Source of the DNA: Psammoneis japonica
Taxonomy: Eukaryota
NCBI GenBank assembly: GCA_008632985.1
Contig: QPGO01000066.1
Coordinates: forward strand, 62,001-126,000
Length of the DNA: 64,000 nucleotides
Direction of reading: 5' to 3'
Positions within the stretch are counted from its first letter, which is position 1; the number at the start of each line of letters is the position of its first letter. Shown in pieces: positions 1 to 64,000 of this stretch. The translations under genes and the position numbers were made by a program. Under the pieces are notes generated by a model that worked only from the letters and a program-made list of their open reading frames with translations, did no database searches and was not told where the DNA came from.

Positions 1-1
1 G

Positions 2-636
2 CTCTTACAAACTCCCAATCTCGAGCTCTATCATCTATGGCAAGTAGAGGCGAGCAAGAATTCTTCCAGAGATGAAGCAGAAGCACTACCTCAAGTGGGC
101 GACCCCATTTTACGAGTCACAACGACGGCCATTCGGTTTCCAGGGCTAACGTTGAAAACCATTGCACCGTGGGATGCAAAACGAATTTCCACAGAAAACA
201 ATGCCTTGGAGCTGCAAATTACCCTCATTACGGATGAGTTGCAGGCGATGGACCCAAACCACTGGTGTGGGTGTTTCATCAATTGGCGGGTACCGCACAC
301 GACGGCAAAAACAATATCCATCTTCCCTTTTTTCCCAAGAATAACAAACCCAAGACTACTACTTCTTCTTCCGAACGCAGAACACACTCAACCAATACCA
401 TTTCGCCATTCCGACGGATTCGGGAGTATTTTCCAGTCAAGAGCATGCTCAAGATTGACATGAGTTTTCCCTCATTGTTGTTAAATATATTGCCCGTCAG
501 CAAGGAAATGGCCGAACAGCAAGGCAATCGGGCCATTCAAAATGTTGTCGAACGAGACATTGGTCCTTCGCTCGAAGCACTCCGACAACGGTACTTGGAT
601 TCGATGGAAGAAAAGATGGAACAAGATCAAGAATAG
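2..636 (+). CDS. 3' part of a hypothetical protein gene (5'-truncated by the window), with an apparent frameshift near 247
   Basis: Frame +2 is open from the window start to ...ITDELQA. Protein-like sequence continues in frame +1 (DGPKPLVWVFHQL...FPSLLLNILPVSKEMAEQQG...) to the stop at 634-636. TpA content is normal. Confidence 0.45.
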
Positions 637-906
637 ACTTATGTATAGATAACATGATACACAATATCTATAGAGAGAACATTGCTTTTTAACGAAAGAC
701 TTTAGTTTGCCTCTATTTCCCAATATACACAGTTTGGAGAGTACAGTAGTTAGCGGAGATTCTGAGTTGCGGCGCTCAAGCGGAGATTACAGCTCGCCTC
801 ATCAATAGATTTGCTGGATTATTATTCCCCTTGCCCACATATTGTTGTATGGCGGTCTATGGAAGATAATACATTTTTTAAAAGATTGAGTAGCATCTAT
901 TTTCTT

Positions 907-2433
907 TTAAAGCTTGTTGCTGAATTTATAATAGCGGCGGTTTCGAGTCACGCCGAAACGCAAGAATGCTGCTAAACGCAAGAGACGTGAGTGCCGGTGA
1001 CAACTTGCGCCTTTTGGGTTCTCGTGGTTGCGACAAGACAGTAGTAGTAGTAGTTGTTGGCTCGCATTAGCCTGTTCCAAATCATGACAACTCCTCGTCT
1101 GCAGCACCAATGGTTCGTGTTGCTGTGCAAATCCCGTTTCAATCAATTTTGCCGTATGTTCCAATGTCGGACATTGATTATGAATTTTGCATGCCATTTG
1201 ATTGGCTGCCTCTTGATGGGACACATCCGACAAGACGGTACAAATGGCTTGTTTCAACATTTTGGGAGTAGCTCGTTTGGCCGATACGACTTGAGCCACA
1301 CCCAATTCCGCCAATCGCGCCGCCACACCGGGTTGATCATTGCCAATGGGTATTGCCACCATGGGTATACCACACGTCAAGGCTTCGAGTGCCGTATTCA
1401 TGCCGGCATGAGTTATAACCAAATCGGCCTTGCGCAACAATTCGAGTTGAGGTGCAAAATCCAACACAATGCAATTGTCTGGGATATTATCGGCGTCATC
1501 AAGAGTAGCTCCTTTACGACCTAGCGATAAGATGAGCTGTACATCCAAATTTCGACAAGCCTCGGCGACAATGGTGTAAATGTCCATGATGCGATTCTGG
1601 ACCGTTCCCAACGAGGCATACACAATTGGTTTGTTCGTGTCAATCACGTTCCAATCAAACGGTAAAGTCGCATCGTCCTTTCGATCCATATCATGCCACG
1701 GTTGACTGTAATAAAAGTGACTTGGCAAATTCGTTCTCGGAAAATCCGCAAACTCGGGTATTTGAGCAATCTGAAAGAGTCCCTGACTTTGTGCATCGTT
1801 ATACCCGTATTTGCGCAATCCGTGCTTGGCACGGTAGCGATTGACGAGTCGATACAAGGACGGAGCCGCCACGGCGACAATGGCCAAATTGGCCACCCTA
1901 TTACGTATACGACGTAGCACGTCTCGTTTGCCGTGTGGCGGACGCCATGTTGTAATAAAGGGTGGTACAGAGGAATCCAAATGCAGCGGCAGTGCGGTGC
2001 AAAGCACACCAAAGGGAATTTCAAGCACGTCGGCAACATCCATGGCGGCAGGGGACAACTGATCGACACAGAGAGCGTCAATCTTGCATTTCTTTAAAAC
2101 AGTGGGTAAATCTCTCAAAATGATTTGCTCTTCTCGTCGAAACAATTGAACGGTATGGCGAAAACACGAAAAACCGCTGAGTTTTCCTTCCCGTTCCAAG
2201 TCGCGATCAAGTATACCGGATTTGTATTCGGAAATACCAATGGGTGCAAATTTTAGAGAATTTCGTTGTGCCGTGCCTTTGCCTTGGGGAGTTGCAATGA
2301 GCGTTACATGGTGACCTCGTCGCTGCAGCTCGGCACCCACGGTGCAGGTTGGATTCAAGTGACCCGGGTGACCGGGACAAATCAAACCGATCCGCAAACT
2401 GGCAACAACAATGAGTGGGGCAAACAAGAACAT
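907..2433 (-). CDS. UDP-glycosyltransferase, GT1/MGT (macrolide/zeaxanthin glucosyltransferase-like) family
   Basis: Intronless 508-aa ORF with N-terminal GHLNP..ELQRRGH.V, KPIVYASLGTVQN, and a UDP-sugar-binding box APQLELLRKADLVITHAGMNTALEALTCGIPMVAIPIGNDQPGVAAR. Confidence 0.92.
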   Translation of the reverse strand: MFLFAPLIVVASLRIGLICPGHPGHLNPTCTVGAELQRRGHHVTLIATPQGKGTAQRNSLKFAPIGISEYKSGILDRDLEREGKLSGFSCFRHTVQLFRREEQIILRDLPTVLKKCKIDALCVDQLSPAAMDVADVLEIPFGVLCTALPLHLDSSVPPFITTWRPPHGKRDVLRRIRNRVANLAIVAVAAPSLYRLVNRYRAKHGLRKYGYNDAQSQGLFQIAQIPEFADFPRTNLPSHFYYSQPWHDMDRKDDATLPFDWNVIDTNKPIVYASLGTVQNRIMDIYTIVAEACRNLDVQLILSLGRKGATLDDADNIPDNCIVLDFAPQLELLRKADLVITHAGMNTALEALTCGIPMVAIPIGNDQPGVAARLAELGVAQVVSAKRATPKMLKQAICTVLSDVSHQEAANQMACKIHNQCPTLEHTAKLIETGFAQQHEPLVLQTRSCHDLEQANASQQLLLLLSCRNHENPKGASCHRHSRLLRLAAFLRFGVTRNRRYYKFSNKL

Positions 2434-2914
2434 TTGTTTTGTGTGATGAATGAGTTAGATTGGAACTGAAATGCCACAAAGAGACGGTGTTTTTTGCAAC
2501 AGCAGCGCAACAGCACAATAGGGCGAGTGCACAACAAGTGACACGTTCAAGAGATACGGTTTACAGTATGTGTTGAGTGTTGAGAAAGATTCTCTGGATC
2601 TTTCTTTGATGACGCCTTTCGCCGCGGTATCTTTTTTCATTCACGAATAATGTTCAGTCATGAGTGTCAGGGAGTTGCATGAAAAATCGAAATTTTCATT
2701 TTCCCCTGTTTTTCTCGCATTTTCAGGATCGTGCGAACAGCACGCATGCCGATAGCCGATGCTGCCGACTGCGGTGCCGAGGTGGTAGCCCGTACTCTGT
2801 ATCGATGTAGCCAACAGCGGAGGCTACGCGGTGTCGTTGTCAACGATGTTTTATGGATTGAAACTAAGACGTAAAGACACTGCTGTGCTAAGAAGTAAGA
2901 ATAATGCAATTAAA

Positions 2915-3858
2915 CTAATGTTCTAAACTGCTGGCATTTCTAATGACAGCCGCCACACTTGTCCTTGTTGCTGCTGTGAAAACTGGAACAATGTAAAATG
3001 AAAAGAAGCGCCGCGCACCCTGCTTCGCCATACAAGCAGTGCCGTCAATCAACACAACCTTGGGGCTCTCCATAGAGCGGTATGTTGAGTCCTCAGCTTT
3101 GAGGTCAACATGTGCAATTCTTGAACCATCCTCACCCCCCAAAAGATGAACCTTGTTGATCTTTTTCGACACTTTGATGGGCAAAGGAACAGTGGCTGTT
3201 GACGCCAAGACATCGCTGTCCGACAACCTCATGGAGGACAACTGATCTGAAAGTGCCTCTGGGGCGCTTGTGCACATCCCTGAGCTCTTGGTCTCCTTGG
3301 GATTGTGCCTCCTCCACCAGCACAGCATGGAGTGAGTCCATGTCCATGCTGTGACCCGGCCACTCGGAGGTGCACTGCAAAAACCAACCGCCACCCGTCA
3401 CCGCCAGCTTGAAGCTAGAAAGGTCCTCAGTGCATGCTCCTGAGGGAGCTACAATCACCAGCACCACATGGTCTGTCTTGTTGACAGAATCCTTGTGGGT
3501 GAGCAACATGAGAGTGCATTCTGTTTCATTTGACAAAGTGCAGCATGTGGCGACACTTGCTTCCACCAGTGCCATCATCTGCCGGTGGCGCAGCACTGTC
3601 ATCAGCGCTTCGTTGTTGCAGGTTGAAACCAGTTTCTTTCCTCAGCTTGCACAGCTGAGTGCGAAATTTGGCAAGAGGATGCTTCAAAAACTCTGCACGC
3701 ATGGACTGAACCTCCTTTGGTGACGCTCCAGGATTGATCCTTTTTTGCAACAGGAGATCCCTGAGCAGCATCCAGTCGGGCGAGTTTTTTCAAAAGGCGG
3801 GAGGCGGCTTCAAGTCAGTGCCAAACACTGACTTGCTCCTTGTGTTCATTGTCACCAT
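2915..3858 (-). pseudogene. Harbinger second ORF (putative DNA-binding protein), disrupted
   Basis: Lies between the TIRs opposite the transposase. PKEVQSMRAEFLKHPLAKFRTQLCKLRK resembles diatom Harbinger ORF2 proteins. It is broken by stops and frameshifts. Confidence 0.5.
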
Positions 3859-4035
3859 CGTGTGTGTGTTGGTCACTGTTCTCAATTTTATGACGAGGCA
3901 AGCTGCAAATCCTCTGAATGCGTGTTGCTCACTCGGCACACTACGGCAAGGTTCGCATCGAATCCCGAACTCCGATTTGAATTGTTCACGACCGTCTCAA
4001 CTCTCTCTTTATGTGGGACAGTCAATCCCACACAT

Positions 4036-4120
4036 NNNNNNNNNNNNNNNNNNNNNNNNNNNNNNNNNNNNNNNNNNNNNNNNNNNNNNNNNNNNNNNNN
4101 NNNNNNNNNNNNNNNNNNNN
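4036..4120. other. Assembly gap (85 N)
   Basis: Run of N inside the Harbinger element. Confidence 1.
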
Positions 4121-4874
4121 TCAAGATTCCCTTGCATGCGTTCCAAAAGCGTTCCAAAAGCGTTCCAAAACCGTTCCGAGAACATTCTCGATTGCACTAA
4201 TTCGCGTGGAAATCAAACTTTGGAGCCTCTTAATCTGGCAATGAGACACATGATGCATTGTAATTGGCGCACCATTGTTGGAACTATTTGAGTGTGGCAC
4301 AACAGTGTAAAAGTTTAACAGATTAGATGGATTTGTTGCAAAAAGGCACACCCGTCAAAACAGGTTGCCATTTTCTCTAAGAAAAAGAACGGCTGTTAGA
4401 AGTCTCAATGATTTTGATTTACAGTGGCTGTGAGTTGAACTGTGAAGCACCATTGTAACTGCTGGCATTGTTTGACACTAAACCACATCTGTGACAACCG
4501 CCAATGGCTCCAACACGGAAACACCATTCGACGAAATGGGCATTTCATCATTCCCTTGTTTCCACGTTCCGGGACCGCACCAAAAGCGTTCCGAAACCAC
4601 ACCAAAAGCGTTCCCGAAGGGAATCTCTCTAAAAGGCCTGACATCAGAGCATTGTTTTTAGACATTGGAAATGAATGAGAACCCCACCCGACCATCAATC
4701 CACCTGTGATGCGGCAACAAAAACACTGCTGCACGGAACTGGCGCCGCAGCAATCTTGTTGGCACATGACATAAAACATCATACGCGCAACACACGTCCA
4801 CATTGCTCACCATGCAAATGCGCCTGCCCAAAGCCACAGCAGATTATCTTGCGGGGACAGTCATCCAGAGGCCG

Positions 4875-5763
4875 ATGAGGTCACAACGGATTTGGAACCG
4901 CAGATTTGCCTCGCACTTCTGCTCTCGCGAGACGCAGTGTGTGAGTTGTGGGGCCTTCTTGAAGATGATGGCAACATCCCACGCGGATTTCTGCCCATTC
5001 ATTCATTGCACACATTTTGTTTTCTGAAACTGTGTGACACTGAAACCACAATGGCCAGAATCTGCGGCGGCATGCACGAGGATACGTTGAGAAAATGGGT
5101 GTGGGTTGGGATGGCGCTAATTGCGAATTTGAACTTGGTGCGTGCCATGACTCCAATTTCTCTTTGAATCAATGTGCTGACATTTGATTCACCACAATTT
5201 CATCACAGATTGATTGGGAGAACAGGTTTGTGGATGACAATGGCAGTGCATGCAAGGTGACGGTGGACGGCACTGACTTTCGCATCAACGAACCATCGCC
5301 GTTCGATCCCATCTGGTGTTCGCATGAATTCAACGGCGCAGGGCTTGGGTGCGAAATCGCCATGTGTGTTCAGACAGGTTGGATGGTTTGGGTGAATGGC
5401 CCCCACCCAGCTGGCATTCCTGATTTGAGCATGGCACGAGAGGCGGTCAATTATGAACTTCAAGATGGAGAGTTTTACTCAGCTGATGGGGCACACAGTG
5501 ACGGACACCAGCATTGTGTGGCCCCGACCGGCCTGCGCAATGCCGACCAATGCATGAAGACCGTCGCTCGCGCCCGCCATGAAGCTGTCAACGGTTGGTT
5601 CAAGCGCTTCCAAATGATGACAATGACGCATCGTCATGATCGATTAACGCATCACCTTGCCTTCCAAGCAGTGGCGAACATCACACAGCTTTCCATTGTG
5701 ATGGGACACACACCCTTTGAAGCAGAACACTTGGATGAACAGGAACCCATTTTAAGAAATTAG
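4875..5763 (+). pseudogene. Harbinger DDE transposase (DDE_Tnp_4-like), degenerate; intron 5138-5208
   Basis: Motifs VTVDGTDFRI.EP.PF..WCSHEF.G.GL.CEI, GPHPAG, ADGAH and RARHEAVN.WFK.F. A phase-0 intron (GTGCGT...CAG) joins ..IANLNL to IDWENRF in frame. Positions expected to be Tyr read Cys or His. Confidence 0.85.
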
Positions 5764-6705
5764 GACATTTTGCAACATTTGTTGTGACATTTCTTTGGTC
5801 ACAGCTGCAAGAGAGCCAGTTTGTCTTGTCTGCAAAAAATTTTCGTTGGGCTTCGTAATGCATGAGCAAAACAGCAAAACTTTGTCCAGCAGTTCGGTCT
5901 CAGCGTTAAAAGTTACAATGACTGAGGCTGCTGCTGAATCACCAGACGTGAAGACAACAATGATGTCTCCCACCCAGCACGTCAGCTCGTTGGTGGGTCG
6001 AATGATGAGCGAGACCGACAGCGATTGAGACGAGAGCACTGACGTCAGGGGTGCGAGCAGTGAGCTTCTGATGCGCACGTCACAAGGCGCGACATTTGGC
6101 TGCCCCCTCTCTGACTCGCACTCACGTGGTGCCATCCATTGCATGCTCGAGATGATGGACGACCGACATCAGTTGTGCCCCCCTTTCTCTGCACGACGAC
6201 TTTTCTTCAGTCAAAATGTTTGAAAACACGTGAAAAACAGGGGAAAATGAAAATTTCGATTTTTCATGCAACCCCCAGGATAGGATGAATCTACTCTTGC
6301 GATTTTTAGGTGGACGTGCTTTCATTATCTTCATAAAACACGCACGACGCACGCACGTACGCCACGAATCAAGATACATAACACAATACAGTATGTCCCT
6401 GCGTTCTCTGTCAAATGTACAGAAAACTTCTACCAGAAATAGGCATCCTAAAGTCTTTGGACATTTGTTACAAATAATACGGCGACAAATCTATTTATTT
6501 TCCATGAGCTTCTCAAATGTCTAATTAATTGTTTCAAAATGTCCGAATAAATGTTCTTCTGTCTTCTCACACAATCGGATGGAAAAACCCGCGAACTTGT
6601 TGCTTGCACAATCATTTTTGGGTGGCATGATCCATTTGGTTGACACGCCACTCTCATCACAAATCAAAGGAATCATCCATCCACCAAGTCGTAGCTTGCA
6701 AAATT

Positions 6706-7212
6706 ATGAAAACGTTCGCCTTCAAGGGAGTACTTCTCCTTTGTCTGGCCTTTGCGTCGTGCAAGGCAGCGGGTATGGTCAATAAGTCGTTACGTGTTGT
6801 TCTGCTATTTTGTTGCTGCTGTCGTCGTTTTCGTTTTCGTATTTAGAAATACCAATACACATGGAATAACATACCTTCTGCTTGCTCTCTCTTGTATACA
6901 ATATTTCCAGACATTTTGAAAGACACCAATCATGACAAGGTGGACAAGGGAAATGCTCGTAAGAAAGGACTTTCCATTAGCGATTTGTTCCTTGTGCCGA
7001 TTTGGTTTGGTGCTTGTTGCAAATCAGGAGAAGGTAATACCAAAAGCAGTCAACACAACAAAGAAAAAGGCGGCGACTGCGATCTTGTAGCCCAAAGCGA
7101 TTGCAATGGCAAATTCTTGGGTCCTGGTACCGATTGCAACAAGTGTTCCTCTTCAAGCGGCAGCTCTCGTGGCAAAGGTATAAGGGCGGGACATGGAAGT
7201 AGAGAGTACTGA
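6706..7212 (+). CDS. Small secreted cysteine-rich protein; join(6706..6772,6911..7212)
   Basis: Signal peptide MKTFAFKGVLLLCLAFASCKA. GTATGG...CCAG intron 6773-6910 restores the frame. C-terminal GACC...C...C.G.FLGPGTDC motif. Confidence 0.7.
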
Positions 7213-8238
7213 ATCCTTGAAGGTAAATGAAGCTAGAAAATTGAAAAGAATAACGGACATGGCATGTTCTATACAAATGCGCAGCATTCTCGTCAAACTC
7301 TGCTTTCAACGAGAAACGAAAAGCCTTGCAACCACAATTGATACGGCATGGTTTTGGGAAGGCTTTATGTTTCTATTTATCATGAACCCCACCGAATGCA
7401 TTGCCAATTGTTCTTCTGGGTATCCACAAAGGTTTAGTTGTTTGATGTGCTTCGAGAAAACGATCCACCAAAGTCATCCCCCCAAAAAGCCTTCTTCAGA
7501 ATAGCGGCATGTGCTTGTGCAGAAGGTCATGAAAAAAAAATCGACAGTGCGCTTTTGGATCCAAAACGAAATCTTTGATTCCTTGCACCAGTTAAAGTTT
7601 GGGCCGTCGTCCATGTTTGCAAACATGTTTGGCCCACGAGAACACCCGGATCGCCTGTTCATCTCCTCGAATATACTTACTCCGGAGTACTTCTTGGAGT
7701 GCATCACGACGCGTTTATCTTATGAATTATCTGTTTTCCGACGGGGAGGACAGAATTTTAAGCTACCACCCGCGACGTAACTAGAGGATCTATGGGTACA
7801 GTAGGAGACCTATCTCGGATGATGAAACTTAGTGGATAAACCTTGTTGCGGCCCAATCATGTGTACTGCGTCCGATGGAGAACGAACACGTAACAACATG
7901 GACGTCTATCACGGTGGAATCTTGGACCCTGAACGAAAGTGGTGTGGTTTGAATAGTTTGGGTACCGAAACATTGATAGTTGTTCTCGGTGGTTGCAGAT
8001 GGATCGTTGGTGCTTTGTTCCTGTAAGATGAGATGTTATAAGAAGTGGAAACGGCTGAATTCTAAATTCACGTACAACAAGTAAGTCTACTAGTAGTCAA
8101 AAAGCCTTCTTCCACTCTTTACTTCGTGTACAACCCATCGGTAGCTAAGCAAGCTTTGCATCAGGTCTGCACATGTACAGAAAACGGAAACTATTCGAAA
8201 CGACAATTTTTTGACACATACGGATGACACTTCCCCAG

Positions 8239-9172
8239 CTACACATTGGCAGGGGATGGGGAAACTCGAGCGCGTTTTGCGGAAGGCTCGGGAGTATCAA
8301 GAGACAAGGCACCAGCCAACCGAGTCGTAGTAGCACCCGCAGCAGTATTGACACCTTCCGTGCTGTTCGCTGCGACTTCATCGTTTCCAATGTACTTGCT
8401 TTCGACTTGGGCCAGTTCTTCGTCAAGGCCTTCCGTCACTTGAACAAGCGAGGCCGTAGATGCATCTGGATCCTTGAGGATGCTAGGCAGCACAACTTGA
8501 AAGAAGGAGGGTTTGCTGTGCGGTTCTACCTTGGCTTTCAATTCGGTTAATTATGTTCTTGAGTGCGCGTGCGTCACAAGCTGCATTGCGGCAGCAGCAA
8601 TGAACAGGCAGATTTCCGTTTATGTTCGCCTTCTTGATGCCTTCTGGATGCTCGTCTGCAATCAGATTGAAAACGTCGATGCCGCGTAGACCGGCATAGT
8701 GGACAGGCAGAGTTTCCTCTTTGTTCATTGTTCTTACAGCTTGGGGACACCTGCTCACCAGTTCACGAATTGAGTCAATGCCGCAGCCTTTGATTGGAGC
8801 TTCGTGGAGAGGTGAGTTTCCCCGTTTGTTTCCATGCTTGAGACCATCTGAGAACTTCTTGGCAAGCATCTTGACAATGCTTGCGCCGACGCTCCTCACT
8901 TCGTGAATCGCCAGGTTCCCCTTGTTGTTCTGGGTCTTTGCAGCTTCAGGATTCTTTTCGACAATCAATTCAAGGAAGCTGAGATGAACAGCCGTGATCC
9001 CAGGTCGATTCGGTCTGAGTGCATCATGAAGGAGAAGATTTCCTTTGCCGCAGGTCATTCTTGCTAAGTTCTGGCCAAACGGTGAATTCAGGATTGAAGT
9101 CGCCTCAAGCCAATCCCCGTTCTTAATGTGCCGACGTAGCGTCAGGGCATGTTGGAGGGTTTCGGAGCTCAT
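8239..9172 (-). pseudogene. Ankyrin-repeat protein, frameshifted near 8545 and partly TpA-eroded
   Basis: Repeated G.LxLH/GNSPLH/ETLPVH/GNLPVH ankyrin motifs. The C-terminus continues in another frame (8239-8541). SRCPQA and DEHPEG sit where YP is typical. Confidence 0.7.
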
Positions 9173-9419
9173 CGCACTTTGCCGAATGCTGTTTTGGGGT
9201 TTGGCTTTGGTTTCTGCTTCTCTCTCACCATGTGGATCGCAGCTTGTAGCCAGAGAGTCTAAGTCTGTTTTGCGATTTGCGACGACAGAATGGAGAAACA
9301 ACAGTGTGGAAATAAATGAGCGGCAGCGTGCGGATCGGGTGCGGCACTCTCTCTGCGCGGCAGCCCTGCTGGTGCGTAGAAACGCACTGCACGGTGACAC
9401 AAGAGGATGAGAATTCAAA

Positions 9420-10930
9420 ATGGCGCGTTGCGGTCGGTCCGTTCCCCGTTTCTATGTTCATCGAATGCACCCTGCCTCCAGCATCCTCCAGAAACTTCAG
9501 CTCAAAATGACTTCCTGTTTTCCATCAGCTGGAGCTTTTGCACATTTTGGAATCTGTGTTGTCAGTCTTTGGATGGTCTTGAGGGTGACACTGCCTGCTT
9601 GCTTTTTTCTGCAAAGTTTGTTGCACATCATTTTGCCACCCGCTTGTGATGCAGTTGACTGGCAAGCCAGCACTGCAAATTTGAGTGCCTCTGCCTCCAG
9701 GCTCCACCACATTCTGAACCTGTGCCTCTGCTTCTCTAGTTGCTCCACTCTGAAAATCCATTGCTTGCCAAGCAAAACACGTGCTCTCCAGCAAAGCTCA
9801 GCACCAAATTTGTGCACATTGTTTCTGCGCGACTTTAGATTGAACTGGTGTTGGCTTCCACAGCCCCCCTCCCATGTGTTGGAAGTGAGCCATCCACTCA
9901 ACAACTTTGCACAGCTTTGTTCCTGGAGTTGCACTCTCTGATGTTTGCAAAAACAGCTCCACGCATGCGCAGGTTTTCCAAAATGTTGAGTTCAAAGTGG
10001 CACGTTGATGCTGTGGAGCCTTGCCAAAAGCACTCACCATCACACCCGAAAGTGCACTGCATCTGGCATGGGACCCGGGCTACTTGGGGAAACACCTGGA
10101 GAAATCAGACCCACAAAATGATGAATGCATTGCTGGAAAATGTGTTTTCTAGCATCAACCATCATGAGGTCAATTCTCACAGCTCAAGTGAAGATTCCTG
10201 TGTTCTTGGGAGTGGAGAATTCAAGTTTGTTTTGAGTCATTGGCTGGCACAACTGCCTGGTGCATGCACGTGAGGAGCTCACATGCAACATTGCCCAGTG
10301 GTGTGGCGTGAGGTGCAGATGGCGTGGTGGGGTGAAATGGCATTGCACAGGAGGTGGGGAGCAAACGGATGGGTTCTGGGAGTGAGAGCAGCAAGTTGAG
10401 CATGCATTTTGGAGGAGTGGCAGAGAAGTTGGTCAGCAAGGGATTTGGTGATGGTTGGGCTGAGGCTCTGGAGGCCCCATTGAGCAGCAGTGGTTGTGTG
10501 GTGAGTGAGCCCAAATCTGGCAGAGGTGATGGCAGCCCACAAAGCTGCAGCAGCAGGAAGGAGGCCAGATGGAGAGAGTTGGGCATTGGCACAGGCAGCA
10601 CATGGTTGGCACCAAAGAGCAGGCAGTGGGCACCAAGATGGCCAATCATGAATGGAACAAGGCAAATGCCAGCTTCATTGAGGGAAGCAATTGTGGGGGT
10701 GCTGTCTTGGGTTTCATGAGTTCTGTGGAACTTCTGTTTTACACTCGCATGGTGTGCCTTGGTTGCAGGGTCTTGAGCAGGGGCAGGCAAGCCAGGAGGT
10801 GGAAGCAGAGGTGGTTTGGGAACCAAAATGTTGATGGGAGGGCAGCTGTGAGAAAGGGGGGCAGCGGTGGAGGAGGCAGGGGTGAGTTTGACACCGACGT
10901 CAGAGCCGGCCGCTTGAGTGGTGAATGCGG
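9420..10930. mobile_element. Heavily degenerate repeat relic; 10220-10830 (-) possibly the C-terminal part of a non-LTR retrotransposon
   Basis: Near absence of both TpA and CpG and no coherent ORF. LNEAGICLVPFMIGHLG and QWGLQSLS..ITKSLA resemble C-termini of restriction-like-endonuclease non-LTR elements (weak). Confidence 0.35.
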
Positions 10931-11067
10931 CTCACTTTCTCTGTTCTACTCCTAGCTAGCTAGCTGGCTTCCTCGAATAGCGCAGGATTACTACTTGGTC
11001 GGCCATCGTGGCAGTGAACTATATGAATTAGCGCATGTAACATGTATCAAACTATAACCTAAAAAAA

Positions 11068-13868
11068 TCATCCAAAGAAATAATTGGATGCAACCTGACG
11101 TTCGGCTTCGGCAAAAAGCATGTGAGGAGGACACGAGACGGATTTGCTGCGCCTCCTCCTCCGAGGGCGAGCATTCGTTGTCGCTTCGGATGAGGTAAAG
11201 GTCGAAACGGAATCATCGCGCTCTTCATCCACAGCGATTCTTGTTTCCGTGGCAGACACGGGAACTTCGGCAAAGAGCATGTGAGGTGGACACGACACTG
11301 TCTTTTTGCGACGTCGCCGTTGATCGGGGCCGGGTGTGACGGGAAACGTGTTTGCTGCCGGTGTCGTCATGGGAACTTCAGCAAAGAGCATGTGCGGAGG
11401 ACACGACACTGTCTTTTTTCGTTGCTTTCGACGAGTACGTCGCTGTTCACCGGCTTGCTCAATATCCGGAAGGGGTGTCACTTGATCGTGTACCTCCTCC
11501 ATCTCGTCCTCGTGTTCCTCTTCCATATCTTCTTCCTCGTCGTGTGGTTCGTTGTCTGTTTTCACGAGCTCTTCACTGTCAGCCTCCTTGTGCTCCGCAT
11601 CGCAAATAGCAGCTAGATACTCCTTCACCATGTCATCATCACTGTCTATCACTACCAGCTCCAGCTCTGAAAATATCTTTGGTAATAAGAAAAGCCGAAC
11701 CGGAATGCAAAGAGCAATAATGAGCGGAAAGGCAATGGCAATGGTCTTGATTGATTTCACCACAAAGAGTAAACCAAACAGGAACAATTGAATACCCGTA
11801 AACAAATGCATCCGTTTCGGTTTCATGTGAACCGTATACGGTTCGAGCGGATACTTGCATGGCTGCATAAAGTACATGAGGACGCGTCCCCAAAACTGGT
11901 TGGTACCCAGCGACACCAACCCCATAAAGAGAAAGACACCGTAGAGGACCGGCATGGGAATGACCTTGAGCACATCGAGTGCAAAAATGGACGCCAAACA
12001 AAGGAGATGGATAAAGAGATTCGTCAATCTTGTTTCCTGTACCGATACAATTTTCCCGTCGGGCGTCTTTTCGGCCATGGCATGAATATGGTTGAGCGAT
12101 CGGACGGTAAGCAGCCACCAGCCAGGGCAAACCCAAGAGCGAGTTGATGGCAATCTAAAGAAAAGAAGACAATTATCGTTGGTAGATGAGTGAGAGTTTG
12201 GACAACTAAATCATTCATAAAACCGCAGTTTAGACCTTCCCACTCGACTCACCATGACACCAATCACCAACGTGTCGTAATTGAACGCCTCTCCATGCTT
12301 GAGTTTATGGGTCGGATGATTGATTAAGTGCCACGTAATGCCATCGTCCAAAAACACAAGGATAAAGGCAAGAAAGGCGGGTCCTGCCGCGATAATGGGT
12401 ACGGCATTTTGGCCATTTAAATCAAACAAATCCACCAACCATGGTCGTTGCCGTTCCGGTTCGCTCTGATTGGGACAATCGTCGGGCCAGTTGGTATCAC
12501 ATCTGTCGTCGCAACAAGAGTATGTAGGAGCAAACGAGTCGGGGACGTTTAGAGTTTCCGTCTTGACGTCACTAAACGCCACGTTGCCAATTAGACACAT
12601 GACAACAATGGACGACACAACGGCAAAATCCGTGACAAAGTTGCGTGTCAATTGATTGGGCAAAAAGGGAGAAAACTTGACCTTGCGCAACAAAAAGGCC
12701 AAATACACGGTTCCGAGGCAAAGCATGAGCGACAGCAGGGCGGATGCCATGTAGGAATAGTCGGGATCATCTTCATGCTCGTCGTGGGACTTGTGGTCCG
12801 GATCAAAGTAGTAAAAGACACCCACGGGTGCAAAGGGGTTGTAGAGAGCGTTAATGATGAAAATGAAGGAGATTAACAGGCTAAAAATCTGAAAAAACAC
12901 AAAACGACAATAGGTTACAAACAGGCTGAGAATAACGAAATTGAACAATACAAAAACACAGAAGCACACTTGTCTATTGCATACCTCATCGGTAAAGCGG
13001 GAGGCGTAGGCAATGATTCGGTTCAATCCACCAAAGGCTGCAATCACCATGTAAATAAAGACCCAAATCCCGATCCAAGCATTGAATGTAAGAAAGGGAA
13101 CATTCATGCTGTCGGCCATGCGAACGAGAATTTCCGTAAAGGCCAAGACTGGACCCGTACCGCCATTGATCATCTGGATATGAGAAAAGAACAAAAGTTT
13201 TATGTGAAATCATCGTGTTGTTTCAAAGTTAAGAGCAGAAAAATCAACGTTTTCTATGACGTACCATTGGTTGTCCTCCAATCAGAGCATACACAATTCC
13301 ACACCACGAGGTGGCTGTAATCATTTCAACCGCTGTTTTCAAAAAGAATATAAAATCAGTGAGAATCTTTTCTCAATCTTCATAATAAATATATTGAGTA
13401 CACACACGCACTACACTACGATTCTATATTATACGCACCTCCAATCCAATTGTTGGTTGCCTTTTCATAGACGGCACCAAAGGTAATGGCGGGGGCAATG
13501 CACGCAAAGAATAGAAAAAACGACACGGCAAACACCTTGAGATTGAGATTGATCATTTCCTCCTTCCAATGAGTACCCACGGTGCGCTTGTAGTCCGCGA
13601 CAATGCCTCTGCCACATCCCGGGCCTTTGTTGACGAGTTTTTCTTGTGGATCTTGATTATCGTCATGAGACTCTTCTTCCACATAATGATCCACGGCTGC
13701 TGTGGTTGTATCCAACGTGGCGACTGTGTGACGGCCACTGATATCCTCATCCGCAACTGCTTTTCCATCGTCTGTACGATTCTTTCCATCTTTGTCATTC
13801 ATCATTGGAAAGGTCTCAGACCTGTGATATTCAACAATGGGAGCGCTATTCCACCTTCGATACGACAT
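11068..13868 (-). CDS. SLC4: SLC4/Band-3 family bicarbonate/borate transporter; exons ~13868-13439, 13332-13265, 13173-12985, 12888-12253, 12154-11068, with a +1 frameshift at ~12109
   Basis: Motifs FLFFACIAPAITFG, YALIGGQPM, GGTGPVLAF, RFTDEIF, HKLKHGEAFNYD, GLPWLVAA-TVRSLNHIHAM, VQETRLTNL and IPMPVLYGVFLFMG. Four canonical GT-AG introns. Confidence 0.93.
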
Positions 13869-14939
13869 TGTCTTTTTGTTTTGTTATTTCTACTCGTAAG
13901 GATGATGCTTGACAGACATGGGAATTGTTTTTTGTGTGTTATGCGGGGAATGAGTGATGGTGAGTGTGATTGCACGGCGGGGGGGTTCGGGTTTTGATTT
14001 TTCAAAAAGGAATCCTGCAAATTCAGGTTCCTCAGAGTTGAAGTTGTGACGTCGTAAATTGCAGAGAACGCTTTGATTGCGTCACAATACCGGACATGCG
14101 TAGAAATACACAGGATTGTGTCGACGGTGCTAACATGACGAGTAGCGACAAAAGCCTGCACTCAATTTTTGCAAAACAAAACTCTGTTGCAACACTGATG
14201 TTGTCTTGTTTGTGTTTCAAAACATTTACAATTTGGAGAAATCTGCAGTTTTGAGTCTGGTTTGCATGAAGCTAGAACACAGTGTCTTGAGCGCCAAGAC
14301 ACACATTTCTTTCAATTGTTCCAAACAAGTGCATCTGTGACATTTGAGTGTGGCAAGTGCCGACATTTGAACAACTGGCATCTTGTCATCATCAAATTTT
14401 GCACCCATCATCGCCCCTTCCCAACACTTGACTCCTTGTCTGCAACAGTTTTTGGAGCTGATGGAGTCAAATGATGTGGGGGCAGAGTGTCTGCTTCATC
14501 TGGGACACCAACAATCCAGGTGTCGCGCTGGCCGTCAAGATTTCTTGAAACAAAACCCGACATTTTCTCCCTTTAATCCAAGATCGTGCTGATTTGTCAA
14601 GTCAGCTTTTCTGAAATGTTCAACATCAAACATCTGTGTTCCTCAATTCAACCATTTGCCCCCCCATCCCACAAGCCTCATGTGCACATTTGATGCTGTT
14701 TTAATTTCTGGATTGTGCGTCAATCAACTTTCTGGATCAAAATCGCCGCCTGTGTCTGTCAACCGAGATTCTAATTGTTTTCTCAATTTTCTCTCCCTGC
14801 CCATTCCATCCTTTCTTCCCATCCATCCGCACGTTGCATCTCCATGTTTCTGCCCTCACCATGTCCCCAAGTGATTGTTGCCGCACCCACTCTTTCCTTT
14901 CGACTCTCTTCTCAACTCCTTCGTCTGTGTGCACAGGCC

Positions 14940-17900
14940 ATGTCTTCTGATGGTCTTGTTTGTCCATGGTGTAAACGAACCGGTTTCTTTTCCGAGCGTG
15001 GCCTCAGCAGGCACATCGCAACTAACTGCCTCCGTTCCGCCGTTTCCACCAAGTCTTTTGGTTGTCCTCGTTGCGGACAATGTGGACTTGACTCTGAAAA
15101 CAACGTGCAGCATCACCCATCTCAGCACTGCACCGCAGCATCTGGTCTCCATCCCCCATTGACACAGTTGCGCCATGCAACCCAATTGTCTTTCCTCTCA
15201 TCCTCTGGACTCTGCCTCCGTCGGCTCCCTTGGATCCAACACCAACAAACCCAAATGTCCCCATTGCCGCGCTCCCTTTTCCAACATCACCCTTCATCTA
15301 CAGAAGCACTTGCCCTGCCGTGAAAAGGAGGAAATGTCCCTTCGCCTGCATGCCACATCTTCCACTGCCACCCACGCACTTCCCCCTCCAGACGACGACC
15401 ATGATGAATCACTGGACGACCATGATGATCCTGCTGGGTTTGGTTTCTCCTGCGACAAACCCCCTCCTCCCCTCCCCAAAGTCCTTTGGAATCCAGCTCC
15501 ATCTCCTCCCACACCAACGGACAATTCTTCTCCAGCTTGTCCTCCCTCTGCCAGAAGTGGACTGTGCCCACCCTCCGTCAGACGCTCTGGTCGATTGCGT
15601 TCAGCCGCCAATGCTGCTGCCGCCAGTGCAGCCTCCCAAAATGTCTGCCGATTTGTTTTGTTTGCAGATGATGGTGTGTCCGCCCTTGGAGAGGACAGTC
15701 CTGTGGATGTTCCTGAGTTCATTGGAGCCGACCGTCACGATGGCAGTTGTGGCCCCCCCTCAATTTCCCGTCCGACAGAAGATCCTGTTTCCTCCCTCGA
15801 TCAACACAACCCTCTTGGCCCGCCGCGTGACATCACACCCGATGAGGATTTCGATGTGCCTCCAGTCTGCTCACCCAGCATTGCACCCATGGCATGTTTG
15901 CTGCATTTGTGTCATCGGTCAGGTGTTGCAATTGACTTTGTTGACAAAGCAATGAGAACTCTGCATGAAGAGCATGCAGAAAAAAGACTGGATTTGTCAA
16001 AGCCACCCATCACTGCCGCCGTGGCGATGAAGCAACTCCTGGGGTCATTTCCCAATGTTCCTCTCCCCCGCACTGCTGCTGTGATGCCAGAATGTAACAA
16101 CCCAACACAGCAACAGAAGGATGGCCCCAAATGTCGTCGCTCCCCACCTTTCCCGGTTCGCAGCTTCACCGAGACCTTGCAGGATCTCTTCACCGAGCCA
16201 GCATTCCGTGATCTTTCCAAGTTGCAGGTTAATCCAAATGATGTCTGGTCACCTTGTGTGCCACCTCCCACTGACGGCGATTTGGAACCCAGCGCCAGCC
16301 AGGCTGATGGTTTTGAGATGTCGTTCCCGGGTTGTCCTGGTGACTGGCGATTGTCCACTCAAAGTCAAGACATGGGTGACGGCAAGTGGCAACAACGTTG
16401 CTCCAATGCCAAGGAAACGGCATCCGATTTTCACGTTCACCTTGTCAATTGCTCGGACAAGACCGGAGCCAATGCGGTCAATCCTCACAGGATGGAGCCT
16501 GCAATGCACTCACTTGCCATGATTTGAGAGGATGCATGCCGTGACTGCCGTTGTTGGCGTCCACTCAGATTCACACCCAATTTGGACAGGAAAGACAAGA
16601 AAGACAAGCTTGGGCACCTTGTTGTTGCCAACTGTTGCCGCATTCTCAAGGAGGTCCTCTGTGGTCTGCTTCATTGCCAGGCAAATCCACCCATTGTTCG
16701 TGCAATGATGGGCACTCAATGCGCCATGTCAGAGCTGTGATGCATTGCAACTCCCTGTTGGGGGACATCCTCAATCAAGAACACATTTGTGGAAGAGTCA
16801 CGGGCCGAAGCAAGACGACCGAGAAGTTGTCTCACAACTGCCATGTGCCCTCCCGCCGTTCTGATGACCCCCCTCATGTCTGCCAATTTTTCAACCAAGC
16901 TTTCATTGAGTTGCTCACTGTGGCTGCATTGGGTCTGGATCCAGAGGATGACAACAGCCATTGGCACCAGCATGTTGAAAGCATTTCCCGGAAACATCAC
17001 ACAATGACGTCAAAAAAAAGGCTGAGACTGAGCTGGCTTCATCCCTCATTTGCCGAATGACCACATGCTCCAAAATTTTGAGAAAAGTGTTTGGACAGCA
17101 CGCGGTGGACAATGCTTGCTTTCCACTTGACATGGGCGACAACCCACGTGGTGCATTTGGCATGACCGTTGCTGACATGATGCATGTGTTGGAGGCGGGC
17201 ATTGTCCCTCAAATGATGGAGGCAATCATCGGAGAGATGTCTGCCAAACAGAAAGAGGAATGCGACCGCATTGCATCTGAGTCATTCTGCACATCCCATT
17301 GTCGTCCAGGTCAGAGATGTGACTGCCCGCGAATTCGAGTTAACGGGGGACTTTCCACACTTGGTCAACTTGCGTGTGACGAGAAGATGGGAAAGCTTCT
17401 CGCACTTGCAATCATTGGTCACACTCACGCTGGTAGAAAACTGCTGGAAAAAGGTGTGATCCATCCTTTGACAGCAAAAAGAAAAAGATGGCTGACAGCT
17501 TTAAAGGAAAGAACCAACAAGATGAACAACTGACCAAATCATCAGAAAGTGAACCCGACGATGAGGACACTGAGCCCTTTGAACCATCCAATGAACAAAC
17601 CGGCACAACAAACGCAAGCCTGGTCGATGAGAATGTGGCTGTGGCACTTCCCAAAGAGACATGGTCTGATGTCGCCTGCGACCCATCCGATCTTCATTGC
17701 CGAAACCATGTGATGCAACAGATGCATCGTCACGGACTTTCTGAATTTTGGGAACCATTTTCCAAGCAACTGGACAACGATCGCTTTTTGTTGTGCCAGA
17801 AGATTGTGTGGGACAAAACAAAATCGTTGAGATGGAAACAACGGGCTGTTGAGACTTCACCTGAACAATTGTTGATGCCCGGACAACATGGTCACATTGT

Positions 17901-19245
17901 TGAATCGGTGGATGATCGGGACAACTTTGCAAGGTGTGCAGATGGACGGCACTGTTCACTCACCAAGTCAAAATTGCCAAGCACTGTCATCCATGCGGAA
18001 ATAGAAAACAAACTTCCTCAAGCTTTTATGAAGATGGCAGATGACGAAACTGCAGCCGAAAAATCCGTCGATTGTGGAGTCGATGAATTGTTGGACTTGT
18101 TGCATCACATGCTGCTTTTCCATTCATTTTGTCTGCATGGAAAGGGACTTTGTGGAAAAACAGGTGAGGTGCATTTCAAGTGCCGAGTCGTCCTGCTCAT
18201 GTTCAAGATAAAAGCATGCCTTCGTCACGCAAGGAACACTTGTTTGTTCCGGACTGCCAAGTTCCATTCCATGCTGCATCTCGTTGTCGACTCGTTCCTT
18301 TGTGGCCAGATTGCGAATTTCTCTGCCATGATTGGAGAGAGTCACCTGAAGTTCTGGGCCAAGCTTCCGGCAAAAACTTGCCAGGTTGCATTGGGTGCAG
18401 ACAATTTCTTGGACCAACTCGTTGTGCATTTGCATGACATGGCAGTTCTTGAGAAGGCACACAGCCTTCTTGTCCCTTCCACAGTTGGACAGGCGAGCGT
18501 AAATTCCTCTAAAGAAAAATTGATGCACCCCTTGTTTGTTGTGAACAGAACTGCACGAACTTGCTGTCAGTGTTCAGGTGGCAAAAAGATCCGTGTCATC
18601 CCGGAAACTGCAGAATTGGACTCTACCCTGCTTGAGTTTTTGTTGTCGCCAACGGAGGAACTTTGTGTCAAGCGCAATGAAGCAGTTGTTTGCTCGGAGT
18701 TTGCCATGCCAGAGAAAGGGATTTTAATGCGTGGACACCCCAATTGTGACAACAATGGGTTGTGGCACGACACACCCAGGGTCTTACACGAAGAGGGAAC
18801 AGGTCAGAAAAAAAGGTGCCTGTTTGTGCTCCGTGGTTTCGTGTTGGCTGACGACGGAACAACGCCGCTTGCCGCAGGACAGTCATGCAAGGAACAGACA
18901 AAGACGTTGTGTGACAAGTCTTCCAATGGTGTTGTCGAGCACTGGGAACTGGAAACAACAACTGTTGGTCGTGGCAGAGAGTCTCAGATGATCCCAAAAT
19001 TTCGGCATGCCAGCAGAGACACAATGGCAGCGGGTGGTTTCTCTGTCCTTGTTCCTGGCAACTGCAATGAAGACAACGTTGAAGCGTTGGGATGCTCGAA
19101 CTCAATGTTGTTTGTCACAGACAGACACAATGACTGGCCGAATTGTTTCCTGTCCAACAAAGTGATCCAGCTTCACCTGGACAAACGCAGGAAGCGAGAC
19201 AAGGAGAAACGACAATGCACCTTGGGAAAAAGGAAATGTTCGTAA
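14940..19245 (+). pseudogene. Plavaka-like transposase with N-terminal zinc fingers, frameshifted
   Basis: Zinc fingers CPWC..LSRH..C, CPRC and CPHC..LHLQKH..C. Core motifs VNCSDKT..RMEP, LLGD..QEHICGR, VDNA..DMGDNPRG..TVADMMHVLEAG, TAKFHSMLH..GESHLKFWAKLPA, and MRGHPNC..GLWHD (cf. R.HPNY..G.WYD). Confidence 0.75.
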
Positions 19246-19300
19246 AGAGTTCACTGCAAAAGGTGTGTCAACCTGTCTAACAGCATCTGTTGGCACCACT

Positions 19301-19411
19301 CATTGTTGCTCCTTCTGTCAGCAAGTGTGTTGAAGAGCATTGTTGCTCCTTCCATCAGCAAGTGCGTTGAAGAGTGTTGTTGCTGCTTCTGTCAGCAAGC
19401 ACATTGAAGAC
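19301..19411. repeat. Tandem repeat, 3 x 37 bp
   Basis: Unit CATTGTTGCTCCTTCTGTCAGCAAGTGTGTTGAAGAG at 19301, 19338 and 19375. Copies differ mostly by TG/CA/CG swaps. Confidence 0.9.
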
Positions 19412-20725
19412 CAGTGGCATGCCAACACATCTAAAAGTGCTGGTCAGCCCTGCTCAGTTTCGATTCTTGGAATTGGAACAAACCCTTCTGCTTTGTCAAG
19501 TCATGCTTTGACTTGACAAAAGAGCAAACATCAACATGAGTTGACAAATCATGCCATTGATCACAAATGAAATGTCCCACCCTGTGTTCCGATTCGTCGG
19601 GCCACAAACCGCTTGTCGACTTGGTCGAATGTTCCACAGAGTGAATGGGTGACACACCCCGATCGCTCGACACGAGGCAGCATGGATCCTTGCGCAACTT
19701 GTTGTTCATCGATTGACATTCCCTGCAGCCTAGTTGGTCACATTTGGTGTGGCCTCAATTTGGTGTCAAGGCTGTTTTCCATGCTGAACGGGTCCAGATG
19801 CACCGGCGGGGGACAACGCCCAGATGGATTGTTGGTCAACACTGCAGGTTGAGCAGGGTGGAATGTCATCGGGAGAGAAGTGCGATGCATCGGACGGAAA
19901 AAAGATTCGTTGGTTCCATTTTGGCAACGTGGCCTGACAGGCAAGGGATTGGGTGTGATTCTTCAGGGTGGGATCATTTTGAGGTTGTTGTTTTGCAAAG
20001 GGAATGACAAGGCTGCGGAGTGCAAGAAATGGAGTCACCCAAACGATGTCTGTTCGCTGCACAACATGAGTTGATCAGCAACTTGGACAAGATTCGGGAG
20101 AATGTGGTTTGCTGTGGGAGATGCACTTCACATCACGATGCTGTGCAGGCCAGTGTCAAGTGCATGAGCAAAAAAGTGGCACCAAAGGTGTTCATCACCA
20201 GACAAATGTGTTGACAAAAAACTGACACCAAATTCTTGTGTTGACACATGTGTTTGACAATGGAAAAGTGATGCCGAATTGTTTTGTCAACAAATGATTG
20301 CAACAATAAAAAAGTGATGCCAAGTTGCTCTGTCAACAGATGAGTGCATTGCTGAAAAAGTGACAGTTTGTTTGTGGTGCGGAATGTTGGATGGAAGCTT
20401 TTGCTTTGTGTCTGCCGCTGTGGTGATGTGAAAATATCTCACATCATCACTGACAGGATTGTGAGCAACAAAATTGTTTTCCATGCTTTTGAGATGGCTG
20501 GGATGACCCATTTGATGAGATCATTCAGCAAACAGGATCGACGAAGATCACATCACATGTGGCTGTTTACGAAAAAAACGTCTGTGGTGCACCTGACAGA
20601 CAGACCAGCGTTGCCAAAACATCACAGGGGACTGTTTGCGAAAAAAACACCCGTGGTGCACACGAACAGATGGACTGCCGTTGGCAACAGCCATTTGGCG
20701 AGAAAGCCGTTTTCGTTGGAAAGCA

Positions 20726-21587
20726 ATGGGTGCGGACTTTCGCTGGATTGGGTCTGTTCCACTGAAAGAAAAAGACTGGGTGCCATTTGATTTTGTAGAA
20801 CAGGCATTTTCAGAGAATGGCGTGGAAGTGTTCTGTGAATGGATGCCGGAAATTTGCCCGTTGGCCGACAACGTTGTGCCAGAAACATGGCAAGTTACTG
20901 ACACACCTGGGCAAAATGAATTCTCATGTCGTCAAGAGCAAGAAGGCGGGGTCCAAAGAAAGAGAGCACCAGGAAAGAAAAAAAGGCTGCTTGCAAAAAT
21001 TCAAAACACCACCACCCCTGCTCAACAAGATGACAACACTTGCAAACAAGGCACCAAGCAGGAAGGGAGAAAACCAAGGACACCATTTTGTTGGTGAGCT
21101 CGCCATTGACAAAAAGGAAAAGGCGGAAGGTGTTGGGTTGGAAGAAAAAATGTTGGAGTTAATTCCTGGCTTTCCCCCAGCAGGTGATTTGAGCAGAGAG
21201 ACATCCGGGCACACAGCAGCAAACGCTCCTGCTTCAAGTTCAAGATCTGACTTCTGGTCAAAGGGGGAAATTCATCGCAATTACGTGGCAACAAAATTGT
21301 CACCTGGCAACAAAATTTTCACCATGTTTCTGTTCCTCGATGACACAACGGAGCACAATGGTGCAGTGGAGACATGGCCGGACAGTTGTGAGGTGACATT
21401 GAATGAGAAGGAATGCGAAAGACAATTGGTTGGGTTGGGTTTGGAAAAACAATTGCTGGTTGGAGAAGCAGGCACTGCATTTGTTTTTGATGCAAGAATG
21501 TTGCACCGAGCTTTGCCTGACAAAACGAATTCGGATCGAAGGAACATGGCATGTCCAGTCCACAATTTTGACACAGCAAGCATGTGA
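20726..21587 (+). pseudogene. PhyH-like 2OG-Fe(II) dioxygenase carried inside the Plavaka-like element
   Basis: F.ENGVEV at the N-terminus, IHRN (likely from HRD by CpG decay), TMFLFLDDTTEHNGAVETWPDS and GEAGTAFVFDARMLHRALP..R. Frameshift near 20930. Confidence 0.7.
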
Positions 21588-21829
21588 ACATGGCAAGCGT
21601 GTGAACAAGTGTGTGTTGGAATGCAAAACTGGTGAAGCAGCAAGTTAATGCAGGTGCAAAGTGGGCATGTGCAAAGGGCTAATTAACAATGCATTGCTTG
21701 CATGGACGACAGTTGCATTGTGAACAAAGTGGAATTGCAAAGTTGCCCACTTTTGGCAGGCTTGAATTTGCGTTTGATGTCAGACCCCAGGTCGTTCCCA
21801 GTGGAATGCCTGGTCTCCACGGCATCGTC

Positions 21830-22508
21830 TCTTTTCTTGGTGCACTTGTGAAGCAGGTGCCCATCGACACCGCCTCCCCACGACAGATCGTCTGGACAGG
21901 CAGGAACAAAGAATGCTTCATGCCTCCATTTGTGTGCGTGTCAACAAAAAACATCACATCCAATGAAATGACAACAGCACCTTCAGGACACTCATTGGAC
22001 AGCATCTCCTTGAGTTGGTTCTGTGTCGCGTTGTTGTCAAAAAGCATTCGCCCATTGCAGCTGTTGAAGAAAATCTTTAAGTTGTTCAGACGGCACAACC
22101 GACGCACAGCATCGTCTTCGGAGAGGAAGTCCTGATTGATCAGGGTCGGAAAGCGACTGGCATTGTTGTGCCATGTGGCATTGCACCACTGAGAGCCAAG
22201 ATCATTACGGGGGCTGTGGAACTTGATGCTGCAGGCATCACAGGCAGGAACAAGCAGAGGACAGGCAATCGCAAAACCGCCAACACCACCACCAACGTCG
22301 AGGAAATTAAAACGGCTTCGAATTTGTGCTGCAAAGAGAGTGGGGTTACAAATGACCTCGGCGGAGAAGGCAAAGCGTGCCGCACCACCGTGTGGTTCCA
22401 CAACACCACCAGCAAAACGACCAATTTGATCATCAATTGGCGGCATGTGATTGCAACAGAGGGAACACGCAACAACTCACGACAACCATGTCTCAGTGAC
22501 AATGACAC
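21830..22508 (-). pseudogene. DOT1-like SAM-dependent methyltransferase carried inside the Plavaka-like element
   Basis: Motif I FLDVGGGVG (~22280-22305), then QDFL, KIFFNSCNG (cf. VNNF) and CPEGAVVISLD (cf. G..IISL). After a frameshift comes DDLSWGGG..HLLHKCTK (cf. the VSW..YY end of DOT1 domains). Confidence 0.6.
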
Positions 22509-23111
22509 ACTTCAGTGGACATTAAAGTGGATTGGAAAATTTGGGCAACAGAGAGAGCAAATGGACAAATGTGGTGTTGGGGAAGCAGAGGGAATGATGC
22601 ATGAAGACAGGGATGACAAACAGGAGGTTTGACATGTCTCAACATGCAAAATGAGGCAGATGTTGCATCCAGAAGGAAGCGCAATGCATGCGTTAACACA
22701 AGGAGATGTGACATGTTGTTTGGCATTGATTTGAATGATGTGGTGAACTTCATTGGTGCATTGGATTGGCTGACAAAGGTGCACAATTCAAAACAGTGAA
22801 ACGTTGACAGAAATGCAAACATGGGGTTGGGGATGAGCACTCAAAAATGACACAAAGACCTGTTTGAATCGAGAGAGGACACGCGAGCAACGACAAAACC
22901 GAGAAAATCACATGCAAAAGTGCACTCATTTTGCAACTGACCTTTCATAAAGCAACAGGAAAGGACGGAAGTTCCAAACAAGAGGAAGCCATTGGGAAGG
23001 TAAAAAAAATGGAGGTGCGGTTCTCACTGGAGCAATGGAGGGAGGAAGTGCAACTTCCAGTGGCAAGTGAGATTGAGAAAGGACACGACAAAGAGTTGCT
23101 GATGAACTGAC

Positions 23112-24265
23112 ATGGTCATTGGATTGATCTGTGTGGTGTCACATGAAGTCACCATAAGTCCTGCGGTGGCAGCCTTGTTGCATGCACAAAGAAACGAACA
23201 TGGGGAATTGAACAGATTCCAGCATGCAGGTGGCGATTCAAGTTCGGTGGTGACTCCCACAGAGGGATGTCTTGTGTTGGATCGTGCACCTGCGGTGGGC
23301 AAGAAATTGATAGCATCGATGTTGACTGAGGTTGTCAATGAGAGTGTTTGGCCACATCGCAAGTTCACAATCTTCGATCATGAACTCGCCGTGGGAGGAG
23401 ATTGCATGAAATTGGTTCTGCAGGAGTTGAGGAGCATGGCATCTTCACCGGAGAAGTTCTGGGATGAATGCAAAGAGGTGTTCAGGACCAAACTCAACCA
23501 AAAGAGGAACAATGTGTGGGACAACATCAGGAGGAGAATGACAGGCAAGCAGATGTGTGCGTGCCGGTGATTGTGTTGGAGGCGATTGTCCAACGGGATG
23601 AGTGTCTCTTCCTTTTGTGTCATCTGTGCAGTTGCTGCTTTAGAGGGATCGCTGGTGGATTACGAAGACTTGACAAAGGGAAGAAATGACAAGGACACAT
23701 GCACGTGGTTCTTGGAAACTGTGGTGCCCGGACGGTGGTGGGACAAGCGCAGTTTGGTGGAAGCACAACCGACATGCTTCAGGAATGGCTTTTGGTTTCG
23801 TCGGAGGCATTTGCTCTGCCAGTGTGCTTGAACTGCTGCAACAAGGTGCAGGACACGGCAGAGAAATTGGAAAAGGAAGAAAATGTTGCAAGGAGAAGAA
23901 AGCCAACTGTGAAAGATGCTGCTCCTGCAAAGTGCACAGTGCAGGCGGCGGGGGAATCGGCAAAGAGGAACCAAGGATGGAGCAAGGAGGGGATCAAGAA
24001 GCACAATGATCTGTGTCAGTGGGTGGTGAAAGACAGAGAGAACAACCAGGGATTTGGTGCATGGTTCAAGGAGAGAAGGCGGGAGAAGACAAACTTGTCT
24101 CAGGAGGAAAACAAGAAACGCAAAAGAGAGGAACAAAGAAAGGAGAGAGAGGAAGGATGGGCGGCGCCAATGGGAGAGGACCTGCCATTGCAGGCGGTGG
24201 CTGCAGGCAATGGAGCGGCAGCAAACAGTGCAATGGCCACCAACCAAACTGGTGTGCAAACGTAA
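23112..24265 (+). pseudogene. Companion ORF typical of diatom Plavaka/CACTA-like elements
   Basis: VWPHRKF...FWDECKEVFRTKLNQKRNN, SSEAFAL..CLNCC and KCT..GWSKEGIKKHNDLC..V.KDR (cf. S.EAFAL..N..YT..GWS.EG..RFN.L..V..DR). A probable intron lies near 23543-23644. Confidence 0.55.
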
Positions 24266-24639
24266 TTTGAAACAAACAACAAAATCCAGACAAGTGAAAA
24301 TTAAAAAAAAACATTGTGCGACACGGTTTAGATGCAATGACGTGTGGCAATTGGGAATTTGGATTTGAAAACGGCACAGCAAAGAGATAAAATGTAGGGC
24401 GAGTTGGTGAAAAAGGAGGGTGGATCACAAGCAGCAACATTTGTGTTAAAAGAACGAGAAACCCCAAATGTCAATTGGGGCGCAGGTCTGCATTGTGTGA
24501 AAGGAATGACCACACTTGAAAGTGAGAAGCGATTTGGGTTTTAGAAGCTCGTAAACTCACACAGTTCTCATGTTGTGTTCAAGGAGAGAATCGGCTTGTA
24601 AGTTGACAACAATCTGGCATTAAAGTCAAGAAACACCCA

Positions 24640-27600
24640 GATTGTGGCAGACAGTCAGACCCAGATCATTGGCGTCCCAGATGTTTTTTGTGAAGGACTT
24701 GATGGCCAATCACTTGTGTCAGACCCAAAGGGCGAGACATGACAAAGGAAGGTGCAGCACAAAGGAGCAAGACCCCATCCTGAACAAACCCAAGTTTCCA
24801 AAACACACAAGAGTGGAGGTGCGGGACCTGGTGTTTGGCACAGCTGCATCAGCATCACCATCTGTGTCTTGCAACAATGCAAGATGGCAGCCCCAAGCCC
24901 CTGCCAACACACAAGCATGGTGCCCAGCAGCCAGTGGAGCATCAACTGCAATGATCACTCCCATGTGCAACATGTGTCCAAGAAAGCATCAGGGTGAGGA
25001 TTTGCCCAACTTGTTGAGTTGCTCAAAAGGATGCAATGGCAACATGGGATCCTTGGTGGGCTTCTTGCAGTTGATGACCCAATGTCATGTGCAGCGCAGA
25101 TGCTTTGCAACACCCTTCAATGCCGTGCAATGAATTGGTGCTGCCGGGTGGAAGAAGGCAAAGTTTGACAACATGGTGTTTGTGAACCCAGCATCACCAA
25201 GTTGGCAGATGATGTGCGCACATGCAACCTTGTGCCTCTGCCAGCTCAGCAAATTTGGGGGGGGGGCTTTCTGCAGGACCAGCGTCAGAGAGCATGACTT
25301 GGAAACAGACTCAATGGGGAGAGGATCAGCCTGGAAATCAAAGTCCACTTTGTCTGCAGCAGGTTTCAACCAACCATGCAAATTGAGGATGCAATCAATG
25401 CAACCACAGCAAGCAATTGAAGTGCAGTCATCACGCTGGTGGAAACCCACATCATTGAATTAATCACAGAGCCCCAAACACCAGAAAGGCATTTTTTTAT
25501 CCTCGCCAGGGAGATGCGGCAGTTCACTGGTCAAATGAAAAATCTTGACAGCACAGGATTCCTCTGGCTGGGCATGCAATCAAGAAGTCATCAACCTGTC
25601 AGAGGAGGAGGACATGCTTGCCATCAAAAGTCTCAGCAGCACAAATGCACTGGTCACAAGCAGAACTCTAAAACAGGAGCTTTGCAAATGTCAACATTGC
25701 GCTGACACAACTCTCCCATGGAACACCAGACTCAGGGTGTCCCTGCAGAGCATGAAGGACAGGTGGCACCATGGATTGGCCCAGGTCCATGCCAAAAAGC
25801 AGCACTTGTGCCCTGTGGCACAGGCTTCATCCATTTGGATGCAAACAGGGGTCAAGGGATGAGGGGAGTGGGCGTGTGCATCTTGAGCATTGCCAGAGCA
25901 GACTTGGCAGCTCACAGAAGCCAAGAGCACAAAAAAGAGACATTGAGCAGGTTGATCCGCACAAGACAAATGGGCAAACTGCAGGCATTGCAATGGCAGT
26001 GAGAGCAACTTGCACAATGTGTCTTGACATTGTGCTGTCAATGGGGGCACATGACAGCAACATCTTGTGGATGGGGTGTCAGAGCATGAAACACCGGGGA
26101 AGTGTGTGCAAGTGACAAAATTGCTTGAACTCACCTTTGCACCAGCCAAAAGGGCCAAGTTGGGAGCTTCTGCTGGTGTTTCCAAGCAAAGCTGTCCAGC
26201 TCCCATTCCTCTGAGGTGAGTGCATGAGAAGAGAGGGCAAAAACATTGAAAGCAAAGGCCTCAAAATCAGCTGCATGGATTGAATCCAGATTGCCATCAT
26301 CCAATGCCAAGAAATCAACATCAGGGGGAACTGCAGTGCCACAATGGACTGCACATCAGCTGAGGTGAGCTCAGGAATGTGCTCCTGCTCTTCTTTGTCT
26401 GGGTGAGGAGCAAAGATGTCATGTTCCACACTGCCAAAGCACACTGCAGCTGTCTGGAATTGAGACATCATTTCAGAGAGCAAAAACCACATGTCAAATT
26501 CTGGGTTGTCAGTGTCACGGAGGCAACAAATCTCAGCAAGAACTTGGTCATGAGTGAAAACATCAAAGCCATCAATCAGCACAACATGAACACCCACAAT
26601 CTTGTTCTTTGCAGCCTTGAGGGAGGAGAAGAGGCGGGGTGCAGAACTGCCATGCTTGGCATCCAGATTGAACAAGAGTTTTGATGACAAAGTCATGGTG
26701 GGGGTCACAGATCCACCAGGAGCTCCAGATGCAGGTGTCCTTGACACAACACAGTTGTTGTTCAAGATGTCCATCAAATGGTCAAATGGGAGACATCAAG
26801 AGAGCCTGAAGTGGTGGATGATGCTGACTGGGTTTTGGGAGCACAAACTGGAGGGCGTGCAGTGTCAGAAAACTTGTTCCAGTCCCTTGATGCATGTTGA
26901 ATGGAGGGGTCAAATTGGAGATGTGAGGTGCCAATGGCAACAACCACCTTGCCATTGCATGCTTTGAGAGCTTCCTCAATCTTGTGGTCCATCATCTGTC
27001 AGGACAAATGCAACACTTGGTCAGAAGATGCAGGGCTGGCAAGGGGCTTGCTTGCAACTTCAGCAATCAGCCAGTCATTTGCAGATCCAAAAATGGGGCA
27101 CTCTGTCCATCACTTGGCAGGGAAATTCAACACCCTGTGGGCATTTTGTTGGGCTTCAAGTGTTTGCATTGTTGAAGGATGAGTCAAATTTTTGAAGTGC
27201 AGCAGACCTGATGTTGTCATCACTCATGTTGAAAGAAGAACAATTGACTTTTTGAGTGTTCCCAGTGCATGAGCTTGATGTGTTTGATGCTGATGATGAC
27301 TTCAAAACAAGTCTCTTGAGTCTGGCAAGATCAAGGCCTTGATTGTGGGCACAACAAACGGGAGCTTTGCTCAACTGTGCAAAAATGAGGTTGAGCCAAA
27401 AATGCTCAAAAGCCCCCCCGCCATTTGGCTGACCACTGTGCAGTGCAAGGAGCTTGGGAAGCTGCTTGTGGGCAAAATCGGCATTTGCGCTTTTGTCTTG
27501 TTTGCAACCATGATGCAAACTGTGAGAGACATTGTCAGCACATGATGGATTTGCATTTGCAGCCTGCCAATGATGCTCCATGTGACAGCCACCATGCACG

Positions 27601-28400
27601 AAGCATGTTGACAAACCCTGAAAAATTCTTGATGCAATGGCCCAACACTTCCAAGAACACAACAGCATGGCGCAAGGTTCTTGTGCCCAGCTCACAAACC
27701 TCCTGCAAAGACAAAATGTTTGTTTTCTTGACAAAGCAGTGCACTTGTTTCACATGTGTTTGAAAACCACTTTCCACACCTTTTCTGGTTCAAAGAAATG
27801 TGGGCAGGTCAGTGAAATCGCCAAATGACCCGTCAATGATTTGGCCATGCCCGAATCCAAACCATTGCCATTTGCTGTTGTTGCAACATGCACAAGACTG
27901 AAAAAGCAGTGCTCCTGCTGTTGACACAATTTTTTGGCATCTTGCACATCAACACATGTGGCAGAGCTCAGCTCGGCAGGCAGCTCAAACGACTTGAGGT
28001 TGGCAGCATGGAGAACAACACACCGTCACTTTTTTGATGAAAAGAGATGACCAGGTTTTGGTGTCAAAACACACACTCCCAATTTTCTGCTCTGGCACCA
28101 TGTTTTAGTCTTTTCCTCCCTCTTCACAGCAACAAAAGGCACGGGGCACTTGCGCACACTTTTTGGCTGGGGGATCATCTGGGGCATTTGTTGCAGACAC
28201 ATTCACACGAGTGGGGGGTGGGGCAGTTCTAGGTTCTGAGATTCAATGCTCAGATTTCCACCATCCAAAAAAACTCCAAAATTGGAGTGGGGTGGGAAGG
28301 TGCAAGATTCTATGCTTGGAGAAGATTCATCTCTTCTTTGGTTGTGTGACCACAAGAATGAGCGAGGTGTTTGCAGTCATGCGCCTCGTGCCTGTCATTC
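24640..28400. mobile_element. Old degenerate repeat/TE relic, family unassigned
   Basis: Strongly depleted in both TpA and CpG, with fragmentary Cys-rich protein-like frames and no intact ORF. Confidence 0.4.
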
Positions 28401-28411
28401 AATAAGGCAAT

Positions 28412-28761
28412 GACTCTCGCATAAATCGAACTGAGACTCCACGACTACACATGTCCTTTTTAAAAAATGTCAATGTCTGTTGCAGACCATTTTCAATAGC
28501 CCTATTGCGTTTGTTGTCGAACTCAAGCTAGAAATTGTCCTCACCATGACTGTCATTCTCAAAATTGCTGTATTCTTATCATATGAGATGTCTTGGCAAG
28601 ACTCTCTGCATAAATCGAACTGAGACTCCACGACTGCCGCATGTTCGTTTAAAAAATGTCAATGTCTGTTGCAGACCATTTTCAATAGTCCTAATGCGTC
28701 TTTCGTCGAACTCCAAGATAGGAATTGTCCTCATCAATGACTGTCATTGACAAAATTACTG
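28412..28761. repeat. Tandem duplication, 2 x ~190 bp (plus a short AGCTTTTCCGTTGC duplicate at ~28768/28829)
   Basis: GACTCTC..CATAAATCGAACTGAGACTCCACGACT...AAAAAATGTCAATGTCTGTTGCAGACCATTTTCAATAG occurs at ~28412 and ~28600. Confidence 0.85.
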
Positions 28762-29729
28762 CATGATAGCTTTTCCGTTGCGTAGAAGTTACAGTACCGC
28801 ATTCTTATTAACAAAATGTCTTCTTAAGAGCTTTTCCGTTGCATAGAAACACTACCGCTGATACCCTGTACAGTATTATGTACCTGGCATGTACAGTGCG
28901 TACGACAGATCGACAAACTCGTACGTAGGGCCCTACGTACATTACTTCTACATACGCACTTCTAGTCTTCTATTGTTGATTTTTTGTTGCGCCTTGTGCC
29001 GTTGCCGTAAAGACCATGACAGGTGGCGCTGTTTTCGACGCGTTCATGGTCGAGTGGCGCTGTGGCACTGCTTCATTGCGTTGTGACCAAGTGGTGCAAA
29101 ATCGAGTGTAATTTGACGAGAACAATGTTCCATTCAGGCACGCGCATTCATGCGAAAAGCCGCAAACGACGCAAGGATTCCACTTGTCATGTTTCATGTG
29201 CTGCACAGAAGAGACATGTGACCGATTCAATGCAAATGCCGGGCTACAATGTCAAAGTTTTCGGCACAATTCATCGTCTCTGATGCAAGCTGTGTCGTTG
29301 AGTCCACGAGATGCAATGCCTCGACAAAAAACGACACATCTTCGCAGACTCACACTTTTTGGAATCTTTCCAGTGTCAGTCCACACAATGAAGTTCCAAG
29401 TGTCAGCCCTGGCTTTACTCTCTTGTTTGAGCAGCTTGACTTCTCCGGCAGTTGCCCAACAATGTGACGGTCCAGGACGGAGGACTTGCAGAAACACGGC
29501 GGGCTGTGAGTGGGTGTTCCGCAGCTGCATCGATGCTGATTCGCTTGCTCAACAGTGTGACCGTCTTCCAAGGAGGATTTGCCAAAACACGGCGGACTGT
29601 GAGTGGGCAGTCCGCAGCTGCACCAATGCTAATTCGCGTGATCCATGTGTTCGGCTGAGGGGGGGAACGTGCAGAACCACCGAGGGTTGCTCATGGGAAC
29701 GCCGCAACGGCTGTGTTGCTGCTGGTGCG

Positions 29730-32700
29730 CCCCCGACGACTTCTCCCACCAAGTCAAACGCCCCCTCTAATGTTCTATCCAGAGCCCCAAGCAACAAGCC
29801 AACCGGCGCACCCAGCGGATCACCATCTGTTTCGCCTTCGTCTGATCCAACTGAATTCCCCACAGACATCCCAAGTGGCATTCCTTCGTCAGTTCCAACT
29901 GTTGCACCTTCTGCTGTGCCATGCTTGCACCAAGTGTCGTCCCTTCGACAGCGCCTGGCGTTGCAATGCCCAGCGGTGTTCCTTCAGGTGTTCCGAGCAA
30001 TGCTCCATCCAATGTGCCAAGCCATGTCCCCACTGTCGCTCCCTTTGGCATTCCGAGCAATTCTCCTTCAAGTTTGCCAAGCGCAGTTCCCAGTGGAGCT
30101 CCCTTGAATGCTGTCATTCCTTTGAATCTGCCAAGCGCCGTCCCGTCGGGAAACCCTGGCAATTTTCCGAGCCAGCCACCGAGTGATGCACCTTCGAGAT
30201 CGCCAAGTGCAGTTCCAAAAAGAGCTCCGCCCCCTCAATCAAGCAATGCGCCTTCAAGTCAACCAACTGCTTTGCGATCTGATGGTCCAAGCAACGTTCC
30301 ATCGTCAGCGCCTGGCGGTGTTCCTGGCATCACACCAAGTGCCGTTCCTTCGATTTTGCCAAGCGCCGTTCCGTCGGGAGCGCCCTCTCATGTTCCGAGC
30401 CAGTCACCCAGTGACGTGCCTTCGAGGTCGCCAAGTGAAGTGCCAAGTGGAACTCCCTCCGATGGTCCGAGCCAGACGCCGACGTCTCAATCAAGTGATG
30501 CGCCTTCGAGTCAGCCGACTGTTTCGCCATCTGATGACCCAAGTGTCGTTCCATTGTCAATGCCCAGCGGTGTCCCCAGCATCACCCCGAGTGCCAATCC
30601 TTCGATTTCGCCAAGCGGATTTCCGTCGGGAGCTCCCACCGATTTTCCGAGCCAGACTCCTAGCAACTCGCCTTCTAGATCGCCAAGTGTGGCACCCAGT
30701 GCTGCTCCCTGCAATGCACCCAGCCAGACACCAACGTCTCAATCAAGTGACGCGCCGTCAAGTCAACCCTCTGCTTCACCCTCTAATGACCCAAGCATCG
30801 TTCCATCGTCAGCACCCAGCGGTGTTCCTGGCATCACCCCGAGTGCCGCTCCTTCGATTTTGCCAAGCGCCACCCCGTCGGGAGCTCCCACCGGTGGTCC
30901 GAGCCAGTCACCCAGTGACATGCCATCGAGACCACCCAGTGCAGTTCCAAGTGGGGCTCCCTCCGTCGCTCCGAGCCAAATGCCAACGTCTCAATCAAGT
31001 GATGCACCTTCGAGTCAACCAACTGTTTTGCCCTCTGATGGCCCAAGTGACGTTCCATCGTTGGCACCTGCTGGCATTCCTAGCTTCGCACCGAGTGCAA
31101 TTCCTTCGATTTTGCCAAGCGGCATTCCGTCGGGAGCTCCCACCAATTTTCCGAGCCAGACGCCCAGTGTCTTGCCTTCTAGATCGCCAAGTGCAGCACC
31201 GAGTGCTGTTCCCTCCAATGCTCCCAGCCAGACGCCAACATCTCAATCAAGTGACGCGCCTTCACGTCAACCTTCTGATTCGCCATCAGATGGTCCAAGT
31301 GACGTTCCATCGTCAGCGCCCAGCAGTGTTCCTGGCATCACCCCGAGTGCCGTTCCTTCAATTTTGCCAAGTGCCACCCCGTCGGAAGCTCCCTCTAGTG
31401 CCAATGGCAAGTCACCAAGCGGCATGCCATCTAGATCACCTGGTGCAGTTCCAAGCGGGGCTCCCTCCGTTGCTCCGAGTGAAACGCCAACGTCTCAATC
31501 AAGTGGCACACCGTCAAGTCAGCCTTCTGCTTTGCCCTCTAATGGCCCAACTTGCGTTCCATCGTCAGCGCCTGGTGGTGTTCCTAGCGTCGCACAGAGT
31601 GCCATTCCTTCGATTTTGCCAAGCGCCATTCCGTCGGAGTCTCCCACCAATTTTCCAAGCCATTTGCCAAGTGACATGCCTTCGAGACTGCCAAGTGCAG
31701 CACCCAGTGTATCTTCCTCCAATGCTCCGAGCCAGATGCCAACGTCTCAATCAAGCAATGCGCCGTCCAGTCAACCGACTGTTTTGTCAAATGGCCCAAG
31801 TGACGTTCCATCGTTGTCGCCCAGCAGCATTCCCACCCCGTTGGGAGCTGCCACCAGTTTTCCAAGCCAGTCACCCAGTGAAATGCCTTCGAGATCGCCA
31901 AGTGCAGCACCCAGTGGAGCTCCCTCTAATGCCCCGAGCCAGATGCCAACGTCTCAATCAAGCAATGCGCCATCCAATCAACCTTCTGTTTCACCCTCTG
32001 TTGGCCCGAGTGACGTTCCATCATTGTTGCCTGGCGGTGTTCCTGGCAACACACCGAGCACCATTCCTTCGCTTTGGCCAAGCGCCATTCCGTCGGAAGC
32101 TCCCTCCAGTGCTCCTGGCCAATCACCAACGTCTTCTGCAAGTGACGCACCGTCCAGTCATCCAAGCGAGTCTCCCTCTTACGTTCCAAGCAGCGCGCCA
32201 TCATCAGTTCCTAGCAATGTTCCCAGCAGCTCACCGAGCATGGTTCCGTTGGAAGTTCCATCGACCATCCCAACCTTGGCTCCATCTCAGACACCCAGCG
32301 ACGTGCCATCGAGCTCACCAAGCGCCATTCCGTCCCAAGTGCCCTCTGATGCACCGAGCGAGTCACCAACATCAACTGCAAGTGACGCGCCGTCCAGTCA
32401 ACCTGGTGAGTCGCCCTCTGATGTTCCAAGCGATGGGCCGTTGGCAGCTCCAAGTGGCGTTCCCTGCAGCTCGCCAAGCAATGTTCCATCGGAAGTTCCT
32501 TCGATCATCCCAACCTTGGCTCCGTCACAGACACCCAGTGACGTGCCATCAAGCTCGCCAAGTGGCATTCCGTCCCACGTGCCCTCTGATGCACCAAGCC
32601 AATCACCAACGTCTTCTGCAAGTGACGCACCATCCAGTCATCCAAGCGAGTCTCCCTCTTACGTTCCAAGCAGCACGCCATCATCAGTTCCCAGCGGTGT

Positions 32701-35670
32701 TCCTGGCAGCTCACCGAGCATGGTTCCGTCGGAAGTTCCATCGACCATCCCAACCTTGGCTCCATCTCAGAAACCCAGCGACGTGCCATCAAGCTCGCCA
32801 AGCGCCATTCCGTCCCACATACCCTCGGATGCACCGAGCGAGTCACCAACATCAACTGCAAGTGACGCGCCGTCCAGTCAACCCAGTGAGTCGCCCTCTG
32901 GGACACACAGCATTTTGTCGCCAATTGCGACATTCCCACAAATGAATTGGATGATTTGTCGTGAAAAACACCCTTTGAGACAAATTTCAATCGTTGGCGA
33001 CAAACAAGACAAAATCATCATTTAATTGGCGATGGCGTGTCCCAAACACAAACGTTGTGTCAACCACAGTGCTTTGTGATGAATTTAACTTTCGGCGAAG
33101 ACTGCACTTGTCAATCAATGTTTTGGCGATTTTGTCGTACGTGCGACAAATTTTGTCGTGTGCGAAAAATTTTGTCGGACGTACGACAAATTTTGTCGCA
33201 TCCGACAAACCCCGACAAACCCTGACAAACCCCAACAAACCCCAACAACGTACGACAAACGCCGACAAGAGCCGACAAACGCCGACAAACGCTGACAGAC
33301 GGACGTTTGCGACACTGTCTCCACGAGATTTGCCTGCCGCTTGCTGGACCAGCAGAGAGCCAGGCCCTGGCTGCCTGCTGACAAAAGGTGCAGCACAGCA
33401 ATGCATGCCGGTGCATTCCATTCCACTGTGCAGAAGCGCACGATGTTGTCCCGGCATTGACGAGAGTGTGACATTTGGGGACATGGAGTGACAGTGCAAA
33501 ATTTCGAAATCAAAAAATTGGAGACCGCCGAGAGCGGCATGATCGTCGCTTTGCATCATCGCGCAAAAGAGACACAGTGTCAACGGAGACGCCAGCGGTT
33601 GGCGTGTGCGGCGGGGGGTGTGGGTGTTTCGTTCGTGAGTCGTCGTGTCGTGACGTGCAGTGATGTGACGTGTCGTGACGTGTTGTGACGTGTCCTGTCG
33701 TGTCGTGTCTTGTCGTGTCGTGTCTTGTCTTGTCTTGTCGTGTCGTGTCGTTGTCGTGTCTTGTCAGATGGAGACAAATTTTGTCAGATGAAATTTCGTC
33801 GATGACATCGATCGCCAAATTCTGTCAATTGCCCCACTCATTGAAACGACATTGCCAAAGTGCAGGTTGGTCATTGATGACATTGATCATTTTGTGACTT
33901 GGTTGGACAATGTTTCTGTCCCGTTTATCGCCAACCCAGACATTTTGTCGCAACTCGCGTCTTTTCGTGACAAATCATCAATTCATTTAAGAAAATGTCG
34001 CCAAATGCAACAAAATGCCGTGTGTCCCTGATGTTCCAAGCGATGGGCCATTGGCAGCACCAAGTGGCGTTTCCAGCAGCTCGCCAAGCAATGTTCCGTC
34101 AGAAGCTCCTTTGACCATCCCAACCTTGGCTCTGTCACAGACACCCAGTGACGTGCCATCAAGCTCGCCAAGTGCCATTCCGTCCCACGCACCCTCTGAT
34201 GCGCCGAGCCAATCACCAACGGCCACTGCAAGTGACGCACCATCCAGTCAGCCCAGTGTGTCGCCCTCTTACATTCCGAGTGGCATGCCATCATCAGTTC
34301 CCAGCAGTGTTCCTGGCAGCTCGCCAAGCAATGTTCCGTAGGAAGTTCCATCGACCGTCCCAACCTTGGATCCGTCACAGACACCCAGTGCCATCCCATC
34401 AAGCTCGCCAAGTGCCATTCCATCCCACGCACCCTCTGATGCACCGAGTCAGTCACCAACGGCCACTGCAAGTGACGCACCGTCAAGTCAACCAAGCGAG
34501 TCGCCCTCTGATGTTCCAAGTGATGTTCCAAGTGATGTTCCATCGACAGCTCCGAGTTTTGTTCCCAGCATTTCACCGAGCAACATTCCGTCGGGAGTTC
34601 CATCAACCGCCCCAAGCTTGAATCCGTCGCACACACCGAGCAAAGCGCCATCGAGCTTGCCAAGTGCCATTCCATCCCTGGCGCCCTCTGATGCGCCGAG
34701 CCAGTCACCAACAACCGCTGCAAGTGACGCACCGTCCAGTCAACCCAGTCAGTCGCCCTCTGATGTTCCAAGTGATGGGCCATCGACAGCTCCGAGTTTT
34801 GTTCCCAGCATTTCACCGAGCAGCATTCCGTCGGAAGTTCCATCAACTGCCCCAAGCTTGAATCCGTCGCAGACACTGAGCGACGTGCCATCAAGCTCGC
34901 CAAGTGCCATTCCATCCTTGGTGCCCTCTGATGCACCGAGCCAGTCACCATCAGCCATTGCAAGTGACGCTCCCTCTGGTCAACCCAGTCAGCGGCCCTC
35001 TGACATTCCGAGTGATGGGCCGTCATTGGCTCCCAGCAGTGGTGTTCCCAGCAGCTCCCCAAGCAATGTTCCATTGGGAGTTCCATCATTCACCCCAAGC
35101 TTGAATCCATCGAAGACAAAAAGCGATGTGCCTTCGAAGTTTCCCAGCCAGGTGCCATCTTCTGTCCCCAGTTTTGCACCTTCTGGAAACCCAGCATGTT
35201 GCCCAGTGGTGCTCCGAGTGAGATGCCAGCAGTGCCCAGTGTTGACCCTTCAAGTGCGCCGAGTGCAACGCCATCAGCAATGCCCAGTGATGTGCCATCC
35301 ATCTCTTACGCCCCCACAGGAGCACCATCAAGCTCTCCCAGCATGTTGCCCAGTGGTGCCCCGAGTGAGGAGCCATCAGCAGCACCTGGCGTTGCCCCTT
35401 CAAGCGTGCCAAGTGCGATGCCATCGACAATGCCCAGTGATGCACCATCAATCTCAAATGCCCCCACAGGAGCACCGTCAATCTCTCCTGGCATGTTGCC
35501 CAGTGGTGCTCCGAGTGAGGAGCCATCAGCAATGCCTGGCGTTGCCCCTTCAAGCGTGCCAAGTGCTGCGCCATCAGCAATGCCTGGTGATGCACCATCA
35601 ATTTCGAACGCCCCCTCGAATGCCCCCTCGAACGCCCCTGCAGGTGCGCCAACAAGCTCTCCCACTCGTG
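29730..35670 (+). repeat. Hierarchical coding minisatellite (Pro/Ser stalk): 252-bp, then 240/480-bp, then ~147-150-bp units
   Basis: TCAATCAAG anchors at 30487, 30739, 30991, 31243, 31495 and 31747. GCAAGTGACGC anchors at 32138, 32378, 32618 and 32858. CATGTTGCCCAGTGG at 35195, 35342 and 35492. Confidence 0.9.
32901..34027. mobile_element. Non-autonomous Harbinger-like element (MITE), ~65-bp imperfect TIRs, CTG target-site duplication
   Basis: CTG|GGACACACAGCATTTTGTC ... CAAAATGCCGTGTGTCC|CTG. Removing it restores TCGCCCTCTGATGTTCCAAGCGATGGGCC, matching the sister repeat unit at 32411. Confidence 0.92.
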
Positions 35671-37500
35671 ATCCGGCCAACGCTTTCAACATTGAGTTGG
35701 TCGACATGGGAGACAATGCTGCTCCTCCTGAATACGCTCAAGCGTTTGCCGATGCCAAGGCTCGATGGGAGTCTGTCATTACAAATGACTTGTCGGACAT
35801 CGCGCAGGCGTCATTCCATGGCATTTCAGACTGGTTCACAGGGCAGTTCTCACAACCTTGTACGGCAGCATTTGATGATCTTGTCATTGGGTTCGAAGTT
35901 GACTTCATCGATGGACCGGGCGGCACTCTTGGTCGAGCTGGCTGCAGATGCCGCATCGTCAGTCGCTGTGTAACTGGTGTCATGCAGTTTGAGTTGGTTG
36001 ATTTCCAAAGCTACGACCTTGACGACGCCAAAGTTGTCATTCTTCACGAGATGGGTGCGTTTTTGACGAGATTGTTGTGGCATTGGTCTAGCAATAATTT
36101 CTCACCTCAGCAATGTTTGTACTTCTCATTGTGAATGCATTTGTGGGACATGTTCTTGGGCTTGTTGGGCTTCTTTCGTCGTGCGGTGACGGGTGTCCAG
36201 CAACGACCTTTGCTTGCCAGTGCTCACTTGCTGTTCAGGAGCACAACTTGTTGGACCGATCTACTCTCCTGGACAGTACATTTAACAATGCTCTCTGCCT
36301 CGAGGACATTAATCGCCCCGGCACACAGTGCAGTCACTGGGAAGAAGAAAACTTCAGAACAAGTCAAAGCTCGGAGCTTGTGACTGGCTTCTTCGAGAGC
36401 TTTCTCTTCCAGCCAATTTCCCGAGTTACGCTTGCCGCATTGGATGATTTGGGGGTGCACACTGTCGACCACAGCAATGCAGACCCTTGGCCTGCTGAAG
36501 GGACACGTCACCGTGAACCAAAGGATAGAAAGGAGCCCAAGTTTCCCATGCTTCAGACGAAGTCACGCTTTTACCTCCCCGACTTGATGGAAGACCTGCC
36601 TCCCCCCATTCAAATTGCTGACCTGTCTCCCCGAAAGAAACCGCCTCCCAAAAAGAAACGGCACCCCCGAAAGAAACCGCCTGCCCAAAAGAAACTGCCT
36701 CCCCGAAATAACCTTCGAAACCGCCATCGAGGTTGTTGACCCATCCATGCCAGAAGGAACCTTCGAAACTAGAGACAGGGATTTCTTGTGGGGCACACAG
36801 TTGCTTTAGTTGAACAAATCTAATGTCATGCGGGCACCACACAACTGGCGCATAAAAGTTGCTGTGCTGCGTGGCGTTTGCATTCCTGACATGACGAAAT
36901 CCGAATTCGTGCACGGCATTTTTTAGAATGATGTGCTCGACAGTGTCATCTTGAAATGTCTGTCATGCACAGTGTCTTGGATCTTCGGTGTCATGCCTCT
37001 AGAGTAGAGTCTCCTGCGGCTCTCTAGTGCTGTCTAGAGATCTCCCAGTGATGGACTGGAATGGCTTTGCTGGCGGATGCGCAAGCCTCATTCCCAAAAA
37101 CCCAAGCTGGAACGGCAGGGCCAGAGGGCGGGAGAGGTGGGAGCGTTAAAAACTGTCCAGCGGCTTCTTGCTCTTTGTTGCTCTTTGGAAGAATGAGTGA
37201 AACAAGCGAGAGAAAAGAGCAAAAAACCGTCATTTGCTCGCCAAGCTCGCGCAAGCACGTTCAAATTTGAATTCAAATGGTTTTTTGACCCGACGGTCAA
37301 AAATGGGTCATTTGCCTCGTTGCACTGCACAAGGTGGGCGGCTCACGCCGCCCGTCTTGTTCCTTCTCCTGCGGCTCTCTAGTGCTGTCTAGAGATCTTC
37401 CAGTGATGGACTGGAATGGCTTTGCTGGCGGGTGCGCAAGCCTCATTCCCAAAAACCCAAGCTGGAACGGCAGGGCCAGAGGGCGGGAGAGGTGGGAGCG

Positions 37501-38697
37501 TTAAAAACCATCTAGCGGCTTCTTGCTCTTTTGAGGATTCTGAGGGACGTCAGCATTGGGGTGTGGGACGAAGTTGCCGCTGGCGAGCATGTTGCGAGCG
37601 AAGTTGCGCATGACTGGTTCTGCTTGCAAATGCAGGTGTCGCAACATTTCGTCAGATTGCCAGCGACCTAAGAGCCGAATGAGATTGGTGTCAACGCGGG
37701 CACAAAGGAGGGCCATTGCCCCAGCGGCACGAAGACACCGAGCGGCAATGTCTCGGGTGGTGAAGCCAAGATTAGCCGGACCGAGAGCAGTGACAGCATT
37801 GCGAAGCATGCTGGTGATGTCGGCCGGGGACACACGACGCCAGGTGTTGTTTTGAAAGCAAACACCAAGGGGTGTGTCAGGCAGTGCACCATGGGTGCAC
37901 AAGTGTTGGACACAGCGGATGAGGGCTTGAACCGGGCACAGGTGAGGGTGACCGGAAAGACCGAGCCCCAGAACTTTGCCTCGCACTCCATTCTTCCTGG
38001 TGGCAAATGTGAGAGTGGCGAAGGTTGCTGTGTCAAGGTGTGCAAGTGGAACTTGCATGGAAACAAGATGAGCACCACCGGATGCAAGCCGGACATTGGC
38101 GAGACGAAAGGGGGTGGCATCGGATGGTGTTGCGGTGCATTCGCCAGGCTGCAACAAAAAGAAAAAGGTGACGACAATCATGTCAGCAACAGCTTGTGTG
38201 CCCGGGTCATTGCTGAGGGCTGCGGCGGTCATAATCCATTGCAGCACTGCAATTGGAACAGGTTTTGCACAGTCTGGGGGTGGATCCTGCTTCTTGTAAA
38301 AACGGACTTGCCGGGTGAGACGGAAATCCATTGTGCCTTGGGATGTGTGGCGCGGATCCGGGGACCCCATTGCAGTGAACGTTTGGCCAACCGAACGTGC
38401 GGCATCTTCAGCGGTTCTTCCACGGACGGGATTGCCCATCGGCGCGAGGACTCCTGTGCGGCAGCGGTGCAAGAAGACTCGGAGGAAGACAACGGGGTCA
38501 TCAACGTCTTCGAGGAGTGGGTCGATGGCCAAAGAGGAGCAGAACTCTTGCCATTTGTCCCAATGGGCATTGGCGGCGGAGGCTCGGGAAGAGGCAACGC
38601 CATGCTGGACGGCGTGTTGAGCAGCATTGAGATCACACATGAACTCAGCTCTGGTGGAGGCATCCAGAGACGCCAGGAGAGTGTCCGCGGATGGCAA
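37501..38697 (-). pseudogene. Tyrosine recombinase of the retrotransposon (catalytic Tyr now His)
   Basis: FFFLLQPGECT (cf. LRPGEYT), RKNGVRG, LCPV, ARCLRAAGAMAL and GRWQSDEMLRHLH (cf. GRW.SD.MLRYLH). The His codon CAC is at 37636-37638. Confidence 0.88.
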
Positions 38698-40500
38698 AAA
38701 TTAAAATGGCGCAGGAATTCACGGTTGGACAAAGACTGCAGGCGGGAGGCATCGTCAGCGGCAGTGTTGAGGCACCCAGGTAAATGGTCATGCAACCCCA
38801 AGCAGCGATGGCAGCGTTGATGGCAGGATTGGTGTCGAAGCAACCGGGAGGCGGGTTTGATGGTGGTGGTGGCACCTTTACGTTGCCAATGCATGGTGCC
38901 TGAATTGTCGGTGCGTGAAAGGTTGGTGCGTTCACGGTGTCAAAGCAGTCGGCGGCGCCGCAGGACTGGATGACACTGCTGGCAAGTTCCAGGTCTGTGT
39001 TGGTGATGGGACCTCTTGGGTTGGAGAAAGTGGAGAGTTGACTGCTGACACTTTTGGGGAAAGGCAGTCGCCACACTACAGGACCCGCATCTCTCTGTTG
39101 ACAGCATCGGCAATTGCCGAAACGGAGAGTGGCTGCTCAAGGTGCTGTGGTGCTGGCAGGTGGAAGGACGCCGCCTGCACCGTGACCTGCAGCATCATGA
39201 CAACTGGTGAGTGTTGGTCTCAGTGGAACCAATTCTTGAATGAGAACGGGTCGGGTGTCTGGGGCAGATTCTAGATCCCGAAAGTCATCCAGTGCGCAGT
39301 GCGCAGTGGCAGAGATCCGGAGGCGTGAGTCCGGCATGGTGTGTCGGAGATTTTCTTGGAGCACTGAGAAGAGACCCCGGGAGCCAGGGATGGCAATGCT
39401 CAAAGAGCGCAGCTCTCCCAGCAGCTTTTGACAATCAGAGACTGTGGCACGTTTACATGTGCGGAGAAAATCCTTGTGCAGCGTTGCACGAAGTCGGGCA
39501 CGCCGACGGGGCGTGAGCCGGATGGTCATAGCGCAAGTGTCTGTGAGCCATCCCAGGACTTCTTTCTGCGTGGACCATGTGGCATCACCCTGGCGGAGCT
39601 TCTTGACGGAGACGGGCTCCTTGCGGGTGGCTGGGTCGTGTGCATCGAGTGGGCGAAAGACGTCATCGAGAGCGTGCAGTGTCACACGGTGGACATTGCT
39701 CCGGGCTCGTTTGGATCCTTGCGCAGCACCAAGGAAGTCATCCACACAGATGTCAATGCATTGCAAGCGGCGGCGCCGATGCGGTCGAAGGTGTGGGTCG
39801 GGCGTGTCAGGAATGGGCACGGCCTGTGAAGCTGCGGCAACTTGTGGTGGTTGGTGCTTCGGCGGGCGGCCATCTAAGAGCGCTTCCAGCGGATGTGGCG
39901 GCGCTTGGACGTTGCGCACCAAATCCAAATTGGCGACATCGGCGACAGTTTCCGTTGACGTGCAGAACAATGGCGGGGAGTTGGCCCAGCCCATGGGCAA
40001 GCGTGTTGGAATTGCAACCAATGGCGGCTCTCCCGGTTGGCTTGGGAATGCTGCACCAAGTGCAGGAGCCTGTTCTGGTGCGACTTGCATGCAGCAACAA
40101 CCATCAGCCAGGTCTATCTTCATGAGGTAGACGGTGCCTTTTTTAGGATCGGCAAGGAGGATGCAGCGTAGAAGGCGGTCAAAGGCAAGTCCGAATTGCA
40201 TTGCTTCCATTGCAGTGTTGGGTTGCGTGGAAGTGTTCAGCCCATGGCAGGTGCAGTCCACGATGGGACGGGGACGTCGACCATGTTGAGGCACAACGCC
40301 AATTGGACTTGGGCAAAGACCGGGGGCATGGCGCACTTCCTCGTAGGGGACGACAACCCAAAAACCTTTTTCGACCACATCAGCCATGTCCTGGTGCAAA
40401 AACTCGATGTGTTCGTAGGCGGATTTGTGTGGACCCCTGGAGACACTAGCGTCTAGCTCAGCATGCGTCCATGGTGCATCGGCGGCAGTGATGGGGGCAC
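38645..40500 (-). pseudogene. Reverse transcriptase/RNase H of the retrotransposon, degenerate
   Basis: SPIGVVPQHGRRPRPIVDC, AMQFG, KIDLADGCC, LPMGWANSPPLFC, DICVDDF (cf. YVDD), KEVLGW, LLGELRS, DAAGHGAGG and ITNTDLELA. Confidence 0.88.
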
Positions 40501-40789
40501 CTCGGCACTTGCAAGTGCTCAGAAGTCGATGAGCTGGGTGTTGCTTGACTCAATGGAGTGGACCCCAATCGCCTCTGCCACTGCGGTGATGCAACAAGTG
40601 ACTGAGGCCTTTACGACGCAGCAACCCAGCATCAATTCGCATGTGCTCACCTGGTTTATCATCAAAGATTGCGGCAGCAACATCCTGTCCACGGGTGGTG
40701 GGGTGGGTGTGCTGCCTCTTGAAACTCTCCACAGTCGGGGGTTGTGGATGCAACAGCGCATCGGCCATCGCGGGTGAAGGCTCTCGGCT

Positions 40790-43023
40790 CCAAGTCCCCG
40801 AACTTGGGCCGTTGTCGAAGACCTGTTCGGTCTTCCAGTTCTCCTCACCCCAGGTGAGAAGGGTGGCCTGTTCGTCTTCTGTGTGGTCATTGCGATGATC
40901 ACAGGACGAGCCACAGTTGGTGTTGCATTGCCCTTTGTAATGGCAAGGGAAGCAACGAGGGCGACCTTGGGCATCTTTGGGGAGGTCGATGTTGTCCCTT
41001 GCGCATCGGTTTTTGACATCGCGTGACCTGACATTGGGACGGTCCCGGAGCGTGGAAAAGCGGTTGTCGCAGGAAGGATTTCGGACTGCGCTGTTGCTTC
41101 CTGCAGCTTGGCTGGTGGGGGCCATGTTGTTGGCAGGCTGGCATTGAGATGCTGGGGCCGGTGTGCCAGCAGGCAAGTGCAGATGCCAGCAAACGATTCC
41201 TTCAGCTGCTTCAAACACAACGTTGAAGGGTGTGAATGGCAATGGGTGGAGTGAGGCTTCTTGAGCCTTGAACCAATGGTGAGCTTCAATCTGCACATGG
41301 CGTTGAAAGTCCACGGGAAGGGTTGGGCACCAAGTGGCCTGTGCTGCCAATTCATTGGTGTGTCGGTCCATGTCTTGACATTGACGGGTGAGCCACTGGA
41401 CGACTGGATGGTTGGCCCCAAGCAAAGCAGAAAGCACCAGATGGCATCCATCGCACGACTTCTGGGCGGCTTGCATTGTCGTTGCCATGAGCGCCTTGTC
41501 TGGAGCTTCCAGGATTTGAGTGTCCTGGAGGGACGGGGCCGCAGTGCCGCCATGAATGTGCACATGCATGGCCCTGCGGCAGGCAATCTGTTCGGCACTG
41601 TCTGGTGCAGTGATCCCAAATTGGAAGGGGGTGATGCCTTGGGTGGGCTCGTCTTGATTGTGACCAGCAAATTCGAGCTGCACGAGCTTGGCAACGAGAC
41701 TGACAGTGACAGGTGCGTTGAAATGGACGGCCATTGCCTGGCGTTGCTCGTCAATTGCATTTTGGACAACTGCCAGGCGGCCTGTCTTTGGCGCCGCGGC
41801 AAGTGCAGCCCACACAGGTGGCAATGCCATCTCGTTGAGGACGTGGCACCAATTCATGAGCTTGTTGACACCGAAAGGTCCTCAAAATTTGTTGGGCACC
41901 TTGCCCCGGGCAGCCGCTTGCTGACGTGCTGTAGCATCAAGTCGAAGTTGGCGTTGCTCAGTGGTGAGCCCTTCAATGGCTTGCATGACTGGCTGGAAGT
42001 GCTGCGCAGTGGGTGGCGCATGGCCCAGTCTCCCAGGGATGTCACGCAACACCTTGGCATCAAAGAATTGGATGAGGGCTTCATTGGGGGGCGTGTCATG
42101 ACAGGCCAAGGTCGTGTCACAACAGACACCATTTGGTCATTGGCAATGGCACAGCAGGCGACGCAAAGAAAATCGAGCAGTGGTCGGATGGCAGCCACTT
42201 TGTTGGCTGCCGTGGCGGTGCCGTGCACCCGCTGATGGGCTTGTTTTGGGCACAAGGGTTGTGCCAACAAGAGCGGCACAAACTCAAATGGCACATGCAC
42301 TGCATTCCTGGTTCGCACGACCTCCGAATTTTGTGCATTCTCAGCCAGATGCGGATGCAGGCCGTCCGCATTGTTGGTGACATGCTCCAACAGTGCAGCA
42401 TGAGTCGGCACCCTAGTCCCCTGCTGTGCCAGATTGAACGAGTCGTCTCCAAATTCAACCAGAGTGAACTGTCCACGGGTTGGATCACCCGCCATTGCAT
42501 GCACTTCACCGTCCCAAGGTTCGGCGGGCCCAACCACGGTCGTCGGACAAGTGGTGACGTGGTGGAGGACTTGAGTCTGTCCTTCATCTGCTGCACCAGC
42601 CTCTCGACAGTGCACGATGACTGCCATCGGCTGATCGTGACTTGACACCGCTGCAACTCGCCCATGCAGTGTTCCAGGGTTGCATCTGGAAGGTCCCTGA
42701 ACCGGGACCGTGAAATCCAACATTGAATCATTGCATGCCCCCTGATGTGGGTCGTTGGCGGCAGCAAGGTAGAAATCACGACAAGTTGAAATGACCGGCG
42801 GCGCCGCCGGCACGGCTTGGGCACCCGGTGGCGGTGGCTGTGCTAAGGCTCCTGCTGCTTGCGGTGCCAACAGAGGCACCGGAACTTGAGGCGGAGGAGG
42901 TGGCAGAGCGTTTGGGACCACCGCGGCGGCTGCTGCAGCTCCTCCTTGCGGTGGAGCCGGATCGTTGACATTTGGGGCGTTTTGGGCCCCTTGACCTGCG
43001 TTTTGCTGCTGTTGCGCGTCCAC
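40790..43023 (-). pseudogene. Gag-like ORF of the retrotransposon, frameshifted
   Basis: Pro/Ala/Gln-rich N-terminus and a terminal CFPCHYKGQCNTNCGSSCDH zinc-knuckle-like motif just upstream of RT. Confidence 0.65.
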
Positions 43024-43312
43024 AATGAACCCAACAAAGATTCTTCCTGCGAGCAATGGGAAGCTGCGGCAGAGGCTCCTGCGCCGCGTCGACAGCGTTA
43101 AAAACCATCTAGCGGCTTCTTGCTCTTTGTTGCTCTTCGGAAGAATGAGTGAAACAAGCGAGAGAAAAGAGCAAAAAACCGTCATTTGCTCGGGCAGGGG
43201 AGCTGTGTGTGTGTGCGTGGTTGTGCGCGCACGGCTTTGCCGTGCATTGAGTTTTAATGTTGTCATCCACACGAATGTGCGTGTTCCACAAGTAAAAATT
43301 CCCATTCCACAG

Positions 43313-45296
43313 CTCCCCTAAAACTCTAACCACCAAAAACCGAGGGGTTGGAAGTGCACTTTCGGGAGCTCTTTTTCTCCGCACAAAAAACACGCGTTTC
43401 GTCGACTCGACCATGATGATGCCTCGTGGTTCTTCCCCATCACCTTCCCAGGACGCCGATCCTCTACTGACACCGTTGCCAATGACACTGACACAACAGG
43501 CAATGTCATCATTCCGGTTCTCGTGGGTGTGACACGTACAAAATAAGATGCTACAAACTCACACTGTTGTTTGCACGCTCCACCGCCTCCCACAGATGCT
43601 GTCACGAATTCCAACGCCGCACCTGCGTTTCGGGCCCCCAGCATGCCGACACTGTTGCTCCTGCCCTTGCTGCCGCAGGCACTGTTGACACTGTTGTTGC
43701 ATTTTGCCAATGACGTCCACAATGAAATGCCAACAACTCACACTTCTTTCATTCTCGCCCCACCGCCTCCCACAGATGCTGTCACGAATTCCAATGCCGC
43801 ACCTGCGTTTCGGCCCCCCAGCATGCCCGACACTGTTGCTCCTGCCCTTGCTGCCGCAGGTGCTGTTGATGCTGTCACATGCCCGACACTGTTGCTCCTG
43901 CCCTTGCTGCTGCAGGTGCTGTTGATGCTGTCATTGTCTTTTGCCAACAACGTCCACAACGAAATGCTTGTAACTCACACTTCTTTCATTCTCGCCCCAC
44001 TGCCTCCCACAGATGCTGTCACGAATTCCAATGCTGCACCTGCGTTTCGGCCCCCTGGCATGCCTGACACTGTCAATCCTACCCTCGCTGCTGCAGTCAC
44101 TGTTGACACTGTCATTGTTTTTGCTTTGGAAGGAACACAATGGATGACGGATGACGGCGGACCAGGAAACCCACGCAACCACGGCCTGCTGATGGACGAC
44201 ACATCAATGGACATGAATGGTGCCTCTTGGTTGGCTCTCGAGTGCAGTCTAATCTTTAGAATGTGCAGACACATCATGCAGCTCTCTGCAAATTAGAAAC
44301 CTGACAACAATTGGATGGCAGGCATGCTTTCACAGTTTTTTAGTTTCAAGTTGGAGAGGTCAGCGAATTGGCATTTGTTTGCAGGCGACTTGGCAAGGTT
44401 TCAAATGGTGCATGTGACTTGGACACTGCTCCATTTTCCAGGACTGGGTCATTGTGCACAATTCCATAAGAGGCCACTCTCGCCGCTTGAATTCTACATG
44501 TGATGCACAACGTGCTGTTTTTGCATGTTGCTAAAATGGAGGCAGGCAGCAACGTGCTTTTGGCAAATGCTCACTGTGTTTGTCGCTGTCAGACCTTCAA
44601 AACTGGTGCCTTGTCGACAGCCATGCTGCCACTTTGCATGCCGGCACCTTCTCTGCCCGCATTCCATTGGCTACGTCCTCCTTCACATGTTGCTGCGGTT
44701 CACATTGACACTTTTTGTTGGCTCCGATTGGTTCTGCTGGGCTCTGGGTGAGTCTCAATCACCTCCAGATGGACAAGGTTCTGCTTGGGAATGATCATCC
44801 TGAGAAAGGTTGTCACCACACCTCCTGTCACAGATGCTCCTCTGCCACGCCCACTGAACCTTGACATCGGTTTGTTGCTTTTGTTTTTTAACCTGGTTTC
44901 GGAGCTGCACCCCAGACCGTTTGAGAGAAGGCTCATCAGTGCCTTCCACAACACGGCGGTGCGAACGAGAATCCAGTTTCTCCGGGGACGCAATGACAGG
45001 AGCAGACCAATCACGGCGCTGTGTTTGTGTTTCAGGCACAGGATCTGGCGAACAGAAGCCCAAATCCTCCGGATGGCAAATCGGCTGTGTTTGGGTAATG
45101 ACAGCGGGTGCAACGGCACCGGCCAACACAGGAGGGACTGCCGCATCAGATGTGGCAGGCGGGGATGCGTCAGGTGGTGTGGGGGACGAAGAACGGGAGG
45201 TCATCATGGTCGAGTCGACGAAACGTGCAGAGAAAAAGAGCTCTCAAAAGTGCGCTTCCGACCCCTCGGTTTTTGGTGGTTAGAGTTTTAGGGGAG
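43313..45296. mobile_element. ~2-kb element with ~100-bp terminal inverted repeats; superfamily unassigned
   Basis: CTCCCCTAAAACTCTAACCACCAAAAACCGAGGGGT...TTTCGTCGACTCGACCATGATGA at 43313-43419 is mirrored at 45201-45296. No clear TSD was found. Confidence 0.8.
43575..44115. repeat. Three imperfect tandem copies inside the TIR element
   Basis: GCCTCCCACAGATGCTGTCACGAATTCCAA at ~43585, ~43765 and ~44002. Confidence 0.85.
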
Positions 45297-45793
45297 AACA
45301 TGGTTCAGGATTTTTCCTGCTGCTGTCAGCATTTGTGTACAAATGCATAAATAAATGTGAGGACATTTATATAAAAATGTAATGAATAAGATATAAACTG
45401 CCACGTAACCATGACATCACCACATTCTCCCCTGCCACAGGGGTGCGTCGTACTACACAAGGTGGGTACATGTTATGTATTATACTGTGGCCAGACGACC
45501 TTGCTAATGTAACTCATACTGTAGGCCCTAAATATGTACTAAAACGGAGATGACCGCACTCCAAAGGGCTATTGATTTTATCTATTGCCCGATAAGTTTT
45601 CAAAATTTCGTAGAAGCTACGTGTTTTAAATCAGTACAGTCTGTGTGTCGTTCCGCGTCCAACGCATGGCGAGTTCGGAGTCTAGCTCTAGTCGTCGTAT
45701 CACGCATTCACCATGTTCGTTGAACAACACCGAATACAGACCTTGCAATACTCTTCCTCTAGTAAAGGCTCATTTTTATGATTGATTAGCAAC

Positions 45794-47882
45794 ATGGTAT
45801 TACCAGTCAGACAGTCCCCATTGTCGTCTCAGAAGAATGATCTTTATGCAGAAAAGAGAAAAAAGGTGTGGTGGTGCAAGAGCAATCTCGCCGTTTTGGG
45901 TTTGTGCATGATTTCCTTTGTTGCGGGGTCCTTGTGGACAGCGTTGGGGAGCATGTCGGCTCTTCAAATTGAAGCGCTGGTGCAACAGAGATTAATCGAA
46001 GAACGTCAAAAATTGTTTGGTACACACACAAAAGAAAAGACTGCTGCATCGACAGATGATGCTGTGGTAAGAGTTCGCAAAGCACTAGCAACTCAGAATG
46101 TTGAAGAATCGAGACGCGACCCACCGCATCAGCCATGTGAATCGAATGGTCCAAGATTTCCAAATTCCATGAGGAGATTTGCCAGAGGCATGGCACGGGT
46201 CAACCGAGCAAACTTTACACAAACACTCGATTTGGGTGTCCCGATTGATCACCCACTCCATCAGGAGGGCATAAATGACGTTTTGTTTCTCTACAAGAGT
46301 GACGATGCTGTTCCGAAGAATCGTTTTTTTCGTTCTCACGTCACATCCAATGGTGAAATTCCAATCTTGAATGCCGAAACCGCCTTGGAGAATTGTCATA
46401 CGCTTCACGTAATTTTGACGCAACACGATTCTCCAGATAAACAATGCATGGCGATTGTTCCGCAGTACCCGTCCATGCACATTCAACGGTACATGCGGGT
46501 ACCACCCGCCATTACGTTTGCAGAGAGGGAAAGGACAAGGGTAGATTCCAACCTACCATTGCGTTTGGTCGGACGAGGCCTTCGACAAGATGGTTACAAC
46601 GAACACAGACCTTCCACCAAGGAAACTACTCAGCAACACTGGAGGAATTTGAAAAACTACTTTATGTCCGTGGACCGAGTCATGATGGAATTAAAGGTTC
46701 TAGCCAACCGAGTGGCACGTAACAACACCATTGTCGTCATGGTGTGCAATCACGGACAATCCGAGATTTTGATGAATTTTGTCTGCTCGGCCAAAGCACG
46801 CAACCTTGACATTGGCCACGTTTTATTGTTTGCAACCGATTTGGAAACCAAACAACTTGCCGAATCCATGGGTATGACTGTCTTTTACGATGAAACTGTA
46901 AGTCGTTGAACTGTGCGACTGATTCGTATGATTTGTGCTTGGGGTCAAGGCTCAATCATATATACGCTTGTGTGCTTTTTTACGCATAAAGCTGTTTTCG
47001 GATGTTCCGACCAAAGCAGCTGTTGGTTATGGCGACAGGATCTTTGCCGCCATGATGATGTCCAAGGTGTATTGCGTCCAACTCATTAGTATGCTGGGAT
47101 ACGATTTGTTATTTCAAGATGTTGACTTGATTTGGTATCGCGACCCAATTTCCTTTTTCCAAGAAGAGCAAAATGAAGAATTTGATGTATACTTTCAAGA
47201 CGACGGCGCTCGAAATCTGCGGTATCAACCCTATTCGGCCAATTCTGGATTTTACTTTGTCAAGAGCAATCCCAGAAGCATTCATTTTTTCAACTCCTTC
47301 CTCCTTCAGGGCGACATGATTTTGACCAGTCGTAGTCATCAAGAAACCATGATTCAAATCATGTCGGAGCACCAATCTCTTTTTGGATTGCGCGTCAAGG
47401 TGCTTGGAAAGGAGCGACACGAGTTTCCTGGTGGCTTTCATTATCATATGGATAAGGCGTTCATGAAGAAAATGATAAAGGGAGAGACGAATCAATACGG
47501 TAAGTGGCGCCCGTATAGTCTTGTGTTATTGGTTTTGCCTTGCGCCACCGTGGTATACAATGCTCACAACCAATCCGCACCATTTTCGCTTGTAGTTTTC
47601 CACATGTCATGGACAGAAAATAAGGACAACAAGCTCTTGTTTTTGAAACAAATGAATGAATGGTATGTCAAGGATCAATGCGTAGGAGCGAATAACAGCG
47701 ACATGATTACGAACAATGCCGACGACTTGCAAAACGAATGCTGCTCGCCGAAACCACTCTTTTCGTGTCATTACAGCGACAAGCCCAGCAAATACCCATG
47801 CAATGACAAACCGCCCATTGACAAGGGAGCAAAGCCATTTTGGGGTCAAAATGAGCTTGTCCAACGAAAAATGGCGAATTAA
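45794..47882 (+). CDS. Nucleotide-diphospho-sugar transferase (GT77-like), type II membrane; join(45794..46897,46992..47499,47596..47882)
   Basis: N-terminal TM helix, then IVVMVCN.GQSE.LMNFVCS, LGYDLLFQDVDLIWYRDP, FQDDG, ANSGFYF and VFHMSWT. Two GT-AG introns. Confidence 0.88.
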
Positions 47883-48330
47883 CGGGTTTGTGAAGTCCGG
47901 AGGAAGCACAAACTCTCAATCAAGAAGGCTAGTAGTAACGGGGTTTCATACTATCGATTGCGTAGGAAACTGGTACTGCGAGGGAGAACTCTGTTCGACT
48001 CTTTTTGTTCGAAAATAGCAAGTCGGTCGTGCGTTTCTGTTTGTCACGGGGCTATCAAAATCAGTGGTATAGATTGTGCAAAGCATGGAAGGAATGGTTT
48101 TCAACTTTTTAGAACAATAGACATGAGCATCAATACATGGGAACGACTGCACGGAATGGGCGCGGGAGGGTAATACATAGGGTTATAGGTAGCTTTTACG
48201 ACACCGATGTGTACGATGGGGTGAATGGGACTCTTTCTAGAGTGGTCAAGAGTGATGCTCTTGATGTCCTTTTGATTACGTAGCTTTGCATTCTGACTAC
48301 AAATGATTTATTGCAATCACAATGGGCGAC

Positions 48331-50274
48331 CTAAGACACTTGAGCTTTCCGTCGAAACCGCCGCTTCAAGTTGCCAGAGGCACCCTTGACTTGCTCCTTG
48401 ACCACTCGCCGTGCCAATCGCCGTCCACCCGACGTCTTGAGAACATCTCGAATGACTTTTTGTCGTTTAAATCCCGTCATGTGGGCCGAATCGTCCAATA
48501 GCTTGGAAATCTTGTCCAACTCGACACGTCCCGTTTCCGACGACCTCAACAAGTTTTGCAACGTGTCATCCATGACACTCGAATGGGTGGGATTCACCAT
48601 GAGTCGATTCAGTGCGTACGGATACAACATCTGCAGTATATTAAAGTCGCTGTCCAAGGACCGCGCCATGCCTTCGAGAATTCCCAGAGCACGTGCCTTT
48701 TGCATAAAGTACGGTGGCAGTTGAAAACGAAACCGCGGCACGAGCCCCGTCAGAGCGCTAATGAGCTTGTCAAATTGCAAGTCTGGAAATTCAATGGAGT
48801 TGTCGCCATTAGAATCGGGATAAATGAGCACATCATTCATGGTTTGATTGAGCGCTTGCGTCAGCGCCTTTCGTTCCTCTGGATCATCAATGACATCTTG
48901 TGGTACAATTTGGAGTTCCGTCAAGAGCATGGCGACCGCCTCGGAATCATGATCAAAGACCAAATGTGCCACGGCACACACCAGTGCATCGCGGACTTGT
49001 TGTGGTACAAAGGCCAATAAGCCAAAATCCAAATAACCCAGTTGCGGTGGTCCTTTTCCGCCATTACTCTTGATTTTGAGCAAATTACCTCCATGCGGGT
49101 CGGCGTGCAAGACACCCGTGTCCAACAATTGACTCAGTGTGCAATCAATCGCTTGTTTAATGACTAGTAAATTCTCGGACGACTCATTATCATGGTGAGT
49201 AGATGTTTCATCCAAATTGGTCAATTTCGTCCCATCCAACCATTCCATGACCAGTACATGTTCGGTACAGAGATGTGGATAAATTTCAGGCACCACCACT
49301 CGTGCATGTGACCTGGATGACTCTGGACGACGCGTCGAATACAACTTGGCAAAGGTTTCGGCATTGTTGGCTTCGTTGCGATAGTCCAATTCTTGAAAGA
49401 CTTTATCAAAAAATTCCTCCACGGAATCTTGCAATTCGGCCGCAATCAACGTATCGAGTTGTTTGCCTCCAAGAAGAAACGCCGGTGGGGCTGGAATGGA
49501 TTCGACGATGTGAGCTAATTTCTTTAATAGAGCAGCATCGCGTTGCATGAGTTTGTAAATATCGGGACGCTGAACCTTAATGGCGACAAGGTCATGTTGG
49601 TTGAGTTGCACCTTGTAGACTTGTCCGACACTGGCCGTGGCAATCGGATCGTCTTGGAGCGACTGTAAGACATTGTTCATTTCTTCCCGAGAAAGTACGT
49701 CACTCAATTCATTCTTGACAATGTCTTGTGCCACTTTGGAATCAAAGGGTTGCATGCAATCCTGGAGTTTTGACAAGGAATTGGCAAGCGACGGAGGAAT
49801 GGCGTCGGCACGAGATGCGAGAGCTTGACCAAATTTGACATAGACGGTACCCAATTCCTCGAGTGCTTCTGTGAGTATTTGTCCATTGGACTTGTCAGAA
49901 TTGTTGTGGCGTTTCCAAAATTCATTCCAATCACCCTGGGGGGGACCGTCTTGCAAAATTGACGCCGACAGGGGAATTGCAATATGCTTCAAGACAATGC
50001 CGGCAATTTCGAGAGCCCGAACAATTGGTGGTTCTTGTAATATATGATCCACAGACGCTGCTTCAATCGCTAGACACGTTTCATCGTCCTCATCAAATGG
50101 ATTCCAATCGTCGTCATCAACAATAACAGTTGGTGAAGCGTTATCGGGTATCGTCGTCTGTATGGATTGTCTTGTTGTTGTCAGTCGTGGTGCCGAAACA
50201 GCAAAACCATCACACCGCCACTGCGTCAATGTAAAGCTCAACAATAGCAAACATTGCAATAATAGGCGACTCAT
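48331..50274 (-). CDS. ABC1/UbiB (ABC1K) atypical protein kinase, probably plastid-targeted
   Basis: LG.VYVKFGQALASR.D, LQD, PIATASVGQVYK, VAIKVQRP, ELDYRNEA.N, VLVMEW, LHADPHGGNL and YLDFGL. The signal peptide ends CDG-FAV. Confidence 0.93.
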   Translation of the reverse strand: MSRLLLQCLLLLSFTLTQWRCDGFAVSAPRLTTTRQSIQTTIPDNASPTVIVDDDDWNPFDEDDETCLAIEAASVDHILQEPPIVRALEIAGIVLKHIAIPLSASILQDGPPQGDWNEFWKRHNNSDKSNGQILTEALEELGTVYVKFGQALASRADAIPPSLANSLSKLQDCMQPFDSKVAQDIVKNELSDVLSREEMNNVLQSLQDDPIATASVGQVYKVQLNQHDLVAIKVQRPDIYKLMQRDAALLKKLAHIVESIPAPPAFLLGGKQLDTLIAAELQDSVEEFFDKVFQELDYRNEANNAETFAKLYSTRRPESSRSHARVVVPEIYPHLCTEHVLVMEWLDGTKLTNLDETSTHHDNESSENLLVIKQAIDCTLSQLLDTGVLHADPHGGNLLKIKSNGGKGPPQLGYLDFGLLAFVPQQVRDALVCAVAHLVFDHDSEAVAMLLTELQIVPQDVIDDPEERKALTQALNQTMNDVLIYPDSNGDNSIEFPDLQFDKLISALTGLVPRFRFQLPPYFMQKARALGILEGMARSLDSDFNILQMLYPYALNRLMVNPTHSSVMDDTLQNLLRSSETGRVELDKISKLLDDSAHMTGFKRQKVIRDVLKTSGGRRLARRVVKEQVKGASGNLKRRFRRKAQVS

Positions 50275-50640
50275 TGTGCAAATAGGGTTGATAATATGGC
50301 AAGAAAGAGAAACACTCGTCGTGTTCTTTGCACATTCTTCGGGTTGTGGTGTCAACTCTGCCGTGCGACTTTTTTTGGAATTTTGAGGTTGGCGTGCGCG
50401 CGACTTTTTTTACTGTTGAAGCACGAACCAAATTACCTTATTCATATTAGGGAAATACACTAAAGATATATATTTGATCAAATGAAAAAACCTTATTCAA
50501 GTTTCCACCCTATGCATCTTTATCAGCATCTTTCTCGCAACGGCCGCAGGATCGCAGATGATGATGGCTGCGGCGGCGCTATTACTGTTTTGCCATAGGC
50601 CCTACCGGATGCACAACTCCACTACCCAATGCAATCAGGC

Positions 50641-52095
50641 ATGTCACTCCTCCATAAGGCATGTATATGCTTCTTACTGACAACGCATGGTTCTTTGGCG
50701 TTGCAAACCAGTCCACATCGGCCTGCTTCTCGAGTGAAAGATTGGAACAACAACAGCAATAACAGCAACAACAACAACAATGATTTACTAGCTCAGCGTC
50801 GTCGTCGTCCATTCAGTACCATCCCCGAAACGGCTCCAGGAAATCTACGTCGACGATGGTTTGGAGATGAGGTACCCAAACTCAGCATGCCCATTGCCTT
50901 GACGAGTGCCATTGTGGCTTCACTCAAGAGCAAGAATCCCATCGACGCCATTTCTCTGTTTTTCACAACACTGCTGGACGAGCAACAAGCTCAAAACAAA
51001 AACGACGCCCTGCCCATTGCATACAAGCCTTTTGAACAATTGAATTTTTGCAAGGACTGTATCAAGACACAAGAAGCGATTCGTCAAGCTCCAGTGAAAC
51101 CGTTTTTATTGGAATTAACTCCACAAGCTTGTAGTGTCGATCCCAACGACTCTGCATGTCAGTTAGATTGGATTCAACAACACTCCGAGCAACTGCGACA
51201 ATACAAGCTATCCCATGGAGCCGTCTATTTCAAATCATGGTCCTTGTTTCAAGATGCACATGGCGTCCAACAAGCATGGCAAGCACTGGGATTGACACCG
51301 TGTCGTGATCCCAAAGAAGTTCGTGGTCCGACACCACTCTTGCAGGGCAGTTCCACCATTTATGAAACACTCAACAACAAGGCGGATGCCCAAACACATT
51401 TGGGATTGCACTTTGAAGGCATTCCCGGAATCATGCCCACGTCGGCGCTCTTTGCGTGTTTTACTCCCGCATCAAGTGGCGGAGAATTTTTGCTTTGTGA
51501 TGGACGACGCGTCTTTTGTGACTTGGATACCGAAACGTTGGCCCATCTCGAAACCAAGAAACTTCGACCCACCTTTGCCGAATTGCCGACATGGATATCC
51601 AAATCTCCCTTGCATTTCATACCCATTTTCAACACGCTCCATTTCGAGTTGCTGGCACTCTTTACCGACATGACCAAACCCACCGACGACTTTTTTCTTG
51701 ACGTTTTTCCAACAAATAACAATTCTGAAGAAACATGTTTGAAATTGACAACGCACGCCACGGTTCCTGTGTTATTGCATCCCGTCACGTCCATTCCCAC
51801 TTGGTTTTCCGGTATGGACGCGGGACTCAAGCGTAATTTTGATCAAGACAATCCGCATTTGACGGATAAAAAAGGCAAATACGCGTCGGAAACCTTTAAT
51901 GTACGATATGGATGTAATGGAGAGGAATTGTTGGAACGTGATGTACGACATGTCCGAGAGGCGTGTCGCAAACACACTGCAGATTTGTCCATGCAATCCG
52001 GCGACGCGGTATTGTTGGATAATTTTACGGTATTGCACGGACGGAAACCCTTCCAGGGGACTCGGCAACACGCGGTTGTTTGGTTTTTGGATTAA
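50641..52095 (+). CDS. TauD/TfdA-family 2OG-Fe(II) dioxygenase with N-terminal targeting peptide
   Basis: HGAVYFK, LGLHFEG, FACFTPASSGGEFLLCDGRRV, HPVT...WF and MQSGDAVLLDNFTVLHGRKPFQGTR. Confidence 0.85.
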   Translation: MSLLHKACICFLLTTHGSLALQTSPHRPASRVKDWNNNSNNSNNNNNDLLAQRRRRPFSTIPETAPGNLRRRWFGDEVPKLSMPIALTSAIVASLKSKNPIDAISLFFTTLLDEQQAQNKNDALPIAYKPFEQLNFCKDCIKTQEAIRQAPVKPFLLELTPQACSVDPNDSACQLDWIQQHSEQLRQYKLSHGAVYFKSWSLFQDAHGVQQAWQALGLTPCRDPKEVRGPTPLLQGSSTIYETLNNKADAQTHLGLHFEGIPGIMPTSALFACFTPASSGGEFLLCDGRRVFCDLDTETLAHLETKKLRPTFAELPTWISKSPLHFIPIFNTLHFELLALFTDMTKPTDDFFLDVFPTNNNSEETCLKLTTHATVPVLLHPVTSIPTWFSGMDAGLKRNFDQDNPHLTDKKGKYASETFNVRYGCNGEELLERDVRHVREACRKHTADLSMQSGDAVLLDNFTVLHGRKPFQGTRQHAVVWFLD

Positions 52096-52142
52096 AAAAA
52101 AAGAACAAACAACGAGCGACATTGGTAGTTAAAATAGAAACA

Positions 52143-52230
52143 TCATGGTAGACTTGCGCTCTTGATACGCCAACACGCGGTTTGAATTGTCATGGTAGAC
52201 TTGCGCTCTTGATACGCCAACTCGCGGTTT
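52143..52230. repeat. Tandem duplication, 47-bp period
   Basis: TCATGGTAGACTTGCGCTCTTGATACGCCAAC.CGCGGTTT at 52143 and 52190. Confidence 0.9.
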
Positions 52231-52385
52231 GCGTTGTATTTGGAGTGGACAATATAGCGATGGGAAAGGCATGGCGCACAAAAAGTCGGATACTGGTATT
52301 ATACTATTGTGGCTTTATCAAAGTAGGAACATGGCTCTATTATAGCTCTAGACACTGTCGCTTTTCGTTGCGCGCAATACTTCTT

Positions 52386-53012
52386 CTAATGATCTTCAAG
52401 GCAAATGGGAAGGTCACGTTCGCCGGCTTCGTTCAGAATGTCCCGAATGCCCATGTTGGACCTCCTGACGCTCTTTTTGTATTGACCATTTTCAATAAGC
52501 GAATTGGCCATTTCAAGCTTTTGTGTTGGCGTTCCACCAAGGAATTCTTCATCTTCAAAGTATTCAGCATCGGTAAGAATGTCAATCATTTCTTCCAAGA
52601 GCCCCGCGGCACACATGCTTGCCAATTCTCCGGCGTCATTGCCAAAAAATTCGGCTCTTTCATTTTCGATATTGGAGGCCCGTTTCGCCAAAACATTGAA
52701 CCACTTTGTGGCTTGCAAGAGGCGATTGACGGATACAACCGCGTTGCCGCCGTCTTCCATAACCTTCTTGGCAATACGAAGTTTTGTAGCGGCGCTGTCG
52801 GAATATCGGTCAAGCTTGGCATCGCCAAAGGGCTCCTCTCCAAAACTGTCCAGAAGCGCGCTGAGGCAATCAATGTAGTTGCAAGTGGGAAGGTCCATTT
52901 CTTCGGGAAAGGGAGCCGTGTGACCAGGGAGTTTCCTCTCCTCTTCTGTAGCGGAAGCGTTTCCCACGAAGAGAGCAACAGTAGCAAAGGCGGCAGCACT
53001 GGCGAGCTTCAT
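52386..53012 (-). CDS. Secreted hypothetical protein (208 aa)
   Basis: Clear signal peptide MKLASAAAFATVALFVGNASA in an intact ORF with normal composition. Confidence 0.75.
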   Translation of the reverse strand: MKLASAAAFATVALFVGNASATEEERKLPGHTAPFPEEMDLPTCNYIDCLSALLDSFGEEPFGDAKLDRYSDSAATKLRIAKKVMEDGGNAVVSVNRLLQATKWFNVLAKRASNIENERAEFFGNDAGELASMCAAGLLEEMIDILTDAEYFEDEEFLGGTPTQKLEMANSLIENGQYKKSVRRSNMGIRDILNEAGERDLPICLEDH

Positions 53013-53295
53013 TTTGACAAGTGCTTTTCAAAGAGACTGATTTTTTTAAAAGACTGAGGTATCAGAGGAGACGGTAGCTGTTGTTCTTGAGCCTTGCAAG
53101 ATTGTGAGAAAAATAGCAAAGGTTCTTGCGGTGTGAAAACAAGAGAGCAAATTGAAAAGCGAACTTGTGACAAAACACGTTGGTACCGTTTCGAAATATA
53201 TCATTAAGTAAATAAGTCTTGATTCTGTCTTGTGAATAATCACATTTTATGAATGATTAATCTAAATACTTAAAAAATATATTTAGAATCCAAGA

Positions 53296-54019
53296 TTAAG
53301 GGTGGTCGGTTGCTACTTTTTTTAGCTCGAATTCGGCCGAATAGCTCGTGTTTTGCATGATTTTTCCTGAATTTCACCGTGCTTCACCGTGGTGAAAACA
53401 ACAAGCCATAAGTCTGTGACGGAGGTGGTCCGTCTACCAACTCTCATTTATTTTATGTTTGTTATGTAACAAAGATTGTATACACATGAAAAGTTGGTAG
53501 ACGGCAAACTACGTTTTTGAGAAATATCGATGATTGTCATCATCGTCGTGCTTCGGTCGCGGTGCTGATGGTTCTTCTCGTTCAATAGCAATCTTTCGCG
53601 CTGTAGAGTCATTTACGTAGAAATGTGTAGAACAGTACCAAGATAATTATTGAAAAGTCTGTCTGTCTGTCCTTAGTGAATTTTAACTTTGCGAAAAATG
53701 GACTTGACTGTTTTCTGATCAGGCGTATTTTTCTTCAATACATTTGCAAAAATACGCCTGACCCGATAACAGTCAAGTCTATTATTTTTGCACAAATTGT
53801 GTGAACATATCAGTTTCAGTACAAAAACGTGTAGATTCTACAGGCGTCCATAATTATTTTATGCTTTTTACGTCACGGGTCATTTTCGAAAGATTCCTAT
53901 TGTCGTGCGCGATCGGGTGTGACTATGAATAATTCTTGTATTCAAAAATAAACACTATAAAAAACCTTATTCAAATGCAACGGTAATTTTAGGATAAACG
54001 CGGGGATGACCCCCCTTAA
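53296..54019. mobile_element. Possible non-autonomous TTAA-flanked element (Kolobok-like) with internal hairpins
   Basis: TTAA|GGGTGGTC at the left and GACCCCCC|TTAA at the right (7/8 inverted match only). Internal inverted repeats at 53430-53504 and 53701-53779. Confidence 0.3.
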
Positions 54020-54734
54020 AACGCGAACAAGTGACATTTTCTGGTTTGAACGGAACAATAATTCTTCTGGTCGAGGGCCTGCTGCCATGCAACTGTCTGA
54101 TCCCTCCCAATGGCCTGCTACAATGACTGAAACACGCAGGGACAATGACAAAGCCTAAATCGACGATTGCTGCTGACTTTAGAGTCATGTTTGTCGACGC
54201 ACTGGCGAAGAGGCCGTGTGTCTATTGAATACGTGTTGGATCCTTTCATTTCGGTATAGCCCATTCAACCATCTAAGCAGATACTACTATACAAAATAGA
54301 AAACTGGGAGTGTACGCAACGTTGTCTTTTGATACAATAACTACGGCATGATATATAGATAGCTACACCATGCGCCTTTAGTCCGGCACATTCGCTTTGC
54401 GATTATACAGTGGATTCATTAGAAATCGCGTTATGCTGGAGCTGATGCACGGCAGCTTTACCCAGAAAGGAACAGATCTCCCATTGCGATCGCCTCCGGT
54501 ATCTCTGACCTCATCGAACAAAACACCGGTTTTAAGACGAGAGGTGACACCGCCTGCCAGCACGTGCCCTTTCGCGGCAGATGACGCGGATTCTCCCGTA
54601 TAGTAGACTGAAGTTCACCAACGCTGTCCTGACCGACTTGTACCGCGTCTCTCTGTCAAGTCCTTGTTTCACCATTCATCTCGTTTCCGCTGCTTGCCAA
54701 TTGCAATCACTTCATCGTCATTTGTGTTTCATTG

Positions 54735-56180
54735 TTACATGGGGCATCTACAATGGATTTCTTCCCCGTCTGTAGCCCGTAGGGTTCCGTTGTTGCCATT
54801 GAACAGTTCGCCAGGATGCTCGAGTTGTAGAGTGTACTTGTTGCCAGGCTTTCCACCTTCCCACGATGATGATGATGATGACTCGTCGTTGTTATCCGTG
54901 GGATACTCGAGCAATATCTTGCTGTCGGAGTGTCGACAATGCACTCGGACTAGAAATTCTCCTTGTTCCTGTTGATCATTCCAAACGGTTGTCAAGCCGT
55001 CTACCGAAACAATGTCAAATTCATCTGTATTGTAAAAGCACAAGTCTTCCTTTCTTGCCGTGGATTGAATGAGCTTTTCCATATATGTCGGATTGCTTCT
55101 GTTTTCTTCGACGGCTTGTACAAAGGATCGAAAGCCACCGGCAGCAAAGTGGTCTGCCCATTCGCGCTTCACAGAAGCGTCTTGAATGTATTTCACAACC
55201 ATGCGTAGCAAGTACTCACGCTCCACCAATCCAATACCAGGACTCCTCCACAACAAAAATGTCAGTTGCCCACAGAGAAAGGTTCCCGTGTATTGTGTAT
55301 CCGGATGGTACTCGGCGACAGTATTGTCGTTGGGGCTGGCCGAAAAAAAGAGTACGGCACGATTGTCATGTGCCGCGGGTCCGGCGTGTAGCACGCTGCC
55401 TGGTAAGGAAAGCAACGATCCTGTTGGTAATAACGAATCGTCGTCGTCCGTACCGATTTCGGTCAGTTTGGATTCGGGAAGGAGCGTGTTTCCGTAATCT
55501 CGTAGCAAATTCATGACCCGTGTGCTTTGATGTATTGCGCTTGTCAAGTTTTTTGGAAACTTTTCCACTTGATCACTCCACTCATTCCATAACTCTTCCA
55601 AGTCTTGTACGGAGACAATGTCATCCTTGCATACATACACAAACGTGCCAGGACTACTGTCGGTAACGATGAGTCCAAATTGATAATTGGGTGCCAACAA
55701 ATCAATGTGCGCATCTTGTTTGTCACAAGCACCAAACGTTAAAATCAAACTGAAATTACCAAATTTGAATTGTTCTGACGACAAAATGATTCGTGTATCC
55801 CTCGACGCTTGTCGAATGGCATATTGTACAATTTCGTCCTTGGCATCGTTTGGAAATTGATTGTGTTGTAAAATTTCATCGAGACAGGTCGAGCACTTGT
55901 CGGCGGCATTCGCTACAAACACTTCCAAACGACCCGTTTGAATAGGACGAACCGATTCTTCTTGTGTAATATTGCTGCCATGATTGTTTTCCTTAATAAT
56001 GTGTTTGTCATAACATTTTGTAGAAGAACGTGTAAAGAGAACTTTGCCGAGTTTTTTCAAGAGTTGCAAAGCTCGTTTGTCGTTCTCCTCGGGAGATGAT
56101 TCGGGAGGTGGAATGAGCATCAAAGGTGACATCAATGACAATTGCTGCTCTTGATGCTTTCTCTTTTGTCGAGTCGTCAT
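54735..56180 (-). CDS. Hypothetical protein with 2OG-Fe(II) dioxygenase-type motifs
   Basis: Long intact ORF with QDAHID...GSLLSLPGSVLHAGPA...RAVLFF (HxD...H...R). The start codon is uncertain. Confidence 0.65.
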   Translation of the reverse strand: MTTRQKRKHQEQQLSLMSPLMLIPPPESSPEENDKRALQLLKKLGKVLFTRSSTKCYDKHIIKENNHGSNITQEESVRPIQTGRLEVFVANAADKCSTCLDEILQHNQFPNDAKDEIVQYAIRQASRDTRIILSSEQFKFGNFSLILTFGACDKQDAHIDLLAPNYQFGLIVTDSSPGTFVYVCKDDIVSVQDLEELWNEWSDQVEKFPKNLTSAIHQSTRVMNLLRDYGNTLLPESKLTEIGTDDDDSLLPTGSLLSLPGSVLHAGPAAHDNRAVLFFSASPNDNTVAEYHPDTQYTGTFLCGQLTFLLWRSPGIGLVEREYLLRMVVKYIQDASVKREWADHFAAGGFRSFVQAVEENRSNPTYMEKLIQSTARKEDLCFYNTDEFDIVSVDGLTTVWNDQQEQGEFLVRVHCRHSDSKILLEYPTDNNDESSSSSSWEGGKPGNKYTLQLEHPGELFNGNNGTLRATDGEEIHCRCPM

Positions 56181-56459
56181 GATGTTTTGTATAATGTGAT
56201 GAGTGGTACCGTGAAAGGAGGCAGAGGTGTGCAACAGCAGCAGCGCCGCAACAATAAAACACATCAACAACCGAGATGCACTTCGCATTAACCATATACA
56301 GCAATGTATATTATATTGAAAAATCGAAAAAATTAGCTTCGCTCGAAATCCGTGAAAAGTTGTGAAAGACACACAGCAAGTTCACACACGGTGCACGTGC
56401 AAACAAAAGGAGAGACCCAATTCTTGTGTGATGCCGATTGAAATGCCTGACGAACAAAA

Positions 56460-57600
56460 CGACAGCATTGTGGAAAACTGTCGATTGAAGTCCCCCAAGG
56501 AAATGGCACAGAGGCAAACATCAACACGGCTCTGTCAAAAATCTGTTTGCTCAAATCTGCCCCAAAGCGTGCTCCAATTTGGCTGTGAGTTTCTGCAAGC
56601 CAAGTCATTGTGACAAAGCAGAAGCATCAGCTGCTCAGTCACACCCTGCCCCAGACCCCAGCTTACAGCATGGGGTGTGGCAAACACAGTGCAGAGTTGC
56701 ACGGGAATGCTCTCCCCTGGTGGTGTGCCGTGCCATGTTGCTGAAATCTCTTGCTGGATGGTGAGCAGTGAAAAAGGAGGCCTTCTCTGCCACCACAAAG
56801 CCCAACAAAGAGACAGCCCATGTGTGTGGCATTGCATTCCTGGGAGGTCTGATTGGTTGGTTGTTGCTTTGTGCTTTGTGTGTGATGTCACAGAAATGAG
56901 CGAATCAACACACCACTTAATTCTGCGGCATGAGGAGGCTGTGGTGCAAAACAGTGCAACACAGCAGCAGAAACAGCAGCAACAGTGACAGAAACTGACA
57001 TTTGCATCTGCACTCTGCATCTGTGGCTCTTCTGCTCTGGCACTGGGGCTGGTGCTGCTGCCATGATGTGCCATGTTCTGGGTGGGCACACCAAAGCATC
57101 TCGCAGCCAAAAGATGGTGGAGCCACCAAAGTGAAGTGCCTGCTGTGTGCCCAAATGGATGGGAACAAAGTGGAGCTCATGCTCTTTGGGAGCTGCTCTT
57201 TCATCCTAAAATTCTTCACCCATGTCAAAATGAGGAGCAAAACCTCTCCCCAGCTGGGAAAAGTTTGCTTGGCAAGTTCCACAAGAGGGTGGTGCTCTCA
57301 GCAATGGATTTTTCTGAGCCCCCCACCCCCACCCCAGGGCATCTTCCATGTGTGCATGCTGTCATTGCCGCTGGCAGGTTCCCAAAATTAGTTTCATCTT
57401 CCTGCCTTGGCAGCTGGTGGTGTGTCACAAAGATCCACAGGTGCAGCAGCCACTGGGGGAGGCATTCTCCTGGTCCTGTGCCATGATGTGGAGCCCTTCT
57501 TGGTGCCAGTGAATTTTGCCAAACCCACCTTTTGATGCCACAGTGGGCAGGAGGGCCGTCGCAGTGCCTGTGGTGTCACAGCATTGAGAAAGCAGTCAGC
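56460..57600. repeat. Dispersed repeat family, copy A
   Basis: CATTGTGGAAAACTGTC.ATTG.AGTC.CCCAAGGAAATGGCACA and downstream blocks align colinearly with 60548-61385. Depleted in TpA and CpG. Confidence 0.8.
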
Positions 57601-57849
57601 AACACCAGTGCCAGCGAGTGTCTTTAGAACCATCAACTCACCACCGGGGGGCACGCTTCCTGCAGCCTTGTAATCTGTTGTTGTGACGTGCCTCTAGTGC
57701 CATCTGGCATAACTTCTTCAACTGTCACCTTTTTGGTCCCATCAGCTAACACCATCGTCATCGTTAAACGAAAAGAAAGAAGCCTTCCATGTCTCTGCAT
57801 GCGACAAAGAACATGTGGAAGGGGGTGATGTTGGGGAACTTGATGGATA

Positions 57850-58187
57850 CATTGACATCATCGTGAGAGAGCACGAGCCATCGAAGAGTTTGGCGGTGGA
57901 TCTACCCATGATAATGACCGCCATGCCGGCCGAAAGAGCAAGTTCTAGAGCCATGCGTGGAACCCAGCGCCTCCAACGGTGGCCCCAGTTACGACAGCAA
58001 GTTTTCCATTGACCGCCTCCTTTGCTTCAGGGGCTTCGCTGAAGAGTTTGGAACAGTATGCGATGGCATCCGGGGCGGTGAATGCATTCTGCAACGCGAA
58101 ATAGAGCTGCGACTTGCGAAGAAACTCGTACTTCTTACTCGCTGCGTCTTTGTCAAGAGGAACCGTTTCTTTCCCAACAAAGCCCAT
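57850..58187 (-). pseudogene. Short-chain dehydrogenase/reductase, frameshifted and 3'-truncated
   Basis: GKLAVVTGATVGGAGFH, a frameshift near 57955, then ALELALSAGMAVIIMGRS..KL, after which similarity is lost next to the repeat. Confidence 0.65.
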
Positions 58188-58366
58188 AGTGATGATTTAT
58201 GTTGCTCTCTCGGTCCAATTCTTTACATCAATGGCGGAGGCCTGCTTTCATCGCTAACCCATCACTATACTACTACTTATCACTCATCATCATCTGATGA
58301 TGATGATGCTCTAATATCGTTCTTCAGGCTTCTCAGGCGCGCAAAGATATTCGTCATTTACAAGCC

Positions 58367-59596
58367 TCATGACTCAAGATCAAATTCTGGGCGTTTGAAG
58401 TAAACTACTTCACAGCCCGACTCATTCTTGTGATACTTTCGGTTCTTCATCCACGTTGTGTCAGGCTTGTCAAGAATCCTGTCCCATGTCAGATACGCAA
58501 GGGAATCACCAAGCTGTCTGAGCTCGTCGCTATCAAGTTCGATTGTGTATTTCTGCATCATCTTTGAAAGACGAGCAAAGTCTCGGGCTTCGCTCAAGCC
58601 TGCTTGTCGAAAAGCTGATCTCATGGATTGCTCTCGATTCTTGCCGTTGTGACCATAGTGTCTGACGGTCTCTGCAGGGCCGGGCAAGTAATTGTGCGAC
58701 GTTGACAGGACCTCTACTCCATTATTGTACATGTTTGGGTAGAGAAAGGCGTTGACAGCGCCTTGTTCCCAAGAAAAGTTGGTTGCACACCAGTTGATAT
58801 TCCACCACCTAGAAAGCACTTGACGTCCTTCTTCTGAAGGGGCAAGGATAAAGTTGCTGGTAATTGCGGCTTCTCCGCAAAAGGGGCGGTTCGAAAAGAA
58901 CAGCATGAATGAATCTCTTTTGAGCTTGTTGCACTCTGGAGTAAGACAACCCTCATATAATTCTTTCGGCGATTCGATCTTGAGCTCGCGGTATCCTTTG
59001 GAGGAGCAGCCGAGGCCTGTTCCATCTAGAAACGTTTGAATAGACACCTCTTGGCGAATCCAAGCAGAGTCGGAGTCCATCCACATGAGTGATCCTGAGC
59101 TTATCGAAAGAGCCTTTTCCATTGCAAGCAGTTTTCCCCATGCAGCGTGTCTTAAACCAAACAAGGGATGATAGCATTCGTTATCTGCCAGAACAAAGTG
59201 ATAATACGTGTAACCGTTTTTCTCCGCGTATGCCATGTTGATCAAAGATGCCCACTCATAAAATGTTGCGTTCTCAGGAGTTAAGCTCTCTAAACCGAAA
59301 CGGGGGCGTCGATTGTCCGCTGAGACAAGAGTGAACAGATTGCGAGTCAAGCGATGTTCATGTTTCATTGAAAGGATCCAGGTCAGAAGCCCGCAGCCAC
59401 AAATAAGGAGCACAAGCACCATACGAGCAACGGTATTCTTCTTGGCGCGGACAAAAAGGACAGATCTCTTGACACCGCCCATCACTTTCGCCAGCTCTAT
59501 CTGTCCAACCTCATGTGATGCGGCTTCTGAAATTATGTGCTTCCTTTCATGGAACTTTTCACCACCTGTCGCCTCGTACCGCCGCTTCAATCCCAT
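58367..59596 (-). CDS. Glycosyltransferase, GT34 (GMA12/MNN10)-like, type II membrane
   Basis: TM helix, then YAEKNGY.Y, RHAAWGKL, LMWMDSDSA, WWN and FSWEQGAVN. Confidence 0.8.
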   Translation of the reverse strand: MGLKRRYEATGGEKFHERKHIISEAASHEVGQIELAKVMGGVKRSVLFVRAKKNTVARMVLVLLICGCGLLTWILSMKHEHRLTRNLFTLVSADNRRPRFGLESLTPENATFYEWASLINMAYAEKNGYTYYHFVLADNECYHPLFGLRHAAWGKLLAMEKALSISSGSLMWMDSDSAWIRQEVSIQTFLDGTGLGCSSKGYRELKIESPKELYEGCLTPECNKLKRDSFMLFFSNRPFCGEAAITSNFILAPSEEGRQVLSRWWNINWCATNFSWEQGAVNAFLYPNMYNNGVEVLSTSHNYLPGPAETVRHYGHNGKNREQSMRSAFRQAGLSEARDFARLSKMMQKYTIELDSDELRQLGDSLAYLTWDRILDKPDTTWMKNRKYHKNESGCEVVYFKRPEFDLES

Positions 59597-60544
59597 CGTG
59601 CGACGGCGTACAGTATGCCGATTGCAATGATAGGGCTACAGTAGAGGCCATAGCACATGGCGAAAGCCCTCTGCCAATTAGTAGAACGCCTCGTATGTAG
59701 AATTTCTACTGAGACCTACACGATCGCTTCTTTTTCGATCATCGCTTTGCTTGTGCACACGAAATCTCAACTGATGTTTGCAATTTCGACAAGATTCCAG
59801 GTGCAAATCGATGCTTCTTTGCATTTTCTAAGGAGCTAACAACACTCAAAACGATCACAAAGAAGCAACAAAACAAAAATAGTTTACTTGACGATTTGGG
59901 GTGTTCGCACCCCAAGTAAAACTGTTTTTTCTTTGTCTCAAAAAAATTCCTCTGACGAGACTCTTCCTTGTGCACCCGATTGCTCAGTGGGAACACGTCG
60001 GATGAATGTGCACAGATGTGACATGGAGAGCTGAGAGGAAGAACTAAGGAGCCATCATGGCACATTTCGACTTGCAGGGTTTTTTTTGGAATGAATCATG
60101 CACACGCTTTGTGCTTTGGTGGGGTGGTGTTCACTGTCATGAAATGAAAACTGTGCCGGGCTGTTGACTGAGGCAAGACATGCAAAATTGATGAAGCACA
60201 TCCTCAAACACCTGGGATTCTTCTGTGCATGATCCCTCACACATCATAAAATGTGGCGCGGCTGTTTCTCCCACACAATTTTCACAACCAAGCAGCTGTC
60301 GACAATGGTCTTCACGAGTCAGAACCAGCCGCAACAGAGAAAAGGGTGCAGAGACGCGTTCCAGACGTGGGTGGGAATCCGTGTGACCTTGGGCCCGCAG
60401 AATTCCACATGCAAGCTCTGCAGCAAAATTGCAAGGCAATGGAAATGTCAATGATTGCCAACAGAAAATGAGGCAATTTTGCGAATGCACAAACCAGGCC
60501 ATGATTGACGAACATCATTTTTTACTTGGCCAGTTGCGTTCTTC

Positions 60545-61385
60545 AGACATTGTGGAAAACTGTCAATTGCAGTCTCCCAAGGAAATGGCACACAGGCAAA
60601 CAACAACAGCTCTGTCAAAAATCTGTTCACTCATCATCTCTGCCCACTGGAGCTGAGTCTCTGCAAGCCAAGTCATTGTGACAAAGCAGAAGCATCATCA
60701 ACTGCCTGCTGCTGCCTGCTGCAATCTCTTGCTGACTGGTGAACAGTGAAGAAGGAGGCCTTTTCCCTGCCACCATGAAGCCCAGCAACAAAAAGATGGC
60801 CCATGTGTCGTGTGCTGCATTGCACCCCTGCTGAGAGACAGGTCTGATTGGTCAATTGTTGCTGAGTGAACCAACACATGCCACTCAATTCTGCAGCATG
60901 AGGAGGCTGTGCGGCACAAAAGCACAACACAGCAGCAGCAGCAGCAGCAACAACAACAACAACAACAACAGAGCAGCTGGCAGGTGCGCCTGCACTGTGC
61001 GTGCACTCTGTGCTGTGGCTCTCCTGCTGGCACTGGGGCTGGCACCATCATGTGCCATCATGTTTTGCACGGGCACATCAAAGGATCTCACAGCCAAAAG
61101 ATGATGGAGCCACCAAAGTGAAGGGCCTCCCACATGCCCAAATGGATGGAAAAGTGGAGCTCATGCTTTGGGAGTTGTTCTTTCATGCCAAAATTCTTGA
61201 CCCACCAGCAGGTTCCCACTCCCACAAAATTGGTTTCATCTTCTTCCTTGGTTGCTGGCAGTGTGTTGCAAAGATTCACAGCAGGTGCGGCAGTCACCGG
61301 GGAGGCCTTTTCCTCCTGGTCCTGTGCCATGATGTGGAGCCCGTGCCTCAGTGCCAGCAAATTTGACCAAACCCACCTTGTGATG
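60545..61385. repeat. Dispersed repeat family, copy B (third partial copy at ~62060-62260)
   Basis: Colinear with 56460-57540. Contains a (CAG/CAA)n tract at ~60926-60970. Confidence 0.8.
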
Positions 61386-61774
61386 AATCAAGATGGCCAC
61401 TCAGGCACAACCCACCATGCCACCAATGAGTGAGTGTGTGAGGGAGACTCATGAGCTACAAAGGCCATGCCAATGGCTGGCCCAACACAGGAGGTTGCCA
61501 AACTCAGCAACACAAAGAGCAGAGGTCGGCCTGGGCCAGCACGGACCATGCCCAGTGGGAAATCTGGAGGAATTTGTTGTTGCACAAGCCCATGGCTCCA
61601 AAGCCAAGCCAATTGAATTCTGCCCATGAGCTCTGCAGCTCATGCTCTGGACAATGGGAGTGTTTGTCGTTGACACACAAACAAATGACTGAGTTTGTGG
61701 AGCATTTGCACCGCTTGATGCTTGCAATTTTTGAAAATCCCCACCTGCCCCCTTCACAGTTCTCAAGACAATCG

Positions 61775-61890
61775 AGAATTGATCTGAAGAAAAGGGGCAT
61801 TGGGAGATTGCTGGTTGTTGTCGGCCATTTCTGCAGTGGCAGAGTTTGACGGCACCATCAAACAGCTCTGTCGCAAGTCGCGAAAGCTAA
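61775..61890 (+). pseudogene. Calpain catalytic-domain fragment
   Basis: RIDLKKRG-(I)GDCWLLSAISAVAEFDGTIKQL matches the calpain QG.LGDCWLLSA active-site-Cys motif. The surrounding sequence is decayed. Confidence 0.55.
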
Positions 61891-62689
61891 CGAAAATGTG
61901 TTTTTCTGACATGAGAGAAGAAATCGAACATGCACACGATTGTGCAACAGCGGCATTCAGCATGTCAGGTTGTTGTGGTTTAGGAGTGCCTTCCTGCATG
62001 TTGGCAAAAACAGCAAAAAGGTTTTCTTGCCATCCTCGAGGGTGCAAGGTGCCATGCGACAGCATGACATGCTTCCTGTGGCACAGTTGCACCAGAATGT
62101 TCCCTGGCACCTTGCCATGCCGCTGCGATCTCTTGCTGACAAGTGAACAGCAAAGAAGGAGACCTTCCGCCACCACAAAGCCCAATGAAGGTGGCCCATC
62201 TGCTGGATTGCATTCCCAGACGATTTGATTGGTTGCTTGATGCTTCATGCGAAGTCAAAGGAACGACATGGATGACATGCATTCCAGGCCAAACGAGAAG
62301 AGTTGCGACTGCTCTCTTCATGTTGGGTGCGTGCAATTCCTTTGTTCAGGCACCCTCATCACTGGGTTTGCAGTCCACACAACTTCTGCAAAACGGCTCC
62401 ACAAGATCGTGATGCAGGCTTTGCACTTGAAAAAAGGTCATTCACACATTGTGGTGTGATTGCAAACAAAGCGGGACGGGTCAACATGTCTCACGTTGTT
62501 CGCTCTCACGTGTCTTTCTTTGTCGCTGGATTGGTCGCCCTGTCCTCAGCTCATCAGTCAGCAGAGAACAGCTCCACTTGAACATGTGCTCCCGACGACA
62601 AAGACCGCCAAAGATTTTTGCGGGGATCTTCTCCTTGCAGAGGAGACCAATGATCGTTGTGCCCTAAATCATCTGTGTCCGAACCCAAG

Positions 62690-63600
62690 CGCGGGGAGTT
62701 GCGCGCAGATGCCACAGCTGGCATTCTTTGGTTTCGACCAGCAAACCAATTGGCCGCAGCCTTCACCGCAACCAGACAAGGATCTGGGAGTGATGTGCGT
62801 TTGGCAATTCTGGCCTTGACGATCCTCATGCCCCATGTGGCAAGGGAAGTGGGATTCGCTTTATCCACAACAGTTGGGTTCACGCGAGGAAGGTCAAATT
62901 CGGTGTGACGGTCCACCATTGTGTGGTTGATTCCATCAACTGCAGCAGCGACCAAAGGATCAGGAGTGTTGTTGGCCGACACTGATTCCATGATGCTGTC
63001 ATTGAATGTCGATGTCGCGATGGCGCGAGCAAAAGTGGACAGCAGTGCCGTCACCATCACGACGTCTTGATGTGTGCATTCTGAGTCAGGTCCACGATGA
63101 TTCTGAAACAATTCTTGGTGTGTGGCCTCCGCGTCTGCGCCACCACGAGAACAGATCACAACACTGCATGAGCAATCCTCGTCTGGGTCAATTTCATCCC
63201 AATTAAGAACGTCGGTCAGGGACATGATCGGAACAATCAGAAGAAAAGGGACATTGTCCATGGCTTCTTTCTGAAATTTGAGTCTTGGCATGTTGCATTT
63301 GTTGTGTTTTAGGCCAGACTGGGAGACACGCTCGATTCTTCCATTGCTCAGCCTGTGCTCCACTCCTTTCACAAGTTTGAGATGAATCTCTGGACTCACA
63401 TTTTTCAGTCCCAGTGCAGCTTTGGAGACAAACCCACACGATTTGGATCCTCCTTTTGCATCGGAGATCACATGTGCTTTTTGAAAAATTCTGTGGCCAA
63501 GCAGATCTGTTGCCACATCACCGGTGCTGTTTGATTTTCCAGAAGAATTCTCACTGCGCCCTGGGGCTTTGGAACTTGCAAGGTCCAAACGAAGCTTCTC
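62690..63600 (-). pseudogene. Degenerate member of a repetitive diatom protein family (HNH-like inferred)
   Basis: KAHVI, SGLKHNKCN.PRL..Q...DNVPFLLIVPIMSL..V.NW and PDPCLVAVKAAANW. TpA-depleted and Tyr-free. Confidence 0.4.
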
Positions 63601-64000
63601 CTCTGAAAACACGGGCTGACACATCTTCGGCACAGACCGGCGGCGGATGGGTCCCAGGGCATCCACCCTGCTGTTGCTGCTGCACAAAGTGATCTGTGCT
63701 TTCTCGATGTTCCAGAAACTGTCGTAAAAGGAGAAATGGGCACCTTTCTGTCGCTGATCCTCCTCCACAGACGCGCTCCAGGTCCAGGTGGGACCTCGTG
63801 CTGCTGAACTGTGACATCGACAGTTTTTTGAATCGCGTCGTATGTCGCGCACGTAGATTTCTACGTGATTTTGGCGAAATTTTGCATCATTTTACAGTGC
63901 AAATGTCAGGCGATCCATTCAGCAACTTTTAATGTTTTTTTCTTCTACGCCATTCTCGAGTGTCTTAAGAATGGCGCAGGGCAGGCGTGTTGTCCAAAAC

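Follow-up and report, generated by a model that had tools for sequence, protein, structure and literature searches.

The closest described system is that of the rhizarian Bigelowiella natans (Mettrop et al., bioRxiv), in which A:T>G:C hypermutation at TpA only, yielding TpG/CpA, was measured directly in viral inserts of mutation-accumulation lines (10.64898/2026.01.13.699255). Of 231 de novo mutations recorded in two hypermutable viral regions, 230 were A>G or T>C, and the preprint text states that these all lay at TpA and were limited to two viral inserts (10.64898/2026.01.13.699255). The targets comprise giant-virus and virophage DNA, the viral insert being single copy by depth and BLAST; the preprint proposes a genome defense based on putative adenine deamination by ADAT2, for which it cites activity on DNA (10.64898/2026.01.13.699255). 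The locus described here shares with B. natans the restriction to TpA, the confinement to particular regions beside a normal genome, and the presence of long-term TpA-poor, TG/CA-rich clusters in which reverse transcriptase domains, DDE domains, and unannotated genes are enriched.

Other known systems resemble this locus in part. RIP in Neurospora and other fungi also causes dinucleotide-context transitions that disrupt reading frames in duplicated or mobile DNA and spare adjacent genes; however, it converts C:G to T:A, mostly CpA to TpA, raising TpA and AT content, whereas here TpA is destroyed and GC is increased (0.517 in depleted segments, 0.455 in the others). RIP further requires duplication and a sexual cycle, whereas a single-copy part is affected here. 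APOBEC3 and ADAR of animals, which serve innate defense, likewise inactivate mobile and viral sequences through clustered deaminase-type transitions, but APOBEC changes C to U in TC/CC contexts on one-strand cDNA and ADAR acts on dsRNA, whereas the changes here are A:T>G:C at TAY, lie on both strands of DNA, and include a DNA transposon. TadA, ADAT2-ADAT3, and the derived base editors share with this locus an affected A that follows U or T; their natural substrate is a tRNA loop, whereas chromatin DNA would be the substrate here, and such action in vivo in algae is hypothetical. Finally, CpG decay of 5mC-methylated transposons gives TG/CA products and falling CpG observed/expected (o/e) ratios as seen here, but can neither remove TpA nor convert TAY to TGY/CAY. 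A preliminary description of this DNA had rightly argued that CpG deamination is unable to yield Tyr>Cys/His and that fungal RIP runs in the opposite direction.

Two-state Viterbi segmentation of TpA positions across the window (the whole 64-kb stretch analyzed) returned six depleted segments totaling 41,318 bp: block 1 (3082-6280; 32 TpA, TA o/e 0.17, CG o/e 0.75), block 2 (8736-10946; 13 TpA, 0.10, 0.43), block 3 (14144-28402), block 4 (29009-45280), block 5 (56335-57624; 4 TpA, 0.05, 0.23), and block 6, which runs to the window end (59918-63999; 18 TpA, 0.07, 0.52). Together they hold 240 TpA, whereas ~1,760 would be present if they were as TpA-dense as the remaining segments (5.8 per kb in the blocks versus 42.6 per kb in the intervening genes). 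Depleted and other segments differ in o/e for TA (0.10 versus 0.57), CG (0.61 versus 1.04), TG (1.60 versus 1.21), and CA (1.58 versus 1.24), and per-kb dinucleotide counts gave TpA o/e of 0.00-0.27 in the blocks and 0.36-0.71 elsewhere. Across 64 one-kb windows, TA o/e was correlated with TG/CA o/e (r=-0.85) and with CG o/e (r=+0.71). Six-frame translation yielded 0.17% Tyr in the blocks (139/82,432) versus 2.5% outside (1,141/45,348). Each segmentation boundary lies within ~250 bp of the limits given earlier for six TpA-poor blocks, and the windowed TpA/CpG o/e check suggested at that time, run here on the 64-kb window, bore out a loss of TpA confined to them. Block-confined TpA depletion in this window is therefore confirmed as real, and its limits are established.

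The same letters are found in sequencing reads. Contigs assembled from exact 31-mers of a public DNA run (X1, k-mer depth ~58) cover 20 kb of the window (~12-32 kb). Those matching 24675-31728 have 0-3 differing letters each (none over 24675-25741, one over 25730-28488), and the contig at 12001-14525 gives the same sequence bar one gap. Since the contigs carry the same letters, the depletion is present in reads and not just in the assembly; X1 is possibly the assembly's own source data, so this agreement excludes assembly error but comes from a sample that is not independent. That possible origin, and a library type that is not on record, leave some room for a technical artifact, in which modified TpA was misread as G/C or changes were introduced by assembly or polishing. 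We consider this very improbable, as contigs at ~58 depth concur with the window for kilobases, TpA is normal in the genes that these contigs carry, copies of a high-copy family differ among themselves at TpA-type sites, and a public protein (P0003) shows the same kind of changes elsewhere.

The DNA between blocks is genic. An SLC4-type bicarbonate transporter (10947-14143, minus strand; HCO3_cotransp E=4e-45 and 4e-44) forms an unmutated island of TA o/e 0.57, with its reading frame only ~120 bp away from the right end of block 2. A second unmutated island (45281-56334; TA o/e 0.56, CG o/e 1.07) encodes a Nucleotid_trans glycosyltransferase (46932-47882, plus), an ABC1 kinase (48331-50409, minus), and a TauD dioxygenase (50599-52095, plus). 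Of the interleaved genes named previously, Pfam supports these and UDPGT, while the open reading frame called GT34 (58367-59635) matched no family in a Pfam search. TpA is mildly under-represented even in genes (o/e 0.57). As genes lying within a few hundred bases of the blocks have been spared, domains rather than the whole genome appear to be targeted.

The blocks themselves contain mobile and degraded DNA, and all eight motif strings quoted in the preliminary description were found at their respective elements. Block 1, which includes an assembly gap (4036-4120, 85 N), holds a Harbinger/PIF-like DNA transposon remnant (ORF 5188-5760, plus; weak DDE_Tnp_4 match, E=0.0074, below the Pfam cut-off) with WCSH at 5314 and ADGAH at 5482. 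An ankyrin-repeat ORF spans the left edge of block 2 (8486-9451, minus; Ank_2 E=1.7e-6). Block 3a (14144-24674; TA o/e 0.04-0.16 per kb) is an unclassified high-copy repeat family with a PhyH-like stretch (20799-21584; PhyH E=9.9e-6) and a 602-aa stop-free frame containing HPNC and WHD strings; this frame, earlier labeled Plavaka, had no homologue and no Pfam family. Block 3b (24675-28402) is the most extreme part and has single-copy X1 depth (64-104); positions 26001-28000 contain zero TpA, with CpG o/e of 0.07-0.20, in complex sequence from which simple repeats are excluded. Block 4a (29009-36740, plus) consists of Pro/Ser/Thr-rich tandem arrays with periods of 252, 240, and 150 nt (PT-repeat match E=2e-59), followed by a leishmanolysin-like fragment (36098-36736; Peptidase_M8 E=2.4e-5). 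At the right end of block 4 lies an element (43313-45296) with 72-nt inverted repeats and an internal 237-nt tandem repeat. No viral genes were recognized in the window; the recognizable targets are the Harbinger remnant, the high-copy repeat, and a tyrosine-recombinase (YR) retroelement.

This heavily mutated YR retrotransposon (37010-43192, minus) has the split direct repeats of the DIRS order in a Ngaro/PAT-like layout (37010-37176/37365-37531, 97%; 37142-37240/43094-43192, 96%) and retains 39 TpA in 6.3 kb, with RTAY as the context of none. Its recombinase frame (37504-38700, minus; 399 aa) has 587 homologues (best E=2e-176, 69% identity), and its reverse-transcriptase frame (39140-40549, minus; 470 aa) has 4,016, four of which were tested and matched RVT_1 weakly, short of the Pfam cut-off in every case (E 6e-6 to 2e-3). 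In the recombinase, the conserved Tyr of RYLH, previously taken as catalytic, is His, and PGEYT reads PGECT; comparison to 120 homologues upheld both of these changes, as comparison to 79 did for YVDD>CVDD, where Tyr occupies the column in 62%. Conserved Tyr columns are changed in four of five cases in the recombinase and are Cys in three of four in the reverse transcriptase, so that 7/9 are Cys or His in the retroelement versus a change in 72/415 of the remaining conserved columns (Fisher p=1.6e-4). At the DNA level, 5 TpA are present in the coding sequence of the recombinase, where 37 relatives have a median of 30 (range 11-48). Seven sites have TA in at least 40% of these relatives, which keep it there at a rate of 78%; the window has TG at three, CA at two, TA at one, and TT at one.

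Were the blocks TpA-poor simply by descent, because their composition was foreign, came by horizontal transfer, or was shaped by selection against TpA, with ordinary CpG decay in addition, no special process would be needed, and both the clear CpG decay and the reduced TpA of genes would fit. The relatives of the retroelement speak otherwise. The preliminary description had raised the case of a consensus equally poor in TpA, but among 367 metagenomic relatives the best-scoring 80, a choice that favors intact copies, have ordinary TA o/e (0.38-0.87, median 0.63) with no 1-kb window below 0.23. Conserved Tyr residues have been lost, and at columns where the window has C, Y, C, C, H, a second mutated copy, P0003, has H, C, H, Y, C. 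The loss of TAY equals the gain of TGY: with both strands counted and values scaled to 1,000 trinucleotides, the retroelement differs from the best 80 of 367 relatives by -17.1 for TAY, +17.9 for TGY, -11.2 for TAR, +4.7 for TGR, and -4.7 for CGN. A 2-kb complex stretch without TpA would also be an unnatural composition. Inherited composition is thus largely refuted for the retroelement and highly unlikely as an explanation overall. These data demonstrate, by comparison rather than by observed de novo mutation, that the direction of change is TA>TG/CA; ancestral states were drawn from relatives of one element at 47-71% protein identity, with neighboring genes as proxies for the other blocks.

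CpG decay accompanies this loss and was underrated in the preliminary description. Of 79 changed conserved columns, 20 are of CpG type and 12 of TpA type. Within the blocks CpG o/e spans 0.07-0.9, Arg is replaced by Cys, His, or Gln (R>C/H/Q), and in the element at 43313-45296, whose inverted arms are 93% identical, four of five arm differences are CG<->TG. Most mixed TG/CA sites of the block 4a tandem array have CG, not TA, in other units. Adjacent CA<->TG double differences number 307 in in-window paralogue alignments (next commonest, 62; other double transitions, 6-25), in line with TG and CA being alternative products, but because CpG decay also yields TG/CA, they are not specific to TpA. 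The extent of CpG loss varies among 41 depleted windows and shows only a weak relation to that of TpA (Spearman 0.29, p=0.07). Diatom transposable elements are methylated, and loss of DNMT5a strips this methylation in Phaeodactylum (PMC9998398); ordinary CpG>TpG/CpA decay would be expected from such 5mC and would arrive at the same end state.

Surviving TpA sites reveal a wider motif. The ratio of TpA density in blocks to that in genes is 0.024 for RTAY, 0.12 where one strand reads TAY, and 0.46 for YTAR (chi-square p=1e-34); setting the retroelement against its relatives gives 0, 0.16, and 0.49 (p=1e-7), and the same order holds in six of six blocks. The 5'-TAY-3' context, new here, is thus demonstrated from survivor densities and product gains rather than polarized events; of the sites with TAY on one strand that vary between TA and TG/CA within the window, three obey the rule and three break it, and 2 of 12 TpA-type amino-acid changes (both Leu>Pro) require a hit on a TAR strand. 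On the retroelement sense strand, TGY (+19.4) and RCA (+16.3) are gained, compared to +1.95 for TGR and +7.4 for YCA, which bears out the earlier claim of TA>TG/CA on both strands and places the process on DNA, not RNA.

This bears directly on ADAR-like A-to-I editing of retroelement transcripts fixed through reverse transcription. ADARs favor a 3' G, whereas the preferred 3' neighbor here is a pyrimidine. In the inserted copy, the terminal repeats have diverged from each other at sites derived from TA/CG, which argues for change after insertion, and the DNA-transposon remnant of block 1 is depleted as well as the retroelement, as is non-transposon sequence. One affected element is indeed a retrotransposon, and ADAR prefers A>G after a 5' U/T (10.64898/2026.01.13.699255), but with its strands hit about equally, editing of RNA is an extremely unlikely source.

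The process had been described as repeat-targeted, and repetition could act as the trigger if a homology-sensing, RIP-like mechanism marked copies and the single-copy parts were old repeats with lost partners. The high-copy family at 14.0-24.7 kb (summed X1 k-mer depth 1,000-4,600 over 14144-24674, versus ~58 in single-copy DNA), the paralogy of block 5 to part of block 6 (60548-61385, 72-82% identity), and the tandem arrays and retroelement of block 4 agree with this, and largely context-fixed outcomes would leave independently mutated copies looking alike. The most depleted part, however, is at single-copy depth at 24.7-32 kb (X1 contigs, at least 90% likeness; depth 57-84 over 29-32 kb), and as it includes the 2 kb without TpA, repeat targeting was not borne out. 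TpA conversion alone would cause an estimated few per cent divergence, such that partners should still appear at 90%, and the B. natans target is likewise single copy. A repetition trigger is accordingly an unlikely, though not negligible, prospect.

Overall, the blocks very probably represent silenced mobile DNA, together with other non-genic or degraded DNA, from the nucleus of a diatom or close relative that has undergone context-specific TpA>TpG/CpA hypermutation at the DNA level. Hypermutation would consist of A:T>G:C change at the palindromic TA step, with 5'-TAY-3' as preferred site on either strand (5'-RTA-3' for the T). RTAY, open to attack from both strands, is nearly all lost, sites with one TAY strand are mostly lost, and about half of YTAR sites (CTAG, TTAA, CTAA/TTAG) survive; TG/CA, no longer reactive, is the end state. 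Chromatin or methylation state, foreignness, and repetition are candidate triggers.

The TadA natural site is U33-A34-C35 of the anticodon loop (U-A-C), similar to T-A-pyrimidine. By this analogy, we tentatively propose adenine deamination by a TadA/ADAT-like deaminase, at somewhat less than even confidence. Resynthesis by a Pol eta-like polymerase (WA>WG), among the chemistries suggested earlier, was rejected because AA is not depleted. The same phenomenon might instead be thymine-directed, a TET/JBP-type enzyme converting T in 5'-RTA-3' to 5hmU/5fU, which mispairs with G and gives T>C without any adenine deaminase. As TA is palindromic, each event that appears as A>G on one strand is T>C on its complement; the motif can be written as TAY or RTA equally, so sequence cannot separate the two. 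Dinoflagellate 5hmU may favor TpA. Thymine chemistry, against which the sequence holds no point, nevertheless seems unlikely, if still worth weighing: dinoflagellates, another SAR lineage, naturally carry 5-hydroxymethyluracil in their DNA (PMC6313786), but a TpA preference was not found in passages of that source, the titles among the literature matches listed for this base in diatoms all concerned dinoflagellates, and the sole published proposal is adenine deamination by ADAT2.

The host lineage is suggested by one protein, the ABC1 kinase: among its best 120 relatives, the 11 organism-named matches are all diatoms (44-52% identity) and none is near-identical, pointing to a diatom or close relative and setting the window apart from B. 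natans. A literature search found no report of TpA hypermutation in diatoms; the preliminary description had called the system undescribed, but the same TpA-only A:T>G:C hypermutation has already been measured in B. natans (10.64898/2026.01.13.699255), and the process here would be of the same kind. The two differ in host (a rhizarian versus a diatom-like stramenopile, on another branch of the supergroup), in targets (viral DNA versus recognizable transposons), and in extent (Rho of 0.45 in the NCLDV insert versus near saturation here, with o/e 0.10 and kilobases at 0). The +1 pyrimidine rule and accompanying CpG decay are seen here and are absent from the B. natans main text, whereas mutations were measured directly there and are known here from sequence comparison. 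By destroying Tyr codons, the process would deprive transposons of their enzymes, and we infer that an enzyme drives it and that its role is genome defense. A process known from one earlier report thus appears here in a second, distant lineage, with transposon targets and a refined motif.

Block limits were set by a two-state Viterbi segmentation on TpA positions, which returned six depleted segments at 3082–6280, 8736–10946, 14144–28402, 29009–45280, 56335–57624, and 59918–63999, with every edge within ~250 bp of the limits given in the preliminary description. Together these segments span 41,318 bp. They contain only 240 TpA dinucleotides, whereas the TpA density outside them predicts ~1,760 for this length (5.8/kb in the blocks versus 42.6/kb in the gene islands that separate them). 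The observed/expected (o/e) ratio of TA was 0.10 in depleted segments and 0.57 in the others; the corresponding values were 0.61 and 1.04 for CG, 1.60 and 1.21 for TG, and 1.58 and 1.24 for CA, with GC fractions of 0.517 and 0.455. Per-kb dinucleotide counts gave a TpA o/e of 0.00–0.27 in the blocks as first described versus 0.36–0.71 elsewhere, with TG and CA o/e in the blocks reaching 1.3–2.0 and CpG mostly lower. Both candidate products are equally dense in the blocks (TG, 98.8/kb; CA, 98.7/kb), so that either strand can be the target. AA and AT were not depleted (AA o/e, 1.25 inside and 1.19 outside) and TA alone was lost; because AA is kept, error-prone WA>WG synthesis of the Pol eta type, one of the chemistries first proposed, is unsupported. 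A scaffold gap of 85 N lies inside the first block (4036–4120).

Within the window, depletion is confined to discrete regions, and the SLC4 gene lies only a few hundred bp from two of the blocks. Among the interleaved genes, Pfam families were recovered for the UDP-glycosyltransferase, the SLC4-type transporter, a Nucleotid_trans glycosyltransferase, the ABC1 kinase, and TauD, while the open reading frame (ORF) first called GT34 matched no Pfam family. No near-identical entry for the ABC1 kinase was present in the protein collection, where the best match shared 68% identity; all 11 organism-named matches among the best 120 were from diatoms (44 to 52% identity), including one whose CCRYP locus tag we take to denote Cyclotella. 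Proteins and transcriptomes of Bigelowiella natans, the alga for which a similar process has been published, are public and should have given matches had the window come from that species. Judged by this one protein, the window derives from a diatom or a close relative. Contigs of sequencing run X2 covered the SLC4 gene, and the blocks were almost absent from them. In the SLC4 gene these contigs join over 12154>12253, 12888>12985, 13173>13265, and 13332>13439, leaving four gaps of 91 to 106 nt that look like spliced introns, although the reading frame is open across some of them. In this respect run X2, listed as "DNA?", resembles RNA. Another island, 606 bp at 28403–29008, separates two depleted blocks and has normal TpA (o/e, 0.78; GC, 0.41) and a 189-nt tandem duplication (28406–28573 and 28595–28764, 87%); it may be host DNA left over between two insertions, or itself a recent insertion.

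Read support was assessed in public run X1, which contains 74% of sampled words from 20001–30000. Contigs from X1, at a k-mer depth of ~58, differed from the window by 0 letters over 24675–25741, 1 over 25730–28488, and 3 over 28659–31728, and the SLC4 island (12001–14525) was reproduced with 0 differing letters and one gap. An error of assembly or polishing is therefore excluded as the source of these letters, with X1 being possibly the assembly's own source data rather than an independent sample. Depth also separated two kinds of affected DNA: 14.0–24.7 kb belongs to a high-copy family (summed X1 depth, 1,000 to 4,600), while 24.7–32 kb, including 26–28 kb with no TpA at all, is at single-copy depth when copies of at least 90% likeness are counted. 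The process was first described as repeat-targeted, a description that is not borne out by this single-copy part, although the latter may be an old repeat whose partners have since been lost. Transitions made up most of the variable places in the high-copy family, with 51 A>G, 46 T>C, 75 C>T, and 56 G>A, against 53 transversion places in total; among the 40 of 281 places listed, 9 were TA<->TG/CA and 14 were CG<->TG/CA.

The clearest element in the blocks lies on the minus strand at 37010–43192. It carries a 399-amino-acid (aa) recombinase-like frame (37504–38700) with 587 homologues (best E = 2e-176, 69% identity) and a conserved R..RYLH, as well as a 470-aa reverse transcriptase (RT) frame with 4,016 homologues, four of which were tested and gave weak RVT_1 matches under the Pfam cut-off. 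Split direct repeats occur at 37010–37176/37365–37531 and 37142–37240/43094–43192. The RT and recombinase-like frames thus lie on one strand together with split direct repeats. DIRS-order elements have split direct or inverted terminal repeats in place of long terminal repeats and integrase, and by this layout we classify the element as a putative DIRS-order (Ngaro/PAT-like) tyrosine-recombinase retrotransposon. The recombinase-like protein, ~380 aa long, belongs to a large family (587 matches, 367 metagenome stretches) with 46 invariant columns among 40 members. No Pfam family was matched by the window frame or by three homologues (P0001, P0002, and P0004).

The direction of change was examined by aligning the recombinase and RT frames with 120 and 79 homologues, respectively, a column being counted as conserved when its consensus reached at least 60%. 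The window differed at 79 of 424 conserved columns. Seven of the 9 conserved tyrosine columns were changed (6 to Cys and 1 to His), all to TGY or CAY codons, versus 72 of 415 other conserved columns (Fisher P = 1.6e-4). Changes first described as PGEYT>PGECT, loss of the RYLH tyrosine, a residue first taken to be catalytic, and YVDD>CVDD (Tyr in 62% of relatives) were all among them. Across the 79 changed columns, TA>TG/CA alone explains 12, CG>TG/CA alone explains 20, and neither explains 47. Tyrosine makes up 2.0 to 2.1% of the homologues versus 0.3% and 0.6% of the two window frames. A second tyrosine-poor recombinase copy (P0003; 0.5% Tyr) shares 67% identity with the window frame. Its residues at the five tyrosine columns are H, C, H, Y, and C, against C, Y, C, C, and H in the window, so that Cys and His are chosen the opposite way. 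The two are copies in which the same TAY codons met independent outcomes.

Comparison at the nucleotide level was made with the best-scoring 80 of 367 metagenomic loci encoding relatives. These relatives were not TpA-poor (TA o/e, 0.38 to 0.87; median, 0.63), so that for this element the result named at first as a refutation, TpA being just as scarce in intact relatives, did not occur. The signature was found in none of these 80, with no 1-kb window below 0.23, although a set chosen as the best-scoring of 367 is uninformative on the natural frequency of the process. A codon alignment was built from 39 of the 80 loci (L001–L040 minus the partial L022), of which 2 contained an in-frame stop and were excluded, so that 37 relatives remained. 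In this alignment, the recombinase frame of the window has 5 TpA versus a median of 30 (range, 11 to 48) and 75 CpG versus a median of 94. Seven sites have TA in at least 40% of relatives; the window reads TG at 3 of them, CA at 2, TA at 1, and TT at 1, and the relatives retain TA at 78% of such sites. Of 60 comparable CG sites, 28 (47%) are still CG in the window, versus 60% in relatives. Both the tyrosine columns and the 5 of 7 TA sites that read TG or CA agree with the direction first proposed, TA>TG/CA, so that A:T>G:C change at TpA was seen by comparison with relatives rather than through de novo events.

Each TA was then classed by the number of strands on which it presents 5'-TAY-3', where Y is a pyrimidine. 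For RTAY, with TAY on both strands, the density ratio was 0.024 between blocks and gene islands and 0 between the retroelement and the 80 relatives; for TA with TAY on one strand, the ratios were 0.12 and 0.16; and for YTAR, with TAY on neither, they were 0.46 and 0.49 (chi-square P = 1e-34 for blocks versus gene islands and 1e-7 for retroelement versus relatives). The pattern was present in all six blocks, and the TpAs that survive in the terminal repeats of the retroelement are in CTAG, TTAA, and CTAA contexts. The products agree with the rule: relative to the relatives, and per 1,000 trinucleotides on both strands, the retroelement has lost 17.1 TAY and 4.7 CGN and gained 17.9 TGY and 4.7 TGR. 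On the sense strand only, the gains were 19.4 for TGY and 16.3 for RCA versus 1.95 for TGR and 7.4 for YCA. Both DNA strands are thus hit in proportion to their TAY sites, which argues for a process at the DNA level and against editing of the retroelement RNA. RNA editing of the ADAR type, fixed by retrotransposition, would leave A>G on the transcribed strand and only in retroelements; the window differs on both points, with both strands and blocks other than the retroelement affected. The TAY rule is based on survivor and product densities against proxy ancestors. Among in-window TA/TG-CA polymorphisms, the 6 informative one-strand sites were split, 3 for the rule and 3 against, a split to be anticipated once the fast sites have reached saturation, and two Leu>Pro changes require a hit on a TAR strand.

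CpG is lost from the same blocks, where its o/e ranges from 0.07 to 0.9. Decay driven by 5-methylcytosine (5mC) depletes CpG with a matching gain of TpG and CpA, as in the blocks so far as sequence alone can tell, but it leaves their TpA loss unexplained. Diatom transposons are 5mC-methylated (PMC9998398), and CpG decay in the blocks is therefore expected. Its contribution is visible in the amino acid changes at conserved columns, where CpG-type changes outnumber TpA-type ones (20 versus 12), and in 72-nt inverted arms at 43313 and 45296, where 4 of 5 differences are CG<->TG. Alignments of in-window paralogues contained 307 adjacent CA<->TG doubles, versus 62 for the next commonest class and 6 to 25 for other double transitions. 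Polarizing changes by the 13 units of a tandem array was tried and set aside as ambiguous. Most mixed TG/CA sites in the array retain CG, rather than TA, in other units; the count of 307 therefore reflects both processes. Within depleted windows, CpG loss showed only a weak correlation with loss of TpA (Spearman, 0.29; P = 0.07), and we read the two as separate processes acting on the same domains.

Stop-free stretches of at least 110 codons were concentrated in the blocks, which 133 of 171 overlap, often in several frames at once. DNA free of TpA has no TAA or TAG stops and so yields long false reading frames, which gene predictors would call as genes. From the 133, 125 ORFs were scanned against Pfam; set aside were 2 that run across the N gap and another 6 from a Pro/Thr-rich array region, 3 of these 6 being scanned separately. 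Only 9 of the 125 had a match at E ≤ 0.01, and no viral family was among them; TpA loss thus hides transposons from profile searches and, together with the false frames, biases the annotation of such genomes. Recognizable targets were the tyrosine-recombinase (YR) retroelement and a Harbinger remnant with a weak DDE_Tnp_4 match (5188–5760). A PhyH-like (2OG-Fe(II) dioxygenase) stretch on the plus strand at 20799–21584 (E = 9.9e-6) is part of the high-copy repeat family, and a marginal Peptidase_C2 (calpain) match on the plus strand at 61788–62225 (E = 3.3e-4, under the Pfam cut-off) lies in the sixth block; the remaining matches were to ankyrin repeats, Pro/Thr-rich repeats, and a Peptidase_M8 fragment, with three marginal in all. 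The 602-aa frame at 17437–19242, in which putative Plavaka motifs had been noticed, matched no Pfam family and, in a search of proteins of 331 to 1,054 aa, nothing at E ≤ 0.001; it may be a false frame, open through loss of stop codons. Pro/Ser/Thr-rich tandem arrays occupy ~5.6 kb at 29991–35615 (periods of 60, 252, 240, and 150 nt; 75 to 84% matches), are at single-copy depth where covered by reads, and lie upstream of a leishmanolysin-like fragment (36098–36736) that had no PDB match at E ≤ 1. Arrays and fragment may derive either from a host gene for a surface protein or from a mobile element that carried them as cargo. No Rfam match was found within the window.

To our knowledge, all classical hypermutation defences (RIP, APOBEC, and 5mC decay) drive DNA toward A:T. 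Fungal RIP changes C:G to T:A (CpA>TpA), enriching TpA and AT, and acts on duplicated sequence only; the direction in the blocks is the opposite (TpA o/e of 0.10, GC raised from 0.455 to 0.517), and they include both a high-copy part and one present once when copies of at least 90% likeness are counted. A preference of dinoflagellate 5hmU for TpA was not confirmed in those parts of the literature consulted. The system was first taken to be undescribed, but the same process appears in a 2026 preprint on the distant alga B. natans and is thus not a new kind of system. According to its main text, 231 of 302 nuclear mutations in mutation-accumulation lines fell in two viral inserts, one from an NCLDV and one from a virophage; of these, 230 were A>G or T>C, all on TpA, and rates in the inserts were ~1,000-fold over background in some lines only (bioRxiv 10.64898/2026.01.13.699255). 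The NCLDV region occurs only once, 124 clusters poor in TpA and rich in CpA and TpG are spread over the genome, TpA-poor genes are enriched for RT and DDE domains, and the proposed agent is an ADAT2-like deaminase; the main text makes no mention of wider sequence context, CpG, or diatoms (bioRxiv 10.64898/2026.01.13.699255). In our literature search, neither diatoms nor any other lineage beyond B. natans turned up with a signature of this kind.

The two cases are alike in A:T>G:C change at TpA, in TpG and CpA as products, and in discrete affected regions beside normal DNA. They differ in that B. natans targets integrated viral DNA (NCLDV and virophage), while the window has a YR retroelement and a Harbinger remnant; given the RT and DDE domains among B. 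natans TpA-poor genes, this is a difference of target within the same process. What is new is a second, phylogenetically distant host for TpA hypermutation, with transposons as clear targets, near-saturation of TpA loss, coexistence with CpG decay, and a 5'-TAY-3' rule that may serve as a testable fingerprint of the putative enzyme.

Adenine deamination and thymine modification are both candidate chemistries, and chromatin, foreignness, or repetition may act as the trigger. A bolder reading, which we offer tentatively and consider somewhat unlikely, is that a dedicated TadA/ADAT-derived DNA adenine deaminase, specific for 5'-TAY-3' and aimed at silenced chromatin, erases mobile and foreign DNA at any copy number, as a defence common to SAR lineages as far apart as diatom-like stramenopiles and chlorarachniophyte rhizarians, and hence ancient or horizontally spread. 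The TAY/YTAR rule can be checked on the de novo mutations already published and limits the range of enzymes to be considered, and transformable models among diatoms open both enzyme and targeting to knock-outs. We know of no targeted drive to G:C at TpA before the 2026 chlorarachniophyte preprint. Overall, a saturated footprint in a diatom-like genome extends the process beyond one species and beyond viral inserts, to one able to shape most of a 64-kb region and to inactivate transposon enzymes by deleting their tyrosine codons. If the deaminase reading is true, the enzyme would be an "adenine base editor" occurring naturally in eukaryotes, and no genome defence acting via A:T>G:C was known before it.

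Follow-up and report, generated by a model that had tools for sequence, protein, structure and literature searches.

Apparent footprint of a sequence-specific mutator: near-complete loss of TpA to CpA and TpG in transposons of a Psammoneis japonica contig

Introduction

Why would a retroelement copy of some 6 kb retain only three dozen TpA dinucleotides, and why would the survivors be so unevenly spread over their sequence contexts? The question is raised by 64,000 nucleotides of Psammoneis japonica DNA (contig QPGO01000066.1, positions 62,001 to 126,000; hereafter the window, numbered from its first letter), the transposons of which appear to have lost nearly all TpA to CpA and TpG. Judged from the letters themselves, a sequence-specific mutator seems to have left its mark here. 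A first-pass annotation had surmised that a strand-specific 3-mer preference (RTA, or TAY on the complementary strand) acted on both strands, targeting RTAY twice and sparing YTAR.

A retroelement copy devoid of RTAY

The element and its parts are as follows.

37010..43192, minus strand: TpA-erased, inactive tyrosine-recombinase (DIRS/Ngaro-like) retroelement copy, the object of the finding
37010..37531, no strand: direct repeats, split, at the 3' end of the element (A 37010-37141, B 37142-37253, A again 37365-37496, start of B 37497-37531)
43094-43197: other copy of repeat B
37501..38700, minus strand: tyrosine-recombinase (YR) ORF, 399 aa stop to stop, catalytic Tyr changed to His, 587 homologues
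39137..40549, minus strand: reverse-transcriptase-like ORF, 470 aa, containing CVDD, 49% identical to ORF2 of intact relatives
40550..43317, minus strand: two upstream open frames (40550-41881 and 41854-43317), in the position of ORF1 and the start of ORF2 in relatives

The family is present in many copies (words of the contig reach a depth of about 370-2540 over the element versus 55 in unique flank), and intact relatives conserve the order ORF1, ORF2, YR ORF. A Pfam search of the YR ORF gave no match; its AlphaFold model (pLDDT 87.7) has Cre recombinase as best PDB matches (E 7e-8, TM 0.53/0.63). The reverse-transcriptase-like ORF of the window has no Pfam match by itself, 15 of the 17 members of its alignment have sub-threshold matches to RVT_1 (best E 6e-5), and the profile of that alignment matches HIV-1 reverse transcriptase (E 0.008). 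The two upstream frames found no match in Pfam. Long open frames occur on both strands and weigh little, because erasure of TA also deletes the stops TAA and TAG. The element's repeats share 96-97% identity, and their differences include one CTAG/CCAG and one CA/TG; a single TA/CA difference at this identity implies that most of the erasure is older than the copy's last duplication.

In its 6183 bp the element holds 36 TpA (O/E 0.13), where some 35 had been estimated by eye. Other AT-rich dinucleotides are not depleted in this way (O/E: AA 1.29, AT 0.95, TT 1.19), and the remaining values are CA 1.57, TG 1.46 and CG 0.74. The surviving tetramers are CTAG (10), GTAG (6), TTAA (4), CTAA, GTAA and TTAC (3 each), TTAG (2), and ATAA, CTAC, ATAG, CTAT and TTAT (1 each). 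YTAR thus accounts for 19 of the 36, RTAR for 11, YTAY for 6 and RTAY for none, in keeping with the first-pass reading that about half were YTAR, the rest RTAR or YTAY and none RTAY; the mixed kinds, RTAR and YTAY, come to 17.

The survivors are not spread as base composition would predict: for RTAY/mixed/YTAR, 8.9/18.1/8.9 would be expected (chi2 20.3, p 4e-5), and a first-order Markov null gives 7.8/18.0/10.2 (p 4e-4). Against the fractions in relatives of the element with GC 0.52-0.62 (0.267/0.564/0.169 over 182 kb), the departure is stronger still (chi2 37.7, p 7e-9). Among 80 intact relatives the RTAY share lies between 0.15 and 0.36 and the YTAR share is at most 0.28, versus 0 and 0.53 in the element; their TA O/E ranges from 0.38 to 0.88, and none is erased. 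Inside the terminal repeats, five of the 36 TpA are duplicates; their removal (n=31; 0/17/14) leaves a probability of 6.6e-5 of finding no RTAY, with a chi2 p of 1e-5. Chance is ruled out as the cause of the absence of RTAY. Relative to the family baseline, YTAR survives at 0.61, mixed sites at 0.16 and RTAY at less than 0.06, which supports the double targeting of RTAY; the sparing of YTAR is incomplete.

The same bias in other TA-poor DNA

The window contains further TA-poor stretches, and a host gene that serves as a control.

3001..6000, no strand: block A, PIF/Harbinger-type DDE transposase remnant (ORF 5188-5763, plus strand); TA O/E 0.19; RTAY 4, mixed 16, YTAR 15
8501..10500, no strand: block B; TA O/E 0.16; RTAY 0, mixed 12, YTAR 7
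14001..28200, no strand: block C, the most erased stretch; TA O/E 0.07; RTAY 3, mixed 33, YTAR 31
29001..36100, plus strand: Pro/Ser-rich tandem-repeat coding region; TA O/E 0.11; RTAY 7, mixed 15, YTAR 17
36101..37009, no strand: left flank of the element; TA O/E 0.29; RTAY 2, mixed 7, YTAR 7
43193..45000, no strand: right flank of the element, with short repeats D7, D9 and I1; TA O/E 0.19; RTAY 1, mixed 9, YTAR 9
48331..50409, minus strand: host ABC1-kinase gene, control (Pfam ABC1, E 6e-54)
56501..57500, no strand: block F, paralogous to part of block G, with repeats D11, D12 and D15; TA O/E 0.07; RTAY 0, mixed 1, YTAR 3
60001..64000, no strand: block G; TA O/E 0.07; RTAY 1, mixed 9, YTAR 8

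Erasure therefore reaches, besides the retroelement, a DNA transposon (block A) and unassigned DNA (block C). The DDE ORF of block A has 2028 homologues; four of ten tested homologues pass Pfam DDE_Tnp_4, and its own score is E 0.0074. Block C has no TpA at all between 26001 and 28000, and its CG O/E falls to 0.13. A repeat check ruled it out as a tandem array; one of its ORFs carries a PhyH domain, and a homologue search with its 602-aa ORF found none. Between the copies in blocks F and G, CA/TG is the commonest dinucleotide difference (13 among 713 aligned). In host genes of the window the frames are intact and TA content is ordinary: the bins of the ABC1-kinase gene show TA O/E 0.46-0.47. 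This gene also serves to place the host: among its best 120 hits, every one with an organism stated in its source name is from a diatom (44-53% identity).

YTAR exceeds RTAY in all nine TA-poor blocks. The Pro/Ser region was excluded from pooled counts because its TA poverty is not attributable to erasure: the 252-nt and 240-nt unit consensus sequences lack TA, and the copies vary with an ordinary spectrum. The pooled blocks then hold 214 TpA (YTAR 99, RTAR 55, YTAY 49, RTAY 11) and the host remainder of the window 959 (139, 290, 217 and 313, respectively). Over the whole window, TpA density relative to host is 0.405 for YTAR, about 0.10 for mixed sites and 0.028 for RTAY. Survival is multiplicative, which supports a 3-mer acting on each strand. 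A Poisson model that gives each 3' base its own parameter, on both strands, fits all 16 NTAN tetramers of the TA-poor blocks against the host baseline (residual deviance 10.3 on 12 df; LR for the 3' base 190.7 on 3 df), with extra log-loss of 1.93 for TA-T, 1.10 for TA-C, 0.17 for TA-G and 0 for TA-A. With relatives as baseline the fit is worse (deviance 26.8 on 12 df; GTAG 17 observed versus 7.2 expected), and both baselines are proxies, the relatives coming from other organisms at about 50% amino acid identity and the host DNA being mostly genes. The effect of flanking bases on TpA loss is concentrated at +1 (chi2 133) and fades at +2 (23.8) and +3 (6.5).

In 1-kb bins, TA O/E follows CG O/E (rho 0.71), TpA loss and CpG decay occurring together, and runs against CA/TG (rho -0.80); AA/TT (rho -0.10) and AT (rho 0.01) do not covary with it in these bins. 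GC-biased drift, which the first-pass annotation had already doubted, can be rejected, because AA, AT and TT show no depletion.

Products and direction of change

Compared with 14 relatives in sense orientation, the element has changed per kb by -25.1 for TA, +29.0 for CA, +27.9 for TG and -18.5 for CG. The gains of CA and TG are about equal; the two strands were therefore hit equally. At mixed sites the model further predicts which strand is changed, with YTGY+RCAR as predicted products and YCAY+RTGR as unpredicted ones. The former reach 54.2/kb in the element versus 34.1 in relatives, the latter 42.5 versus 36.7, that is, +20 and +6/kb, for a loss of 14/kb of mixed TA and 7.5/kb of mixed CG. 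The resulting ratio of 1.27 is only 2.0 sd above that of relatives (range 0.56-1.53), and the comparison with host gives OR 1.14 (p 0.02). Together with survival, model fit and the nine blocks, these products support the 3-mer preference proposed at the outset.

Coding changes give the direction. Tyrosine makes up one of the 399 residues of the YR ORF, whereas 61 homologues average 2.0%, and of four conserved Tyr columns three now have Cys (TGC) and the fourth, the nearly invariant Y355, has His (CAC). Besides these three Y>C and one Y>H, the YR ORF shows Val turned into Ala (GCA), Leu into Pro (CCA) and, after a T, Thr into Ala. At conserved columns of the DDE ORF, Tyr became Cys once and His twice, Ile became Met twice and Val became Ala; K>E, R>G and I>V are seen there after a T. 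Among 40 read-supported differences listed, out of a table with 605 further rows, five sites keep TA in other copies and have TG or CA in the window copy, with the predicted product at two (GTAC, ATAC) and not at three (GTAG, CTAT, TTAT); these reads come from one sample, possibly the assembly's own, and are thus not independent of it.

Relation to known mutators

TpA hypermutation is itself known: conversion of TpA to CpA/TpG in foreign DNA was reported in 2026 in Bigelowiella natans, where two integrated viral regions of mutation-accumulation lines acquired 231 de novo mutations, of which 230 were A>G or T>C, all these at TpA in single-copy chromosomal DNA (10.64898/2026.01.13.699255). According to the main text of that preprint, the two cases share TpA loss with gain of CpA and TpG, kilobase-scale blocks, both strands and foreign or mobile DNA as substrate, RT and DDE domains being enriched there in TpA-poor CDS (10.64898/2026.01.13.699255). 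They differ in host, a chlorarachniophyte there whereas the present one groups with diatoms; in depth, much greater here, TA O/E 0.07-0.19 with a 2-kb TpA-free stretch here versus 0.45 reported for its NCLDV region; in CpG depletion, found in the erased blocks here; and in evidence, de novo mutations there and sequence alone here. The main text mentions no flanking-base preference and no trinucleotide or tetranucleotide, although Fig. 2B and Table S2 may hold one; the TAY preference is thus an addition to what that text states. RIP of fungi is similarly a regional, both-strand, dinucleotide-specific set of transitions; it destroys repeated or mobile DNA, which then bears a signature in dinucleotide indices. 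However, RIP makes TpA from CpA (C>T), whereas here TpA is destroyed and CpA/TpG formed (A>G), and it depends on duplication, to which our data do not tie the present process.

The only dA deaminases that act on DNA are, to our knowledge, enzymes of the TadA/ADAT2 type, represented by BjADAT2/3 of amphioxus and by engineered adenine base editors. In tRNA, their natural substrate, A34 is invariably preceded by U33, in agreement with the 5' T here, and the target loop of bacterial TadA, U-A-C-G, matches the 3' pyrimidine; yet TAT is the best target here, and we know of no U35 substrate for eukaryotic ADAT2/3. On DNA, BjADAT2 is reported to prefer GAA for A, TCG for C, and hairpin loops (PMC10354150). 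As a TadA/ADAT-like signature, this single context makes for a partial comparison, and GAA does not match TAY (PMC10354150). Of the other signatures named in the first-pass annotation, neither Pol eta, which would hit AA as well, nor ADAR fits. ADAR and APOBEC, acting on animal viruses and retroelements, resemble the present case as deaminase-type editing with a nearest-neighbour footprint, and ADAR favours a 5' U/T; its preferred triplet, as reported, is 5'-UAG-3', while TAG is spared here (PMC11334849). They work on a single RNA or cDNA strand and leave an asymmetric footprint, whereas no asymmetry is seen here, and APOBEC alters C rather than A.

Alternative explanations

Could the pattern arise with no special mutator at all, through gene conversion biased towards GC, the ancestral composition of the elements, selection against TA, or an artefact of sequencing or assembly? 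TpA is under-represented in most genomes, TA-poor blocks average more GC (rho -0.57), and the Pro/Ser gene shows that compositional TA poverty is possible. But undepleted AA, AT and TT, 80 unerased relatives, the ordinary host genes of the same window, the sites that keep TA in other copies among the reads, and the conversion of catalytic and conserved Tyr codons, contrary to selection, make this highly improbable. Equally so is error-prone repair synthesis of the Pol eta kind (WA>WG) in heterochromatin: the A>G errors of Pol eta do fall at WA, above all at TA, and the process is regional, but AA is undepleted in the element and uncorrelated with TA O/E, and a loss of more than 94% of RTAY far exceeds a polymerase error signature. 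Editing of RNA (ADAR-like) or of first-strand cDNA (APOBEC-style) during the replication cycle, fixed at integration, would suit a high-copy retroelement whose internal repeats are nearly identical in an erased copy, from which it follows that much erasure was inherited from a parent copy. It is nonetheless very unlikely, since one-strand asymmetry is expected, yet CA and TG gains are equal in sense orientation and surviving YTAY:RTAR (11:6, same orientation) equals the 2:1 of the family; the DDE transposon and the element's flanks are likewise erased, and the UAG preferred by ADAR corresponds to one of the best-preserved contexts.

Two further readings yield the same 3-mer pattern by other means. 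A repair footprint, in which damage falls on every TpA alike and is corrected better at TAR than at TAY, predicts the same multiplicative survival and agrees with the partial loss of YTAR; the one point against it is that it requires two specific activities rather than one, and we consider it quite unlikely. Alternatively, the T of 5'-R-T-A-3' would be modified (e.g. oxidised or glycosylated) or excised and read or repaired as C, with adenine untouched. This fits all sequence results equally well, because T>C at RTA is the complement of A>G at TAY, and double-stranded sequence leaves the two chemistries indistinguishable. Enzymes that modify T before A exist, as for base J in kinetoplastid telomere repeats. 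We know, however, of no T>C mutator of the RTA kind, and the sole experimental report of the phenomenon, that in B. natans, proposes adenine deamination, itself unproven; we consider thymine chemistry unlikely.

A probable regional TAY mutator

That a TAY-specific mutational process left this footprint is very probable, and a regional TAY mutator of TpA in the TA-poor blocks is probably the best explanation as a whole. Regionally targeted mutation would turn TpA into TpG or CpA, both strands alike and, we infer, in place on chromosomal DNA. Its recognition unit would be 5'-T-A-Y-3' with A>G (complement 5'-R-T-A-3' with T>C), at rates in the order TAT > TAC >> TAG ~ TAA. RTAY, with one target per strand, would be lost first, RTAR and YTAY would present a single target, and YTAR, presenting none, would decay slowly. 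The sequence itself shows TA lost and CA/TG gained, a direction read from Tyr codons, the context of three bases, strands affected equally, an arrangement in blocks, and CpG decay alongside. Adenine deamination by a putative enzyme may be the process, an attribution that we make tentatively: as the likeliest chemistry, deoxyadenosine would be deaminated to deoxyinosine and then copied as G, in a deaminase pocket that would read the 5' T and favour a 3' pyrimidine. Regions would be chosen through recruitment of this deaminase to silenced, CpG-methylated repeat or foreign DNA, and the TA-poor blocks would be the accumulated product.

TpA loss in the retroelement

The minus-strand copy of a tyrosine-recombinase (YR) retroelement that occupies positions 37010-43192 spans 6183 bp at 57% G+C and contains 36 TpA dinucleotides, an observed/expected ratio (O/E) of 0.13. 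CpA (O/E 1.57) and TpG (1.46) are in excess, with CpG at 0.74. The TpA sites can be sorted by how many copies of a 5'-TAY-3' target they would offer: two in RTAY (one on each strand), one in the mixed classes RTAR and YTAY, and none in YTAR. A first-pass annotation of the sequence by eye had put TpA at roughly 35, about half of it YTAR, with no RTAY at all; the tally proves exact, the split being YTAR 19, RTAR 11, YTAY 6 and RTAY 0. The tetramers are CTAG (10), GTAG (6), TTAA (4), CTAA, GTAA and TTAC (3 each) and TTAG (2), with a single instance each of ATAA, CTAC, ATAG, CTAT and TTAT.

The missing RTAY exceeds chance under every expectation used. Base composition predicts 8.9/18.1/8.9 sites for RTAY/mixed/YTAR (p 4e-5), so that the survivors depart from composition, whereas agreement with it was what the annotation had named as counting against its proposal; a first-order Markov expectation gives 7.8/18.0/10.2 (p 4e-4). 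We judged the family itself to be a better null, in the form of 80 loci encoding relatives of the recombinase, obtained by scanning metagenome contigs. Their TA O/E runs from 0.38 to 0.88 and none of the 80 is erased. Relatives of similar G+C (182 kb) have class shares of 0.267/0.564/0.169, from which the element departs sharply (chi2 37.7, p 7e-9), and in none of the 80 does the RTAY share fall below 0.15 or the YTAR share exceed 0.28, against 0 and 0.53 in the element. The terminal repeats contribute five duplicate sites to the 36; without these the split is 0/17/14, for which P(RTAY = 0) is 6.6e-5.

A two-strand context rule across the window

Erasure of TpA is block-wise, and the blocks are contiguous.

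TA-poor blocks of the window and the features named within them
3001-6000, block A
5188-5763, in block A: DDE transposase ORF (2028 homologues; 4 of 10 tested pass Pfam DDE_Tnp_4)
8501-10500
14001-28200, block C
29001-45000
29855-36000, plus strand, in the preceding block: very long Pro/Ser/Ala-rich open frame with 252-nt and 240-nt tandem units (Pro/Ser gene)
37010-43192, minus strand, in the same block: YR retroelement
56501-57500
60001-64000

YTAR outnumbers RTAY in nine of nine sub-blocks. Pooled without the Pro/Ser gene, the TA-poor blocks hold 214 TpA (YTAR 99, RTAR 55, YTAY 49, RTAY 11), and the rest of the window 959 (139, 290, 217 and 313, respectively). We fitted a Poisson model in which the loss on each strand is set solely by the base following that strand's A. 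With the rest of the window as host baseline, extra log-loss is greatest for TA-T (1.93), followed by TA-C (1.10), TA-G (0.17) and TA-A (0), and the model is much preferred to a context-free one (likelihood ratio 190.7, 3 df; residual deviance 10.3, 12 df). Taking the relatives as baseline leaves the ranking unchanged (1.67, 1.15, 0.51), with a poorer fit (deviance 26.8) and GTAG in excess. Most of the signal sits at base position +1 (chi2 133), some at +2 (23.8) and little at +3. The trinucleotide preference proposed from the sequence alone, RTA or TAY acting on both strands, is thus supported, and can now be ranked as TAT > TAC >> TAG ~ TAA.

Relative to the family baseline, the element retains YTAR at 0.61, mixed sites at 0.16 and RTAY at less than 0.06; CpG survives at 0.76, and TAY has therefore decayed many times faster than methylated CpG. 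Along the window, TA O/E varies inversely with CA/TG (Spearman rho -0.80) and together with CG O/E (0.71). The erased sequences comprise the YR retroelement, the DDE transposon and further TA-poor blocks, whereas host genes are spared, with TA O/E between 0.46 and 0.68 in their bins and with the Pro/Ser gene as a possible exception.

Identity of the element

The last ORF of the element (37501-38700, minus strand) is that of the recombinase; it has 587 homologues, and its structure model (pLDDT 87.7) finds its best match in Cre recombinase (E 7e-8, probability 1.0). Intact relatives display an ORF1 of ~700 aa, an ORF2 of ~860 aa with an FVDD motif, then the recombinase. In the ORF2 alignment, which has the xVDD motif, 15 of 17 members match Pfam RVT_1 below threshold (best E 6e-5), and the profile reaches HIV-1 reverse transcriptase (RT) at E 0.008. 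The ends of the element are split direct repeats (A-B / A-b' at one end, B at the other). Such repeats, in place of LTRs, are a defining trait of tyrosine-recombinase (DIRS/Ngaro-like) retrotransposons. Taken together, these features make "tyrosine-recombinase retroelement" what seems a fair name, the RT being the weakest part of the label. Pfam found no match in the five ORFs of the element, and the putative RT ORF gave none even with E values as high as 1 admitted. Neither the YR profile nor the ORF2 of one relative had a hit when searched against PDB sequences. A CVDD in the RT motif was considered as a Tyr>Cys case and dropped, because FVDD prevails among relatives.

The family is present in high copy number in the organism, contig word depth being ~370-2540 across the element as against 55 in unique flank. 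Read contigs of the sample also connect 37512 to 43130 and 37159 to 43120, bypassing the interior of the element; such joins might stem from solo repeats of the family, from copies in tandem or from circle junctions.

Direction of change and its products

Comparison with homologues indicates which way the changes went. In an alignment of the window recombinase and 61 homologues, substitutions were scored at well-conserved columns. At the four conserved Tyr columns where it departs from the consensus it has Cys (TGC) three times and His (CAC) once. The His falls on Y355, an almost invariant position in the ...RSDEMLRYL... motif that we regard as the catalytic tyrosine. This copy is dead, the catalytic Tyr no longer being intact. 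Only 1 of its 399 residues is Tyr, compared with 2.0% in homologues. Further changes of the TA type are V>A (codon GCA), L>P (codon CCA) and, where a T precedes, T>A, so that this type accounts for 7 of the 23 conserved-column substitutions. Another 9 are due to CpG decay: R>C, R>Q, D>N, E>K and, where a C precedes, A>T. The DDE ORF displays Y>C, V>A, two instances each of Y>H and I>M and, where a T precedes, K>E, R>G and I>V; TA-type replacements at conserved columns are thus common to two unrelated transposon proteins. Other copies were sampled in the reads (three runs of one sample, possibly that of the assembly itself): among the 40 best-supported of 645 differences, the window copy has TG/CA against CG at 21 and against TA at 5, and of these five TA-retaining sites two have the predicted product and three go against it. 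Tyr replaced by Cys or His in two elements, and TA kept in other copies, show that TA was lost rather than originally absent. CpG decay adds to the CA/TG excess.

Set in sense orientation against 14 relatives of at least 5 kb, the element has per kb 25.1 fewer TA, 29.0 more CA, 27.9 more TG and 18.5 fewer CG. The gains of CA and TG are equal, meaning that both strands were hit alike. For mixed sites, the trinucleotide model predicts that YTAY yields YTGY and RTAR yields RCAR: these products stand at 54.2/kb in the element and 34.1 in relatives, against 42.5 and 36.7 for the non-predicted YCAY and RTGR, mixed TA being down by 14.2/kb and mixed CG by 7.5/kb (Fisher OR 1.37, p 2e-4). The shift agrees quantitatively with the model, yet lies no more than 2.0 sd beyond the spread of single relatives, and is weak against the host baseline (OR 1.14, p 0.02).

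Two of the 120 public recombinase relatives listed, P0003 and P0115, are likewise Tyr-poor (2 and 3 Tyr) and rich in His and Cys; public data thus contain additional erased copies.

Other loci and consequences for annotation

The most decayed part of block C, 26001-28000, is a 2-kb stretch of 47% G+C with no TpA, a CpG O/E of 0.13 and a CA/TG O/E of 1.88. It is not a tandem array, and its content matched nothing identifiable; a 602-aa ORF of the same block had no match in viral contigs and no homologue. Block C also encloses an ORF with a PhyH (phytanoyl-CoA-dioxygenase) domain (20799-21587, plus strand, E 1e-5), possibly carried as cargo by a large insertion of mobile or viral origin. The Pro/Ser gene, perhaps coding for a mucin- or extensin-like surface protein, has a TA O/E of 0.11, which could reflect composition or an erasure older than the repeat expansion. 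Its repeat-unit consensus is without TA and its copy-versus-consensus spectrum is ordinary, making the gene uninformative either way, and it was kept out of the pooled counts for that reason. Immediately upstream of it, between two TA-poor domains, a sharp 500-bp island of ordinary TA (28501-29000; 36 TpA, O/E 0.84) may be a promoter region escaping the process; a 66-nt direct repeat lies in or near it (28459-28524 and 28648-28713). Elsewhere, the C-terminal part of an anion-exchanger-like gene (11068-12210, minus strand) carries three copies of a ...KKTVSCPPHMLFAE... motif after an acidic stretch, and block A contains a scaffold gap of 85 N at 4036-4120.

Between 36000 and 44500 there are 26 ORFs of at least 100 aa, on both strands, and the dead element (37010-43400) is rich in long frames because erasure of TA removes the stop codons TAA and TAG. 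Erased transposons thus keep long frames while escaping domain searches, and would be misread by gene finders, as over-called genes, and by repeat annotators.

Which process could leave this footprint?

GC-biased gene conversion or drift would raise every W>S change and hence deplete AA, AT and TT along with TA. This is not observed: in the element AA (1.29), AT (0.95) and TT (1.19) are not lowered, and TA O/E is unrelated to AA/TT (rho -0.10) or AT (0.01), which upholds the preference expressed in the annotation for an enzyme-like footprint. Pol eta mutates A at WA motifs (WA>WG), so that hits at AA would be expected from it, yet AA is in excess and uncorrelated with TA loss. Selection would retain Tyr codons, and these are lost. 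Fungal RIP, with C>T at CpA creating a TpA excess and a CpA/TpG deficit, has the opposite sign to what is seen here (TA 0.13, CA/TG ~1.5). From RNA editing, or editing at the stage of first-strand cDNA, one would expect strand asymmetry and untouched DNA transposons; the asymmetry is not seen, and a DNA transposon is erased too. As to ADAR-type editing, the preferred triplet is 5'-UAG-3' (PMC11334849), whereas TA-G is nearly spared here when compared with TA-T, and CA and TG have gained equally. An artefact of sequencing or assembly is unlikely, the host genes of the window being normal and some TAs being kept in other copies, albeit in reads that possibly come from the assembly's sample.

For deaminases of the ADAT2/TadA family, the tRNA target follows a U33-A34 rule, which the 5' T of the present motif matches. 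The DNA context reported for A of amphioxus ADAT2 (BjADAT2) is GAA (PMC10354150), and not TAY.

The closest parallel comes from Bigelowiella natans, as described in the accessible text of a recent preprint (bioRxiv 10.64898/2026.01.13.699255). In mutation-accumulation lines, 231 of 302 nuclear mutations fell in two integrated viral regions, and 230 of these 231 were A>G or T>C, every one at a TpA; clusters poor in TpA and rich in CpA+TpG occur genome-wide, with an enrichment in RT and DDE domains, and an ADAT2-like protein was put forward as the agent. Dinucleotide pattern, direction of change at TpA, mobile or foreign targets and sparing of host genes are shared with the present case. The host differs, being there a chlorarachniophyte and here apparently a diatom: among the best 120 matches of the ABC1 kinase (48331-50409), all those whose source name states an organism are diatoms, at 44-53% identity. 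Host genes in the window have long uninterrupted exons, and the host, judged on sequence, is other than Bigelowiella. The words context, flank, trinucleotide and tetranucleotide are absent from the main text of the preprint as available, and diatoms go unmentioned there. The literature searched contained no account of TpA erasure from a diatom, nor from any species besides B. natans; a SPLASH preprint considered as a candidate proved irrelevant.

A possible genome defence in a diatom-like alga

Our tentative proposal, which we hold to be somewhat short of probable, is that a diatom-like alga possesses a genome defence mirroring RIP, in which a natural DNA adenine deaminase with a 5'-TAY-3' preference is brought to mobile DNA that is methylated or silenced and converts A to G on both strands. 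Conversion would continue until no Tyr codons, stop codons or TATA-like signals are left. The CpG-poor state of erased blocks (the rho of 0.71) suggests methylated or silenced chromatin as the target. The process, we infer, acts in place. Internal repeats of the element are 96-97% identical, with one TA/CA and one CA/TG difference, so most of its erasure was inherited from a parent copy. Between paralogous segments at 56.4 and 60.5 kb, CA versus TG is the commonest difference (13 among 713 aligned dinucleotides), and could derive from ancestral TA or CG.

TpA-specific hypermutation of foreign DNA has recently become known from one other lineage, through that single 2026 preprint on a chlorarachniophyte. 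What is new is the same chemistry in an apparent diatom, near completion in two transposon classes, with the third base now defined as the TAY rule and a link to CpG decay. A ranked trinucleotide motif without strand bias is a testable fingerprint, and it speaks against sources of the ADAR or Pol eta kind; the de novo mutations published for B. natans allow it to be checked at once, and it provides a biochemical assay for candidate deaminases. If the proposal is true, then taken with the Bigelowiella report it would mean that TpA hypermutation is a defence of the SAR supergroup that is either old or evolved more than once, and the TAY footprint would be a handle to the enzyme, which would be nature's equivalent of the adenine base editors made in the laboratory.

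Follow-up and report, generated by a model that had tools for sequence, protein, structure and literature searches.

The gene and its surroundings

The window, that is, the whole stretch of 64,000 nucleotides that was analyzed, carries on its forward strand a once-working, single-copy gene for a stalked zinc protease of the M8 (leishmanolysin-like) type, which was probably secreted. Its features are listed below; DNA that has lost most of its TA dinucleotides is called erased, and o/e is the observed over the expected count.

28403..28974, no strand: spared TA-rich island between two erased blocks; single-copy, with a local duplication of about 190 bp
28975..29387, +: erased non-repetitive 5' flank or 5' UTR; 2 TA in 29011-29387, about 12% of expectation
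29388..29850, +: start codon, then a hydrophobic stretch resembling a signal peptide (by eye) and N-terminal repeats rich in Cys (from the translation)
29851..32899, +: Pro/Ser-rich repeat stalk, 5' part, with arrays of 252 bp x 6.3 and 240 bp x 3.4
32898..34030, +: high-copy MITE (element 32901-34027) with inverted ends of the GGACACACGGCA type and a CTG target duplication
34031..35669, +: stalk, 3' part, with arrays of 240 bp x 4.3 and 150 bp x 2.9; 3 TA, about 8% of expectation
34339..34341, +: premature TAG, where sister repeat units read TCG (from the translation)
35670..36054, +: M8-like protease domain, first exon part, ending in HEM-G (from the alignment with homolog P0144)
36055..36146, +: putative phase-1 intron in HEMGH, with a GT donor, a TGG end and no AG acceptor
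36147..36739, +: last exon, with the second His, the SHW third-ligand motif, a Met>Val change and Tyr changes (Pfam, homolog columns)
37010..45281, no strand: downstream repeat-derived DNA continuing the erased block of the gene, TA o/e 0.13-0.20

The N-terminal part (29388..29850) gave no Pfam match. The first-pass annotation had credited the gene with 6 kb of tandem repeats; arrays of about 4.6 kb are indeed present, with a 75-84% match between units, and the 1.13-kb MITE comes on top of them. Once the MITE is removed, the gene is in frame. A 1-nt gap at 29921 and gaps at 35189 and 35226 proved to be assembly errors by comparison with the sequencing run X1, whose contigs restore the frame, and no frameshift is present near 35970, where one had been suspected. 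After the motifs of the last exon, a Lys/Pro tail runs to a TGA at 36737, and the true end of the gene is uncertain. We also considered the gene as cargo of a Pack-type element and rejected this, as no long inverted ends occur among the 25 longest of 80 pairs and the 5' edge is single-copy.

The last exon matches PF01457 (Peptidase_M8) with an E-value of 7e-6 (25.4 bits, cut-off 21), and a profile built from five homologs aligns with leishmanolysin (1LML) across the zinc, SH and ELM motifs. The Met of ELMTG is presumably the metzincin Met-turn, in agreement with the 1LML alignment. Relatives of the protease were found in diatoms and metagenomes, one named homolog being from the diatom Attheya sp., and the paralogs are normal in TA. 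This homolog and the style of the gene make the host look diatom-like. The gene thus shares with leishmanolysin M8 proteases (PF01457, 1LML) the HExxH motif, the downstream SH ligand, the ELM Met-turn and a late Tyr; it differs in that a short, diatom-type domain ends a long Pro/Ser stalk, and in being a pseudogene. The motif residues are encoded but cannot be spliced together by the AG rule, the Met is replaced by Val, and a stop and the MITE lie upstream. The gene is M8 by descent but, judged from these lesions, would yield no working enzyme.

The premature TAG at 34339 is a transversion and not a product of the TpA process described below; the X1 contig covering 34152-34569 has no other letter over it. 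The MITE or the nonsense codon each kills the gene without the acceptor change, which is probably a consequence of the process and not the first lesion. Neither the MITE in the coding region nor the nonsense codon had been mentioned in the first-pass annotation.

The intron in the zinc motif

On the + strand, CAC GAG ATG G runs up to 36054, GTGCGT opens a 92-nt segment at 36055, and this segment closes with TTGTGG at 36146, followed by GA CAT GTT CTT GGG. Its excision joins G|GA and restores HEMGHVLG, a motif present in close homologs. The GC content of the segment is 40%, versus 52-53% in the flanking exons, and it contains an in-frame stop. The first-pass annotation had described this split zinc motif, with its GTGCGT intron from 36055 and its TTGTGG end, and it is read directly in the sequence. 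No other AG would rescue the motif, because use of a cryptic AG at 36109 would insert 12 codons between HEM and H, and use of the next one downstream, at 36199, would remove the second His.

It had also been proposed that the acceptor underwent a TpA>TpG change whose direction is given by the splice signal. The TGG is real. All 135 sampled words of 35640-36900 were found in X1 (share 1.00), and among the differences listed for the X1 contig over 34884-37039 (two other letters, one of them listed, at 35391) none falls on G36145, the base at issue; the TGG is therefore no assembly error, X1 being a single run that is perhaps the source of the assembled DNA and so provides no independent second allele. 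Another run, X2, presumably of DNA, does not cover the protease domain and was left out of account. The ancestral AG, on the other hand, is something we infer, since no intron at the exact position of that in the window was found in homologs. Introns of the paralogs lie 4-6 nt further on or are absent, and of the 20 metagenome loci examined, the 17 where the motif could be located have a HEMGH uninterrupted by an intron. Mutated GTAG sites, counted together with their reverse complement, gave GCAG, which would have left an AG intact, in 23 cases vs GTGG in 6, over few distinct sites; TAG>TGG is a minority outcome at such a site, about 1 in 5 of those mutated. The acceptor is thus the weakest among the witnesses of direction. 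The donor GTGCGT had been considered as a second TA hit and was dropped, as the TA-normal paralog L005 has GTGCGA at its likely donor.

The segment could instead be an 89-nt insertion with a TGG duplication, in which case the splice signal would give no direction. TGG does flank the segment on both sides, and the absence of a homologous intron, the 17 loci that read through and the roughly fourfold excess of GCAG over GTGG would all suit such an event. Nevertheless, the segment opens with GT, is intron-sized (paralog introns are about 65-85 nt) and AT-richer than the exons, has neither inverted ends nor a second copy in the genome, and A>G remains far likelier at any TA than at other A. A short insertion with duplication is possible, less likely than a normal-sized GT intron, and we give it very little credence. 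Even if right, it leaves the remaining evidence for hypermutation intact.

TpA transitions in the gene and the MITE

The coding parts of the protease gene have a TA o/e of 0.04-0.24, versus 0.55 in the genes at 45001-56000. Comparison of the last exon with 47 homologs showed that all four Tyr columns conserved at 79-95% read TGC, CAC, CAC and CAC in the window, i.e., Tyr>Cys at 36215 and Tyr>His at 36242, 36458 and 36470. Among the aligned sequences, Tyr is found in 38/43 at the EHN of the window (36242), and in 42/44 and 36/44 at the two His of HTVDHS (36458 and 36470), so that the EYN>EHN and YTVDYS>HTVDHS changes of the first-pass annotation hold: homologs conserve Tyr at these sites. The Met of the Met-turn is present in 46/46 homologs and is replaced in the window by GTG after T (36380, CTT|GTG), hence Val. 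Each of these Tyr and Met changes takes one TA>TG or TA>CA step. In the first exon part, six Tyr of the closest homolog P0144 (58% identical) correspond to His (35817), Cys (35859 and 35949) and Phe (35892), two being kept. In total, 7 of 10 scored tyrosines were altered by a single TA transition. Of the 28 positions at which the gene departs from the homolog consensus, reversal of a single TA step accounts for only 9; most of the rest are conservative substitutions, in line with the distance of the homologs (at most about 60% identical). The Cys of 'AGC' and 'RCVTG' had also been suspected to be mutated Tyr, and were discarded because the closest homolog has both Cys too.

The codons of the stalk also show a polarity. 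Among AGY/GGY codons of the stalk, Gly is found in 13/17 after CCT (CCT|GGY 13, CCT|AGY 4) versus 0/89 after CCA, CCC or CCG (p 1e-13). More generally, codons of the Ser/Thr/Asn/Ile/Met type (four amino-acid pairs) start with A in 8/213 cases after T and in 376/529 after other bases; in an intact control gene, 164/550 codons of the same class start with A after T (p 8e-18 versus 8/213).

The MITE (1.13 kb) has 167 matches in the genome searched (91.4 Mb, 597 contigs), and most of the 20 copies fetched show CAG/CTG duplications. It has inverted ends, a 3-bp target duplication, many copies and no coding capacity, and from its ends and duplication we take it to be of the PIF/Harbinger type. Nine of the 20 copies are young, with a similarity of 95.6-99.5%, and still have 47-50 of about 50 TA. 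In the window copy, out of 47 TA, 7 are kept, 18 became TG, 18 CA, 0 CG and 4 other. In a set of 12 old copies, transitions occurred at a rate per A of 0.345 at TA, 0.021 at AA, 0.012 at CA and 0.013 at GA, that of CG was 0.053, and transversions were rare, the copies being related and their counts not fully independent. The window MITE shows opposite outcomes to each of the 11 other old copies at 6-13 sites. Since this holds in every comparison, the hits postdate the insertion of the MITE.

Thus, the process is a strand-symmetric, TpA-specific A>G change, made in place, limited to domains and blind to coding effect. The gene was hit from about 350-400 nt before the ATG to its end, regardless of the effect on coding. 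The direction, from TA to TG or CA, is supported by the codon polarity of the stalk, the Tyr and Met of homologs and the comparison of the MITE with its young copies. The claim that the process reaches a gene which is not a transposon is borne out by the same codon polarity, the same conserved residues and the in-place hits on the MITE. The TA that survive in the gene lie in the contexts YTAR (16), YTAY (11), RTAY (6) and RTAR (5). A strict rule of TA followed by a pyrimidine was tried and rejected, as there is only a mild 3' preference (C 0.41, T 0.34, G 0.29, A 0.23, over few independent sites).

The same signature is widespread. In a 400-kb sample from four contigs, 150 of 400 kilobases (about 37%) are TA-poor (TA o/e < 0.25), and the distribution of TA o/e is bimodal. 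TA-poor kilobases have a mean CG o/e of 0.25, and only 12/150 reach a CG o/e of 0.7 or more. The protease gene still has a CG o/e of 0.65-0.94, and was therefore hit recently, its TA loss running ahead of CG decay. Also, all 7 single-copy differences listed between the window and the X1 contigs are CG/CA or CG/TG pairs (chance about 2e-4) and none is of the TA type; these CG-type differences hint at CG methylation of the locus. Erased DNA seldom carries host-type domains, and most other targets are transposons or unnamed. Among 210 TA-poor frames in the 400 kb, 3 of the 150 longest had a Pfam match, with one over the cut-off (a transposase), versus 25 of 60 randomly drawn TA-normal frames, many TA-poor frames being spurious as TA loss removes stops. 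Around the MITE copies, 4 of 54 frames examined (out of 105 TA-poor) matched, to a retroelement, DUF6570, ankyrin and CS.

As for the chemistry, adenine deamination would account for an A>G change of this kind. Two family searches of the genome, with the ADAR/ADAT1 family outside them, returned no unusual deaminase but housekeeping-looking genes: TadA-like and ADAT2-like genes are among the 9 matches, as in most eukaryotes, with one deaminase-dioxygenase fusion and no chromatin-domain fusion in the frames read. Error-prone repair near decaying methyl-CpG, by a polymerase of the eta type, could also produce A>G, and the joint loss of TA and CG in TA-poor kilobases speaks for it. Polymerase-eta-type errors fall on the WA motif. 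Yet the rate at AA is 16 times lower than at TA and barely above that at CA or GA, few transversions occur, and in the protease gene TA loss is far ahead of CG loss, which makes repair errors highly improbable as the source.

Targeting of the gene

The spared island has a TA o/e of 0.66 over 28200-29010, lies between change points at 28230-28403 and 28974-29045, and has only a self-match in the genome. The second of these change points marks where the erased block begins, 345-415 nt upstream of the ATG; CG o/e is 1.08 over 29011-29387. The 3' edge lies at 45205-45338, at the end of repeat-derived DNA (37010..45281) with a depth of 800-2300 at 37018-38000, for which Pfam gave no element family name. 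Relative to baselines from chosen control genes, the 5' flank retains 12% of its TA and the N-terminus 22%, while the stalk retains 26% and 20% in its 5' part and 8% in its 3' part. Retention is 39% in the domain and reaches 54% in the 3' flank, which adjoins the next element. Erasure weakens at the boundary between stalk and domain (change point 35591-35780; 8% versus about 40% kept, p 0.002), so that the repeats may have had some influence. This 3' gradient, together with the TA-rich island between the gene and the upstream block, indicates that the gene is its own centre of erasure.

A second erased M8 gene was found on contig C6 (L137), where a tandem M8 duplicate is split by a 3.8-kb insertion and its intact twin, 3 kb away, is normal in TA. 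Compared with the twin, out of 66 TA the dead copy kept 1, while 27 became TG, 30 CA, 1 CG and 7 other; 52 of 122 CG are kept. The erased block opens 240-390 nt before the start region of the dead copy, as in the window gene, and ends 190-300 nt before the ATG of the live twin. Promoters may act as barriers in general, the pattern of edges near gene starts resting on two dead genes, too few to settle it. Of the other M8-type loci, 13 of 14 scored have a normal TA o/e (0.40-0.78), and the C6 locus is the sole other erased one among them.

Three triggers had been put forward in the first-pass annotation, and none of them fits well. Passive spreading from flanking transposon blocks into a bystander gene would agree with the fact that the gene runs without a break into the erased repeat DNA of 37010-45281, and contact of this kind is common in a genome with so many erased kilobases. 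However, the parts nearest to the element (3' flank and domain) are the least erased, and the TA-rich island stands between the gene and the 5' block. Moreover, old MITE copies (L031, L033, L039 and L047) border fully TA-rich flanks within 500 nt, and intact genes lie 0.2-5 kb from erased blocks. Spreading is thus unlikely. Targeting by pairing of the gene's own tandem repeats, as in fungal RIP, finds some support in that erasure peaks in the stalk 3' of the MITE, that it is weaker where the repeats end, and that the insertion in the dead C6 copy carries an array as well (42 bp x 21). Repeats are not sufficient, however: Pro/Ser repeat genes on contigs C4 and C62 keep a TA o/e of 0.40-0.63 and a CG o/e near 1, the intact 3,462-aa gene on C4 having repeats (264 bp x 24.2, at 89%) longer and more uniform than the arrays of the window, and erasure is as strong in the 5' flank, which is not repetitive, as in the stalk. 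We therefore hold this trigger to be very unlikely. Multicopy status can be rejected: there are many distant M8 genes in the genome and the dead C6 copy is a tandem duplicate, but the protease domain and 5' region have no DNA match elsewhere in the genome, depth is 54-65 over unique parts with one contig over the domain, the best paralogs are 35-43% identical in protein, almost all other M8-type loci are TA-normal, and on C6 one twin was hit and the other spared. Neither long repeats nor copy number determines what is targeted.

The MITE gives information on timing. The window copy keeps 15% of its TA, with 15/86 CG decayed, and the adjoining stalk keeps 8-26% of its TA, with a CG o/e of 0.65-0.82. 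As TA and CG losses are alike, MITE and stalk have been silent for about equal time. All 20 fetched copies, including 9/9 young ones, touch TA-poor DNA (chance about 8e-5), and the MITE therefore tends to land in silent DNA, usually after silencing. We lean slightly towards an insertion that started the silencing of the gene; that the MITE landed soon after the gene had fallen silent is a serious possibility.

The best explanation overall, which we consider likely, is a dead, single-copy, native M8 gene, part of a silenced unit, that was TpA-hypermutated in place. We hypothesize that the gene came to lie in silent DNA and that this block is subject to a process specific for TpA, which converts A to G on either strand, so that TA becomes TG or CA. 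The target would be a silenced chromatin domain with the shape of a dead transcription unit, here a transposon-interrupted one, and the gene would have been dead or silent when most hits came. Silent chromatin may have been reached by the route of small RNAs and CG methylation known for transposons and some genes of Phaeodactylum; the locus would carry CpG methylation, and a TadA/ADAT2-type enzyme could deaminate adenine, as proposed for Bigelowiella natans. A further step, which we put forward tentatively and hold to be rather doubtful, would be an RNA- or chromatin-guided adenine-editing defence in diatoms of this lineage, directed at silenced transcription units, in which a transposon that lands in a gene marks the entire unit from its promoter onwards and TpA editing destroys it permanently.

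In the literature searched, the process turned up otherwise in only one preprint, on viral DNA of the rhizarian alga B. natans. According to the available part of its text, that preprint describes TpA hypermutation of integrated viral DNA, in which every A:T>G:C mutation of two single-copy or virus-derived regions lies at TpA, the process is ongoing with a mutation rate raised about 1000-fold, and an ADAT2 homolog is proposed, and not shown, as the cause (bioRxiv 10.64898/2026.01.13.699255). It also lists 24 Pfam domains 'of likely host origin' in TA-depleted coding sequences, which hints that host-type genes are hit there as well, and a term search of the same part finds no mention of diatoms (bioRxiv 10.64898/2026.01.13.699255). 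The likeness is close as far as that text goes: TA becomes TG or CA on both strands and by region, TA-poor clusters are rich in CA and TG, single-copy DNA is hit, and transposon domains are among the targets. In our data, A:T>G:C changes occur almost only at TpA (57/66 TA to TG or CA in the C6 pair), both strands are hit (18 TG and 18 CA in the window MITE, 27 and 30 in the C6 pair), and regional clustering is seen in the bimodal TA o/e and the sharp block edges. In contrast to the viral or foreign origin of the B. natans targets, the target here is a native-type, intron-bearing gene with TA-normal paralogs and nothing viral. Further differences from what is described for B. natans are that the host is diatom-like, that about 37% of the sampled kilobases are erased versus a 5% cut-off class there, that CG decay accompanies TA loss, and that the rate was measured there and is deduced from footprints here.

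With a footprint over about a third of the sampled diatom-like DNA, TpA hypermutation extends to another supergroup. The locus tests what is targeted: not repeats as such, copy number or foreign origin, but apparently silenced domains, including native genes. What it adds is that repeats and copy number drop out as triggers, and that the target may be a silenced transcription unit. If editing follows silencing, it would set the speed at which silenced genes are lost and would bias GC content and amino-acid use in dead genes. The locus also points to a natural DNA adenine editor not yet known.

In Phaeodactylum tricornutum, CG methylation and 25-30-nt small RNAs occur on transposons and some genes, as far as the text available goes (PMC9998398, PMC4247016). 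Such a route could make a transposon-interrupted gene methylated and silent, and the CG decay at the window gene fits; by contrast, no TA-specific mutation is reported in the available parts of PMC9998398 or PMC4247016. Our literature search, with most subscription papers outside its scope, found no report of the TpA signature in diatoms.

Fungal RIP changes C to T at CpA, makes TA from CA or TG, and is set off by repeated sequence, of which it hits both copies. The process at this locus resembles it in that transitions pile up at one kind of dinucleotide, ruin transposons and may also damage genes that are duplicated or lie close by. It runs, however, in the opposite direction, TA falling while CA and TG rise, and unlike RIP it spares intact long repeats (C4, C62) and one C6 twin while hitting a single-copy gene. 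It is thus RIP-like in effect and fails RIP's two defining features. If the guided-editing reading were true, the process would turn epigenetic silencing irreversibly into gene loss, needing neither sequence repeats nor foreign origin, and would stand as a mirror image of RIP.

Surroundings of the protease pseudogene

Immediately upstream of the erased DNA that carries the M8 protease pseudogene, a single-copy, TA-rich island with a local duplication of ~190 bp was spared, with erased blocks (TpA hypermutated to TG or CA) on both sides. No gene was seen within this island, which is possibly a barrier or a promoter. Features recorded around the pseudogene:

28403-28974, spared island
43313-45296, ~1.8 kb bounded by a pair of inverted arms (72 nt and 50 nt)
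20799-21584 (+), PhyH-type dioxygenase match (E 1e-5)

The erased block that carries the pseudogene has its 3' edge at the right-hand arm of this inverted pair. The PhyH-type match lies within the upstream erased block, and represents either a further host-type domain or transposon cargo.

All seven differences listed between the window assembly and the short-read contigs of run X1 (29075, 30665, 30690, 32063, 32071, 34642 and 35391) were CG/CA or CG/TG pairs, reflecting either allelic CpG decay or methylation-linked miscalls.

The MITE family and other loci

Window 32898-34030 and fetched loci L028-L047, MITE family with CAG/CTG target duplication
L081:313-1785 (-), contig C79 near 88.5 kb, single open frame that joins a zinc deaminase domain with a 2OG-Fe(II) dioxygenase
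L121:4500-9300, contig C44 near 154.5-159.3 kb, DDE_Tnp_4 transposase frame and XPG/FEN1-like nuclease frame

TA-poor DNA adjoined the MITE in all 20 fetched copies, about half of which were located at the boundary of an erased and a normal block; 9 were young and unmutated. At L043, erased DNA flanking a heavily hit copy on both sides gave ankyrin and CS domain matches (2731-3282 and 5391-5939), possibly additional dead host genes. The deaminase-dioxygenase fusion probably has a role in nucleobase metabolism. The transposase and nuclease frames, which may belong to one element, lie in a recently erased block with CG intact.

Intact and erased relatives

C4:622035-632420 and C62:339201-343374, two giant genes, related to each other, for surface proteins that have Pro/Ser repeats and Cys-rich ends
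C6:455945-461840 (L146, L147), leishmanolysin gene of classic type, erased copy
C6:464524-467070, its intact tandem twin

Both repeat genes were intact with normal TA, and Gly was in slight excess after CCT in the C4 gene (5/62 vs. 2/281). The erased leishmanolysin copy is split by a 3.8-kb insertion and kept 1 of 66 TA steps; with its twin, it constitutes a clean polarised pair, erased versus intact.
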